Below are positions 1-51,466 of a stretch of 51,466 nucleotides of DNA, one piece after another. The stretch is from the IMG/VR virus record IMGVR_UViG_3300033998_000199, positions 1 to 51,466 of that record; one strand, written 5' to 3'. The position numbers were made by a program, and so were the translations under genes. Origin of the DNA: a virus (lineage: Duplodnaviria > Caudoviricetes). Under the pieces are notes generated by a model. The model did not search any database, had not been told where the DNA came from, and worked only from the letters and a program-made list of their open reading frames with translations. How positions within the stretch are numbered: the stretch's first letter is position 1; the number at the start of each line of letters is the position of its first letter.

Positions 1-284
1 AAAAAAGAGGCACGGGCGAATTCAAAGATTTCGTATTTGACTTTTCCGATGGGACAACCAAAACAGAAGTGTTGAGAATAAAACCCACAGGTGAAGTGAA
101 AATCAGCAATAACACTGTCTGGCACGCCGGCAACGACGGCGCGGGGAGCGGGCTGGATGCGGATGCGGTGGATGGGTTACACGTTACAGGGTCCAGCACC
201 CCCGGCTTGCGTAAGATAACGATTTCTTCCGCCGATCCATCAGGTGGTTCTGATGGCGACGTGTGGTTTAAGTATCTACCATAA
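1..284 (+). CDS. Tail fibre, C-terminal part (continuation of 50709-51466)
   Basis: Open from position 3; typical fibre motifs VWHAGNDGAGSGLDAD and C-terminal SSADPSGGSDGDVWFKY. Confidence 0.8.
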   Translation, partial: KRGTGEFKDFVFDFSDGTTKTEVLRIKPTGEVKISNNTVWHAGNDGAGSGLDADAVDGLHVTGSSTPGLRKITISSADPSGGSDGDVWFKYLP

Positions 285-301
285 ACAGCAAGCAAAATGG
301 A

Positions 302-877
302 GTGTTAAATATGGCAGACCCGGTTGTTAGAGTCAATGTCGGTGGTGTCTGGAAATACGCCGAACCTTTTGTCAATATTTCAGGGCAATGGAAGCGACTC
401 AGTTCGGTCTTTGTGAATGTAGGTGGTATTTGGAAGGAGTGCGAGAAAAAAGAGTTCTCAACAACGTTGCAGTTGCTCGGCGATTTCGAGAGTGGTATGG
501 ATGGGTGGACTATTACTTCAGGTAGCGTGAGTGTTGCTAGAGTATCTAACTGGAGTACTTCGGGCGTCTACTCTGTCCAATGCGCAAGGCCAAGAGCTCC
601 AATGACGGGAACCAGTTCTTTTTACAAAGATGTCGATTTGACCACCTGGGATACGCTGTTGTTTGATTACAACGGGGGCGGAGACAGCGGAGGAATAATT
701 TTTGTTGACGTAGGTGGTACGAACATTTCGTTGCCTTATGGGACGTATCGAGACTGTATGGTTACGGTTAGCAATTACACCGGAATTGTTAGGATCACGC
801 TAGGGGTTTTCTCTCCCTATCAGGCAGTAATGGCATATTTCGATAACATCCGTCTGAGAACGAGGACTCTATTATAG
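302..877 (+). CDS. Putative fibre-tip receptor-binding protein
   Basis: Three N-terminal VN(V/I)xGxWK repeats, then a beta-sandwich-like domain (GDFESGMDGW...YFDNIRL); directly follows the fibre gene. Confidence 0.6.
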   Translation: MLNMADPVVRVNVGGVWKYAEPFVNISGQWKRLSSVFVNVGGIWKECEKKEFSTTLQLLGDFESGMDGWTITSGSVSVARVSNWSTSGVYSVQCARPRAPMTGTSSFYKDVDLTTWDTLLFDYNGGGDSGGIIFVDVGGTNISLPYGTYRDCMVTVSNYTGIVRITLGVFSPYQAVMAYFDNIRLRTRTLL

Positions 878-1021
878 TACAAACAACCAAGACGCGGATG
901 TTTAGGGAACGGTTGTAATGCTATTCAACGCAGCCGCTCTGCCCTAGAAGCAAGGGTAGCGGCTCTAGAAAAAGCCATTAGCAAGTCGAAATCACAATAA
1001 GACTTTCGTCAGGCTTTTCTT

Positions 1022-1047
1022 GCCGCCGCGAGGCGGCTTTGGTTTTT
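1022..1047 (+). terminator. Intrinsic terminator
   Basis: GCCGCC-GCGA-GGCGGC hairpin followed by TTTGGTTTTT. Confidence 0.65.
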
Positions 1048-1074
1048 GTGCCTTAATGAAGGGAGGTGGCCTAG

Positions 1075-3549
1075 GTGCGGTTCGGAGCATCGAAATACGA
1101 CGCTAGCGTTTACAACGCTACTTTGTACTCCGTTGCTTGTTTGGTAGAAGGAACAGTAACCGTTGGACAAGTAATACGTTTATGCGACACTACCGCACAG
1201 GCTGCCGTGTTGGTCAGTGCAACCGTAGATGCTACTGCTGTTTGCACGGCTTCGGCTACCACTACCGTTACGGTTGTTTCTGTCGATGTTTCTTATATTC
1301 GCGTGCGTAAAACTTTGGCCGAGGCAACTGTTCAGGCAACCGGAGTTGTTATCACAACGGCGACATGCTTGGTGTCTGCCAGTACAACGGTTTCTACGGT
1401 TGGGTCGGTTGAGGCTATTGCTGCCTTTGTTGCTAAAGCGTTCGGCAACGTTGTAGTTAGCGTACTGGCAGTTGTTGCAACTGTTGCTTGCTATGCCTCT
1501 GCTACTTTCCAGGTTGCTGTGAATACCCTTGTCGCAAGGACACGTGCTAAGTACACTCGCTTTGGGCAAGGAATATCCATCCGGGCAGCTTACAACGAGG
1601 GCATTAAATTAGCCTCGCAAGGGGTGTTCTATCACAAAGCAGGGGAACTGGTTGCTCTGGTTTATACCACTAACGCTACTAGCACAAATCCTCGCTACCT
1701 CTTCGATGGCGGTGGAGGCATAAGCAACAACTTGGTCGTCCTTATTACCACAGATGGTAAGGTTCAGGTAACTTACGGCACTGGGGTTTCCACAGTCACG
1801 TTGACAAGCCCTAGTGCGTTGCTCCGTGATGGCGCAACATGGGTAGGAGTTGGCTGGGATGATGGCGGCGTTTACTTGCATTTAGACGGGGTGCTAGTAG
1901 CGTCTTCAAGCACAAAACCGTCTTTAGTGTTTGGTGACTATGTATTTGTAGGTTGCTCCTCTTCCCAGACCAACTCGTTGGACGGTATATTAGATGAGTT
2001 TTGGGTCAGTTCACGCAGGCGATCTACCACAGAACTGCTAGCAATTTGCCTAGCTGATGTTCCTATTGAGTGGGATATAGATACGACCTACCTACTGCAT
2101 TTTGATGGCAATCTCAACTATCCTGCCAATCGCCAGGGTGTTTGGGTGTCTCCTGTCCAGAACGCAACCACGGCTACGGATTATAGCTCGCTGGTCGTTT
2201 ATTGGACGGCTAGTGTACCGGCCAACACCGCAATTACCTGTCAGGTTCGGACTTCACAAGATGGCGCCAACTGGTCTTTGTGGTACGACCAGATCAACGG
2301 CAATTACAGCCAGGCACCTCCTGGGCCGTATTCCCAAGTGCGCTTTATCTTACAGGAATTGTCTAACGCTGGCACTCCTGTCCTTTCTGGGGTTACTATA
2401 AGCTACGAGGGTATGCCGACTTCTTCTGTTTTGCTTTCTGGCTTATCACCAGCGCGTACCTACACTTTCTCGCAGATGCTGGACTACCTGATAATCTGCA
2501 ACGGCGTAGACTTGCCCAAGAAGTATGACGGTGTTACTATATCCGACATCACCACTGCGCCACGGGCAGCGTTGACTTGTGTTCACAAGGAACGTGTTTT
2601 CATGGCCAAAACTGCTACGGACAGGAACACTATCTGGTTTTCTGCCCCAAGGAACGTGGATGACTGGACTTCGGCAGACATTACCGGAGCTATCGTAGTC
2701 AACCCCAGCGACGGCGATGAAATCATGGCCTTGGTGCCTACTTCGATGACCATGCTCATAGTGAAGCAGCACTCAACGTACTATCTGCAGGGCTATTCTC
2801 CTGATACGTTCCAAGTTACTCCTGCGGGTGAAGGCGGTACTATATCACCTTGGGGTGTCGTTTGGACGCCTTACGGCGTTTTTCGGATCGACCGCGATGG
2901 TGTTTGGCAGACCGACTTCCGCAAGCAAATACTCATTACCAAGAAAATACAAAAGGTGTGGGACGGCCTGAACCAGCGCCAGCTAGGAAACGCAGCGCTA
3001 TTTTTCTATAAAGATAAGCTGTTTGTGGCCGTGCCTAGTGCAACGTCCAACTATAACGATACTGTGTTGGTGTATGACCTGGTGCAGCAGGCTTGGTCTG
3101 TTTGGACAGGGTGGACACCGGCGTGCTTTGCCATGTTCTGGGAGCGCGGCCAGTGGGTTCCCATTTTTGGTTCGTCTGTATCCGGCAATGTGTACGAAAT
3201 AGGCGCTTCAAGTGCAGATGCCAGTTCGGCTATTATTGCAACCGTTGAAACAAGGCACCTGCCTCTTGTGTCGGAGGAGTTCTTGAAGCGTGTTAAGTGG
3301 GTAGACATTTACTTCGGCGGAGGCAGCACGGATGCCTCCGTTGTGGCATCCTTTGTCGTGGACGGTATCGCTAGCAGCGCCAAGACATTGACCGTTCCGG
3401 CCAATGCAGACAGTGCACCCTTCCGCTTGTATCCCCCGCCGTATGGCCGTACCATTGGCGTCCGGTTGCAGATGTCCGGCCCTGCGGTATTGCAAGGATT
3501 ATCTCTAACCTACTTCCCGAGGGCTGTGCGCCCGCAGAGGGTGGTCTAA
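1075..3549 (+). CDS. Tail protein: A/T/V-rich N-terminus, LamG-like domain, and C-terminal part of a nozzle (tail tubular protein B / P22 gp10-like beta-propeller)
   Basis: LamG-like WVGVGWD..LHLDG..GILDEFW; propeller-like motifs YLIICNG, HKERVF, IWFS, DGDEIMAL, GTISPW, VLVYD; GGAGG RBS upstream. Confidence 0.7.
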   Translation: MRFGASKYDASVYNATLYSVACLVEGTVTVGQVIRLCDTTAQAAVLVSATVDATAVCTASATTTVTVVSVDVSYIRVRKTLAEATVQATGVVITTATCLVSASTTVSTVGSVEAIAAFVAKAFGNVVVSVLAVVATVACYASATFQVAVNTLVARTRAKYTRFGQGISIRAAYNEGIKLASQGVFYHKAGELVALVYTTNATSTNPRYLFDGGGGISNNLVVLITTDGKVQVTYGTGVSTVTLTSPSALLRDGATWVGVGWDDGGVYLHLDGVLVASSSTKPSLVFGDYVFVGCSSSQTNSLDGILDEFWVSSRRRSTTELLAICLADVPIEWDIDTTYLLHFDGNLNYPANRQGVWVSPVQNATTATDYSSLVVYWTASVPANTAITCQVRTSQDGANWSLWYDQINGNYSQAPPGPYSQVRFILQELSNAGTPVLSGVTISYEGMPTSSVLLSGLSPARTYTFSQMLDYLIICNGVDLPKKYDGVTISDITTAPRAALTCVHKERVFMAKTATDRNTIWFSAPRNVDDWTSADITGAIVVNPSDGDEIMALVPTSMTMLIVKQHSTYYLQGYSPDTFQVTPAGEGGTISPWGVVWTPYGVFRIDRDGVWQTDFRKQILITKKIQKVWDGLNQRQLGNAALFFYKDKLFVAVPSATSNYNDTVLVYDLVQQAWSVWTGWTPACFAMFWERGQWVPIFGSSVSGNVYEIGASSADASSAIIATVETRHLPLVSEEFLKRVKWVDIYFGGGSTDASVVASFVVDGIASSAKTLTVPANADSAPFRLYPPPYGRTIGVRLQMSGPAVLQGLSLTYFPRAVRPQRVV

Positions 3550-4100
3550 TGGCCTATTTGGATTTGCCGCTCTTCCTGGTAAAGTCTTCGGAAATACTGC
3601 AAATCCTCCAGCAGGTGCAGTTTGCAGTTAACACCATGACCGAGGAAAATTTCCCCAACAAACTCAAGGCGGACTCCGTACTGAAATCGGGCAGTGCTAC
3701 CGGTGGAAGCCTCCTAGCAGACTACTCCACCCCGCTCAAGAAGCTTACTTGGAAAGAGTGGCCAATACCACTGGTGATACCCGTGCAGCCCGCCACAACG
3801 ACTTCCAGCCTGGATTGTGGCGGGTTCTTTCTTTATGACCCTGCTAGGTTCCCAGGCGGTACTTGGTACTTGGAAGCTGCCCTGATGGTTACGTCTGGCG
3901 GTACGGCCACTGCGCAACTAAAAGACGGCAACCTAGCCGTTATTGGCTCTGTAAGCACAACCAACACCAACTGGACGGTTGCACGGAGTGCTGCTCTGAC
4001 GATGCCCACAGTCCAAACCGCTTTGACAGTTACCCTTGTTAGCAGCGGTTCGAGTTACACGGCTTCCTTATGGGCCGCACGGCTCATTTATGTCCCGTAG
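3549..4100 (+). CDS. Putative virion structural protein
   Basis: Coupled to the nozzle gene (TAATG); beta-rich C-terminus. Confidence 0.55.
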   Translation: MAYLDLPLFLVKSSEILQILQQVQFAVNTMTEENFPNKLKADSVLKSGSATGGSLLADYSTPLKKLTWKEWPIPLVIPVQPATTTSSLDCGGFFLYDPARFPGGTWYLEAALMVTSGGTATAQLKDGNLAVIGSVSTTNTNWTVARSAALTMPTVQTALTVTLVSSGSSYTASLWAARLIYVP

Positions 4101-4103
4101 GAG

Positions 4104-5798
4104 GTGTTGTCTGTGGCGTATACTCAACCCTTAAGGCAAACCTTAGAAAAGCAGGGATACCAGGTATATTTCCAAGGTGCAGGCAAGCCTATTAAAGTCA
4201 GCAAGGGTGGACAGACTTACGAAATTAAAGACTACCAAATCAAAGGCGGTACGGCGTATGTAGACCCTAGCACCCTGTCGAAGTTGACCACCACTACTAC
4301 GACTTCATCCGCACCGAAAGTAGCCGCACCTTCGGCAGGGGATGTTCCCGTCCGCTCCTCTTTGGAGCAGGCCGGTCTGAAAGTCTCCTACAACCCTTCC
4401 AATAAAAGCGTGACGGTAACGCACCCGGTTACGGGTTATTCGTACACATGGACACCGACTAAAGGTGTCGAGGGGAAATATTACGCTTCTCCTGAAGAAA
4501 TCGAGCGCGTAAAAGGGTACGTTACTCCTTCCTATGAAAAGGTGCCGCAGCAGGTAATGGCAGACTTGGCTGCGTACCAGAAACAAATGACCGATATGTG
4601 GAACCAGTATTACAACAACCAGCAGCAGTTGATTTCCGGCTATATGAAGCAAATGACGGACTACATCAAGCAATGGCAAGAAGCCGGTCTGGACATGATG
4701 CGGCAGTACCAACAGCAATATAGTGTGGTACTCGAGCAGCTTCAGAAGTTGATGAACCCAGACCCAACGGTGCCGGAAAGCGTAAAGTTGGCCCTCGACT
4801 TGGTGAAGAAACAAACGGATGAAAATATCCGTGTTCTCAACGAGGAAATGATCCGCCGAGGCATTTACGGCTCGACCATCGCTGCTGACCGCATACGCAA
4901 GCTCCAGGAAACCATGACGGACGAGCAACGTGCCATCCTAGCCCAGTGGCTTGACAACCAGCATAAGCAGATGCTCCAAGCGACATTGCAATACGCCGCC
5001 GCTCAGGAGCGGTACGCTCAGGGGCTGGCGAATATGTACGGCCAGGTCTATCAGAGGCCCATCGAGATGAGCATGAACCTTTTGCAGGGCGTTACTTCCA
5101 TGCAACAAGGCTTGGCACAGCAAGGGCTGCAATTGCAGAAAGACCTTGCCACACAAGGGCTTAATGTTTCGACACAACTTCGCCAGTGGGCTGGTCAGCA
5201 GGAAGATGCAGCACGGCAAGCCCGCCTCCAGCAAGAGCTAGAGGCACAGAAGGCAGCGCAGGAGCAAGCACGGTGGGAAGCTGAACAAGCACTTAAGCAA
5301 GCTCAGTTCCAGTTGGATGTGGCTAAAGCGCAAGAGGAAGCTAGGCACAACCGGGCTATGGAGAGCCGCCCAACGGGCAGTTCTTACCCCTCAGTGAGTT
5401 TGCTTAAGTATTGGCAAGACTTGCAGGACAAGGCAGCACAAGAAAAGATGGCAAGCGAAATACGCTCCTTGGCTCAGAATCTGGGCGTCAACGAGCCTAC
5501 TGCCGCCGCAATTTTGGACTTGGATCGTGGTGGTTGGTTAAAGAATCCTAACGCCGCTCTTGCTCAAGTAGAGTACATGAAAAACAATCCAAACTATGCC
5601 GGAGCCGATTGGGGTTACGTTAGTTCCTACGTAAAGACGAAGACTGCTCCAAAGTCCAGCACAACGTCATCTTCTGGTTGGAAACCAGGAACACCAATCG
5701 ACATTGAGTCTGTGCTAAAGTCCCTATTCAAAGGTAAGCCTACTCAACCCGTACAAGCACCAGCCATTTTGAAGGGCGTAGGTGCTGGCATATTCTAA
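4104..5798 (+). CDS. Putative internal virion / DNA ejection protein
   Basis: Q/A-rich coiled-coil, located after the nozzle as in podoviruses; N-terminal degenerate copper-amine-oxidase-N-like repeats. Confidence 0.6.
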   Translation: MLSVAYTQPLRQTLEKQGYQVYFQGAGKPIKVSKGGQTYEIKDYQIKGGTAYVDPSTLSKLTTTTTTSSAPKVAAPSAGDVPVRSSLEQAGLKVSYNPSNKSVTVTHPVTGYSYTWTPTKGVEGKYYASPEEIERVKGYVTPSYEKVPQQVMADLAAYQKQMTDMWNQYYNNQQQLISGYMKQMTDYIKQWQEAGLDMMRQYQQQYSVVLEQLQKLMNPDPTVPESVKLALDLVKKQTDENIRVLNEEMIRRGIYGSTIAADRIRKLQETMTDEQRAILAQWLDNQHKQMLQATLQYAAAQERYAQGLANMYGQVYQRPIEMSMNLLQGVTSMQQGLAQQGLQLQKDLATQGLNVSTQLRQWAGQQEDAARQARLQQELEAQKAAQEQARWEAEQALKQAQFQLDVAKAQEEARHNRAMESRPTGSSYPSVSLLKYWQDLQDKAAQEKMASEIRSLAQNLGVNEPTAAAILDLDRGGWLKNPNAALAQVEYMKNNPNYAGADWGYVSSYVKTKTAPKSSTTSSSGWKPGTPIDIESVLKSLFKGKPTQPVQAPAILKGVGAGIF

Positions 5799-5815
5799 CT
5801 GGGGGTTGGCTTATT

Positions 5816-8800
5816 ATGGCTGTTTCCTATGGCGAAGTTCTATCTAAAATGAGGGCAAGTTCTCGCATTTCATACGGTGATGTCCTAGCTGGAGTTAGAG
5901 CAAGTTCTCGTGCTAGTGACCCTTACAAAGCCGCCCAAACTGAAATTCAGCACAACATCGCCCGCCTCCAAGCTGTCGGTGCAAAGCCGCCCTCGCTTGG
6001 CAGCAAGATACTGTCGCTTCCTGCGGCGGTGTTTGACATTCTAGACCGTCCGGCGGCAGCCGTCCGTGCTGCGGTGAAGGCGGCCTTCACCCCGGAGAAG
6101 GAGTCAATCCTTGGTGAGGCATGGAAAGCGTTCACCGGAAAGACCAAAGTAAGTGGTGAGGACGTGCTCAAAGCCGCCGGGATCGCCCCGCAGAACAAGG
6201 TGGCCCGGTGGCTTGCTTCTTTCGGCACGGAAGTACTCCTCGACCCCAGCGTTTACATCACTCTTGGCGCTAGTAGCCTAGCCAAGAAGGTCGGGCAGGA
6301 GTCTGCTGAAGCGTTGGCCAAGCGGATTGTCCCCGAGATAGCCAAGGAGACCGGAAAGAACATTTCCCTGGAAAGCGCCACTCGCTTGGCGTCCAATGCT
6401 CTTAGAGGAGAAATTCCTGTAGGGCGTTTGGGCGACGCTATCCGGCGGGCGATGGGCTATCAGGTAGAAAAAGTAGCCGTTCCTGCTGGCCCGCGTTCCT
6501 TGGAGAAAACCATCGCGGCACGAGAAGCCGAAAGCCTTTTAAGCAAATCATACAGGAATGTCAGGCAGATCATCAACGCTTTACAAAAAGGTATTGAAAG
6601 GGGCAAGTTGCCTGAGAGTGCTAAAGGTATGCTACAGCGGTTAACTGCCTCAGAGGTCACTAGAGAAGTGGGCAGGGTTATTGGTGAGAGACCACGCTAC
6701 GCCATTGAGTTTGGTTCTTTCATGGGTTTCACCAAACCGATAGCTTCGGTGGACATTACTAAGACCGTTACTGGCCTTCGTAACTTGGCTGAGAAAACCC
6801 TCGGACAGCGAGGAGCCAAGGTCTTCGACTGGTTTGGCAGGGCCTTCGTTCGTGATTACACACCGCTGGCTTTCAAGGGCGGCGAGAGAGCGTTTATCCA
6901 AGAAGCTAAGAAGACCATATCCGAGGCCGAAGTTATGGCTCCCAGCAAGGCTAAAGTCACCTTGCAGAACGTTTTGGAAAAGGTTTGGAAGCAGGCCGGA
7001 ATACCACAAGAGGCTAGAGAGAAAGCTGTTTATGCTCTTGAAGAAGGCCGGAGCAAAGAGGCCAGGCTTGTTAGAGTCGTGCAGAACAAGATCAATAAGA
7101 CGATGCAAAAGCTCGCTGACATGGCCCAGATGGATGTTATACCGGAGAAAGAGTTTAACGCTGCTTGGAAGAGTTTGGAGAAACTGCGCAACCAGTTAAC
7201 CGAAGCGCAAAATGCCCTTATTGCCAGGCGTATAAGGCTCTTTGGCTCTCCTGAAATTCCCAAGGACGTGCAAAAGGCCGCCGACATAACCCGGAAGCTT
7301 TTTGCCGACGACCTCGAACGACTTGTTCAGCGCGGCGTTCCTATTAAGGCGATTGACTTCTACGTTATGCACCTATACAAAGACCCGCCGGAGAAAGTAC
7401 GCGAGGTCTTGCAGAAATACGCCGCCTCCAGAGGTATAAAAGCAGCGCATCCGTCATTTATGTACGAACGGCTCATCCGCGACGTTGAAACCGCCGAACG
7501 GCTTGGCTTGCACCCGGTCAAGGACGTTGCTGTACTCACTGCTATTCATCAAGCCTTAACTGACCAGATGCTGACCATCGACAAGATGGGGCGCGACTTG
7601 CTTCGTATCGGAAAAGACATTATCCGCCCAGCACGAATGGCTCCTCCTGGCTGGCACGTCATCACGGACAAAACCATCCCTGTCCTGCAAAATATGGCCG
7701 TGCATCCTGAAGTGGCGGAGTCTTTGAAACGTCTCTACACCATTGTACAAAACCCGGATGAGGCGTCCAAAGTCTTTGAGAGTGTATATCAGAAAGCAAT
7801 GAGGCACCTGAAGGCGCTCATGACTTCTTGGAACATCCGCTTCCACGTTGTTAACGCTACTGGCGGTGCGTTCTTCAACTTTGTGGATGGCGTGCCACCA
7901 ACAGCGTACGCCAAAGCAGCAAAGGCCCTCCAAGATCCCGCGAAGGAAATTCTGATCAACGGCAAGCGTGTTCCTGCCAAGGAGATTTTAGACGTATTCG
8001 ACCGCTTCGGCCTCCCTGGGCAGGGTGCTTTCCGTCAAGCGCAAACTGCGCGGTCTTTGCTACAAGAAGCTACTTCCGCAGCCAATCGGCTTGGATTGTC
8101 CACGGAGGGCGCTCCTACTCTTTGGCAACGTCTTACGGCTATTCCGAGAGAAGCTGGTGAGGTCACTGACACGTTCATGCGGCTCGCCAACTTTATCGAC
8201 CAGTTGGACAAGGGAAAGACTCCTGCTGAAGCTGCTGCACACACCAAGGCAGTGCATTACGACTATGGAGCACTTACGCCGTTCGAGAGAAGTGGTTGGT
8301 TGTCGGGTGGCCTTGTGCCGTTCTACGCTTGGTTGCGGTTCAACACTCCCGCAATGCTCAAGCTCATGGCAACTCGACCCGGCATCTTTATGGCGACCCA
8401 GCACGCCGTTGAGTCCGGCAAGGCCGTACACGGCATGAAGGACGAAGAAATTCCCGATTGGCTGAAGGACGCTATGGCCCTGCCAATCGGGGTAGACGAA
8501 AACGGCAATTACATCTTCTTCAATCCGGCCCTACCAATTTCTGACTTGTCGCGGATACGCAGTCCCCTCGACCGTAGTTTCTGGCAAGATTTAGCAGGAA
8601 CGCTCAACCCTGTACTGGCGATTCCGTACGAATTGGCTACAGGCAAAGAAGCTTATACAGGTAGAGATGTTAGCAAATATCCTGATCTGCCTATGCAGTA
8701 CTTGAAGGACGCCTTGACATCAGCCCTAATGAAGCTCGGCCCGGTCAGGGAAGTTGCTGCTGCACGTCGCTATGCAACTACCGACACCAGCAAACTTTCG

Positions 8801-8977
8801 TACAAGCGCATCCCTGGTCTTGGTAGCCTCTTTGTTTCGGTCAACCCGCAGAAGATTGAGGAATACAACACATTCCGGCTACGTGACGTACTGCGGCAGG
8901 CCATTGCTTTGCAGGAGGCTCATGGTGTGCAAGTACCGACGTGGGAAGAGGTGAAGAAGAACTACGGTTTAAAGTGA
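5816..8977 (+). CDS. Large internal virion / ejection protein (1053 aa)
   Basis: Size, helical composition and position; C-terminal HYDYG..PFYAW..IPDW..LNP..ELATGK..TGR motif series resembles large polyvalent (LPD38-like) ejection proteins. Confidence 0.65.
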   Translation: MAVSYGEVLSKMRASSRISYGDVLAGVRASSRASDPYKAAQTEIQHNIARLQAVGAKPPSLGSKILSLPAAVFDILDRPAAAVRAAVKAAFTPEKESILGEAWKAFTGKTKVSGEDVLKAAGIAPQNKVARWLASFGTEVLLDPSVYITLGASSLAKKVGQESAEALAKRIVPEIAKETGKNISLESATRLASNALRGEIPVGRLGDAIRRAMGYQVEKVAVPAGPRSLEKTIAAREAESLLSKSYRNVRQIINALQKGIERGKLPESAKGMLQRLTASEVTREVGRVIGERPRYAIEFGSFMGFTKPIASVDITKTVTGLRNLAEKTLGQRGAKVFDWFGRAFVRDYTPLAFKGGERAFIQEAKKTISEAEVMAPSKAKVTLQNVLEKVWKQAGIPQEAREKAVYALEEGRSKEARLVRVVQNKINKTMQKLADMAQMDVIPEKEFNAAWKSLEKLRNQLTEAQNALIARRIRLFGSPEIPKDVQKAADITRKLFADDLERLVQRGVPIKAIDFYVMHLYKDPPEKVREVLQKYAASRGIKAAHPSFMYERLIRDVETAERLGLHPVKDVAVLTAIHQALTDQMLTIDKMGRDLLRIGKDIIRPARMAPPGWHVITDKTIPVLQNMAVHPEVAESLKRLYTIVQNPDEASKVFESVYQKAMRHLKALMTSWNIRFHVVNATGGAFFNFVDGVPPTAYAKAAKALQDPAKEILINGKRVPAKEILDVFDRFGLPGQGAFRQAQTARSLLQEATSAANRLGLSTEGAPTLWQRLTAIPREAGEVTDTFMRLANFIDQLDKGKTPAEAAAHTKAVHYDYGALTPFERSGWLSGGLVPFYAWLRFNTPAMLKLMATRPGIFMATQHAVESGKAVHGMKDEEIPDWLKDAMALPIGVDENGNYIFFNPALPISDLSRIRSPLDRSFWQDLAGTLNPVLAIPYELATGKEAYTGRDVSKYPDLPMQYLKDALTSALMKLGPVREVAAARRYATTDTSKLSYKRIPGLGSLFVSVNPQKIEEYNTFRLRDVLRQAIALQEAHGVQVPTWEEVKKNYGLK

Positions 8978-9702
8978 TCCTTAGCCATTTGCTTGTATGA
9001 GTCTATAATAACGCTGGGCGCATTGAGCTTCTCTGCCAGTCGTACGGAGTAAAGGTAACACACAGCTTCTTCGTCATCCGGCGTGCGTGTTGGGTCAAAT
9101 AGCCCCACGGCACGTAGTTGAGCATGTACCGCCTCGTGATACAAGGTTACAGCGTAGAAAACTGCTGTGTCCTTACCAAGGAGTTTTGCAACATTTGGGT
9201 ATTCGTCGGTGTTAATACGGCAAATACCGTCACCACCGTAAGTGTTTGCTGCTATGCCTTTCCCAAGTCCAGGAGCAGCTTCAATACATGTAAAAAAGGC
9301 ACAAATGGCCCGATAGGCTTTATTATCTCTTTGCCAAAGCAAGTTCATGGCTTGTTCCAACGTCTGGTGCACTTCCTCCGGCGCTACAATGGTAGGTTTT
9401 GGGGCCATACCCCAATACATTTTTACCATGTCCTCTGGCCTTCTGTAGGAAGAACTCGTTTTAGGTTTAGATGTACTAATAAATACAGTGTTGGTATTCT
9501 GATCCCACGAAACTTCAGCACCTAGTGCCTCACCGACGGCGCGCAAAGGAACAAAAACGCGATTGCTTATCATTTGCGGCGGGACATCGCTTTGGAGTGG
9601 CCTGTCGTTGACCAATATGTGCAACACTCCTTGGCCTCGTACCAAATTCCCTGACAGAACTGTAACGAGCACTATGACAAGTGCTATGATCTTTTTGTGC
9701 AT
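8962..9702 (-). CDS. Secreted protein: copper amine oxidase N-terminal-like domain plus HEXXH metallopeptidase-like domain (moron)
   Basis: Signal peptide MHKKIIALVIVLVTVL; DVPPQMISNRVFVPLRAVGEALGAEVSWD; HEAVH...EE; AGGGAGG RBS; antisense to the late operon. Confidence 0.75.
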   Translation of the reverse strand: MHKKIIALVIVLVTVLSGNLVRGQGVLHILVNDRPLQSDVPPQMISNRVFVPLRAVGEALGAEVSWDQNTNTVFISTSKPKTSSSYRRPEDMVKMYWGMAPKPTIVAPEEVHQTLEQAMNLLWQRDNKAYRAICAFFTCIEAAPGLGKGIAANTYGGDGICRINTDEYPNVAKLLGKDTAVFYAVTLYHEAVHAQLRAVGLFDPTRTPDDEEAVCYLYSVRLAEKLNAPSVIIDSYKQMAKDHFKP

Positions 9703-9714
9703 ACGGAACCCTCC

Positions 9715-9849
9715 CTACTTGTTATGCCGTGCATCTCTTTTTCCTTCCTCGTATCCTTGGCGGTAAACATCGTAGGCCGTAGCTATTAGAAAGCCAATAA
9801 AGACAATGGCTGCTATGATTCTAATCAAACCTACTATCGAGGAACCCAT
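9715..9849 (-). CDS. 44 aa single-pass membrane protein (not in ORF track)
   Basis: Hand translation MGSSIVGLIRIIAAIVFIGFLIATAYDVYRQGYEEGKRDARHNK; same AGGGAGGGTTC RBS as the downstream gene. Confidence 0.65.
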   Translation of the reverse strand: MGSSIVGLIRIIAAIVFIGFLIATAYDVYRQGYEEGKRDARHNK

Positions 9850-9900
9850 TCAGAACCCTCCCTTTAATTTCATAATGTGAAAGGAGATGGATAATCTCAC

Positions 9901-11220
9901 ATGGCTAAGTTCCTGTTTGTCAGTTGCCTTGGCGAAAGCGTGGGCTTGGCTATTCGGCTCAAGGCAGAGGGCCACGAAGTGCTTTACTACATCCACAGCA
10001 ACGAAGAAAAAGACTGTGGCGATGGCTTCTTGGACAAAGTGGACGATTGGCGCAAGTATGTTGAAGAAGCCGATGTGGTCTTCTTCGATGATGTCGATCA
10101 GAAGCAAGAAGGTGATAGTGTCTACAAGTCAAGTGCTTGGTCGCTCGAGGTACGGGAAAAGTATCCTGAAAAGCTGGTGATCGGAGGCGGACACCCAGAC
10201 GTAGGTAAGCTGGAAAACGACCGCATGTTTGCCCAGTCCATCATGGAACAGTACGGTATTCCTACTGTTCCGATGGAAAGATTCACCTCCTTTGCAGATG
10301 CACGCAAATTTGTTGAAGAGAATGGGGGTGCTTGGGCACTCAAACACAACAGCCAAGTTGACCGTGACCTAGCGCACGTTGCCAAAGACCCTGAAGACAT
10401 GATTGAATTCCTTAACTGGTTGGAAACCAACTGGAATGACCTCGGTAACGGCCAGCCAGTTGACTTCGTGCTCCAACAGGCAGTCGATGGCATTGAGTTT
10501 GCCGTCACTGCCTTTTTTGACGGTAGTCGGTTTAGAGATGAAGCGTGCTACCTCAACCAGGAAGAGAAGAAACTTCTCAACCACGGCAACGGCCCTTCGA
10601 CCGGGCAAACTGGCGAAATTGGGCTTATCGTGCCGAACGCGAGGCTGTTCAGAGAAACGCTGGCCAAGATTGAACCGTTCCTCCTTGACAAGGAGTATAT
10701 CGGTTGGGCAGACATCAATTGTATTATAACCGGCCCGGATCAGGTAGTGCCACTAGAATTTACCATCGGCCGTCCTGGTTATCCGACGCTTTACTCCTGG
10801 TGTGAGTGTCTGGCAGAGCCGGTAGGTAACTGGCTCATCCGTATGGCCCAGCAGGACATAGCTCCCATCCAAACGCGGCAGGGGTTCAACTGCACCGTTG
10901 TGCTGGCAACCGGGACTTTCCCCGAGCAACACCCAAAACGTAACCGCCTGGCCGTAGTACGCGGACTGGAGAAAGTCGGGCTACGCCACGTCTGGCTGGG
11001 CGAAGTGCGTTGGGAAAACGGGCGTGTCTACGGTGCTGGTGACGTGGGCTACTTGGCAGTAGTAACTGGGATGGGCAGGACTATCCCCGAGGCTGCCGTG
11101 CGCGTCTACGACATTCTCGATGATATAGACGTTATTCCGTACAAGAAGATTCGTACGGATATTGGTGTCAGGGCCGTTCAGGAGTTTCCCGTACTCAAAG
11201 ACTGGGGGTGGCTTATGTGA
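9901..11220 (+). CDS. PurD-like ATP-grasp ligase (divergent)
   Basis: LENDRMFAQSIMEQYGIPT, KKLLNHGNGPSTGQTG, LEFTIGRPGYP and C-terminal RTDIG match PurD motifs; the N-terminal GSGGREHA motif is missing. Confidence 0.8.
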   Translation: MAKFLFVSCLGESVGLAIRLKAEGHEVLYYIHSNEEKDCGDGFLDKVDDWRKYVEEADVVFFDDVDQKQEGDSVYKSSAWSLEVREKYPEKLVIGGGHPDVGKLENDRMFAQSIMEQYGIPTVPMERFTSFADARKFVEENGGAWALKHNSQVDRDLAHVAKDPEDMIEFLNWLETNWNDLGNGQPVDFVLQQAVDGIEFAVTAFFDGSRFRDEACYLNQEEKKLLNHGNGPSTGQTGEIGLIVPNARLFRETLAKIEPFLLDKEYIGWADINCIITGPDQVVPLEFTIGRPGYPTLYSWCECLAEPVGNWLIRMAQQDIAPIQTRQGFNCTVVLATGTFPEQHPKRNRLAVVRGLEKVGLRHVWLGEVRWENGRVYGAGDVGYLAVVTGMGRTIPEAAVRVYDILDDIDVIPYKKIRTDIGVRAVQEFPVLKDWGWLM

Positions 11221-12227
11221 CGTTCTTTGACTGGCGGGCAGAGCTAGATGCTATAGACGACGCCGCAAACAAGCATGGCAGGGCGTTTGGCTTTGTCCCA
11301 TCGCCTCCTGACCCAAGAGACTACCAGTACCGCTACTTCGCTGCCGTGACTCCTTTACCGAGCAGGGTTGTTTACGACATGCCTCCCGTGCGCGATCAAG
11401 GGCAGTTTGGTACGTGCGTCGGCTTCGCGTCTTGGGCGGTGAAAGAGTCTCAGGAGAAAGGCAAATGCCCACCGCTGTCCCCGCGTTTCATCTATGCCAT
11501 GTGCAAGCAATTGGACGGTCTTGGCGGCGCTGGCACCTACCCGCGCGTAGCGATGCAAGTTTTGCAGACCTACGGCACATGCCCGGAAGAAGACTTCCCG
11601 TATAGCGAACTCAAGGACGATATGGCTCCTGCACCGCCGCTTGATTATGAAAAGCGCCTCGCTGAACCGTGGAAAATAAAGGTCTACGCCCAAGTGAATG
11701 GAATCCAAGAACTCAAGAGGGCTTTGTACGAACAAGGCCCTCTTCTTGTTGGGCTGTATATCACCGAAAGCTTTCTAGACGCCAAAAAGACTATACCACT
11801 ACCAAGAGGCAATTTCCTTGGCGGACATGCAGTTTGTATTTGCGGCTACGACGATGCCTACTATGGTGACGGTTTGCGCGGTGCCTTCCTAATCATGAAC
11901 TCCTGGGGCACTTCTTGGGGAGACAATGGCTTCTCCTGGCTACCTTACAGCCGTGTAGATGCAAAAGTAGCTAACAGCCTTCCATTCTTGCGGGAAGCGT
12001 GGGCCAGCGTGGATGCCGAATTCGTGCCAAAGCAAGCCAAGCGAATCATCCTCAAGCCGAGTAACCCGACGGCTTGCGTGGATGGCGCATATGTCCAACT
12101 GGACGTGCCGCCGATTATCCAGTCTGGTCGCACGCTAGTTCCAATCCGCTTCGTAACAGAAAACATGGGCTATATCGTGACTTGGAACAAAGAGACACAA
12201 GCAATTGAACTCAGGAGGCCGTGGTAA
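11208..12227 (+). CDS. Papain-like (C1A) cysteine peptidase with C-terminal copper amine oxidase N-terminal-like domain
   Basis: DQGQFGTCVGFA (Q/C), GGHAV (H), NSWGTSWGDNG (N); C-terminal DVPPIIQSGRTLVPIRFVTENMGYIVTW. Confidence 0.9.
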   Translation: MAYVTFFDWRAELDAIDDAANKHGRAFGFVPSPPDPRDYQYRYFAAVTPLPSRVVYDMPPVRDQGQFGTCVGFASWAVKESQEKGKCPPLSPRFIYAMCKQLDGLGGAGTYPRVAMQVLQTYGTCPEEDFPYSELKDDMAPAPPLDYEKRLAEPWKIKVYAQVNGIQELKRALYEQGPLLVGLYITESFLDAKKTIPLPRGNFLGGHAVCICGYDDAYYGDGLRGAFLIMNSWGTSWGDNGFSWLPYSRVDAKVANSLPFLREAWASVDAEFVPKQAKRIILKPSNPTACVDGAYVQLDVPPIIQSGRTLVPIRFVTENMGYIVTWNKETQAIELRRPW

Positions 12228-12988
12228 CAATGCCGAGAGTGTGTCTAGACCCGGGACATGGTGGCTCCGATCCAGGAGCCACCGGGCCAACCGGCCTGAA
12301 AGAGAAAGATGTGGTTTTGGAAGTAGCGCAGTTGGTCACAAAGCACCTCAAGCGGCATAAGGTCGAAGTCGTGCTTACGCGCGATGCAGACGTAGACGTA
12401 AGTCTCACTCGCAGGGCGGCCATCAGCAACTCCTACGAGGCAGACGCTTTAGTGAGCATCCACTGCAACGCTTCCGACAACCGCCAGGCTTACGGCACAG
12501 AAGTCTGGACTACACGAGGACAAACCAGAGGAGACATCTTGGCAACTGAAATCGCTACGGCGTTTATGAAAGACATCCCGAAACTCACATTCAGGGCCGA
12601 CTGGTCTGACAAGGACATCGACAAGGAAGCCAACTTTGCAGTGCTGGTATACACTAAGGCTCCTGCGACTTTGGTAGAGTTAGCATTTATTACTAACCCA
12701 AACGAAGAAAAGCTCCTAGCTTCAGCGGCCTTTCGAGAACAATGTGCAATTGCTATTGCCAAAGGTACTCTTGCCTTTCTCGGTATCCCCTGGCAGGAAC
12801 CAAAGGAGGATGGTAAGGCGATGTTCAAAGACATCGAAGGGCACTGGGCTAAAGCGGAAATTGAAGCTGTAGCAGCCAAAGGACTGCTCACTGGCTATCC
12901 AGACGGCAACTTTCACCCAGACGAGCCTGTGACACGCGCACAACTAGCGGTGGTTGTGGCCCGGCTACTTCGCTACTTGGATAAGTAG
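12221..12988 (+). CDS. Endolysin: N-acetylmuramoyl-L-alanine amidase (Amidase_3) with SLH domain
   Basis: LDPGHGG.DPGA, EK, SIHCNA, LVELAFITN; C-terminal FKDIEGHWA..GYPDGNFHPDEPVTRAQ. Confidence 0.93.
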   Translation: MVTMPRVCLDPGHGGSDPGATGPTGLKEKDVVLEVAQLVTKHLKRHKVEVVLTRDADVDVSLTRRAAISNSYEADALVSIHCNASDNRQAYGTEVWTTRGQTRGDILATEIATAFMKDIPKLTFRADWSDKDIDKEANFAVLVYTKAPATLVELAFITNPNEEKLLASAAFREQCAIAIAKGTLAFLGIPWQEPKEDGKAMFKDIEGHWAKAEIEAVAAKGLLTGYPDGNFHPDEPVTRAQLAVVVARLLRYLDK

Positions 12989-12994
12989 GAGGTA

Positions 12995-13393
12995 ATGACA
13001 ATGCTTGGAACGTTGCTCATCATGGACGCTTACAAATGCCGAAATCTCCCGGCTGATGTGCAGAGCCTTCTCCGGCAGTCTTTGGAGGCCATAAAGACCG
13101 CCGGGATGCGCCCCGTGAACACCGTTGCCCAGAACTTCCCCAAAGAAGTGTGGGGTCATAACCACGGAGACAGCGTCCTGACGCTTATCGTCCCTCTGGA
13201 GGAAAGCCACCTGGCTATTCACACATGGCCCGAAGAGAAATTCGTCGCCGTTGACCTGTTCACCTGCGGCAACTTTGAGAAAGCGCTTCGGGCTATTTAC
13301 AAGCTGAAAGAAGAGCTTCAACCGGAAACGGCAGACATCAACTGCTACTACCGAGGCGGCGGGATCAAGGAAAGGAGGGTCAGGAATGAGTGA
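12995..13393 (+). CDS. speD: S-adenosylmethionine decarboxylase proenzyme-like (pyruvoyl-dependent)
   Basis: LEESHLAIHTWPE..VAVDLFTCG signature including the E/SH autocleavage site. Confidence 0.88.
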   Translation: MTMLGTLLIMDAYKCRNLPADVQSLLRQSLEAIKTAGMRPVNTVAQNFPKEVWGHNHGDSVLTLIVPLEESHLAIHTWPEEKFVAVDLFTCGNFEKALRAIYKLKEELQPETADINCYYRGGGIKERRVRNE

Positions 13394-13799
13394 GTTCAAC
13401 GCAAAGGCGTTCATCGCGGCCCTCGGTGGTGTGATTATCTACTATTTAGGTGGATGGGATGTGGCCTTTCGTGCTCTCTTAGTATTCATGGTGCTTGACT
13501 ATGTAACAGGTGTTTCAAATGCGTGGTATCAAAGGAAGCTTAACAGCTACACGGGAGCGCGGGGTATTGCCAAGAAGGTCGGCTTGTTGATTCTCGTAGC
13601 AGTAGCAACCCAAATTGACATGGTCACAGGCGGCAGCAGTGCCGTAAGGAGCATCACCATCATGTTCTTGGCGGCAAATGAAGCTTTGTCCATCCTGGAA
13701 AACCTTGCTCAAATGGACGTGCCGATCCCAAACGCAATCCGCCAAGCGTTGGAGGCGTGGAAGGCTAAGGACGCACAAAACAAGGACGGGGGCCAATAA
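13386..13799 (+). CDS. Holin (Phage_holin_4-type)
   Basis: LGGWD..LLVFMVLDYVTG..GIAKK..NEALSILENL. Confidence 0.88.
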   Translation: MSEFNAKAFIAALGGVIIYYLGGWDVAFRALLVFMVLDYVTGVSNAWYQRKLNSYTGARGIAKKVGLLILVAVATQIDMVTGGSSAVRSITIMFLAANEALSILENLAQMDVPIPNAIRQALEAWKAKDAQNKDGGQ

Positions 13800-13830
13800 C
13801 CCTCGCCCTTTTCTTTTGTGGAGGTGAACT

Positions 13831-14595
13831 ATGCTATACCACGCTGTGGCTCTGCCCCAAGACATTGAAGCTGCGTACATTGTGCCTTTGGCCGATCTCC
13901 ATATAGGTGACCCTCTGTTTGACGAGCAACGGTGCCAGCGCCTAGTCAGATGGATCGCCGAGACGCCCAACGCCTGGGCCGTTCTTGTAGGCGATGTGAT
14001 GAATACTGCCACCAAAACGTCGAAGTCAGACATATACCAAGAAGTAATGAACCCGCACGAACAACTACGCTACGCTAAGAAGCTCCTCGCGCCAATTAAG
14101 GACAAGATCATCGCAGCGGTAGAGGGAAACCACGAACTGCGTATCGCACGTGAGGATGGCATTAACACGACCGAACTCTTAGCAGATACGTTGGGAGTGT
14201 TCTATTCTCCGCTTTCCACCCTGATGAAAATCACACTTGGAAGATGCCCGAAAAACGGCAAACGCCTGTGCTACACGATGTACGTCACGCACGGCTCGGG
14301 AAGCAGCCGCACTTCCGGTGGGAAGGTCAACGCGCTCAGGCGGCTCAGGGACATTGTTCTGGCCGATGTTTATGTCATGGGGCACATCCATTGGATGGCA
14401 ACCTTCCTTGAGACATACTACGTTCCCGATGTTCGGAACAACAAGATAGAAGAAGTCAGGCTGACATTCGTCTCCACAGGCAGCTTCCTCAAGTGGGGCG
14501 GATACGCGGAAGAGAAGTCCCTACCGCCCGCTAAGCTGGGTGCCCCGCGCATCCGCTTGGATGGAACCCGGAAGGACGTGCGTGTCAGCTTATGA
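13831..14595 (+). CDS. Calcineurin-like metallophosphoesterase
   Basis: DLHIG, GD, GNHE, HG and GHIH motifs. Confidence 0.88.
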   Translation: MLYHAVALPQDIEAAYIVPLADLHIGDPLFDEQRCQRLVRWIAETPNAWAVLVGDVMNTATKTSKSDIYQEVMNPHEQLRYAKKLLAPIKDKIIAAVEGNHELRIAREDGINTTELLADTLGVFYSPLSTLMKITLGRCPKNGKRLCYTMYVTHGSGSSRTSGGKVNALRRLRDIVLADVYVMGHIHWMATFLETYYVPDVRNNKIEEVRLTFVSTGSFLKWGGYAEEKSLPPAKLGAPRIRLDGTRKDVRVSL

Positions 14596-14768
14596 GAGAA
14601 CGAGCCTTTACCTGCGGGCGCGTGTTTGCCAAGACGCCGACAGAAGCCAAGGCAAAAGTATACGAGCAGGTACGTGCAAATGGCTTCACACCGCTTGACT
14701 GCTTTGGAGTTTATGAAACAGGTGTATGTGGCTGGTATGAATACTACATCGAAATAGAGGATATGTAA
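14592..14768 (+). CDS. Hypothetical 58 aa protein (not in ORF track)
   Basis: ATGA overlap with the upstream stop; ends just before the terminator. Confidence 0.55.
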   Translation: MRERAFTCGRVFAKTPTEAKAKVYEQVRANGFTPLDCFGVYETGVCGWYEYYIEIEDM

Positions 14769-14769
14769 C

Positions 14770-14803
14770 GCCCTTGGGAATCGTCCCAAGGGCTTTTATT
14801 TTT
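14770..14803 (+). terminator. Intrinsic terminator ending the late operon, between convergent operons
   Basis: GCCCTTGGGA-ATCG-TCCCAAGGGC followed by TTTTATTTTT. Confidence 0.85.
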
Positions 14804-17132
14804 AGGCCGCATTGGAAGCAATGATTTCCTCCAACGGCTTCAGTTCTCCCCAAGAAGGGCCGATTTTCACCTCTGCCGCAAACGGTACACTACCGTCCAG
14901 CACAGGTGCCGACATGATACCCTCCAACCAGCGAGCGACCTCTATAGGATCTTCCTTTGTTTCCAAGAGGATAGAGTCATGCACGGTAAGCAGGAGGCGC
15001 GTATTTGGGTTGTTTTCCAGGGCTTTTCCGGCGCGGATCAGTGCACTTAAAGTTACGTCGCTGGCCAAACTCTGGATCGGAGCATTAACAGCCTGGCGCA
15101 ACACTTCATTGCGGTTTTCGTCACTGATATAACCGAACCTGCGCGTGCGACCAAACGGTGTTGAGACTTTTCCCGTTCGGAGCACTTCGCGCTTGGTTTC
15201 TTCAATCCATTCCCTGGCCTGCGGGAAGGCGGCAAAATACGCTTCGATTAGTTCAGCCGCTTCAGCTTCCGTGATTTCCAGTTCTTGCGCCAAAGCGTTA
15301 GCAGACATCTGATATATAACCCCAAAGGTCAAACGCTTCGCCTTTTGTCGCATCTCCTTCGTTACTTCTTCCGGCTTTACCTTAAACATCAGGCAGGCCG
15401 TCCGCACGTGCATATCGCCACCAGCTAGAATTGCGTCGATTAGGTTTTTGTCCTTGGAATAGTACGCCAGACCGCGCACCTCAGCCTGGGACAAGTCGCC
15501 TTCTACCAAGGTGTAGCCTGGAGTAGCAATGAAGATGCGGCGGATGTCGCTTTCGCGAGGGATATTTTGCAAGTTGACCGGATCACTGCTGGAAAGACGG
15601 CCCGTAACAGTCCCATGTAGATTAAACGTCGTGTGTACCCGCCCATTTTCGTCAATCGCCTCTAGGAGGGCTTTGATGTAGGTAGAGTGTATCTTCTTCT
15701 TGGCCCGGTAGTCGAGCAGGAATCCCACCACGGGGTGGTACTCGCGGATGGCTTCCAAGGCGTCGCTGTCTGTGGAAAGCCTGCCCGGGACAGGCAGGTT
15801 CAGTTCGCGGTACAGCACGTCTAGAAGCTGCTTGTAGGAGTTTGGGTTAAACGGGTGCCCGACAGCCTCCTGTAGCTTCTTGAGCAAGTCGTCGATTGCA
15901 GCTGCGTATTCGGAATCCATGCGGGTGAGCAAAGCCTTGTCCACCAGCACTCCCAGAGACTCCATGCGGGCCAACACGTCACTCGCCGGGTAAAGGAGGT
16001 TGTTTAGCACGGCGTGGTTCTCTGGAGTGAGCATCCCTTGAAAGAGGCGGTGCAGCTGGTACGTGTAGCTTGCGTCTTTGGCATTGTATTTGTATAAGAT
16101 GTCCTTTGGGCAGTTTTCAAAGCCCTTCTTGTGGAAGGGTTTCAGTTCGGCGTCGTATTCCGGCATGTTGAGGTAGTCCTTGGCTAGCTGCTTTAGGCCG
16201 TGAGTGCCGGGGGTTTCGTCCATGACATAGTGTTCCAGCATGGTATCCGCACCCGTGCGGGCGGCGGTCAGGCCGTTGCGCCATAGCACCTGAAGGTCGT
16301 ACTTCAGGTTATGGCCGATGATCTTGATATTTCCCAAGACTTTGTTCAGGGCCTCGCGGGCGTCTGCCCTTTCGAGGGCTTCCTTAGTCACCACGACTGC
16401 CGTCCCCGGCTTCCAGGAAAAGCCAATGCAGAGGAGTTCTCCTGTGCTGGCTACTTCAACGTCCAGGGCTACTTCGGGCAACTGGCGCAGGCGTTCTACA
16501 AGTTCAAACACGCCGTCGGCGTCCTGAAGGACAACGGTCTGGACATCACCGCTTTCCTGTCGGACCGGCTCTAGCTTGCCTTGAAGTAATAAAGCAACTT
16601 TTTCTAGGTCGGTTTTCAGTTCTTGGTAAAGCCTCGGTGAGCGCAAAACTGCGGCCGGGTGGTAAGCCGGGACGACTACAGCGCCAAGCTCTTCCGACCA
16701 CACAGGAGCGCCGTGCCAGTCCTTGATCCCGCTCCGGCCAATCAGGGCTTTCATAGCCACATTACCAAGGGCAACGATCACCTTGGGCTTGCGCGAAAGA
16801 ATCTCCTGCTTGAGCCTCGGCAGGCAAGATGCTATTTCCTTTGGCTTTGGCGTCCTGATGGGTTCGGGAGCGCAGGAGCAAGTGTTGGTGAGGTAGCAGT
16901 TGTCCCGTTCAATGCCGACTTCTTTTAGCACTGTGTTCAGAAGTTGCCCGGCCCGGCCTACAAAAGGCATACCCTTCCTGGCCTCTGTAGGCCCTGGAGC
17001 TTCCCCAACCAGCACGATGTCGGCCTGCTCCGGCCCGAAACCTTCCACGTAAACAAAATCACGAAGGGAGCACTTGTTACAAAGTGCCCCCGGCGGATTT
17101 GCGTCCTTTCCCCTCAGCAGCACCGAACACAC
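14802..17132 (-). CDS. Family A DNA polymerase with N-terminal family-4 uracil-DNA glycosylase domain and 3'-5' exonuclease
   Basis: CxxC..VGEAPG..E..G.PFVGRAG..YHPAAVLR (UDG4); ALDVE, GHNLKYD, YNAKD (exonuclease); TGRLSS, DLSQAEVR, RQKAKRLTFGVIY, TVHDS (PolA). Confidence 0.95.
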   Translation of the reverse strand: MCSVLLRGKDANPPGALCNKCSLRDFVYVEGFGPEQADIVLVGEAPGPTEARKGMPFVGRAGQLLNTVLKEVGIERDNCYLTNTCSCAPEPIRTPKPKEIASCLPRLKQEILSRKPKVIVALGNVAMKALIGRSGIKDWHGAPVWSEELGAVVVPAYHPAAVLRSPRLYQELKTDLEKVALLLQGKLEPVRQESGDVQTVVLQDADGVFELVERLRQLPEVALDVEVASTGELLCIGFSWKPGTAVVVTKEALERADAREALNKVLGNIKIIGHNLKYDLQVLWRNGLTAARTGADTMLEHYVMDETPGTHGLKQLAKDYLNMPEYDAELKPFHKKGFENCPKDILYKYNAKDASYTYQLHRLFQGMLTPENHAVLNNLLYPASDVLARMESLGVLVDKALLTRMDSEYAAAIDDLLKKLQEAVGHPFNPNSYKQLLDVLYRELNLPVPGRLSTDSDALEAIREYHPVVGFLLDYRAKKKIHSTYIKALLEAIDENGRVHTTFNLHGTVTGRLSSSDPVNLQNIPRESDIRRIFIATPGYTLVEGDLSQAEVRGLAYYSKDKNLIDAILAGGDMHVRTACLMFKVKPEEVTKEMRQKAKRLTFGVIYQMSANALAQELEITEAEAAELIEAYFAAFPQAREWIEETKREVLRTGKVSTPFGRTRRFGYISDENRNEVLRQAVNAPIQSLASDVTLSALIRAGKALENNPNTRLLLTVHDSILLETKEDPIEVARWLEGIMSAPVLDGSVPFAAEVKIGPSWGELKPLEEIIASNAA

Positions 17133-17568
17133 CTCTTTCTCTCAGCGTCCTGGCATATTCGTGCGGGTGTTCTTTCATGTAGTACCAGATAGCGTGTCTG
17201 GCTGCATCCCGCGCGTGCGGACTGCCTACGGTACGGCACCACCCATCAAATGCCCTTAAGACGGAATTTCCCACCTGCTTCTTTATCGACGCTGGCTGCT
17301 CCACTATCGGGACGTTCTTATCGGCAGCCCACACCTTGAACATCCCGATGACCTGCGGTGCCGGAAGGCTATCCCAGGACAGGCTATTCGCCTTCCACGG
17401 ATATACGCGGAAGGATTCCATGATGATTACACTCGGAACAACGTCCAAAGCCTTTAGGTACCCAGGCACTTCGTCCATAGGCACCTGCAACGCATGACAG
17501 ACCTTCTTTTGCTTATCATCAAAAAGCACAATTCCGGTGACTTTGCCGGGGTCAACTGCCAGGAACAT
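17077..17568 (-). CDS. RuvC-like Holliday junction resolvase
   Basis: Probable start MFLAVDPGKVTG; IMESF; HARDA (RNase H-fold acidic residues). Confidence 0.7.
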   Translation of the reverse strand: MFLAVDPGKVTGIVLFDDKQKKVCHALQVPMDEVPGYLKALDVVPSVIIMESFRVYPWKANSLSWDSLPAPQVIGMFKVWAADKNVPIVEQPASIKKQVGNSVLRAFDGWCRTVGSPHARDAARHAIWYYMKEHPHEYARTLRERGVFGAAEGKGRKSAGGTL

Positions 17569-17716
17569 CCTTGCCACCGTCCTCACGTTTTTCATAATAC
17601 ACACAAGCCAAGTAAGGCCCTTGCGAATACTGTGGCTGCAAGACCACACCTTCTCGACTGCATTTACTCCCATTGCACCAAGTACATGCACTATTCAGGC
17701 AGTACAATTCACGCAA
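17552..17716 (-). CDS. Cys-rich 54 aa hypothetical protein (not in ORF track)
   Basis: TTG start after AAGGAG; MRELYCLNSACTWCNGSKCSREG...ACVYYEKR. Confidence 0.55.
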   Translation of the reverse strand: MRELYCLNSACTWCNGSKCSREGVVLQPQYSQGPYLACVYYEKREDGGKDVPGS

Positions 17717-17848
17717 AGGACTCACTCCTTTTCAAAAAGAACGGGGGCCGCGGCGCTACTACATATTGGGATACGATGAGGTGGTTCACCTCCGCGTTTT
17801 TTTTTTTTTTGGTGTTTTGTTACGCGGCCCCACAACGTTGAAACGCTC

Positions 17849-18175
17849 TTACAGACTAACTTTCCAGAGCCGAGCTTCCAGAGTGAACCTTCGGCAGGGT
17901 AGAATCGGATCGTCGTAATAGTCCCGGTGGACAGTTACAAGCACCCCATCCCGTAGTGGGTCTGTTCCATTACGCCCACGCTGCATTAGGTAGCGAATCA
18001 ATTCACTGCCGACTTCTTCCATAAGCCGCTTCCAAATTATATCTTCAGCCGCTTCCGAGTACGTTGCCTCTTCTAGGCATGTTAACACCGACGTTGAGCG
18101 GAACCACGTCTCTAGTCTGCAACAGATTTCTGGAACCCCCGGTGGTACCGGAGTCGGGTAGCGCTGCTCTAGCAC
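17849..18175 (-). CDS. Hypothetical protein
   Basis: ORF in operon orientation with GAGGAGG upstream. Confidence 0.55.
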   Translation of the reverse strand: MLEQRYPTPVPPGVPEICCRLETWFRSTSVLTCLEEATYSEAAEDIIWKRLMEEVGSELIRYLMQRGRNGTDPLRDGVLVTVHRDYYDDPILPCRRFTLEARLWKVSL

Positions 18176-18650
18176 TATAACACCCCTCCTCGTCCAACGT
18201 GGCCAAAGCCTTTTCTAGTCGCTCCATAGGGCAGTCATCCCTGTGGCATCTGGAAAAACGGTCATCTTTTGGAAAGCATTCAACAAGGTCACAGGTAGAA
18301 AGAAGTAACCGCGCCGCCTCTGCTACTGCCTCCAGCTTGGCTACCCGCTCGCGTAGTTCGTCGCGTTCCTTGAGAACACGGCAGCGCTCCTTTAGTTCCA
18401 CCGCATCTTCACTCATTAGTTCTTCCGATTCGCCATACTCCTGCAACAACCAAGCAATGTCCGCTTCTAGTTCCCGCACCCGCTGGAGCCAATAGGGAAG
18501 AGCTTCGCGAGCAAACGCAAAGAAGTCGCTTAGCTCGGCCCACGGCTTTCTGTCATCGTAAGGGTCTCTACGGAGACGATAAAACGCCCACACAGCTTCG
18601 ATCTTGTTTTCGCACAACTCCCAATCCCTCTGCCAGTCACGCTCAGGCAT
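18045..18650 (-). CDS. Hypothetical coiled-coil protein
   Basis: Start MPERDW after GGAAGGAG; overlaps the next ORF at its 3' end. Confidence 0.6.
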   Translation of the reverse strand: MPERDWQRDWELCENKIEAVWAFYRLRRDPYDDRKPWAELSDFFAFAREALPYWLQRVRELEADIAWLLQEYGESEELMSEDAVELKERCRVLKERDELRERVAKLEAVAEAARLLLSTCDLVECFPKDDRFSRCHRDDCPMERLEKALATLDEEGCYSARAALPDSGTTGGSRNLLQTRDVVPLNVGVNMPRRGNVLGSG

Positions 18651-18855
18651 CTTTGCTCTCTCCTTCCAAATAGGCCCAAGCCTCTTTAGGAGCGGAAAAG
18701 TAAACAATCATGGGGATTTGATGCTCGGCTAGGTACATAAGTGTTTTCAACCGCTCAAGGGCGTGATTGTACCCGTCTATGAAGCCACGGCGGTACGCCT
18801 CCTCCCGCCCGAGAATGTCTATTCCTAAAACCGCTTGCCGGTTATGCTCAGGCAT
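18643..18855 (-). CDS. Hypothetical protein
   Basis: GGAGG RBS; EAYRRGFIDGY motif common in small phage proteins. Confidence 0.6.
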   Translation of the reverse strand: MPEHNRQAVLGIDILGREEAYRRGFIDGYNHALERLKTLMYLAEHQIPMIVYFSAPKEAWAYLEGESKDA

Positions 18856-18857
18856 GG

Positions 18858-18971
18858 TTACGCCTCCTCTTTCTTTTTAGCACCCTCTACTTTCGTCTCA
18901 ATAGGGTGTCCTCCCAAATTCAGGACTTCGTAGTATTCGTAATAATCCGCGGGAATTGTATCAAACTTCAT
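18858..18971 (-). CDS. Hypothetical 37 aa protein (not in ORF track)
   Basis: GGAGG RBS; fills the gap between flanking genes. Confidence 0.45.
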   Translation of the reverse strand: MKFDTIPADYYEYYEVLNLGGHPIETKVEGAKKKEEA

Positions 18972-18974
18972 GTG

Positions 18975-19373
18975 CTACGCCTCCTCATCCTCCTTAAACA
19001 CAAACTCGTATTCCGGCCTTCTACGCCAACACAGGGAACTATCCAAACTACGTTCCCAATACTCGAGTATTTGCACAGGTATGGAGTTCATCACGTCTCC
19101 TGCCCCGCAGTTTTCATCTCCATGCCTAGGAGGATCACCATAAAAACACCAAGCAGGATCATGTGGTGTAGGCACACGAAAGGTACGTTCCACACTTACA
19201 GCCACCGTAAACTTTCGTCCACACTCTTGACACCGAACGATTAGCAAGGCCACTTTGTTAGCGTACACATCACACATGGAAGGGTGGAACGGTTCGTATC
19301 GTGGAACCCCATGCTCATCCCACCACAACGGTTCTCCCAAGCGAGAAGTAATGTCACTATAATCGGGCTTCAA
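18975..19373 (-). CDS. Hypothetical Cys/His-containing protein
   Basis: TTG start after GGAGG; CQEC and YGDPPRH. Confidence 0.65.
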   Translation of the reverse strand: MKPDYSDITSRLGEPLWWDEHGVPRYEPFHPSMCDVYANKVALLIVRCQECGRKFTVAVSVERTFRVPTPHDPAWCFYGDPPRHGDENCGAGDVMNSIPVQILEYWERSLDSSLCWRRRPEYEFVFKEDEEA

Positions 19374-19376
19374 CGG

Positions 19377-19733
19377 TTATGCCTCCTTCCGCCAAGTTTC
19401 CACTAATTGCTTTGCCCGTTCCCATGCCTTTGGCTGACGTTCTAAGTACTCTGGAGTCTTGCCTTGGGTACCCTTTATTTGCTTAAGCTCGACTAACTCG
19501 GTCAAAGCGGACGCCAACTCCGCCGTAATACGCTCTTGATACTCCAGCTTTTTCAGCAGCTTATTAATTATCCGCCACGCTTTATTGAGATGTCTACGCC
19601 CAAGCGATGTAATAAACTTCCATGCTTCGATCAAATCAATACTGGCTTCTTGTATTTGCTCTTCAAGAGTCATTTCCAATTCCGCTTCAATTGCAAACCC
19701 TCGCAGCAAGCACTCGTCTTCATCGGTAATCAC
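19377..19733 (-). CDS. Hypothetical protein (start uncertain; frame is open further upstream)
   Basis: AAAGGAGG upstream of GTG at 19733. Confidence 0.5.
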   Translation of the reverse strand: MITDEDECLLRGFAIEAELEMTLEEQIQEASIDLIEAWKFITSLGRRHLNKAWRIINKLLKKLEYQERITAELASALTELVELKQIKGTQGKTPEYLERQPKAWERAKQLVETWRKEA

Positions 19734-19879
19734 ACACTTCGCCTCCTTTTTGTTTCCTTGGTATGTATTGGGTGGCCGAGGCGGAGGCCAAGGAGGAACC
19801 TGTTTTGCCACCAACCTTCCGCCTTTCCATACCGTCTGGCTGTAGTGGCCGTAGGCCAGCGGTACCACCTCGGAGAAGG

Positions 19880-20305
19880 TTAGAAGGTAATGCGCTTCTT
19901 GACCTGCTCGGGCTCAAGAGGCATTACGGCATCGACACGGTTACGCACAGTGTCCTGGTACGCCTCTTGGCGCACCTTGATCTTGCATGGCTTGTTGTGG
20001 ATTTCTGTGGTGTCGAAGGTGAATTTGAGCGCGTCGGTCGGCAGGACTCCAAGCGCCTTTAGCACCTTTCCAAGCTTCCACATCGCTTTTGGTGTAAGAG
20101 CGTAGTTTTCAAACACTTTCCGACCGGTGAACTCAGGATGGTTCTCGATAACGAAGCACAGTGTCAGGTAATCGTTTCCGTTCTGGCTCCTCTTGACTTC
20201 TGCTTGGCTGGCGTCCACCCGGGCCTGATAAACACCAGCCGGAATAGGCTCAAACTCCTTGTCTTCGAGGTCTACCCCTGTGAAATCAAGCAACAGACGC
20301 GGCAT
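19880..20305 (-). CDS. Phage single-stranded DNA-binding protein (DUF669-like)
   Basis: FEPIPAGVY..SQNGNDYL..GRKVF..AMWKL; follows the AAA_24 gene. Confidence 0.75.
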   Translation of the reverse strand: MPRLLLDFTGVDLEDKEFEPIPAGVYQARVDASQAEVKRSQNGNDYLTLCFVIENHPEFTGRKVFENYALTPKAMWKLGKVLKALGVLPTDALKFTFDTTEIHNKPCKIKVRQEAYQDTVRNRVDAVMPLEPEQVKKRITF

Positions 20306-21050
20306 TTGCTTTTACCTCCTCTTGATTTTGGTTTTCAATAGCCTTAAAGATTTGCAATAGGTTCGGTTTCTCGACAACTGGCGGAAGACTGCCACCGGGG
20401 TTCTTAGCAGCGTAAACGTCCGTTGGTTGCACCAGGAGCTTGCGGACGTAAGCGCCGTCAACTTCCTGTACGCCAAGGTAGCCTACCAAGTTGCAGTACG
20501 CCGGTAGCTCCTCAGCTAAGGACTTCGGCTGGACAAGCGGCACACGCCGCATCTCATTCCTAATGTCCATCACCAAGGCGGTAAACACCACATGCATCGG
20601 CAGGTCGCGGAACATCCGCACAATGTTGCGAAGTCGCTCCTGTACTCGATACCAGTCGCCCTGCTCTGGTACATCCGGGTCGTGAGACGGCCTACGCTCT
20701 ATCGCCGCACTGAGAGTCATACGCATGATGCGGCGATACAAGTCGGTCAGGCTGTCAAGCACTAGCGTTTGGTAGTCGTGCTGTCCAGAGGCGAGATACT
20801 CATAAGCGTTCTCCAGGTCAGCCCACTCTTCGATTTCCCACACGTCTGGGTCGATTCCCAAGTCGCGCTTGACCGCCAACATGGTCGCATCCGACACCGC
20901 TGGTTCGGTCAAGAGCACCAACGGCTTCGGCGCCGTGCAGGCCAAGTAAGTCTTCCCTGCTCCCGGCTCCCCGTAAATGAGGGCCTTCACGTAGACCTTT
21001 CTGGTGGATACCTTTTTAATTTTCGGCGGCTTCAACACAGTCTTGGTCAC
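20286..21050 (-). CDS. AAA_24 / Sak4-like ATPase (recombination)
   Basis: IYGEPGAGKT Walker A; LVLDSLT Walker B; AKN motif. Confidence 0.85.
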   Translation of the reverse strand: MTKTVLKPPKIKKVSTRKVYVKALIYGEPGAGKTYLACTAPKPLVLLTEPAVSDATMLAVKRDLGIDPDVWEIEEWADLENAYEYLASGQHDYQTLVLDSLTDLYRRIMRMTLSAAIERRPSHDPDVPEQGDWYRVQERLRNIVRMFRDLPMHVVFTALVMDIRNEMRRVPLVQPKSLAEELPAYCNLVGYLGVQEVDGAYVRKLLVQPTDVYAAKNPGGSLPPVVEKPNLLQIFKAIENQNQEEVKANAASVA

Positions 21051-21929
21051 TTAAGCAACCTCCTTTTCCTCTTCCTTCTTGATGTAGAAGGTGTTGACTA
21101 AGTCTTTGACATCACTACCGTCCTCCTCAGCAATACAAAGCTGCCTATATGAGCACCGCCACCCGCAGTGATGGCCAGGGGTAGGTGGGAACTCCTTGTC
21201 TCCGGCAATGCGCTTATACATTACGTACAAGCGCTTCCGAAGCACTTGAAGCTCGTGTTCGTTACGCATTACCCAGTAGCGGTAGACCGTTTCTCCCCTG
21301 GCCCTGTCAGGATCAACTTTCTTGAGAATCGTGTAGATGATCCCAACTACACGATCATTTGGGAAAAGCTGCTCGGCAGCTACCAGGTAGAAACCTGCCT
21401 GCGCGTCCAAGCGAAGCTCAGATTCGCTCGGCACCTGCGAATACGTCTTAAACTCTTTGAGCCAGATGCTACCGTAGATGTCCCGTACGATGCCGTCAAA
21501 CCGCCCGACGTGTCTTACTCTTGGCACCTTCCGGCCAGAGGGTGTCCAAATAGGCACCTCGAACGGCTGCTCCATCGAAACGACCTCAAAACCGTCGTTT
21601 GCTCGCGCCCACTCGAAGTAGTGAGCCAACATCTTCTTCCCAAGCTCAAAGTCCTTTTGGAACTCTTCTACCTGCTCTGGGGTCATGTCCGGCGAAATCT
21701 TTGCCGTCTCTTCTTCCATCCACTTGGTGTAAGCGTCTAAACCAACTTCTGGACGCCGCGAAGGATCGGTATAGTACGCTTCCAAGCCTTTGTGGACGCC
21801 GGAGCCGAGAAACGGCTTGTGATCGGGAACATTTGGCACAAGCTTGTCGACATACTGGTAGCGGTACATGCGTGGGCAGACGTTGTAGGTGACTATTTCC
21901 GAAGCGTGTAGCTCACGCATTTTTGTCAT
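21051..21929 (-). CDS. PD-(D/E)XK (RecB/Cas4-like) exonuclease
   Basis: CPR..Y, GSGVH, GRFDG..EFKT, QAGFY, C-terminal HCGWRCSYRQLC. Confidence 0.85.
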   Translation of the reverse strand: MTKMRELHASEIVTYNVCPRMYRYQYVDKLVPNVPDHKPFLGSGVHKGLEAYYTDPSRRPEVGLDAYTKWMEEETAKISPDMTPEQVEEFQKDFELGKKMLAHYFEWARANDGFEVVSMEQPFEVPIWTPSGRKVPRVRHVGRFDGIVRDIYGSIWLKEFKTYSQVPSESELRLDAQAGFYLVAAEQLFPNDRVVGIIYTILKKVDPDRARGETVYRYWVMRNEHELQVLRKRLYVMYKRIAGDKEFPPTPGHHCGWRCSYRQLCIAEEDGSDVKDLVNTFYIKKEEEKEVA

Positions 21930-22155
21930 AGCGCTGCACCTCTTCCGCAGCAGGTTCTAGAGCAATAAAGGCGTTGCGAAGGAGCACCATTGCGGCGGTG
22001 CAAAGGAACTGAGGATCACCAGCGCAGTCTCCCACGACGTTGCCTTTCACGTCCTGAGCAATGAGGATAAACTGCGCTATGTCCCGGAACCTGTGGTCAT
22101 GGCCTTTGTCCACAAACAAGCTCAACTGGGACGGCTCAATTGTGATCTCGTACAT
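21913..22155 (-). CDS. Hypothetical protein
   Basis: AAAGGAGG RBS; coupled within the operon. Confidence 0.6.
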   Translation of the reverse strand: MYEITIEPSQLSLFVDKGHDHRFRDIAQFILIAQDVKGNVVGDCAGDPQFLCTAAMVLLRNAFIALEPAAEEVQRYDKNA

Positions 22156-23746
22156 ACTCTTCCTCCTTTCTCAGTCTCCGCACAATCAACTCAAACGCCT
22201 CATTGGTTTGTAACTTCCTTTCAAGCACCACCTCCGTGTACTCGTCCACCGTATCCGGCACCACCAAGCTGATCACATGCACCGGCTTATCCTGGCCCCT
22301 GCGGTGAGCACGTCCAACTGCCTGCACCAAATTGTTTGACGGCACCCAGTCCTTATTCGCGAAAATAACAATGTCTGCCGCCTGGAGATTCAGGCCCTCA
22401 CCCATCGCGCCTATGGTGCCTACAAGCACCCGGCACTTTGGGTCTGTTTGGAACGTGTCTACGGCTTTCAAGCGCTCCGCCTGAGAAGCCTGCCCTGTGA
22501 TACAAACTCCACCAAACGCCCGCAGTCTCGGTTCCAGTAACCTCGCGTACTCAGCAAAGGTAGTGAAAACGAGCACCTTGTGCTGCGCCGTAAGGTCTTC
22601 GAGTAGCTCAAGCAACGTCTCGGTCTTTCCACTTTCGTCCCTCCCTCCGATTAAAGCTGGTGAGCAAAGTACCTGCCGTAAACGGGTCAATTGTGCCAAG
22701 ACTGTCGGGGCCACAACGTAACTGTCGCCAACCTCTGCTAGGAACGAAGATTTGAGTTGCTTGTAAATCCGTGCCTGCTCCTGAGTAAGCGAGACATAGA
22801 CAGTCTCATAGCTCACGGGTGGCAAGTTCAGGACTTCTTTTGTGCGTCTGAGCATTATGGGTGCTATTTCCTTTTGGAACAGGTGCTCGTTCTTTATTCC
22901 CGGCAGGAAACTCCGACCGCCGAAGAAGTTCGGTTCCGTGTAGCAATACTGCTCCACAAACCGCCAAAAGGACGTGTACTTCTCCGGCCTCACGATGTGA
23001 AGTAACGACCACAACTCCCACACACCATTAGGTGTCGGTGTAGCAGTAACAGGCCATACATAAGGGACTTTCTGTGCCAGCTTGAAAACTGCCTTGGTGC
23101 GCTCCGCCTGCCTGTTCTTGACATAGGCAGCCTCGTCCAGGATAAGAACGTCCCAAGGTTGTCGGAGCAGTTCTCCTAGGCGGCGCACCACCGTTTCGTA
23201 GTTAGTCACTACCCAATGCCGTTGCGGAAGCTCCTTGCTCTTGGTAGTCAACACAAAGGAGTTTGCTGCAGCCCACCGCAAAATTTCTCGTTGTGCATTG
23301 TAAACGAGAGTTTTGCGCGTTACCACCAAAACGCGCTCGGCGTTTACTTCCATAGCAGCGCGAATAACCTGTGCTGTTTTTCCCAACCCAACATCATCTG
23401 CGAGGATGGCACGTTTGGCATCTGCTAGAAAGCGCACGCCAACGCGCTGGTATGGTTCTAAGCAGTCAGGGTAAGCTATTACTGCGTCCTTGGCCCTGTG
23501 CAAGCTCACCAAACGCTTTCGCGCTTCGGCCTCCCTCTCAGCCCACCGTAGGGCCTCCATATCCCAGAACAAGGTCAGTGAGGACTCAAGCCGATCTAGA
23601 TCAGCGTCCAGCGGCAGGTGCCACGTCTTCGTGGCTGGGTGCCACCTAGCACCAACGGCGTGCAGAGCCGTGCGTTCGTCGTAAGATGCCTTGACAGCAT
23701 AGCCCACAGGCATACCTTTCTCCTTACGCAGAGCTATCGTTGCCAA
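22136..23746 (-). CDS. SNF2-like SF2 helicase/ATPase
   Basis: LADDVGLGKT, LDEAAYVKN, TATP, GEGLNLQAA, QAVGRAHRRGQ. Confidence 0.9.
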   Translation of the reverse strand: MATIALRKEKGMPVGYAVKASYDERTALHAVGARWHPATKTWHLPLDADLDRLESSLTLFWDMEALRWAEREAEARKRLVSLHRAKDAVIAYPDCLEPYQRVGVRFLADAKRAILADDVGLGKTAQVIRAAMEVNAERVLVVTRKTLVYNAQREILRWAAANSFVLTTKSKELPQRHWVVTNYETVVRRLGELLRQPWDVLILDEAAYVKNRQAERTKAVFKLAQKVPYVWPVTATPTPNGVWELWSLLHIVRPEKYTSFWRFVEQYCYTEPNFFGGRSFLPGIKNEHLFQKEIAPIMLRRTKEVLNLPPVSYETVYVSLTQEQARIYKQLKSSFLAEVGDSYVVAPTVLAQLTRLRQVLCSPALIGGRDESGKTETLLELLEDLTAQHKVLVFTTFAEYARLLEPRLRAFGGVCITGQASQAERLKAVDTFQTDPKCRVLVGTIGAMGEGLNLQAADIVIFANKDWVPSNNLVQAVGRAHRRGQDKPVHVISLVVPDTVDEYTEVVLERKLQTNEAFELIVRRLRKEEEYVRDHN

Positions 23747-23762
23747 TTTTTTCTACCACCCC

Positions 23763-23791
23763 TAGACAACAAAGCTACCGTGTGCTATAAT
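23763..23791 (+). promoter_or_regulatory. sigmaA promoter antisense to cro, pointing at cI-int (PRE-like position)
   Basis: TAGACA-17 bp-TATAAT with extended TG; GTGTG-N8-CACAC inverted repeat over the -10. Confidence 0.7.
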
Positions 23792-23811
23792 ACACACAGT
23801 GCAAACACAAA

Positions 23812-23994
23812 TTACGCAAACAACTCGTCTATAGTCACGCCAAGCACAGCAGCAATTTTTCTAGCAGTTGCTATGGTTGGGGTGCGCTTGCCGTGTTCGA
23901 TGAGGTACCAAGCATTGAGCGTGATACCTGCCGCCCTGGCCGCCTCCTCTTGGGTCAGGCCCTTGGCCCGGCGGTATTGCGCTATTCTGTTCAT
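23812..23994 (-). CDS. Cro-like XRE HTH regulator
   Basis: RRAKGLTQEEAARAAGIT...IEHGKRTPT; divergent from cI. Confidence 0.88.
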   Translation of the reverse strand: MNRIAQYRRAKGLTQEEAARAAGITLNAWYLIEHGKRTPTIATARKIAAVLGVTIDELFA

Positions 23995-24037
23995 CAACCA
24001 CCACCTCTTTTCCACCAATCTGTTTTCGTCTGCCTGT

Positions 24038-24066
24038 ATTATAGCATACTGTTAGTAAACAGTCAA
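24038..24066 (-). promoter_or_regulatory. Lytic promoter for the cro/replication operon
   Basis: TTGACT-17 bp-TATAAT with extended TG on the minus strand. Confidence 0.8.
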
Positions 24067-24086
24067 TACACTAGGAGGGATTTTGT

Positions 24087-24911
24087 ATGGTAGGAGCTTC
24101 GCGTGAAGCTAGAGAAACGTTGGCTAGGACATTACGGAACTTGCGGACGGGACACAACGTAACCAGAAGGGAACTAGCACGAGCAATCGGAGTGGCGGAA
24201 AACACAATCTACCTCTACGAGACCATGAAGCGATACCCTGAACCGCACATCTTGGAGAAACTTGCTGCATACTTTGGAGTACCTATCTCAGAACTAACCA
24301 GACCAGAAGTTCCGACAGGGGAACTGCGTTCCGATCTCGAGGAAGTTAAAAAACAACTGACTGACTTACAAAAGCGGGTAGTCGAGAGTACTATACCGCG
24401 TGAAGAAGATTTGAAAGAAATGCAACGTTTGGCAAGGCGTGCCGCCTATTTAGAAAGCACCCTCAAGGAAATCACGAACTCCTTTTTGCCTACAAAGTTA
24501 GTTCCAATCCTAAGCAAAGTCCCTGCTGGGCTGCCCATCTACGTCGGCGATCCAGACGTAGAAGACTGGCAACCAGTCCTAAAAGACAGTGATGTCGACT
24601 ATGGGTTAGTCGTAATCGGAGACAGCCTCACCGATGTGGACATCCACGCTGGAGACATCATCCTTGTCCACAAAACCCCCACAGCTAGCGTAGGGGACTT
24701 GGTGGTCTTCCGCGTGGGTGATGGGTACACGGTTAAGTACCTCGCCCAGAAGGACGGCAAATATGTTCTCCGCGCAGCCAATCCGAATTACCAGGACATA
24801 GTAGTCGACAACGAAGAGTTCGCAATAGAAGGCGTTGTTCGCAATATCCTCAAAGCAGTGCCACGTATGCCGCGCGGTGATAGCAATGGCACGAACGAAG
24901 AAACGTGCTAA
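24087..24911 (+). CDS. CI/LexA-like repressor (HTH plus S24 autopeptidase)
   Basis: XRE HTH; VPAG cleavage site, GDSL Ser, TVK Lys. Confidence 0.92.
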   Translation: MVGASREARETLARTLRNLRTGHNVTRRELARAIGVAENTIYLYETMKRYPEPHILEKLAAYFGVPISELTRPEVPTGELRSDLEEVKKQLTDLQKRVVESTIPREEDLKEMQRLARRAAYLESTLKEITNSFLPTKLVPILSKVPAGLPIYVGDPDVEDWQPVLKDSDVDYGLVVIGDSLTDVDIHAGDIILVHKTPTASVGDLVVFRVGDGYTVKYLAQKDGKYVLRAANPNYQDIVVDNEEFAIEGVVRNILKAVPRMPRGDSNGTNEETC

Positions 24912-26067
24912 CGGCGAAGGCACAGTCTACCAGCGTGCCGACGGCCTGTGGGTCGCCCAAATGGTAGTCCGATCCACAGGCAAACGTCGGAGCTTCTACG
25001 GCAGGACGCAAAAGGATGTCCTACAAAAGCTCAAAGCTGCCCAAGCAGAAGAAACCAGCGGGACGTACATTGAGCCAAGTAAAATAACAGTCGCGGAGTG
25101 GTTAGACACTTGGCTAAAGACCTACAAGAAGCATGACCTCCGCCAGACAACTTGGGATTGTTACGAAATGCTCGTGCGGCGGTACATCGTCCCGGCTATT
25201 GGTAGCGTGCGCTTGCAACAATTGCAACCGCAAATGCTGCAACAGCTATACAACGACGTTTTGGCTAAAGGTAAGTCGAGACGCACGGCAGCTTTAATCC
25301 ACACGGTCATACACGCTGCTTTGGATCAAGCAGTACAAAACCAGGTAGTACAACGCAATGCTGCCGAAGCTGCCCACCCACCCCGCCAGGAAAAGCAGGA
25401 GAGGCGCTGCCTATCATCGGAAGAAACGATGCGGCTTATCGAAGCCGCCAAAGGCGAACGCCTCTACGCTGCTATAGTCCTAGCCCTAAGTACGGGCCTG
25501 CGGCGTGGTGAACTTCTCGCGCTGAAATGGGAAGACGTTGATTTTGAGAACAAGCTTCTATATGTCCGGCGCAACCTGGTGACTATACGCAACCAGGAAG
25601 GTCGGACAAAAACAAGGAACGTGGAGCAATCGCCTAAGACGAAAACAAGCAACCGCATTTTGCCGTTGTCCGATGAGCTCATAGACCTGCTTAAAGAACA
25701 CCAACGAAAACAGGAAGAGGACAAAACCACTTTTGGCGAGGGCTACCAGGACAACGGCTTCGTGTTTTGTACTACCAAGGGAACGCCGATAAGCCCACGT
25801 AATTTCTCCCGGTTCGTTGCGCGGATAGCAGAAAAGGCGGGCCTCAAAGGTGTCAGCCCGCACACGCTGAGACACACCTTCGCGACCCGCCTAGCTGAAT
25901 TAGGCGTGTACCCAACAGTTGTCCAGAAGTTGTTGGGCCACGCTACAGTGGATGTCTCGATGGAAGTCTACTCCCACGTCTTCCCGGACGTGGAACGTGA
26001 TGCAATCGAAAACCTGTCGTTGCATTACGGTTGCATTACTGGGCATAAGGAAAGCCCTCCAGAATGA
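24886..26067 (+). CDS. int: Tyrosine integrase
   Basis: RANGEGTV N-terminus; GLRRGE, KT, HTLRH, LGH and VY catalytic motifs. Confidence 0.95.
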   Translation: MARTKKRANGEGTVYQRADGLWVAQMVVRSTGKRRSFYGRTQKDVLQKLKAAQAEETSGTYIEPSKITVAEWLDTWLKTYKKHDLRQTTWDCYEMLVRRYIVPAIGSVRLQQLQPQMLQQLYNDVLAKGKSRRTAALIHTVIHAALDQAVQNQVVQRNAAEAAHPPRQEKQERRCLSSEETMRLIEAAKGERLYAAIVLALSTGLRRGELLALKWEDVDFENKLLYVRRNLVTIRNQEGRTKTRNVEQSPKTKTSNRILPLSDELIDLLKEHQRKQEEDKTTFGEGYQDNGFVFCTTKGTPISPRNFSRFVARIAEKAGLKGVSPHTLRHTFATRLAELGVYPTVVQKLLGHATVDVSMEVYSHVFPDVERDAIENLSLHYGCITGHKESPPE

Positions 26068-26079
26068 TCTGGAGGGCTT
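26052..26079. terminator. Hairpin at the int 3' end; lies downstream of the restored tRNA after integration
   Basis: AAGCCCTCCAGA-ATGA-TCTGGAGGGCTT perfect 12 bp stem. Confidence 0.7.
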
Positions 26080-26087
26080 GATATTCC

Positions 26088-26133
26088 TGGAGCCGACGAT
26101 GGGACTCGAACCCGCAACCTGCTGATTACAAAT
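26088..26133 (-). other. attP core: 3' half of tRNA-Thr(TGT)
   Basis: Minus strand ATTTGTAATCAGCAGGTTGCGGGTTCGAGTCCCATCGTCGGCTCCA: anticodon loop, T arm, acceptor 3' strand and CCA; no 5' half present. Confidence 0.9.
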
Positions 26134-26241
26134 TATGAGGCGTTATATAGCGCCACGTTCACAAACACCTGCAAAAGCCTCGGTACTTCTACGCTTTCTC
26201 GGGTGTTAGGAACTGTTTTATAGCACCTGTTACACGGTCCT

Positions 26242-26421
26242 TTACGGCCTTGTTGCATTACTGGTTGCATCATCTTCCATACCGGGAATTTTATTTTCGG
26301 GAATCCTGATAAACCTTCCCAAACGAACAGCCGAAAGCTGTCCATTATTCACCAGCTTGTAAACGTGAGAAGGAGTAAGTTTTAGCATCTCAGCTACCTC
26401 TGCCACGGTGTAGTATTTCAT
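26242..26421 (-). CDS. xis: Excisionase-like HTH_17 protein, 59 aa (not in ORF track)
   Basis: MKYYTVAEVAEMLKLTPSHVYKLVNNGQLSAVRLGRFIRIP; adjacent to attP. Confidence 0.8.
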   Translation of the reverse strand: MKYYTVAEVAEMLKLTPSHVYKLVNNGQLSAVRLGRFIRIPENKIPGMEDDATSNATRP

Positions 26422-26726
26422 CTGGCATCCCCTTTCAGGATACCCAGCCCAAGCAGGGCGTACAGTATAATATCCCGCAGGCGGCTTTCAGCTTCAGGAT
26501 CATAGATGTTGTTCCTCTCAAGGGCTATTATATGCTTATCAGCAAGAACAAGCAAGACTTGAAATAGGTCGGCTTTTTCTGTACCATTAAATATTCGCCT
26601 TGCACTCTCTCTAAAATTGTAGAATACATCTTCATCTGCCCCGTAGGAGTTGTTCTTACTCTCAAACAACCTAACCAATCTCTCAAACTCTTCGCGCATG
26701 AACGAAGCAAACTCGGCGCGAGTCAT
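26418..26726 (-). CDS. All-alpha NTP-pyrophosphatase-like protein (DUF1599/Nmad1-like)
   Basis: KNNSYG..D.FYNF..DKH..E.RLRDIILY pattern; GGAGG RBS before ATG 26726. Confidence 0.6.
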   Translation of the reverse strand: MTRAEFASFMREEFERLVRLFESKNNSYGADEDVFYNFRESARRIFNGTEKADLFQVLLVLADKHIIALERNNIYDPEAESRLRDIILYALLGLGILKGDAR

Positions 26727-26877
26727 ACTACAATCACCCCTCCAGCTTTTTGCGCTCGAAGAACGGCAGACAACTCTCCTCCCATGCATCCCGCACAACG
26801 CCCACGGCAGTACAAAGCCGCAGGCGATCATTGTACCACTTGCAATCAGCGCATTTTCCCCAATCTTTGGGCATCGG

Positions 26878-27084
26878 TCAGCAAGCCTCCCTTCTAAAAA
26901 CATAGCCGATGACATCCTCTGCCACGGCAACACGCGCAAACGTATACTTCTCTAAACACTCTCTGCTACTGTGAATCACCTCGCCGTTGGGGAAGAAATA
27001 TACTTCCTCCCCCTGGTAAATTTCCAATCCGCAAGCCGGACAATAAGCCAATGGCTCGTCATGATAACGCCGTATTCTGATCAC
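26878..27084 (-). CDS. Small Zn-binding hypothetical protein
   Basis: CPAC..H..C pattern. Confidence 0.6.
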   Translation of the reverse strand: MIRIRRYHDEPLAYCPACGLEIYQGEEVYFFPNGEVIHSSRECLEKYTFARVAVAEDVIGYVFRREAC

Positions 27085-27383
27085 GCGCTTTTGGCCTCCT
27101 CCAAGTAAGGCGCAGCCTCTGCCTCAGTAGCTAAAGCATCAAAAATAACGCCGTCAACGACCTTCCGGAATCGGTAAGGGAAATAATACGGACAATCTCT
27201 AATAGGCTCCGTAAGAATTTCCCAAGAGCCAGGCAGGTGTTTTAACCTGCTCGGGCTACTCACAAGCACTTTAATACGTGGAGGCGAAAACAGACTATAA
27301 TCTACACTCACCAAAAGCACGCCGATTTCAGAAAACTTGTCGAGCACTCCTTTTAAGTTTTGGACAAGCTCCTTCACTTCCAT
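27081..27383 (-). CDS. Hypothetical protein
   Basis: AGGAGG RBS; operon context. Confidence 0.6.
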   Translation of the reverse strand: MEVKELVQNLKGVLDKFSEIGVLLVSVDYSLFSPPRIKVLVSSPSRLKHLPGSWEILTEPIRDCPYYFPYRFRKVVDGVIFDALATEAEAAPYLEEAKSA

Positions 27384-27384
27384 G

Positions 27385-27540
27385 CTACTTCCTCCTTCTT
27401 AGCTCCTTTGCTAAAGTCAAAACCGCACACTCTCCGGACAGAGAATCCCACCACGCACACTCTTCCTCCCAGCACCGCCCACAACCCTTACTGGAAATCC
27501 AGTTAACCAAAGTGAATGGACACACTTTTCGTTGTTCCAT
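27385..27540 (-). CDS. Cys-rich 51 aa protein (not in ORF track)
   Basis: MEQRKVCPF...CWEEECAWWD...CAV. Confidence 0.55.
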   Translation of the reverse strand: MEQRKVCPFTLVNWISSKGCGRCWEEECAWWDSLSGECAVLTLAKELRRRK

Positions 27541-27543
27541 TTC

Positions 27544-27687
27544 TCACATTCCCCCTATCGCTTTCACTTGGTGAAATACCCAAACCGCCATAACCAAAAA
27601 CAGCCCGGCGCTTAACACACCGAGCCACAAGCCTACCCAACGGTCGTACTTGTCAGAAATGATTATCTCTACTAGGCGATCAAGCAA
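27544..27687 (-). CDS. 47 aa membrane protein (not in ORF track)
   Basis: AAGGAGG RBS, TTG start; hydrophobic WVGLWLGVLSAGLFLVMAVWVF. Confidence 0.55.
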   Translation of the reverse strand: MLDRLVEIIISDKYDRWVGLWLGVLSAGLFLVMAVWVFHQVKAIGGM

Positions 27688-27736
27688 ACAGCCACCCTCC
27701 TTAAACTAAACGGCCCGGATCGCTCCGGGCCTCGCT

Positions 27737-28051
27737 CTACTTCCCACACCTTGGACAACGTGGAATTTCCCCACTATCAAGCACCTTTTCTGCTTCAATC
27801 GCCTCCTCCTCTGTCAAGTGGTATCCACACACAAGACACCACATTTCGCCTTCCCTACCATACAAGGAAGGAAGGCTATCCGTAAACCAGACATCATAAC
27901 CTTCCTCATACGGCCCTCTGGGAGTAATGTAGTCATCGCTGTCCAAATGCCCACAGGAAGTAGCTGCAACATCCTCCAAGTCAATCTCTTGTTTACAGAA
28001 TGGACAAACAACAACCGTTTGATCTTTGCCAATACGCACACGAACCTTCAT
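27737..28051 (-). CDS. Zn-ribbon hypothetical protein
   Basis: Start MKVRVRIG after GGAGG; CPFC, CLVC and CPRC. Confidence 0.6.
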   Translation of the reverse strand: MKVRVRIGKDQTVVVCPFCKQEIDLEDVAATSCGHLDSDDYITPRGPYEEGYDVWFTDSLPSLYGREGEMWCLVCGYHLTEEEAIEAEKVLDSGEIPRCPRCGK

Positions 28052-28079
28052 TTTCCCTCCTCCTTCGTGTATGGTGTTG

Positions 28080-28370
28080 CTATGGCCGAAACAACGGCCA
28101 CAACGTACCACCGTTTTTCTTGTACTCGCGAGTAATATCCGCCCAGTACTTGCGAACCACTTCCAAAAGATCAATTTCCTCTGCTAGCGTGTAGGCGCCT
28201 CCGGCGGGGCCTTTCACCTTCGTTTCGGCCCACCACTTCCCGCCCGAGCGAAATACCCGCCACGCCACGGGTGGGCCTGCTCTGAATGTGACAAATGAAA
28301 ACTCAGGCTCACCTTGCAGCGGGTACATCTCGGGCAATCTCTCAACGAACTCTTCAGGGGTCATCTTCAT
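28080..28370 (-). CDS. Hypothetical protein
   Basis: AAAGGAG RBS. Confidence 0.6.
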   Translation of the reverse strand: MKMTPEEFVERLPEMYPLQGEPEFSFVTFRAGPPVAWRVFRSGGKWWAETKVKGPAGGAYTLAEEIDLLEVVRKYWADITREYKKNGGTLWPLFRP

Positions 28371-28456
28371 CTTCTTCTCCTTTCATGCCCGGCGGCTTAT
28401 CCCGCCCGCGGCTATGTACGCGCCCTCCGGCTAGTAGCCATCATTGGGCAACCAAC

Positions 28457-28666
28457 TCAAACCCCACGCCGTAGGGCAGCGACGGCAGCCTGCCTCGCTA
28501 AGGGGTGAGCAGGCTTCTCCCCCTTGGCAACGGCTTCCAACCAGGAGATAATTTCCTGGCAGGAAAAACCGCTCACAGGGTCAACGCCGTCATTGTCGAC
28601 GGCCCTTTCATACTGTACGAGGGCCGCCCTCACGTTCGCAGGGTAAACAACCGAAAACATTTTCAT
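28457..28666 (-). CDS. Hypothetical protein
   Basis: GAGGAGG RBS; coupled to the upstream gene. Confidence 0.55.
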   Translation of the reverse strand: MKMFSVVYPANVRAALVQYERAVDNDGVDPVSGFSCQEIISWLEAVAKGEKPAHPLARQAAVAALRRGV

Positions 28667-28927
28667 TCATTCCTCCTCTTCTTCAGGATAAAGAGCATCT
28701 ACAACGTCCCGCACGTCTTGCGCATCCTGCAAGACGTTGCAGAGTTTACCGATCAGTTCCACTTCCTTCCAACCGACGGAAAGAGGAGCTACCCTATCGT
28801 CCAACCGTTCCCCTCCGGGTAGCGAGACAAGTATCTTCATAACTAGACGCTGGAAGTCCTCGGTTTCGCTAGGTAGCCAAGCCTGCAACTCTTCCACCAC
28901 GGCCTTCACTTCTTCGCGCATAGCCAC
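28667..28927 (-). CDS. Hypothetical protein
   Basis: GAGGAGGAG RBS. Confidence 0.6.
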   Translation of the reverse strand: MAMREEVKAVVEELQAWLPSETEDFQRLVMKILVSLPGGERLDDRVAPLSVGWKEVELIGKLCNVLQDAQDVRDVVDALYPEEEEE

Positions 28928-28933
28928 TCCTCC

Positions 28934-29197
28934 TCACTCAACGTAGTAATCATATATTTTGAGTTGTACATCTACAGGCACTTCTTCAAAGTCGTCTTCT
29001 TCCGGCAAATATCTAGTACAAGTTTCATCGAAACAAACAATCCACGAATGATAAGTTTTCCTCATGTATTGAAACAGCTCTTCTGCATTACGAAACTCCT
29101 TCACCTCAAGAAAATCCCAATCAGACGCTTTTGTGATACCTGCTCTTATCAAGTAATTTCCCTCCTTCGCGTCAAATCTTATTTGCAAGCTCTTCAT
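28934..29197 (-). CDS. Hypothetical protein
   Basis: ORF in operon orientation; AT-richer than its neighbours. Confidence 0.5.
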   Translation of the reverse strand: MKSLQIRFDAKEGNYLIRAGITKASDWDFLEVKEFRNAEELFQYMRKTYHSWIVCFDETCTRYLPEEDDFEEVPVDVQLKIYDYYVE

Positions 29198-29361
29198 AAC
29201 CCAACTCTAACAACACTCCCCGCAAGAATGGACGGTCAACGGCTTTTTGCTTGCCGAAAATCTTCAACACGCACACTAGCTTTTCCTGGCTGGATAGCTT
29301 AGGATTGTCCATTATGGCAAATATTTTGTTTATAGTTTCCTTACGCATAAAGCATTACCTC

Positions 29362-30063
29362 CTAGTAGGCCGCCAAAAGACTGCGACACGCCTTATAAGC
29401 TTCCAACGCCTCAGCAAACTGCGGATCGTCTTCCAAGTAGTCGCGAAGCTCTCTTACATCCGAAAATACTTTGCTGCTACCGTCACCATTTAACAAGAAT
29501 ACCTGGCCTGCATAAATGCTCCCTTCTTGCTCAAGGAGCAGGGCGAATTCTTCTGGCACGTAGTAAGTCAAACCGTTCTCTTTTGGGTCTTCACCAAAGA
29601 AGCCATAGCAGGAGTCTTCCACCTCAAAATTGTGACCTGTCCAAGAATACGCCACGAACCCATAGACGCGCCCTTCCAAGTAAAGACTGTATTCTTCCAC
29701 TTCACCCTTGAGAAGCTCTTCCACCTTTTGTCGCACTTCGGCAGTTACCTTTTTGACTCCAAAGTTTTCCTTAATCTTGGCATAACTAGCGTAAATGTAA
29801 CCAACTTGGCCACTGTCCCAAGGGTCATTAAACGGCCTGGTAGACATTGCCAGACCGCTATGGTCGTACAAGTAAAGCGGCAGAACTACGAACTGCTTCT
29901 CGCCCCCGTTCTTGCGAACAAAGCGCCAGAAATCCTCCGGCGTACCAAAGGCGTGCTTGTCTCCCAAGTCGTAGCGTTTATGCCAGCAAACCATTGTTCC
30001 TAGGTTGTCCCATTCTCTGGGATTCTCTGGACTCTCGTCTAGCACGATTTTCAGAAAACGCAT
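29362..30063 (-). CDS. Conserved-looking mobile-element hypothetical protein
   Basis: NPREWDNLG..HKRYDLGD..LPLYLYDHSG..WDSGQVG..DSCYGF motif series; AAAAGGAGG RBS. Confidence 0.7.
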   Translation of the reverse strand: MRFLKIVLDESPENPREWDNLGTMVCWHKRYDLGDKHAFGTPEDFWRFVRKNGGEKQFVVLPLYLYDHSGLAMSTRPFNDPWDSGQVGYIYASYAKIKENFGVKKVTAEVRQKVEELLKGEVEEYSLYLEGRVYGFVAYSWTGHNFEVEDSCYGFFGEDPKENGLTYYVPEEFALLLEQEGSIYAGQVFLLNGDGSSKVFSDVRELRDYLEDDPQFAEALEAYKACRSLLAAY

Positions 30064-30230
30064 CAGAATTCCCTCCTTTTGATCATTAAGCAACCGTTCC
30101 AACGATCCTCTAAAACACTCCAACCACACAAACACCAGGGAACCAAGGCAATGGTGCCAATCGGTGCGGTGAGCTTATTAACCGCCTAAAACACCTCCAG
30201 CCTGGAAATATGTATTAGAGGAAGAGGAGA

Positions 30231-30542
30231 TTACTCCTCTTCCTCAACAACGGGTAGATCACTCAAGAAGTCAGTTGCCTTGAGGACGGCCTGCACGGCG
30301 TCAGCTATAGCATGAGCTGCCTTCTCGTCAGTAGGCACGACAACTGACAAGTGGTCTCCATCTTTGATTTCTCCCCAACTTACAAATAACCTCTCCGAAA
30401 CGGCCTCCAGGATTTCAGGGGAGCCCTGAATCCTCACCCGGAAGCCGTCTTCTCCTAGGTCTCTTACACATACCAACACACTAGGCACCTCAAATACAAC
30501 CGCGTAAACGCTGCTTGTCTGTGGAGACTTAAATGTCTTCAT
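30231..30542 (-). CDS. Hypothetical protein
   Basis: AAGGAGG RBS. Confidence 0.65.
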   Translation of the reverse strand: MKTFKSPQTSSVYAVVFEVPSVLVCVRDLGEDGFRVRIQGSPEILEAVSERLFVSWGEIKDGDHLSVVVPTDEKAAHAIADAVQAVLKATDFLSDLPVVEEEE

Positions 30543-30563
30543 TTCCCAAAACCTCCTTAGTTT

Positions 30564-31361
30564 TTAGTTTTTCTTAAGGAACGAATTACATCCAACATCG
30601 TCTTCAAATATTTCCCAATCATACACCAGACACGTTCCTTCCATACTCGCTTTTGAGTATGGAAGGAAATGAGCGCACTCTCCGCAACACCTCCCTTCGG
30701 CGTTTTTGTCCCGTCGGTGTGAAGAAGCAGCGCCACCTCCCTTAACAACAATGCCGTAATCGTCCCAGTAGTCGTAATAACTGAATCCCGAAATGATAGT
30801 CTTGGCAGGCTCGTACTTCTCCAACTCCGGCCTGCCAAGAACTTCTGCAACCTCCTTTATTTGCTCCTTGGTCTCAAGGACCTTGGAGCAATATTTCTCT
30901 CGCAATAGCTTAATGGGATCTTGTACACCTAAGCGGCCAAGTAGGACAGATGCAAAGTAACCCGTCCTGCCGTGGCCGCCTATGCAGAAAACTCCGATTG
31001 ACTTCCCTTCTGCATATTTTTGCAGAAGGTAGTCAATTTCGCGTAAAAGCACGTCGCGAGGGAGTATAGACATATCGCGAACCGGCACGTAATGAATTTC
31101 CCCACGCCAACCCTTGTCCCACACGTCCCCGTGGAGGGAATCAAGCGGGACAAGGATGTCTACCTTATGCTCGTTTGCCATTTTTATAGATTCAGACAAA
31201 CTCCCAACCAATATCCGGGGGTAAACCTCTACCGGCCCAGTATGGCAGGGAGTATACTTAGTTCCTGCTGTCGTTGTTGGCAGGTTCGTAGTTGCCAAGT
31301 TGTTCTTCAAAATCTTCTCCATACGCTTCCTCCTGTTCCTCTTCTTCTTGCTCATACTCAT
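30564..31361 (-). CDS. Dual-specificity / protein-tyrosine phosphatase-like protein
   Basis: CX5R loop FCIGGHGRTG, upstream PVRD general acid, ETKEQ; Cys-rich C-terminus. Confidence 0.85.
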   Translation of the reverse strand: MSMSKKKRNRRKRMEKILKNNLATTNLPTTTAGTKYTPCHTGPVEVYPRILVGSLSESIKMANEHKVDILVPLDSLHGDVWDKGWRGEIHYVPVRDMSILPRDVLLREIDYLLQKYAEGKSIGVFCIGGHGRTGYFASVLLGRLGVQDPIKLLREKYCSKVLETKEQIKEVAEVLGRPELEKYEPAKTIISGFSYYDYWDDYGIVVKGGGAASSHRRDKNAEGRCCGECAHFLPYSKASMEGTCLVYDWEIFEDDVGCNSFLKKN

Positions 31362-32148
31362 ATTCTTCCTCCTCTTCTTCCTCTTCCTGGTCTTCGACAA
31401 TTTCGTCGGGGAGAATTGCTTCTCCCCAACTCACTGGGGAGTATTCGAGAACAAGCTTCACGCAATAGTCAATGTCTGCTTGCGTGCTCTTAGAACGCTC
31501 TCTAAAAGCACGCATAAATTCGGGGAGTATGCCAAGGTTGCAGGCACGTTCAATCAATGCCTGCAACTTGGTAGAGAGGAACAATTCATAAATTAGGTCT
31601 TCAGGAGCGTAACTCCGCTTCATGTCAAGCAGTTCTTCGTATCTAGAAGAACTGCACATTTCGAATATTCCAGCCTGGTACTTGTCAAAGTACGGTGAAG
31701 AATTGTGTGACAAATCAACGCAATGGTCTATGAACGTTACATCATCCCACTTTCCATACTGAAGACCGGCGTGGGCAATTCTAGCCCACGCTTCTCCACC
31801 GTAGTTACTTCCCCAGTCCAATTCGTTGAAAAGCCTATAACAAGCACGCAATACGCTGTAAGGCTCGTATCTTTTTGCATACTCCATCGCAGAACCGCGT
31901 CCGCCGCCTTGCGGGATGTACGGGTTATAATAACCCGTACAAGCACGGGCATGGCGTGCTTCACCGGCACAAGCAAGGACCGTGTAGTCAAACACGGCCC
32001 TTGCAAGGTTTTTAACATAAGCTTCCTTGTAAGAACGGAAATCACGCTCCCACTTCTCGTGAGACTTAAGGAAAGGATCAACAGCCTTTAGCGCATCCAC
32101 CAAGGAGATCCCATAAAATTCACTGACGACGAAACTAACTTCAATCAC
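31258..32148 (-). CDS. Hypothetical helical protein with acidic tail
   Basis: AAGGAGG RBS; motifs GEARHA, YGGEAW, FIDHCVDLSHN; poly-Glu C-terminus. Confidence 0.7.
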   Translation of the reverse strand: MIEVSFVVSEFYGISLVDALKAVDPFLKSHEKWERDFRSYKEAYVKNLARAVFDYTVLACAGEARHARACTGYYNPYIPQGGGRGSAMEYAKRYEPYSVLRACYRLFNELDWGSNYGGEAWARIAHAGLQYGKWDDVTFIDHCVDLSHNSSPYFDKYQAGIFEMCSSSRYEELLDMKRSYAPEDLIYELFLSTKLQALIERACNLGILPEFMRAFRERSKSTQADIDYCVKLVLEYSPVSWGEAILPDEIVEDQEEEEEEEEYEYEQEEEEQEEAYGEDFEEQLGNYEPANNDSRN

Positions 32149-32192
32149 AGTAAACCCTCCTTGACCTGGTGTAGGTATGTATTAGCAGGGTT

Positions 32193-32384
32193 TTAACCCT
32201 GCTTATTAACGCGCTCCCTTTCCAGAATTAGGAAAGGAAGCTCGACCTCCGGCAACAAGTTGCCGGAAGCTAAGTAATCCAAAACCTGGTTCGCAAAGGC
32301 TTCCACTCTCGCCAACTCCTCCCGGGAAGGCTGCTTCCCGACAAGGGAGAAACAGAACCTAATGCCATCGTCATACCACCGCAT
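32193..32384 (-). CDS. Hypothetical protein
   Basis: AAGGAGG RBS. Confidence 0.55.
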   Translation of the reverse strand: MRWYDDGIRFCFSLVGKQPSREELARVEAFANQVLDYLASGNLLPEVELPFLILERERVNKQG

Positions 32385-32454
32385 GATGATCCTCCTTCAC
32401 AAAAATTCACCCCGGCCGTTTTGACCGGGGCGTGGTATGTACAGAAAGAGAAGG

Positions 32455-32775
32455 TTAAAGCACCTTCTCTGTAAAGAGTTCAGGAAGTCTATAACCGCGT
32501 AGGAGCTCTTCATCGCCGCCGTAGTAGCCAATGTAGGAAATGGCAGCAGCTAGAACTTTCTCCTTCTGGGAACGAAACGGTGGACAATCGCCGCCGTAGC
32601 AGCCACGATGCTTGCCTTTTAATACTTCCTTCAATGAAGGGTAGGCTCGAACCACGATCGTGGTATTCGTTTCATCATCATAATGGGCTTCTGTTATGTC
32701 GACAAAACCGGCACTAACTTCCACAAAAAGCCCGTAATCAGGGGAGTAAGAATCAGTTAATACCATTGTTAGCAC
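32455..32775 (-). CDS. Hypothetical protein
   Basis: AAAGGAG RBS. Confidence 0.6.
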   Translation of the reverse strand: MLTMVLTDSYSPDYGLFVEVSAGFVDITEAHYDDETNTTIVVRAYPSLKEVLKGKHRGCYGGDCPPFRSQKEKVLAAAISYIGYYGGDEELLRGYRLPELFTEKVL

Positions 32776-32784
32776 CTCTCCTTT

Positions 32785-32985
32785 CTAACAATGATAGTTA
32801 AGGTAACATTGCAAATTGCAGAAAGCTCCTTCAGCAAAACGCGTCCCAAACTTTTCGTATTCGCTTTCTGGAATATACTGGAACAACGTCCTCTTTTCCC
32901 TTCCGCACCAAGCACAAGTTCCTCCAGGAACAGAAACCCTAACTAAACCTTCTCTCGCAAAGGGATCATAGCCAACAACCACCAC
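32785..32985 (-). CDS. Small Zn-finger-like protein
   Basis: CAWC...FCNLQC. Confidence 0.6.
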   Translation of the reverse strand: MVVVGYDPFAREGLVRVSVPGGTCAWCGREKRTLFQYIPESEYEKFGTRFAEGAFCNLQCYLNYHC

Positions 32986-33042
32986 AAGAAACCTCCCCTC
33001 TCATGGAGGAATATGTACCAAAAGGACTAGGCAATTAAGCGC

Positions 33043-33438
33043 CTAGTCCAAGGCAATCTCTTCAACCAAACATTGATAAAGAACGTTGCCGATATACTCT
33101 TTCACGTCTTGGTATTTCCCAAATGGACCTTTGACAACAACGTCAATTTCAGCGAGCGTTAACAAAGGTTTTACCGTAGCGACAAAATCAATCCAACCAA
33201 CGTAATAACCTTCTTCCATCACGTGATAAGACCCTACCAACACAAGCTTGTCTTTGCTGGTCCTTTCAATATCAACCTTCACGCCGGCGTCGAAACCAGA
33301 CCCATGCGGCAGGTAGTTTTCCTCCACCTGCCGGATAGTCTCCAAATGCCTTTCTTCCCATTCAGCATTTCCTGTTTTACGGCAATTTTTCACGGCGTCA
33401 ACTTTCCCAGCGAGAATTTGGTAAACTTTGCCTTTCAT
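33043..33438 (-). CDS. Hypothetical protein, first gene of the early leftward operon
   Basis: AAAGGAG RBS before ATG 33438; LPHGSGFDAG motif. Confidence 0.7.
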   Translation of the reverse strand: MKGKVYQILAGKVDAVKNCRKTGNAEWEERHLETIRQVEENYLPHGSGFDAGVKVDIERTSKDKLVLVGSYHVMEEGYYVGWIDFVATVKPLLTLAEIDVVVKGPFGKYQDVKEYIGNVLYQCLVEEIALD

Positions 33439-33466
33439 GGAAACCTCTCCTTTCCAGGGTATGTAT

Positions 33467-33841
33467 GCTAGCCAACGGCGTTGGTTGGCGTGTTTGCAAC
33501 CAGCTTGCGTCCAAGCGCAAGCGTAAAGCGAATGAGCGACGTACTGGCGCGCGTACGCAAGGCTAGCTTTACGTACGTTCGCGCGTAGCAGCTTGCATGT
33601 TGCCATCAAGCTGCAAGCCTGCCGGACACTTGCCGCACGTCGCCCAGGCCGCCTTAGCTACTGCCAAAAGCTGGCAGTGGGTTGGCGTCCCAGACTAGAG
33701 CGGTAGGCCGGAATCCCAATCCTACTCTGGTATTCGGCACCCGTCATTGTAGGGCAGGGAATACTTCCCACTAGGTTGTCGCGGGTGTCAAGCTTGCTTG
33801 ACTAACAGTTGTTAGACAAGCGCGCTTGACACGGCGGCAAC
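33467..33841. ncRNA. Highly structured non-coding region (candidate ncRNA or ssDNA structure)
   Basis: Multiple hairpins including a 67 nt imperfect palindrome at 33775-33841; no credible CDS. Confidence 0.45.
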
Positions 33842-33850
33842 AGCTGGTCT

Positions 33851-33871
33851 TTATTCGGATTGTCAATGTAC
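33851..33871 (-). promoter_or_regulatory. boxA-like antitermination element
   Basis: GTACATTGACAATCCGAATAA resembles Firmicute rrn-leader boxA; about 120 nt downstream of the early promoter. Confidence 0.45.
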
Positions 33872-33998
33872 GGTTGGTCGCTAGCCGGTCACTGTGCCGA
33901 CGTTACCAGTTGCCATGGGAGAAGGACTGTTGCTGGTTGCTATCACTTCCTCCTTTCCGTTTGCTAGCGCTTGTTCTCTAGCGCCTTGTTCTGGCTCC

Positions 33999-34027
33999 AT
34001 TGTACTATCTACCGTCTTGTATTACAA
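33999..34027 (-). promoter_or_regulatory. sigmaA promoter for the early leftward operon
   Basis: TTGTAA-17 bp-TACAAT. Confidence 0.6.
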
Positions 34028-34406
34028 CTGACGTTATAGCGCATTTTGGGTGATCTACGGCCGTTAGATGCGCCAAGCTCTGCCGCGCTCACTCACCCTA
34101 ATATTTTCACGGTTTTTCACAATACCTGCCGGCCGGCCCCGGCCAGGGGGCGCAACCGATGATGCGCAGCCGGCCCAGGTATGATAACAGTTTTCATTCG
34201 CCACTCTCTCACAATTCCGTCGACTACACTTTTGCCAATTTTGCAAATTGTATGGGTACCCCGGTCCGAGCCGGAACGCGCGAAGAACCGCCACGGACTA
34301 GACTTACCGCTCTATACATACCCCGCCCTGGTATTTTCGGGCCGGTACGGAAAAAGTGCCTATTCACACAGTTGTTGGTACAACACACTAACAATTCCTC
34401 ACCAAG

Positions 34407-34738
34407 TGTCCCCTGCTGTCCCCTGACTGTCCCCTGGGCCGGGGGACACGATTTCGCGAGCTTGGAGGAGAGAGAGAGAGAAAGAGAAAGATTTACTATA
34501 CTGTCCCCTTTGTCCCCTTAACGCGGTACATAAGACCCTTCCTAGAGTCGGTTTTCCATACCCCCTCATGAGTGTAGAGGAGGAAAAACACAAAAAAGTT
34601 AGAGGTCTCTCTCCTGGAAAAATGGGGGACATAGGGGACACGACCACCAAACCCGCGTCGCTACTGGCTGGAGCTGTCCCCTGGGCCGGGGGACAAGTCC
34701 CCTTTTTCAGGGGACAGACCACCCCCAAATAGGGGACA
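34407..34738. repeat. Iteron cluster, putative replication origin
   Basis: 12 exact TGTCCCC/GGGGACA copies in both orientations; 22-mer CTGTCCCCTGGGCCGGGGGACA at 34427 and 34674; just downstream of the primase-helicase. Confidence 0.8.
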
Positions 34739-34901
34739 AAAAAGCGCCCCAGCCATTTTTTGCAGCTGGGGCTAAGAGATTTCATGGCATACTCGTATGG
34801 GGTATTATTTCCGGTATTTTTTCTTGCTGCAAATGCAGGGTTCTTTTAGGGGGCACTCGCTGCATAGGCCATCGAAAAGGAGTGTAGGGTACATACACGT
34901 G

Positions 34902-37454
34902 TCACTCAGCTTGATCTTCGTCTTCTTCACTTTCGACGACCTCCCAGACGTTCGGCGGCAACTGCCAAACGTAAGCCCTGCCGCCACACACTCTTATGCG
35001 CTTGACTTTCTTGCCCTTGTCCGTGGTCAGCAGTCCCTCCTGGAACAGCATGTCGGCCAGCGTGTTCTGCGTTACGGCTATCCGGTCGGTGGAGCGCAGG
35101 TATTCGTTGACTTCGCGCCACGCGGCGTCTGGGATCAAGTACACACCCCCGGAATCCTGCCAACCGATCATCCTACTGCTGACGGAGAAATCGTTTGTAA
35201 CCAGGGGATTCCCCGTGGCACGGTCTGCCAGGTAGACAACGCCTTGGGTGAGCATTGCACTCAAAGTCCGCAGGAACTTGCGCGTTGGCCTTTCCTCGGT
35301 AAGGAGGGCATCGTGCTTGGTAGCTATGGAGGTTAGGGCGTTCCAGCCTTGATTCCACAGGCGATCGCGCTCTTCACGCGTTATTGCGTTGGTTTCCAGG
35401 GCATAGGTGAGGAAGAGCTCCCACCCTATGGCTAGATGGGCGACGCTGCTCGCCAGGCGGGCGTAGTTGCCGGTGAGGGCTTGAGCACGTAGCTCAACAA
35501 AGCGTTCGCCCAGCGAATTCGCCAGGGAGGACATCCGCCCGGCCAACCATTCAATGTAACCGCGCATCGCTTTGGCCAACTCCGACTGTCTCGCCTGCGC
35601 CTCGGTGAGGGCATTAATGTTGATCTTGTCTTTTTCGCATTTGACAGGAAGAATACGCGCGGCGATGCTGTTTACGCCGAGAGGTAATTGCTCGCCGGTG
35701 GAAACAACCATAGCGTTGGGAATGAATTCCGGCCTGCCGGATAGGTCGCTCCGCAAACGGCTACGGGAAGTCCGGTTTCCTACTTGGCGAAGGATACGGT
35801 CTACGCGGTGTTCTAACTCCTTGGCAGCACGGGCACTCCTTTCCGGCGCGTAGTCGTCAATTACGTAGAGGACATCGTGCGCCAGGAAGAGGGCGCGTTC
35901 TAGGGAGTTTTCGGTGCTTATCCAACTGCCGGGAAGGCTCTCTCCGGTAAACGGGCCGCCAAAATGACAGGACATAAGCGCCGCCAGTGTGGACTTGAAG
36001 CTACCGGTGTCCCCGTACAGCCAGAGAGTCACCGTTGGGTACAGCAGGCAGCAGGTCGGGGCGCGGTATACCGCCGCCAGGAGGGGGATTATTACTTCCG
36101 GTGGGCCGATGCTGAGTAAGTCTAGGCTAAGTCTCGCACTTTCCTTTTCGTTTGGTAAGGAAAACCGCCGGAGGGATTCCTGATCCGGCTCGACGGTCGC
36201 ATTGGGTAGCCCTACTGCCCCACCCGTGTAAAGGTAAACCCAGTTGCCGTTCAGTTTACGCCATCCCAAATGTGTGAACACAGTTTTGCGCGGGATGCCT
36301 TGGTTGCCAACACTACTGGCGCTTAGATACTGAATTGCCGCACGGAGCTTGTCCTTCACTCCGTTACCGGCTTCGATGTTGGCTTCTGCTCCCCACCCTG
36401 CCACTACCCAGTTCATGGCGGTGAACTTGTCTGCCGGGACGGTTAGCGGTTGCAGGGGTTTACCGCTGGCCAACCTGCCGGTTATTTGGAAGTAAAGCGT
36501 TTGTTCCACGCCGTCATCTTTTAACGTTTCCTCTGTAATTCTGGCTTGAAAGTTGCAGAGCGGTGTGTAAATGATTCCGTCTTCGGTGTATTTGACGCTG
36601 CAAATCTGGCCGTTCCGGACCGCGTATTTGACATCGTCCGAATGGCTTGCCTGCACCAGGGCTATACCAAGCACTGATCCCAGCGTGCGGAGCGACCCGC
36701 TGCGTTCACAGGCGAAGCATTTGAAGCCTTTTGGGCCGAAGTCCAGGCTGGGGGTTTTCTCACTGTGGAATATGCAGAGGGCTTTGCGGTCGCCGTCGTC
36801 GTCCTCTACGGCAGATACGCCTTCCAGCGAGTCAGTAACGGCTTCAAGAAGCTCACTTTCGTCGTAGACTACCTTCAGCGGCCTAGCGCGGTTGATTAGA
36901 GAAATGATGTTTTCTCTCGTCTTGTTGAAGTCACCGCTGTTGGCCTGGTGCAGATCGTTTAAGTCATGTATTCCCTCTTGGGCTAGTGCTGGTGCCGTGA
37001 CCAAAAGCTGCAAATTTTCCGGCTTGGCGGCAGCCAGCCTGCTGAGGAGGTGCGCTGCGGCTTCGTCGGCGTCCAGGAAGATTACGACCTGGCTGAAGTC
37101 CTCCGCTAGGAGCCACCACGCGTCTTTCCAGTTTGTCGCCCCTGGTACTCCCAAGACCGAAAAGCCTGCTCCGGCTGCGGTGGCTGCATCCGTTTCTCCT
37201 TCTACAATAACGAGGGTGTCGTAGTCTCCCTCTTGGTGAAGGAAGTAGGGCATCGGTTTTTGTCCTTTGGTAAATTTGGGCTTTTCGTTTGGTGACGGTC
37301 GGTAGCGTTTTCCTGCTGGCAGGTTGAGTTTGTGTACGGCTGGGTAGGGGATTATTAACTTCCCGTCGAGTACCCTCCAGCCGAGTTCATTGGCAATGTC
37401 TGTTAAACCTCGTTGTTCTAGGAACTCCTGCCAGACCGTTGCTGCGTTGGGCAT
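34902..37454 (-). CDS. Primase-helicase replication protein (TOPRIM, CHC2 Zn finger, DUF927-like P-loop domain)
   Basis: VEGETDA and FLDAD (TOPRIM); CIFHSEKTPS..CFAC; GDTGSFKST and VIDDY. Confidence 0.85.
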   Translation of the reverse strand: MPNAATVWQEFLEQRGLTDIANELGWRVLDGKLIIPYPAVHKLNLPAGKRYRPSPNEKPKFTKGQKPMPYFLHQEGDYDTLVIVEGETDAATAAGAGFSVLGVPGATNWKDAWWLLAEDFSQVVIFLDADEAAAHLLSRLAAAKPENLQLLVTAPALAQEGIHDLNDLHQANSGDFNKTRENIISLINRARPLKVVYDESELLEAVTDSLEGVSAVEDDDGDRKALCIFHSEKTPSLDFGPKGFKCFACERSGSLRTLGSVLGIALVQASHSDDVKYAVRNGQICSVKYTEDGIIYTPLCNFQARITEETLKDDGVEQTLYFQITGRLASGKPLQPLTVPADKFTAMNWVVAGWGAEANIEAGNGVKDKLRAAIQYLSASSVGNQGIPRKTVFTHLGWRKLNGNWVYLYTGGAVGLPNATVEPDQESLRRFSLPNEKESARLSLDLLSIGPPEVIIPLLAAVYRAPTCCLLYPTVTLWLYGDTGSFKSTLAALMSCHFGGPFTGESLPGSWISTENSLERALFLAHDVLYVIDDYAPERSARAAKELEHRVDRILRQVGNRTSRSRLRSDLSGRPEFIPNAMVVSTGEQLPLGVNSIAARILPVKCEKDKININALTEAQARQSELAKAMRGYIEWLAGRMSSLANSLGERFVELRAQALTGNYARLASSVAHLAIGWELFLTYALETNAITREERDRLWNQGWNALTSIATKHDALLTEERPTRKFLRTLSAMLTQGVVYLADRATGNPLVTNDFSVSSRMIGWQDSGGVYLIPDAAWREVNEYLRSTDRIAVTQNTLADMLFQEGLLTTDKGKKVKRIRVCGGRAYVWQLPPNVWEVVESEEDEDQAE

Positions 37455-37469
37455 TGTTTGTCACCTGCC

Positions 37470-37652
37470 CTACTTGGCGGAGCCGAGCAGTTCTTCTAGG
37501 TAGCTCCTGGGGATCGTTATCTTATCGCCGACTTTGACGTGCGGGATTTTGCCCTCCTTGATCAGTTTGTAGGTGTACCAGCGAGATACACCCGTGATTT
37601 CTGCGAACTCTTTGACTGATATTAGTTTTCTTTTCTCGTTTAGTTCTGGCAT
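37470..37652 (-). CDS. HTH_17 excisionase/AlpA-like regulator
   Basis: LISVKEFAEITGVSRWYTYKLIKEGKIPHVKVG. Confidence 0.8.
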   Translation of the reverse strand: MPELNEKRKLISVKEFAEITGVSRWYTYKLIKEGKIPHVKVGDKITIPRSYLEELLGSAK

Positions 37653-37687
37653 CTCTAACACCCCTCTTTGTTGGTCTCGCACTGCTT

Positions 37688-37717
37688 ATTATACTGCGGC
37701 GTTGTCCGGTGTGTCAA
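37688..37717 (-). promoter_or_regulatory. sigmaA promoter for the HTH/primase operon
   Basis: TTGACA-18 bp-TATAAT. Confidence 0.8.
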
Positions 37718-37739
37718 TGCTGTTTTATGACGTTGTGTG

Positions 37740-37768
37740 TTGACTTTAGGTGTTAGATCAGTTATAAT
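37740..37768 (+). promoter_or_regulatory. sigmaA promoter for the structured RNA array
   Basis: TTGACT-17 bp-TATAAT. Confidence 0.82.
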
Positions 37769-37900
37769 TGTCTCGGTGATACTCCCCACCGTCGCCCGGA
37801 CGGGCCGGTCAACGACGGTGGTGTGGAATGCTTGGGCTATGGGGGCTGTGGCGGCACACGTGCCGTAAGCCATGCGTGGCGACGACAGCATCCCATAGCA

Positions 37901-38024
37901 GCTATGGGGTGGCGGAATAGGTAGACGCGGTATGCTTGCGGCAGGATACGGTTTAAGACCGCAATAAAAGCGGGGCAACGTGAAAAAGCCTGCCATGCGA
38001 GGTGCAAATCCTCGCCCCCATAGC
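37901..38024 (+). ncRNA. tRNA-like RNA with expanded anticodon domain
   Basis: 9 bp closing stem; Leu-type D arm TGGCGGAATAGGTAGACGC; T arm CGAGG-TGCAAAT-CCTCG. Confidence 0.65.
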
Positions 38025-38484
38025 GAACGGCCACGACCCCGGCGGTGGTGCGTCGATCCGAGCCAGCCTCGCCTGGCGAGACGAATAGCTGGCGAAAGAC
38101 GCCTGAGCGTGGCCCGGTACATACTTGCCCCGCTCGCAAGAGGAGACTGAAACGCCGAATGGCGCGTAGGTCGAAAGATGCACGGCGGGGTGGGTGTTGT
38201 CCTCCGCCCGCGAAAGCTGGCTCCATGCCATGATTGCCTAACGGCGACTAGCGGCGGACGGGCAGATACCTTACAGCAGCGGTTGGATGCCCATAGCGTC
38301 CGTTGGCCGCAAGGCCCCGCTGCTCCTCTCTGTACTGCTGAGGCTGTGGTGTGGTGAGGGCAGGTACACCCGTTGCGGTGATGGCCTGCGTGTAGGCAGT
38401 ACAAATGGGCGGTTAATCCGCAACGCTGACCGTTTTGGTTGGATAGGCCCTAGTGGGCTGAGGGTTCACCGCCCGTACATACTC

Positions 38485-38560
38485 GGTGGGCGTGATGTAA
38501 CGGTAGCACACTAGGGGGCATACCCCTGGTAGATGCGGGTTCAATTCCCGCCGCCTGCCA
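38485..38560 (+). tRNA. Atypical tRNA / pseudo-tRNA, CAT at the centre of the anticodon loop
   Basis: GTGGGCG/CGCCTGC acceptor; T arm GCGGG-TTCAATT-CCCGC; over-long anticodon arm CTAGGGG-GCATA-CCCCTGG. Confidence 0.55.
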
Positions 38561-38596
38561 CAATACAAAAGGATTAGTTACTGGAGGTTTTGCACC

Positions 38597-38935
38597 TTGA
38601 CACCTAACGAATATCAGCAGCTAGCAGCACGAACTGCTCCAAAGGATTGCATGGCGGAGCGTCTTAAGAACTACGCCTTGGGGCTTGTTGGTGAAACCGG
38701 CGAGCTCGTTGACTTGCTTAAGAAGACACTTTACCACGACCACCCTGCTGATAAGGCCAAGATACGCGAGGAAGCAGGGGATGTGTTGTGGTACTTAGCG
38801 GGGATTCTACGTGAGTTTGACATTGATTTAGAAGGTACAATGGTGTTCAACATTGAGAAGCTGAAGAAGCGCTACCCGGACGGCTTCGATGCGGAGCGTA
38901 GCCGTAACCGCGAAGCCCTGGACGATGGGTGGTGA
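38597..38935 (+). CDS. MazG-like NTP pyrophosphohydrolase
   Basis: LGLVGETGELVD..KK..EEAGDVLWYL..NIEKL..RYP. Confidence 0.9.
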   Translation: MTPNEYQQLAARTAPKDCMAERLKNYALGLVGETGELVDLLKKTLYHDHPADKAKIREEAGDVLWYLAGILREFDIDLEGTMVFNIEKLKKRYPDGFDAERSRNREALDDGW

Positions 38936-39474
38936 TGCTTGTGGAGGCCGTTCTTGTTGAAACTCAACAGGAGGATACCATAGACAAGCAGGTTAAACGC
39001 GAGAACAAGGAAGTGGCGGGTTGGCTTCTGTTCTATGAGGAGCGGAAGCAGGCTTACCATAGGATGCGCCAGGACATACTTGCTTCTGGTTTGACCGGCT
39101 TCATCGTGGTAACTGGTGGTGAGCAAGGTGCTTCTGACCCTACAGGCAGGAAGGTGGCTCTCTTGGGCCGCTTGGAACGGATGGAAAAGTGGCTTGTGCT
39201 TGTTGAGGAGATCGAGCGTCGTTTGCCTTGGAAGATGCAGATTTTTCTTCGCTTGCGGCGCGAGTACCGTTACCGGCGCGGTAGGTTAGGGTGGGTTGCA
39301 CCCGTCCAGCACAAGTACGCCGAAGCAGTTGCCAAGAACGAAGGAAAGCCTGTGGAGGACGTGTGGGTGGAGGACAGGACTACGTTCTACCGTTGGTGGG
39401 AGCGGATCGTTGAGTACACGGCCCGCGAAGCGGCCAAGAGGGGGCTTTTGAGTGAGCAAAGTGGTGAATCTTGA
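38929..39474 (+). CDS. Putative late-gene transcriptional regulator (ArpU/RinA-like position)
   Basis: SDPTGRK motif, helical C-terminus, position upstream of the packaging genes. Confidence 0.5.
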   Translation: MVMLVEAVLVETQQEDTIDKQVKRENKEVAGWLLFYEERKQAYHRMRQDILASGLTGFIVVTGGEQGASDPTGRKVALLGRLERMEKWLVLVEEIERRLPWKMQIFLRLRREYRYRRGRLGWVAPVQHKYAEAVAKNEGKPVEDVWVEDRTTFYRWWERIVEYTAREAAKRGLLSEQSGES

Positions 39475-39661
39475 TGAGTTTATTGATATACTAAACAGAA
39501 TTTACCAGCTTCATATTGAAGGAAAATTGGAAGGCGCACTTATCGCGGTTAAGCGTAGGGACGGCGGGATTGAATACGGTTGGTCTACGAAGGTTTCTAA
39601 TTTAGAATGGATCGGTATTTTGGAATCGCTGAAACTTGAGCTTCTTGCCAAGTTGGATTAG
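39452..39661 (+). CDS. Hypothetical protein
   Basis: MSKVVNL N-terminus; operon context. Confidence 0.55.
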   Translation: MSKVVNLDEFIDILNRIYQLHIEGKLEGALIAVKRRDGGIEYGWSTKVSNLEWIGILESLKLELLAKLD

Positions 39662-39735
39662 TTGTTGGCAACCACAAACGATAAAAGTTACTTTATACTG
39701 TAAAATGTAAGCGCCGGTGTGAGGGCGTGAGCGGG

Positions 39736-39864
39736 ATGAACAAGCGAAATTGCAAAGTGCCGTACCAACCGACTAGAGAAGAAATACTGGAGTGTATGCG
39801 GCACGACGCTTACCGCCGGATTAGACGCAGGGTGAGGCAGGTAAGATGGGAAGGAAGAGAGTAA
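39736..39864 (+). CDS. Small basic 42 aa protein (not in ORF track)
   Basis: MRHDAYRR..RVRQV; overlaps the start of the next gene. Confidence 0.4.
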   Translation: MNKRNCKVPYQPTREEILECMRHDAYRRIRRRVRQVRWEGRE

Positions 39865-40502
39865 ATATTACCAGCCTTCCGCTGGATAGGCTTTTTTACC
39901 GCGTGGATGAGTCTATGTGCAAGCTACTGCACATACAGTTGCGTGGCGGTGAAGATGTCCGTTATTACGTGGAGTGGGGCGGTTGGTACGTGTGGTATAG
40001 ACGCATACTCAATTGGGCCGACGAAAGGGGAATCTTGCCGGAGCTTTTGGTTGATGAAGAGTATTACTACAGCAAAAGCGGGATGGCCCCTTACAGGGCG
40101 GCCTTTGCTATTGGTAGGAAATGGGCTACTATAGACGAGTTTTACGAACACCTCATAAAAGACCACGCCTTTGCTCCAGGTAAAGTAACCATGTATGACC
40201 TTCTTCGTGGGCGTCTCTATCACATTAGGGACGCCCGTCTTTGGGTGGTACTGAAGCTGTGTCGTATGGCAGAAATACCTATGGCCTATTTGTTCACTCC
40301 CTACAGGCGTTTGGGGGCCAATACGCCTTTTGGGATGCTGACTTATCTAGTTTCGGCTCTCAGCGATGTGGATGTAGCAACGCTGGTCGGTTTCGCTAAG
40401 CTCCTCCTTGGAGGGGAGGTCAAGGAGCAGGATGTCCAGCGGCTCTTAGCTTGGAGGAATGAACAGAATGACCGAAAAGCCAGCCAAAGTAATGCCGGAT
40501 AG
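39846..40502 (+). CDS. Hypothetical protein with possible HTH
   Basis: 218 aa ORF; C-terminal TMYDLLRG..LKLCRMAEIPMAYLF resembles an XRE HTH. Confidence 0.55.
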   Translation: MGRKRVNITSLPLDRLFYRVDESMCKLLHIQLRGGEDVRYYVEWGGWYVWYRRILNWADERGILPELLVDEEYYYSKSGMAPYRAAFAIGRKWATIDEFYEHLIKDHAFAPGKVTMYDLLRGRLYHIRDARLWVVLKLCRMAEIPMAYLFTPYRRLGANTPFGMLTYLVSALSDVDVATLVGFAKLLLGGEVKEQDVQRLLAWRNEQNDRKASQSNAG

Positions 40503-40857
40503 CCCGGATGTTGTTGAGTTTGTAAATAAGTTGTTCCAAGACAGTGTCGTGAACGGTGTCAGCGTTCGCGACTGTTTTATTTCTGCGGTGACTGCGGAGG
40601 AATTCTTGCGGTTGTACCACGACCGCTTGGCCGTTCAGGCGTCTCTTCATCTTCCGGCCGTGATTGATACTATGGGCAAACTGGCTGCTCAAGGGGACAC
40701 CGATGCGGCAAAGATTCTTCTTGACATTGCTGGGATTTCCGGCAAAGGAGCTAAAAGTGTTCAGAATAACGCTATTCAAGTTAACATAACTCCACAGGAG
40801 CAGGCTGTGCTAGAGAGGGATTTCCGCGATGTCATTGACATTACCGACCAAGACTGA
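40459..40857 (+). CDS. Putative terminase small subunit
   Basis: AAQGDTDAAKILL motif; overlaps the start of the terminase large subunit. Confidence 0.6.
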   Translation: MNRMTEKPAKVMPDSPDVVEFVNKLFQDSVVNGVSVRDCFISAVTAEEFLRLYHDRLAVQASLHLPAVIDTMGKLAAQGDTDAAKILLDIAGISGKGAKSVQNNAIQVNITPQEQAVLERDFRDVIDITDQD

Positions 40858-42580
40858 TATATATGTTGCGGCGACCAAGCGTGCGCTTAGTGACTTTGAG
40901 TATTTCGCACGCCGGTGTATGTATATCCGCAACAAAATGGGCGAGGTGGTGCCTCTTGAGCTAAACAATGTGCAAAAGGCCCTGCTAAAAGAGATTCAGG
41001 CTCAAGAACAGGCGGGAAAACCTGTTCGCATCATTGTTCTTAAGGCCCGCCAGATGGGAATTTCCACGGTTATTCAGGCTTACATCCTCTGGCGGATGCT
41101 TAGAGACGACAACGTCAACGCTGTGGAGTTGGCCCATGAGAAAGAAGCGGCCAGAAGTATCCTGGACATTAACCGGTTTGCCATTAAGCACCTTCCCGGT
41201 TGGTTTAGGGTGGTAAAACAGGTCAAGGAAGAGTATTTTACTAAGTACGAAATCAGCTTTGCAACCAACGGTTCATCGCTGACAGTGACTTCGTCCGAAG
41301 GTAAGGAGCCTGGGCGTTCTAGGACAATTCACCTGGCGCATTTGTCAGAGGCCGCTTTCTACGAAAATGCTGAAGGCGTGACTAGGGCGCTTTTCGCAGC
41401 CATACCGAAAACGCCGAACACGGCCATTTTTATTGAGTCCACGGGGAATGGCCCTGAGGGTTTCTTCTACAACTTGTTTACCAAGACGTGGAACGCACAG
41501 CAACGCGGCAAGCCGACAGCTTACCGTGCTATTTTTTACCCTTGGTACATGCATGAAGAGTACCGGATGCCCGTTCCCGATGGCGAAGAGGTCTATTGTC
41601 CGCCTGAACTGGAGCACTTGAACTTGTCGAAGGAACAACTCTACTGGCGGCAGTGGGTGATCGAGAACGAGTTTGATGGTGATGAGGACGCCTTCCGGCT
41701 TGAATACCCCACCACCATAGAAGAAGCCTTTTTACGCAAAGACGCTAACCTCTTCAGGCCGGAAGCTATTATGCGGCGACTTAAGGAAATTGAGAATGTC
41801 ACTTACACCGACGGGTACTTGGTGCGGGTTACTGCCGATGCGCCTGTGCAGTTTGTTGAACAGCCTGGCGAACGTCTCAAGGTGTTTAAGCCGCCAGAAC
41901 CCGGCAAGGTTTATGTGATAGGTGCCGATACCGGCTCCGGTGTGGTTATAAACCGGGTTGGCGATTTTTCTAGTGCCGACGTTCTCGATGTTGTTACTGG
42001 AGAGCAAGTGGCTCATTTGCACATGCTGGCGGAGCCTACTTCGTATGCACAGGACTTGTTCCTGCTTGGTAAGTGGTACAACGACGCTCTTATTGCCGTC
42101 GAAGCTGACGGGCATGGTTTATCGGCGCTCAACTGGCTTCGTGACAATGGCTATTACGCTTTGTACCAGCGCAAGGTGTTTGACAAAATCAGCAACCAGT
42201 GGGTAGGAAAGCTCGGTTGGGCTACTACACCCAAGACCAAGAAGTTTATCATAGACAACCTGCGGGCCGATTTTTACAACGGCTCTGTGGTCATTAATAA
42301 CAAAGAGACTCTACAGGAAATGAGCACTTTTGTGCGCCTGTCGGATAAGAACGATAAGATCGGCGCGGTGAGCGGAGCCAAGGACGACCGGGTGATGAGC
42401 TTGGCAATAGCTGCCCAGGTGCGCCGGGAGTATTCCGGTTATGTGGCGAACAATGTTGAGCAGCAACAAGCGGCTCCTGTTCCGGTGCAGGAAGATGCTC
42501 AGCAAGTACCTCTTGCGGCTATGATAAGAAAGATGCGCGAAAGGCGTCTTGAACATCCTGATCTTGGGAGGTATGCGTAG
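40829..42580 (+). CDS. terL: Terminase large subunit
   Basis: LKARQMGIST, HLSEAAF, ESTGNG, IGAD, KDDRVMSLAIA. Confidence 0.95.
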   Translation: MSLTLPTKTDIYVAATKRALSDFEYFARRCMYIRNKMGEVVPLELNNVQKALLKEIQAQEQAGKPVRIIVLKARQMGISTVIQAYILWRMLRDDNVNAVELAHEKEAARSILDINRFAIKHLPGWFRVVKQVKEEYFTKYEISFATNGSSLTVTSSEGKEPGRSRTIHLAHLSEAAFYENAEGVTRALFAAIPKTPNTAIFIESTGNGPEGFFYNLFTKTWNAQQRGKPTAYRAIFYPWYMHEEYRMPVPDGEEVYCPPELEHLNLSKEQLYWRQWVIENEFDGDEDAFRLEYPTTIEEAFLRKDANLFRPEAIMRRLKEIENVTYTDGYLVRVTADAPVQFVEQPGERLKVFKPPEPGKVYVIGADTGSGVVINRVGDFSSADVLDVVTGEQVAHLHMLAEPTSYAQDLFLLGKWYNDALIAVEADGHGLSALNWLRDNGYYALYQRKVFDKISNQWVGKLGWATTPKTKKFIIDNLRADFYNGSVVINNKETLQEMSTFVRLSDKNDKIGAVSGAKDDRVMSLAIAAQVRREYSGYVANNVEQQQAAPVPVQEDAQQVPLAAMIRKMRERRLEHPDLGRYA

Positions 42581-43158
42581 TGTCTGCGGTTACGTTGCTG
42601 AATAGTGTTGCGGCTAACGGTCCCGGTGCTTCATTGGACTGCCGTAATGGTAAAACGGCGGTCTTTTTGGTTTCCGGTACTTTTGACGCAGCGGTTAAGT
42701 TCGAGGCTAGTTTGGATGGAACTAATTGGTTCCCCTTCATTGGGTGTCTGAACGGCGATTTATCATCTTCGGTAACGTACAGTCCTTCCTACGTGGTGTT
42801 TGACGTGGAGGGCGTGGCGTATATCAGGCCGAATGTGCAGAACTACCAAAGTGGTTCTGTGACTGCCGTTGGCTACGTTGAGGCCCGGAGACCGGGAAGC
42901 TACTCCTACAGGCACTTCGGTGCAACTACTACCGGGACGCTTGTGAAGAGCGGTGCTGGTATACTCCATGCTGTAAGCATTGGTGACGCCGGAAGTGGCA
43001 TGGTGGTTACTCTGTATGATGGAGTTGACGCTACCGGAACGGTTATTGGAGTGTATAAGGCTGCTGGTGGCTACCTGTTGGATGTGGAGTTCACCACTGG
43101 CCTTTATGCGGTTATTTCCGCGACTACGATGGGCGATGTGACTATTGCTTATATGTAA
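42580..43158 (+). CDS. Putative virion beta-sandwich protein
   Basis: SGTFDAAVKFEASLDGTNW and VKSGAGILHAV motifs. Confidence 0.55.
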   Translation: MSAVTLLNSVAANGPGASLDCRNGKTAVFLVSGTFDAAVKFEASLDGTNWFPFIGCLNGDLSSSVTYSPSYVVFDVEGVAYIRPNVQNYQSGSVTAVGYVEARRPGSYSYRHFGATTTGTLVKSGAGILHAVSIGDAGSGMVVTLYDGVDATGTVIGVYKAAGGYLLDVEFTTGLYAVISATTMGDVTIAYM

Positions 43159-43169
43159 GGTGGTGGGCT

Positions 43170-43400
43170 ATGCCGTTAAAAACTGGTTATTCGCAGTCTT
43201 CGATTAGCAAAAATATCGAAGAGATGTTGCGTAAGTACAAAGAGACCGGAAAGATTGGCAACACACGACCAGCAAACATGGAAGAGGCACGCCGAATCGC
43301 GGCTGCGGCAGCCTATGCCAAGGCTCGCGAGGCGGCTAAGAAAGTGAAAGACCCGAAACGGCGTGCTGCCTTGTTGAGGAAATTGGGGAGGAAAGAGTAA
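43170..43400 (+). CDS. Small basic phage protein
   Basis: MPLKTGYSQSSISKNIEE N-terminus. Confidence 0.6.
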   Translation: MPLKTGYSQSSISKNIEEMLRKYKETGKIGNTRPANMEEARRIAAAAAYAKAREAAKKVKDPKRRAALLRKLGRKE

Positions 43401-43655
43401 ATGGCTAGGTTGGTAGAAGGTGTTTACGCATCCTGCGTGGTTTGTCGTGCTTGGACTACTACAGGTGTCGAGATGGGGCCTTTCGATGTGGTGTGCCTTA
43501 GATGCGCTGAAGAAATAGCTAATGCCTTGCCAAAGCCGGTTCAGGAGCCTGAAACAACCGTGTACACGTGCCATGAGTGCGGAGAGACGTTTACGAACAA
43601 AGGCAAGTTTATGGCGCATTGCAGGGCGCACAAGCGGGAGGCGGAAGGCGAATGA
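43401..43655 (+). CDS. Zn-finger protein (C4 plus C2H2)
   Basis: CVVC..CLRC; CHECGETF..AHCRAH. Confidence 0.65.
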   Translation: MARLVEGVYASCVVCRAWTTTGVEMGPFDVVCLRCAEEIANALPKPVQEPETTVYTCHECGETFTNKGKFMAHCRAHKREAEGE

Positions 43656-43891
43656 ATCTTGAGATTGCGCTTGTAGCTCTCGTTGCGTTTTTATGCTATC
43701 GCGAGTGGTATCACTCCAGGGAGTTGGCTAAGCTCGAAGACCGTTACTTCGGGGAGCGCCAGCGTTTGTTGGATCGGCTCATGGCACGGGACTTTACGCA
43801 GTACAAACAGGCGGAAGTCTTGGAAAAGTTTCCTCTCAAGGCTCCTGAACCTGAAGAGGAGGATTACGACTACAACGCAGTTGGTTACTGA
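43652..43891 (+). CDS. Small membrane-anchored protein
   Basis: ATGA overlap; N-terminal hydrophobic helix; LLDRLMARDF. Confidence 0.6.
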   Translation: MNLEIALVALVAFLCYREWYHSRELAKLEDRYFGERQRLLDRLMARDFTQYKQAEVLEKFPLKAPEPEEEDYDYNAVGY

Positions 43892-43907
43892 AGCGAGGTG
43901 ATTCACG

Positions 43908-45137
43908 ATGGCCTACTGGGACGATCCTGGCTACCAGCAGTTTATGCGGGAGACTTACGGGGGAAATTGGTACACGTCTAGTTCATCCAAGTCTACTTCA
44001 ACGCCTTCGTCTTCAAGTACAAGCAAAAAATCCTCGTCTTCGAGTACAAGCAAAAAATCCTCGTCTTCTTCTACAGCGACTAAGACTCCTTCTGAACGTG
44101 AGCTTAAGAACCTTACAGAAGCCTTGGCTCAGGCCAAGCGCACATACGAGGCGGCCAAAGCTCGTGGCGATACAGCTACTATGGAAACGGCTAGGCGTGT
44201 AGCGGACGTACTGCGGAGCCAAGGAGCAAGCGAGACCGAAGCTAACAAGATGGTTTACGGTCGTGAAAGCGGTTGGTATCCTGGTTGGGATTCCGGCTCA
44301 ATGGCTACAGCGCCCAAGAGTTCAGCAACGGCAACCGCAACGCCTAAACCGACGGCAGCTGCACGGACTCCGACAGGTAGGACGTATGACAAATACGTTC
44401 GGGCTTATGGTGTAGAAGGTTATGCTGCTCAAATTAGGGATAAACTCACTAAAGGCCAGCCTCTCGACGATCCGGCAGCGGCTGCTGAATTTATGCGAGA
44501 TCATCCGGAGTTTGATTTTGGTCTGTATGGGGGAGTTAGTCCTTCCGTAAGTTCAAGTGTTCCGATTGCTGCTAACGCCCCTTCAAGCCAATTGCAGCAA
44601 CAGGGGCAAGATGTTTTGAACAGTATAGTCGAGCAAGCTCAGCGAACGATAGACGCGGTGACACAGCAAAACCAAGCACTTCAGCAGACGGTTAGTGACT
44701 TGCTGAACCAGCTGGCTCAGGTGCGGCAGGGGGTGCAGACTCCTTCTATGCCTGTTAGCATTACGCAACCACCACAGGTGGAAGTTCCTGCAGGTACGGA
44801 GCCACAAGCACCTGGTGGGCAGGAAGGGCTGCAACAAGACTTACTACAGAAAGGGCCTAGTGGCTTTACGGTTAGGGCAGAGCAGCCTACAACGCTTACG
44901 GCCCCCAGCGTGGACGAGCTTTATAACATCTACAAGCAGGTTGTTGGCGGGGAGGAAAATCCTGCTATCAGGGAGTACCTAGCCTCACCGCAGTTCCAGA
45001 GCGTCCTCGGTGGGAATATCCCCATGTGGATGAGTGCTGACCCGATCTGGCGGCTTTATTTGATGCGGCTTGGTTTGCTTGGTAGTAATACGAACGAGGC
45101 GAGGATAAATGCCCTTCGCGCTAAGGCAGGTAGTTGA
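43908..45137 (+). CDS. Low-complexity S/T/Q-rich protein, possible virion/ejection protein
   Basis: GAGGTG RBS; Ser tracts and Q-rich coiled coil. Confidence 0.6.
   Translation: MAYWDDPGYQQFMRETYGGNWYTSSSSKSTSTPSSSSTSKKSSSSSTSKKSSSSSTATKTPSERELKNLTEALAQAKRTYEAAKARGDTATMETARRVADVLRSQGASETEANKMVYGRESGWYPGWDSGSMATAPKSSATATATPKPTAAARTPTGRTYDKYVRAYGVEGYAAQIRDKLTKGQPLDDPAAAAEFMRDHPEFDFGLYGGVSPSVSSSVPIAANAPSSQLQQQGQDVLNSIVEQAQRTIDAVTQQNQALQQTVSDLLNQLAQVRQGVQTPSMPVSITQPPQVEVPAGTEPQAPGGQEGLQQDLLQKGPSGFTVRAEQPTTLTAPSVDELYNIYKQVVGGEENPAIREYLASPQFQSVLGGNIPMWMSADPIWRLYLMRLGLLGSNTNEARINALRAKAGS
44016..44068 (+). repeat. 27 bp in-frame tandem duplication
   Basis: AGTACAAGCAAAAAATCCTCGTCTTC at 44016 and 44043. 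Confidence 0.9.
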
Positions 45138-45139
45138 TT

Positions 45140-46942
45140 ATGGCTAACCCTGCAACTTTGGAAAAGGTCAATAAAAGGTATAACGCGGCAAAGGCCGCCA
45201 GGCGCGTTATCGACAGGGATATTAAGCTGAACATCGCTTTTTACACCGGCAGGCAGTGGGTGACTTACGATCCCAATTTTTGCAAAGTCATTGATTGGAC
45301 GCCGCCAAAGGGGAAACCTAAGTCCACTACCAACCTTATAAGGCCGGTAGTCCGTATTGAGTATGCAAAGCTGACACGCAACGACCCGGCTTTTAAGGTG
45401 GTCGCGACTACTGCCGACCAGGACGACATTGCCAAGGCTAAGATTTGCAGCCAGTTCCTGGAATACAAATGGGCCGTGGACAATTACGATGTGACGTGTA
45501 AAAACGCGCTCCTGTGGGCACTAGTTGGCGGTACGGCTTTCGTAAAGGTCTATTTCGATCCTAACGCCGGGCCGACTTTCAACGGTACTCCTCTCGGCGA
45601 TGTCGTGCTGGACTACTGTTCTCCCTTGGAAATGTTCGTAGACCCCTTTGCTAGAACGTTGGACGAGGCTTCGTGGGTTATCCATGCACGGGTGCGTCCG
45701 GTCGAATACGTCGAAATGAAGTACGGGGTTAAGGTTCCGGCAGAGCAAGTGGAGGGCCTGGCTACTGCTGGGTTTGGCGTTGATGGGCGCAGCACGACAG
45801 TTAATGAGGGGATGATCCCTGCCACTATCGTTAAGGAGTATTGGGAACGCCCGAACGCTGTCAACCCCAGAGGTTATTACGCAGTTGTGGCCGGGAACAA
45901 AGTTCTCTACGAATCAGAAAATCCATATGCGGACATTTGCCCGATACCGTTTGCGATGATGGTGCATATCCCCGTTCCTGGCCGGTTGTTTGGGGACTCT
46001 GTAGTTACAGATTTGCGGCAAATCAATGTTGTTTACAACAAACTAAAAGGTGACATTATTGAAAACACGTCCAAGATGACCAACCCACCGATAGTAGCTC
46101 CGGTGGGTTCGTTGTTGAAGGCACCGGAGTTTACTCCCGGTGAGATCATTTACTACAATCCTACGCTGCCGGGGAAGTTGGAGCAGTTTAAGCCGGAGCC
46201 TTACCCGCCGCAGGTGATGAACACACTGATCCGCTTGTTACAGGAGCGAGATGATGTCTCCGGCGTGAACGATGTGTCCCGTGGTATAGTCCCGCGTGGT
46301 GTGCGTTCTGGAGATGCTTTAGCTCACCTGTTGGAGCAGGACGAGACTCGCTTGGCCGTTACTGCTAGAGCTTACGAAAACATGATTGCTGCTGCTATGG
46401 AAATGGTGCTTAAACTGGCGCGGGCATTTTACGATGTGCCGCGCGTTATTCGTATTGTTGGCAGTAATAGCCAGCGAGAGGTGGCCTTGTTTAAGGCAGA
46501 AGACATTCCGGCGGATGCGGATGTCCACGTTGAGGCCGGTTCGACCCTACCGAAGTCCTTAGCACAACAACAGCAGTTCTTGCTCGATCTGTGGGACAGG
46601 CAGATTATTACCGATCCACGCTTGGTTGTCCGTCTTACTCATTACGGTACGCTTCAGGAGGTGTTCAGTGATGTAGAGCTTGATGCTTCCCAGGCGCAGC
46701 GCGAAAACGAGAGGTTGCGTGCTGGTGTTGAGGTTCCTGTGGAAGATTTCCATAATCACGTCATTCATATTGCGGAACACAACAGGTTCCGCAAGACGGT
46801 TGAATTCGAGCAATTGCCTCCAGAAAGGAGGGAACTCTTCAGACAGCATGTAGAGGCACACAAGCAATATTTGCAACAGGCATCAGGAGGTGAAGTAAAT
46901 GCCCCGCAAGAAAACGGAGGATCAGCAAATGTCTCCAGATGA
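45140..46942 (+). CDS. Portal protein (P22/podovirus-like)
   Basis: FYTGRQW, NLIRP, FVDP.A..LDEA.W, EYW, SGVNDVSRG..SGDA; about 600 aa, after the terminase. Confidence 0.9.
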   Translation: MANPATLEKVNKRYNAAKAARRVIDRDIKLNIAFYTGRQWVTYDPNFCKVIDWTPPKGKPKSTTNLIRPVVRIEYAKLTRNDPAFKVVATTADQDDIAKAKICSQFLEYKWAVDNYDVTCKNALLWALVGGTAFVKVYFDPNAGPTFNGTPLGDVVLDYCSPLEMFVDPFARTLDEASWVIHARVRPVEYVEMKYGVKVPAEQVEGLATAGFGVDGRSTTVNEGMIPATIVKEYWERPNAVNPRGYYAVVAGNKVLYESENPYADICPIPFAMMVHIPVPGRLFGDSVVTDLRQINVVYNKLKGDIIENTSKMTNPPIVAPVGSLLKAPEFTPGEIIYYNPTLPGKLEQFKPEPYPPQVMNTLIRLLQERDDVSGVNDVSRGIVPRGVRSGDALAHLLEQDETRLAVTARAYENMIAAAMEMVLKLARAFYDVPRVIRIVGSNSQREVALFKAEDIPADADVHVEAGSTLPKSLAQQQQFLLDLWDRQIITDPRLVVRLTHYGTLQEVFSDVELDASQAQRENERLRAGVEVPVEDFHNHVIHIAEHNRFRKTVEFEQLPPERRELFRQHVEAHKQYLQQASGGEVNAPQENGGSANVSR

Positions 46943-47660
46943 TTTGATTGGAACTGCTGCTACGGATCAAGAACCTGCTCCGGTGGCAGAAGCTCAGACA
47001 GAGCCAGCAGCGACCCAACCGGAAGATGACCCGGTGGCGATGCTGGCTACTTTGTTGGAAAGAGACCCCGAGCTTACTCGGAAGATAGCTGATTTGATTG
47101 AGCAACACTATGGAGGTGGAAACGTGAACGAACTTGGTGGTGTACCGCAAGCTGCTCCGACTGCTGCTCCGATGGGGGCTGTCAATGCTCAGCCTGCTAT
47201 GCCTACTCCTACTCCTCCAGTGCCTTCTGCTCCGACAGTAGTCCCGCCGGAACTTATGGAGCGCCTGAATCGGGTTGAGCAGGCCCAGGCGAACCTGGCT
47301 GTTGAGAAAGAGCTGGAGGAGGCCCGTAAAGAGTATGAAGCCCTTAAGGAGCAAATGCCAATCCTTCCCGAGCTTAACGATCAGGAGCTTATTCAGATTG
47401 CTATTGATCGCAACGGGCTACCCTTAAAAGACGCTCTAGCTCTTTGGGCTTGGCAGAAGATGCGCGAAGGTGAGGGGACGATCGCCGACCGCCTGATGGC
47501 AGCCATGATGAGCAAGTCCAAGGCGAAAGGGTTGCCTGCCGTGGAAGGTAAAGGCGGGATGGTTCCAAGCGGCGAGACTCCGCAAATCAATAGCATGAAA
47601 GACGCACGCAACATCGCTAAGGATAGGTTGCGTGCTTTGTTTTCTGCACCTGCTCAATAA
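46899..47660 (+). CDS. Putative scaffolding protein
   Basis: Acidic, Pro-rich, coiled-coil; between portal and capsid genes. Confidence 0.65.
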   Translation: MPRKKTEDQQMSPDDLIGTAATDQEPAPVAEAQTEPAATQPEDDPVAMLATLLERDPELTRKIADLIEQHYGGGNVNELGGVPQAAPTAAPMGAVNAQPAMPTPTPPVPSAPTVVPPELMERLNRVEQAQANLAVEKELEEARKEYEALKEQMPILPELNDQELIQIAIDRNGLPLKDALALWAWQKMREGEGTIADRLMAAMMSKSKAKGLPAVEGKGGMVPSGETPQINSMKDARNIAKDRLRALFSAPAQ

Positions 47661-47690
47661 CTAAAAAGTTAATTTTGGAGGTGTTGACTT

Positions 47691-48875
47691 ATGGCTTCCA
47701 ACATTGCCTACTACGAAAATGTGTTAAAGGAAGTTTATGCCCCTGCAATTGCTAAGGAGTTTATTCGTAATAAACCACTACTCGAAAAACTGGAGAAGTC
47801 TGCTGAGTACGCTGATTTGAGTGGTCGTTACTTCGCCCTGCCAGTAGCTCTCCTGGCTAACCAGGGCGTCGGTACGGCTGGTGAGCTTGATACCATTACT
47901 GCTCCTGTCCAGACCGTGTCCGCTATGGCGAAGTATTACAGCTTCATTCAGTGGGGCGTCTGCCGCCTGTCCGAGCGTGCTCTCAAGGCTTCAACCAGCT
48001 TTGAGGCGGCCTGGGAAAACCTCAAGAACTTCGAGTTCGCCAGTATCATCGAGATGCTGCGTCAGAACGTAAACCGTCAGCTTTACGGCGACGGTACCGG
48101 CAAGCTGGCTGCTTGCAGTGCGGCTACCAGCACAAATACTATCCCCGTAAGCAGCACCAAGTACCTCTTTGAGAATATGTACGTTGACATCATCAACGCG
48201 ACCACTGGTGCTGCCCTGGCTACCAACCGCCAGGTGACGGCTGTTAACCGTACCGCTGGTACTGTGACCATCGACGGCGCTGCTGTGACTACGACTACGG
48301 ATCATATTATCGTTCGTTCCGGTGCTTACAACAAGGAGTGGGATGGCTTGGCGAAGATCATCAAGTCTACCGGTGCCGTCGGCGGCATTGACCCGGCTAC
48401 ACCCGGCTACCAGAACTGGGCTGCTTACCTCGATACTACCGGCGGCGCTATCGGTATGCCGCTTGTGCAGAAGGCATTTGACGCTATCGAGTTAAACGGC
48501 GGTAAGGTAGACTTGATCGTAGCCTCGTACGGTGTCTACCGCGCAATGGCTAATTACATGGAGTCCATGAAGCGCATCCCGGTGGATGGTACTGTCAAGC
48601 TGGCTGGCGGCATGTCCGGTATGACCTGGAACGGTGTGGAGTGCTACAAAGACCAGGACTGCCCGAACGGTACAATGTACCTGATTGACTTCGACGCCAT
48701 CCAGATCGGTCAGATCGGTGAACCCGGCTGGCTAGACACCGGCGGTGTCGAAGGCGGTATTCTCCACTACATCCCGCGCAGCTTCACTTACGAGGCTACC
48801 TACTACCTCGACGGTAACCTCCTAACCATTCACCGAAACCGCTTGGCTGGTATCACCAACATCACCGAGGCGTAA
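47691..48875 (+). CDS. Major capsid protein
   Basis: 394 aa; NRQLYGDGTG, EWDGL..I, DQDCP..MY; strong GGAGG RBS. Confidence 0.85.
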   Translation: MASNIAYYENVLKEVYAPAIAKEFIRNKPLLEKLEKSAEYADLSGRYFALPVALLANQGVGTAGELDTITAPVQTVSAMAKYYSFIQWGVCRLSERALKASTSFEAAWENLKNFEFASIIEMLRQNVNRQLYGDGTGKLAACSAATSTNTIPVSSTKYLFENMYVDIINATTGAALATNRQVTAVNRTAGTVTIDGAAVTTTTDHIIVRSGAYNKEWDGLAKIIKSTGAVGGIDPATPGYQNWAAYLDTTGGAIGMPLVQKAFDAIELNGGKVDLIVASYGVYRAMANYMESMKRIPVDGTVKLAGGMSGMTWNGVECYKDQDCPNGTMYLIDFDAIQIGQIGEPGWLDTGGVEGGILHYIPRSFTYEATYYLDGNLLTIHRNRLAGITNITEA

Positions 48876-48891
48876 GGTGGTGGTACAGTAA

Positions 48892-49257
48892 ATGCGTTTA
48901 CCTGTTGAAACGCACGTGTTCGACATCCCGCAGCGTCTTAGGGAAATTGACCCGGCGCTGCGGGTTCTTTTCAACACAGATAAACAAACTTATGAGGTCT
49001 GGGGCCGTGATCTTCACGGCCCTTACCTTATGGCTTCCTTCCATGAGCTTGACCAGCGTGTTCTGACTGCTGTCCGACGCGGTTACTACATGGCACGAAG
49101 TACGGGTATGCCGTACCACGAACTGCTGCGGGAGCAGGAGCAAATTGATTACCGTGCTGAACAGGCTCGTTTTCAACGGTTAAGAGACATCGAGTACGGC
49201 ATCCGAGACGACCTGAAGTTCATGGGAAGGCCGGTGGTGCCGGGTGCAACTTTCTGA
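48892..49257 (+). CDS. Hypothetical protein
   Basis: DIPQRLREIDP motif; follows the capsid gene. Confidence 0.65.
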   Translation: MRLPVETHVFDIPQRLREIDPALRVLFNTDKQTYEVWGRDLHGPYLMASFHELDQRVLTAVRRGYYMARSTGMPYHELLREQEQIDYRAEQARFQRLRDIEYGIRDDLKFMGRPVVPGATF

Positions 49258-49843
49258 GCTTATTTCGGCAGTGCGTGACGAGGTTCAAGACCCGAACGCC
49301 GTGCGGTGGTCTGATGCAACCATTACCCGTTACCTGAATGACGCTCAGATGGATTTAGCACAAGTTTCTAAGAAGCTCAATTTGTGGACGCTTACGGTTG
49401 TTGCTGGGCAACAATCAATAGCCAAGCCCAGCGACTTGCTGGTTCCCAAATCCCTGTGGATGGAAATATCTACCTGGCGCTATCCGCTGGACATAAAGTA
49501 CGGTGTTCCACCGGAAAGCACCGTTGTTACGGGCGATCCGGTAGAGGCGTATTTCATGGGCAACAGCCTCTACTTCTACCCTATTCCCCAGCAAACTGGT
49601 ACGCTCTACATTTCTGGAACACAGCGCCCGACGGCGATGGTTAACCCTACAGATACGCCGACTATAGAGGATGCAGATAGCCTCTTAATTGCCTATGCTG
49701 CTTGGATGTGCTTCTTGTCTGATGGAGACCCGGCGGCGGCGATTAAAGAGGCTTGGTACAACCAGAAGAAGCTCGAATGGAGCATTTTAGACGCTCAGAA
49801 GAACCCAATGCCGGACAGGATCGACCGGACTTGGTGGTGGTAA
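49244..49843 (+). CDS. Head-tail adaptor (tail tubular protein A-like)
   Basis: LSELISAVRDEV..WSD..I.RYLN.AQ; YFYPIP; DTP. Confidence 0.75.
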   Translation: MQLSELISAVRDEVQDPNAVRWSDATITRYLNDAQMDLAQVSKKLNLWTLTVVAGQQSIAKPSDLLVPKSLWMEISTWRYPLDIKYGVPPESTVVTGDPVEAYFMGNSLYFYPIPQQTGTLYISGTQRPTAMVNPTDTPTIEDADSLLIAYAAWMCFLSDGDPAAAIKEAWYNQKKLEWSILDAQKNPMPDRIDRTWWW

Positions 49844-49844
49844 C

Positions 49845-50294
49845 ATGCCGAGGAAGAAAAATGTCACTGTTGGTGGTTACTTGTACCAAAAACTGGGCAA
49901 CTTCTCAGGTGGCCTCAACACGGACGACCCTGTCACTATTGGTGATGAAGACCTAGCAGTTGCTACCAACGTGGAATACACCAACGAGGGACGCGTCACG
50001 GTTCGTAAAGGTGCCAGAAAGCGTTTTGCAAGTGACTTTTCGGCTTCACCCGTACTTGGGTTGTCTCCTTACTACAAGTCTGATGGTACTACGAAGCTAA
50101 TTGTAGCATCTGGGACGGCACTTTATGCAGATAATCCTCATTTAGCTTTTGAGTACGACGCCCAAACCGATTGGCAACGGGACGGCGTTTACACTAACTT
50201 GGATGTCTTGTCTTCTCCTGGTGATGTTAAAATGTTTACTCCTCCCCAAGCTTCGTTTATTGGGACTCCTACCTATAGTACGGTTTGGATTTAG
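49845..50294 (+). CDS. N-terminal fragment of the nozzle (tail tubular protein B-like)
   Basis: FSGGLN..ATNVEY..G.V..RKG start typical of nozzle proteins, but only 149 aa. Confidence 0.65.
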   Translation: MPRKKNVTVGGYLYQKLGNFSGGLNTDDPVTIGDEDLAVATNVEYTNEGRVTVRKGARKRFASDFSASPVLGLSPYYKSDGTTKLIVASGTALYADNPHLAFEYDAQTDWQRDGVYTNLDVLSSPGDVKMFTPPQASFIGTPTYSTVWI

Positions 50295-50305
50295 GAGGGA
50301 TTTGG

Positions 50306-50692
50306 ATGGCCGGAATTAGCACTTACCTAGCAAATAAGTTACTTGATCATACTCTGAGGAACGTGGCCTATACTCCGCCTTCTACCGTTTATGTGGCGTT
50401 GTATACTACTAATCCGACGGCTAACGATACTGGTACAGAGGTGTCGGGCAGTGGTTATGCTCGGCAGCAGGCTACGTTCAACGTAGCTTCTGGCGGCACG
50501 ATTACCAATAATGTGGACATTGTTTTCCCGACCGCTACCGCGTCTTGGGGTACTGTTTCCTACGTGGGAATAAGAGACGCTTCTACTGGAGGTAACCTGC
50601 TTTACTATGCTCCGTTGAGCGTATCTAAGACTATTGACCAAGGAGACCAGTTGAAAATACCTGCTGGACAATTGAGTATTACGGTGGCTTAG
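50306..50692 (+). CDS. Tail structural protein
   Basis: STYLANKLLDH..YVALYT..EVSG.GYARQ..FPTATASWGT..DASTGGNLL. Confidence 0.75.
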   Translation: MAGISTYLANKLLDHTLRNVAYTPPSTVYVALYTTNPTANDTGTEVSGSGYARQQATFNVASGGTITNNVDIVFPTATASWGTVSYVGIRDASTGGNLLYYAPLSVSKTIDQGDQLKIPAGQLSITVA

Positions 50693-50708
50693 GTGGTGGT
50701 GGTAAGCA

Positions 50709-51466
50709 ATGCCACGTCTTAACGCTGCTAATAATGCCAGTACGGTGCTAGTACAGGCGTGTTCTTCTAGTGATACGACCATCTATGTGCAGGACGTGTC
50801 GAGATTTCCTGTTCCACCGTTTCGTATTACTGTAGATAATGAGATCATGGAAGTTGTTGCAGTAGACGCTAACCTCAAGACTTTTGCGGTTTCCCGTGCT
50901 CAGGAAGGTACTGTGGCTACTTCGCATGGCATCGGCGCTTCAGTAGAAAACCGCTGGACAGCAGGGACATTTGCGGAACTGGCAGACAAAGCGCAGGACG
51001 TAGACCCGAAGTTCGACGCCAGCACCGGCCACAAGCACTCCGGCGCGGCGGGAGACGCGCCTCCGGTGCCCTGGGCCAACGTGAGTGGCAAGCCAGCGCT
51101 TGTCGAGAACGCGGGTAACACACCTTCCATCCTCGCCGACACAGAAGCCAACCGTCCTGCCGCTGGAGTAGTTGGGCGCATCTTTATCGCCACGGATACC
51201 CAGCGAATATACCGGGACACCGGCACAGCATGGGTACTGGTAGGCGTAGTACAGTGGGCAGATGTAGCGAACAAGCCTTCGACGTTCCCACCCAGCGCCC
51301 ATAAATCCACCCATGCTTCTGGTGGCGCGGATGCTCTTACCCCGGCGGACATCGGGGCGGTGTCCAAGGCCGGGGATACGATGGTGGGAGATCTGGTTCT
51401 ACAACAGGCTGGACTAAAGTTCGACCCTGATTTAGTGCTGTATCGTGGCGGTACCGGTATTGGCAT
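50709..51466 (+). CDS. Tail fibre, N-terminal part (runs off the window end; not in ORF track)
   Basis: Hand translation MPRLNAANNASTVL..VSRAQEGT..GHKHSG..WADVANKPSTFPPSAH..ADIGAVSKAGDTM; open to the end. Confidence 0.85.
   Translation, partial: MPRLNAANNASTVLVQACSSSDTTIYVQDVSRFPVPPFRITVDNEIMEVVAVDANLKTFAVSRAQEGTVATSHGIGASVENRWTAGTFAELADKAQDVDPKFDASTGHKHSGAAGDAPPVPWANVSGKPALVENAGNTPSILADTEANRPAAGVVGRIFIATDTQRIYRDTGTAWVLVGVVQWADVANKPSTFPPSAHKSTHASGGADALTPADIGAVSKAGDTMVGDLVLQQAGLKFDPDLVLYRGGTGIG

Follow-up and report, generated by a model that had tools for sequence, protein, structure and literature searches.

The hexamer TACATA is partitioned between genes and linkers in this phage DNA: across the whole stretch analysed (51,466 nt, hereafter the window) it is missing from the sense strand of the genes and concentrated in the spacers, an observation that our counts confirm. 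We propose, at about even confidence and from sequence comparison, that the UACAUA copies between cistrons are programmed cut sites of a host MazF of the EndoA/NdoA type.

Both strands of the window together hold 25 copies of TACATA against 12.61 ± 3.85 in 100 dinucleotide shuffles, none of which reached 25. On our own curated gene map, checked against PHROGs (71 genes; 46462 nt coding and 5004 nt non-coding), 14 copies fall in non-coding DNA, 11 are antisense within genes and none is on a coding sense strand (Table 1). Two codon-preserving nulls, a synonymous shuffle and a shuffle of codon order with 2000 replicates each, gave 5.61 ± 2.10 and 6.58 ± 2.54 expected sense copies, and the probability of finding none is 0.0025 and 0.0020, respectively. 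The first-pass annotation had claimed that sense coding DNA is free of the hexamer, and this stands; it had put the antisense copies at about ten, close to our count, but two of its example coordinates were off by one (4257 and 5033 are correct). Antisense copies show no depletion (8.2 and 6.7 expected under the synonymous and codon-order shuffles), nor does the pentamer TACAT on the coding sense strand, for which the two shuffles predict 32.6 and 36.6 copies and which occurs 29 times (TACATC 12, TACATG 10, TACATT 7). As had been stated, TACAT with C, G or T as the next base is common in genes; it is not avoided there. Taken alone, the sense depletion of TACATA is modest, ranking 53rd of 4096 hexamers, and 204 kb of bacterial loci of similar GC hold 14 sense and 21 antisense copies, a baseline by which about 3 sense copies would be expected here. 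Two copies, those at 19762 and 33460, are each enclosed in a longer open frame without an SD (GTG at 19868 and TTG at 33609); the per-codon coding scores of these extensions, 0.02 and 0.003, are at the low end of those of real genes (5th percentile 0.012). The copy at 19762 is probably non-coding; should both N-terminal extensions prove to be coding, there would be 2 sense copies instead of none.

Enrichment in non-coding DNA was ranked over all 4096 hexamers, the motif not being chosen beforehand, with expected counts taken from a second-order Markov model of the spacers. TACATA/TATGTA came second with 14 copies against 2.53 expected (P = 4.9e-7), behind AAGGAG, the ribosome-binding site, and the intergenic placement claimed earlier is borne out. 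Per nucleotide of non-coding DNA the motif is 4.4 times as frequent here as in the similar-GC bacterial loci, even when a crude ORF mask defines the non-coding part. The early leftward operon has 13 gaps (660 nt), which contain five sense copies and no antisense copy where 0.175 are expected (P = 1.2e-6); adding the one in the leader makes six sense copies against 0.21 expected (P = 9e-8), again with none antisense. The first-pass annotation had placed all six in gaps, and all are present and sense, but the one at 33460 is in the leader. The base after TACAT is A in 10 of 11 transcribed non-coding cases and in none of the 29 sense coding ones (Fisher P = 1.3e-8), while single-base variants of TACATA occur in linkers 0–3 times apiece, with no enrichment. 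Since depletion affects only the sense strand and antisense copies are kept, a signal in double-stranded DNA would not produce such asymmetry. Ten non-coding copies are sense to inferred transcripts as exact UACAUA, and four (17760, 34315, 34527 and 34890) are antisense to known transcripts; that at 17760 would be sense only if antisense RNA is made there. Positions given earlier for nine sense copies and for three plus-strand copies (34315, 34527 and 34890) were exact, whereas the copies at 14762 (-) and 17760 (+) had been missed.

Table 1. TACATA/UACAUA copies and associated features of the window (strand in brackets).
Feature	Coordinates	Context
UACAUA, early leader	33460..33465 (-)	leader of early leftward operon; 22 nt before ATG 33438; 5 nt past hairpin 33471-33489
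UACAUA, early gap	33012..33017 (-)	57-nt gap, flanked by genes 33043-33438 and 32785-32985; 6 nt past post-stop hairpin 33024-33049; stem on downstream side pairs CCUCC with SD
UACAUA, early gap	32436..32441 (-)	70-nt gap; 6 nt past hairpin 32448-32469; GC-rich hairpin 32408-32432 downstream
UACAUA, early gap	32176..32181 (-)	44-nt gap; 2 nt past hairpin 32184-32203; 28 nt before GTG 32148
UACAUA, early gap	30209..30214 (-)	167-nt gap; 5 nt past 10-bp hairpin 30220-30243
UACAUA, early gap	28413..28418 (-)	86-nt gap; 43 nt before ATG 28370; weaker structure upstream, hairpin downstream
UACAUA, replication operon	19762..19767 (-)	between SSB gene (19880-20305) and SD-led GTG 19733
UACAUA, replication operon end	14762..14767 (-)	3' end of leftward replication operon; 2 nt past terminal hairpin 14770-14793 following DNA polymerase stop
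UACAUA, leader	38118..38123 (+)	within ~700-nt non-coding leader from consensus promoter 37740-37768
UACAUA, before tRNA	38476..38481 (+)	3 nt 5' of phage tRNA-Met (38485-38561)
TACATA, three copies	34315, 34527, 34890 (+)	non-coding control/iteron region, primase operon to early promoter; antisense to known leftward transcripts
TACATA, replication operon gap	17760..17765 (+)	gap in leftward replication operon; 12 nt before plus-strand hairpin with T14 terminator (17778-17806); predicted plus-strand promoter upstream at 17571-17598
TACATA antisense within genes	1939, 4257, 5033, 7459, 13500, 18734, 22151, 23057, 40918, 43152, 48176	
Early leftward operon	26242..33438 (-)	~21 small genes, none with sense TACATA
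Promoter-like site of early operon	33999-34027	TTGTAA-17-TACAAT
attP core	26083..26128 (-)	46 nt, equal to tRNA-Thr(UGU) 3' end; adjoins integrase gene 24886-26067

The distance to the start codon, taken for seven copies, is 22–52 nt at six of them and 146 nt at 30209. A hairpin had been described just after most sites, but the 36 nt downstream have a median MFE of -4.9 against -6.8 in controls (P = 0.66), and the argument built on a 5' stem-loop after the site fails statistically. The hairpin linked to the motif lies upstream instead, where the median MFE is -13.6 against -7.2 in controls (P = 6e-5, an approximate value since the control positions overlap one another). An intrinsic terminator needs a GC-rich hairpin with a U-tract immediately behind it, and this class was rejected for the upstream hairpins, of which only that of 33012 was called with a tail (TTTTGG), the others having no U-run. 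Two long gaps of the early operon, 31182-31257 and 27688-27736 (the latter with a hairpin), are free of the motif. Local folds of 126 nt give a mean unpaired probability of 0.54–0.96 at 12 of the 14 non-coding sites; other AT-rich hexamers are predicted to be no less accessible (0.62 against 0.56 for UACAUA, P = 0.75), and when long-range folding is allowed, the copy at 14762 and both leader copies are mostly paired. Besides the hexamer, the 14 copies share two pyrimidines only, which directly follow the motif in 12 of them by manual count. A stoperator or start-associated repeat was considered as a class for these elements and rejected, as it needs an asymmetric repeat of at least about 13 nt.

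In the available parts of two reports (PMC11780869; bioRxiv 10.64898/2026.08.06.743204), the conserved chromosomal MazF of B. subtilis (EndoA/NdoA) cuts only at U^ACAUA (in vivo in the first report) and not at UACAU[C/G/U]. The same portion of the second report extends the strict 6-nt U^ACAUA to the enzymes of Listeria and S. aureus, and describes avoidance of UACAUA by 16S rRNA in MazF-encoding Bacillota (bioRxiv 10.64898/2026.08.06.743204), and the MazF of Symbiobacterium thermophilum prefers UACAUA (PMC10893535). This specificity matches the partition in the phage, because here too it is the hexamer alone that is purged from genes and enriched in linkers. According to the accessible text of further work, the arbitrium phages phi3T and SPbeta interact with host EndoA-type MazF (10.1101/2023.04.27.537455; PMC10769878), which restricts both when they are antitoxin-deficient (10.1101/2023.04.27.537455). 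The core idea of processing by MazF is thus more plausible than when it was first put forward, a hexamer-specific enzyme no longer needing to be postulated; it has gained from the published specificity and from the prevalence of MazF, and has lost by the downstream hairpin, by the accessibility and by the relative described below.

The attP core is identical in many genomes of Bacillota, Chloroflexota and Armatimonadota, so that the attB is common to three phyla. The tRNA-Thr attP, an endolysin of Amidase_3+SLH architecture (best GenBank phage match a Moorella phage, 40%), a Cu_amine_oxidN1 domain encoded in the phage and strong SD sites of AAGGAGG type point to a host of Bacillota type; taken together, these clues carry the host identification that had been suggested as far as a candidate phylum. 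An EndoA-type MazF was found in all 5 attB-sharing Bacillota genomes; in a sample of 401 genomes from the candidate host phylum, 322 have one, which makes it near-universal there, and the actual host may carry it too. The MazF of one attB-sharing genome aligns over its full length with B. subtilis EndoA (PDB 4ME7, E = 4e-50), with about 70% identity by manual count on the alignment to the near-equal match 7bxy. No PemK/MazF gene was found in the phage, as had been reported, and comparison of 67 proteins with PHROGs and 47 with Pfam returned no nuclease, RNase or RNA-binding family and no recognisable antitoxin mimic; the early proteins are mostly ORFans with no family match in either database. 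Of the putative RNA array, one tRNA-Met was confirmed. The sole relative found is a 14.07-kb phage fragment (GC 57.6%, 8 genes in common, 30–67% aa identity) with no TACATA and one TATGTA, in which the hairpins behind the SSB and polymerase genes lack the motif; the comparison with related phages that had been suggested is negative to this extent.

If the linker copies are programmed MazF sites, the phage would have cleared its coding sense strands of the exact hexamer, so that MazF could not cut coding RNA, and would have set copies singly into transcribed spacers, as a rule 2–6 nt past a stable post-stop hairpin and 20–50 nt before the following ribosome-binding site. MazF set free in stationary phase, stress or infection would then cut only at these points, in the polycistronic early-left and replication-operon RNAs and in the long leader that precedes the tRNA and the late genes. 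Cleavage at U^A by MazF would yield a 2',3'-cyclic phosphate and a 5'-OH, the latter at the head of the downstream product, while the upstream product would carry at its 3' end a hairpin resistant to 3' exonucleases; a strong hairpin directly upstream of the site is what would be expected of a 3'-end protector following a cut. The outcome may be a 'punctuation' of the operon into units of separate stability, or a MazF-dependent fall in the expression of distal genes, by which the phage would read the physiological state of the host. Why sites should have been added is a matter of conjecture, for avoidance alone would suffice against MazF. The wider view, that the operon layout is built around host MazF with 'hairpin-UACAUA' modules serving as conditional cut marks and as a developmental read-out of stress or stationary phase in the host, is tentative and in our opinion rather doubtful. 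Such a layout would belong to a temperate phage whose Bacillota-type host, so far uncultured, lives in soil or the subsurface; the modules would separate cistrons and also stand in the leader ahead of the tRNA and late genes, and free MazF would yield defined RNA units or silence distal genes, and a toxin-antitoxin nuclease would act as a phage mRNA processor.

The strand asymmetry and the linker placement require a reader at the RNA level, though not MazF specifically, and the match to MazF would be a coincidence if an early ORFan protein of the phage, a host RNase or an RNA-binding protein reads UACAUA(YY) after a hairpin. The pyrimidines after the motif, which are no known requirement of MazF, would suit such a factor, an unknown RNase could hide among the early proteins without family match, and T4 RegB is, in the accessible part of its description, a phage-encoded motif-specific nuclease of early mRNA (PMC1702504). 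We consider this unlikely, as an independently found hexamer would have to coincide with the strict MazF site (chance prior about 1 in 2000–4000) and the family searches gave neither an RNase or RNA-binding protein nor a PemK/MazF gene. It is quite unlikely that avoidance is the whole explanation, the genes having been purged as an anti-defence and the spacer copies being tolerated or unrelated since cuts outside genes are harmless. Zero sense coding copies where about 6 are expected would follow from it, and so far as the available text of the reports cited above goes, it agrees with the restriction of antitoxin-deficient SPbeta and phi3T and with the avoidance of the site in 16S rRNA of MazF-encoding Bacillota. 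Yet it predicts the background frequency in spacers, where 14 copies are seen against 2.5 (6 against 0.2 in the early operon), and it does not predict a fixed position after a hairpin.

At the DNA level the hexamer might be a -10-like element that an alternative sigma factor, or one under phage direction, recognises, as in T4 late promoters, or an oriented regulator site in intergenic DNA, as are the stoperators of mycobacteriophages. Six copies do lie 22–52 nt before start codons, three are clustered in the origin/regulatory region 34315-34890, and four are wrongly oriented for RNA. But promoter scans called a sigma-70-type promoter at none of the 25 copies and none has a -35 partner; a sigma-70-type promoter needs a -10 with T at position 6, where TACATA has A, and a -35 partner at 16–18 nt, and the consensus promoters of the phage map elsewhere. 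A promoter 3 nt before the mature 5' end of a tRNA (38476) would be senseless, as would one at 14762 firing from the operon end into a convergent operon. Depletion on the sense strand with 11 antisense copies kept is the opposite of selection against spurious promoters, and six conserved bases, even with the two pyrimidines, are too few for a specific DNA-binding site, so we rate a DNA signal as very unlikely. Least probable of all is that the motif has no function, being an AT-rich hexamer that recurs in AT-richer spacers near terminator-like hairpins while codon bias against ATA/NTA keeps it out of genes. The spacers are indeed AT-richer than the genes, sense copies are rarer than antisense ones in unrelated bacterial loci as well (85 against 149), the first-pass annotation had picked the motif with MazF in mind, and the single relative is without the pattern. 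Against this, the null built from the spacers still returns P = 4.9e-7 and rank 2 of 4096, codon bias is controlled by the codon-preserving shuffles, and neither the raised non-coding density nor the unenriched single-base variants would be expected.

Gram-positive MazF has only lately been recast as a strict six-base regulator, and some phages inhibit, activate or sense it. If the linker copies are indeed MazF cut sites, this would be the first virus for which a host toxin serves as a programmed enzyme of RNA processing or of sensing. Its signature, sense absence of UACAUA with enrichment in linkers, is simple and could be screened in all Bacillota phages, and the role of MazF during infection would become directly testable.

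In phage T7, host RNase III processes the early polycistronic mRNA at intergenic hairpins. The arrangement proposed here is alike in its host endoribonuclease, its dedicated intercistronic sites and its stabilising 3' hairpins; it differs in that the housekeeping RNase III reads a double-stranded stem, whereas here a conditional toxin would read a single-stranded hexamer beside the stem. T4 RegB, as described in the available part of PMC1702504, also cuts sequence-specifically (GGAG), mainly between genes and in the SD regions of early phage mRNAs, but it is phage-encoded and inactivates these mRNAs by destroying the SD, from which the motif here stands apart. In the B. subtilis EndoA/NdoA regulon, to the extent covered by the accessible sections of the two papers (Taggart et al. 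2025, PMC11780869; Frenkel et al. 2026 preprint, 10.64898/2026.08.06.743204), the hexamer is identical and its sixth base, A, is what decides, RNAs whose integrity matters avoid the site (16S rRNA there, ORFs here), and MazF is seen as a precise regulator and not a killer; the targets are a few host mRNAs cut within genes, whereas the phage has intercistronic post-hairpin sites at which cleavage is predicted. The published portions at hand on phi3T and SPbeta (Guler et al., 10.1101/2023.04.27.537455; Zamora-Caballero et al., PMC10769878) likewise tie temperate Bacillota phages to EndoA-type MazF, whose activity feeds into the lysis-lysogeny decision, a link that is here proposed for the present phage. 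By the same portions, phi3T and SPbeta carry MazE-like antitoxins (AimX, YosL), for which our phage has no recognisable mimic, and their ORFs are enriched in UACAU, so that the distribution of sites is opposite to that in the phage described here.

The hexamer TACATA (UACAUA in RNA) occurs 25 times on the two strands of the window against 12.6 +/- 3.9 in shuffles, and 0 of 100 shuffles reach 25. To class the copies, 71 genes were mapped and curated, which leaves 5,004 nt of the window non-coding and 46,462 nt coding. Of the 25 copies, 14 are in non-coding DNA, 11 are antisense to a gene and 0 are in the sense orientation of one, with copies 19762 and 33460 (named by first plus-strand position) lying within open-frame extensions of borderline coding score. 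The first-pass annotation, made from the sequence alone, had every linker coordinate exact and had claimed that the sense strand of genes is free of the hexamer, which is borne out by the 0 copies against 5.6 +/- 2.1 and 6.6 +/- 2.5 expected under two codon-preserving nulls (P 0.0025 and 0.0020). Taken alone this depletion is modest, since bacterial loci of similar GC hold 14 sense and 21 antisense copies in 204 kb, which predicts ~3 sense copies here. Under the same nulls antisense coding copies are at expectation (11 against 8.2 and 6.7), and so is the pentamer TACAT on sense coding strands (29 against 32.6 and 36.6). As had been remarked, TACAT followed by C, G or T is common in genes: A comes next in 0 of these 29 sense copies as opposed to 10 of 11 in transcribed non-coding RNA (Fisher P 1.3e-8). 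The sixth base is the sharpest contrast between linkers and genes, and single-base variants of TACATA have 0-3 copies each in linkers.

All 4096 hexamers were also ranked, so that the result is independent of the initial choice of motif. In non-coding DNA TACATA/TATGTA comes 2nd, after the ribosome-binding AAGGAG, with 14 copies where a second-order Markov model built on the spacers expects 2.53 (P 4.9e-7), in agreement with the intergenic enrichment proposed earlier; its absence on sense coding strands ranks 53rd in a list headed by restriction-type palindromes and GGWCC. The 13 gaps of the early leftward operon (660 nt) hold 5 sense and 0 antisense copies where 0.175 are expected (P 1.2e-6), and adding the leader copy makes it 6 against 0.21 (P 9e-8). 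On reading the gap list, the motif is found in 6 of the 8 longer spacers of this operon, leader included, and is absent from 31182-31257 and 27688-27736. Its non-coding density in the window is 4.4x that of similar-GC bacterial loci under the same crude mask, hence the enrichment is not a general trait of such genomes.

The sites had been described as mostly followed by a hairpin, but this is not generally so: folding of the next 36 nt is no stronger than in controls (median -4.9 vs -6.8 kcal/mol, P 0.66), and strong downstream stems exist at three sites (28413, 32436 and 33012). The consistent feature is instead an upstream hairpin (median MFE -13.6 vs -7.2 in controls, P 6e-5, which is approximate as the control positions overlap one another), and at 30209, 32176, 32436, 33012, 33460 and 14762 a post-stop stem of 6-10 bp ends 2-6 nt before the hexamer. 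In 12 of the 14 non-coding copies the motif is followed by two pyrimidines. Predicted accessibility of the hexamer, at 0.56, is compatible with a single-stranded site but not distinctive, other AT-rich hexamers scoring 0.62 (P 0.75). Copy 38476 is 3 nt upstream of where the phage tRNA-Met begins, and copy 14762 lies behind the hairpin that ends the replication operon, with no gene downstream. Four non-coding copies are antisense to known transcripts, namely 17760 and the three plus-strand copies 34315, 34527 and 34890, which stay unexplained as the first-pass annotation had said. Where gene 17077-17691 of the leftward replication operon starts, the opposite (plus) strand carries at 17571-17806 a predicted promoter (TTGCCA-16-CATAAT) and a strong terminator (hairpin and T14), a candidate antisense RNA of ~200 nt. 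Copy 17760 is downstream of this promoter and just upstream of the T14 terminator, and may therefore be a sense copy in the antisense RNA.

The window is a complete IMG/VR record of 51,466 nt (estimated completeness 96%) and is a temperate tailed phage. Its layout was drawn from the gene map together with PHROG and Pfam matches, and the consensus promoters agree with the operon layout (see table).

Operons, principal genes and consensus promoters of the phage
Feature	Coordinates	Strand or direction	Basis
Structural and lysis genes	38597 to end, resuming 1-14595	+	PHROG/Pfam, gene map
Replication operon, behind cro-like gene	23994 to 14802	leftward	PHROG/Pfam, gene map
cI-like repressor	24087-24911		PHROG/Pfam, gene map
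Tyrosine integrase	24886-26067		PHROG/Pfam, gene map
Early operon, ~21 small genes	33438 to 26242	leftward	gene map
HTH-primase operon	37652 to 34902	leftward	PHROG/Pfam, gene map
Promoter TTGACT-17-TATAAT	37740-37768	+	promoter scan
Promoter TTGACA-18-TATAAT	37688-37717	-	promoter scan
Promoter TTGACT-17-TATAAT	24038-24066	-	promoter scan
Promoter TTGTAA-17-TACAAT	33999-34027	-	promoter scan

A further near-consensus promoter (TAGACA-17-TATAAT with TG, 23763-23791, plus strand) runs rightward, antisense to the cro-like gene and toward the cI-like gene, and resembles a repressor-establishment promoter. The early-operon leader (33439-33995, minus strand, ~550 nt) has several long hairpins, e.g. 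the inverted repeat 33785-33832, a possible 22-codon ORF behind a AAAGGAGG site near 33945, and no match in Rfam. Another non-coding leader of ~700 nt (37777-38484, plus strand) leads from the near-consensus promoter at its head to tRNA-Met; within it 37905-38024 looks by eye like a tRNA-Leu-like molecule with an insertion (D-arm-like GGTAGA, T-arm GAGGTGCAAATCCTC, pairing acceptor ends), which neither ARAGORN nor Rfam calls, tRNA being the sole RNA family found by Rfam over the window. GGGGACA/TGTCCCC words cluster at 34400-34740, immediately past the terminator of the primase operon, and are probably replication-origin iterons. An exact 22-nt direct repeat (34427-34448 and 34674-34695) is part of the cluster, and 34697-34717 holds inverted copies; GGGGAC and GGGACA have 13 copies in all non-coding DNA of the window, their concentration here being judged by eye. 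Among individual genes, early gene 30564-31181 (minus strand, start codon uncertain) has a weak Pfam similarity, a little under the cut-off, to domains of dual-specificity protein phosphatases (PTP-SAK, E 1.2e-5). There are two auxiliary genes: 13001-13393 (plus strand), between endolysin and holin, is S-adenosylmethionine decarboxylase-like, and 38597-38935 (plus strand), the first gene past the tRNA, encodes a MazG-like pyrophosphatase.

Recent reports define the enzyme side. B. subtilis EndoA (the MazF homologue NdoA) cuts U/ACAU only if A comes next, in an ndoA-dependent manner by end-mapping (PMC11780869), and according to a 2026 preprint the enzymes of B. subtilis, Listeria and S. aureus are all strictly specific for the six bases U^ACAUA, the 16S rRNA of MazF-encoding Bacillota avoids that site, and in stationary phase MazF is active throughout the population without being lethal (10.64898/2026.08.06.743204). 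Symbiobacterium thermophilum MazF likewise prefers UACAUA (PMC10893535), and UACAUA sites in untranslated regions are on the cleavage maps of S. aureus, among them one that precedes a tRNA-Thr by 7 nt (PMC7470975). The outstanding hexamer of the phage, found independently of any enzyme, is thus identical to the site that the conserved MazF of Bacillota recognises, and phage and enzyme discriminate alike at the sixth base.

As had been supposed, 46 nt on the minus strand beside the integrase are identical to the 3′ end of tRNA-Thr(UGU), yet this attB is widely shared: a 25-nt probe matched at least 120 genome stretches spread over Bacillota, Chloroflexota and Armatimonadota, and in many of them the complete 46-nt core is identical. 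Strong AAGGAGG sites, an Amidase_3+SLH endolysin (the nearest GenBank phage being a Moorella phage, 40%) and a Cu_amine_oxidN1 domain point to a Bacillota-type host. A PemK/MazF gene is present in 5 of the 5 attB-sharing Bacillota genomes tested (123-131 bits). The Desulforamulus MazF and B. subtilis EndoA align full-length (E 4e-50), with about 70% identity by hand count, and a MazF orthologue (E <= 1e-25) is found in 322 of 401 sampled genomes of that phylum. The phage itself has no MazF gene anywhere in the window, as stated before, and PHROG and Pfam searches of its proteins gave no recognisable nuclease or MazE-like protein. The window sequence is contained in four DNA sequencing runs of one study, with no RNA run among the listed holders. 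The most depleted hexamers of the genes contain GGWCC (TGGACC 0 vs 15.9, GGACCG 0 vs 14.6, GGACCT 0 vs 14.0 and TGGTCC 0 vs 11.4 expected), and the 6-bp palindromes GCCGGC, AGGCCT, GCGCGC, CCGCGG, GACGTC, GGGCCC and CCATGG are also depleted. The phage seems to evade several restriction systems of its host in this way, a possible clue to which host it is.

No DNA match to the window was found among GenBank phages, and IMG/VR scans anchored on seven proteins and one alignment gave distant matches only (24-50% identity). One of these is a true relative, a 14-kb fragment with eight genes in common at 30-67% identity. A check of related phages for the same pattern had been suggested, and this one does not show it: it has 0 TACATA and 1 TATGTA, and its hairpins corresponding to those of the window are without the motif. 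The fragment covers no early-left operon, and its GC of 57.6% would in any case allow few copies. A metagenome scan with the primase gave partial matches at 8 loci (27-49% identity over parts of the protein), and the 9901-11220 protein, searched against 162 genomes of the class and 401 of the phylum, turned up no related prophage. Neither two distant loci (L001, L002) nor three prophages at the same tRNA (L086, L021, L016) have a comparable motif pattern.

Sense-only depletion argues for something that reads the hexamer in RNA, and linker enrichment for use of the site and not mere avoidance. Together with the site match, the sixth-base discrimination and the upstream hairpins, they lead us to favour programmed cleavage by a host MazF at intercistronic 'hairpin-UACAUA' modules, to which we give roughly an even chance. 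The upstream hairpins stand as one would place them to protect a new 3′ end; the cuts could separate the cistrons into stable units or, alternatively, silence the distal genes whenever free MazF is present. The MazF processing proposed in the first-pass annotation is partly supported: published enzymology strengthens it, and it is weakened by an attB shared across three phyla, by relatives that are uninformative and by a listing of DNA runs only.

The same sense-only depletion would suit some other RNA-level reader, the match to the MazF site being coincidental, which we consider unlikely. Avoidance of the hexamer in genes with incidental spacer copies is harder to credit, as it leaves the enrichment and the fixed position unexplained. 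A promoter or operator acting at the DNA level is slightly less probable again: promoter scans, on which the promoter reading of TACATA was rejected, give no -35 partner, and the copies ahead of the tRNA and at the operon end, as well as the direction of the strand bias, speak against either role. Chance and composition, against which stand the hexamer ranking and the codon-preserving nulls, are the least probable explanation.

Dedicated intercistronic sites in polycistronic phage RNA have precedents, as in T7, where they are cut by host RNase III. In T4 such cuts are made by the phage's own RegB (PMC1702504). Among the listed matches of a full-text literature search (15 of 135), none describes by title or abstract a phage with MazF sites placed in linkers, and our searches found no published case of a phage that places the single-stranded site of a host toxin beside protective hairpins and purges it from its genes. 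For EndoA/MazF the enzyme side with U^ACAUA is known, and here its site sits in phage linkers. A link between phage and MazF is also known from the arbitrium phages, which carry antitoxin mimics. Their ORFs are reported to be enriched in UACAU, counted with the pentamer (Guler et al. preprint, 10.1101/2023.04.27.537455), whereas the present phage has the opposite site distribution.
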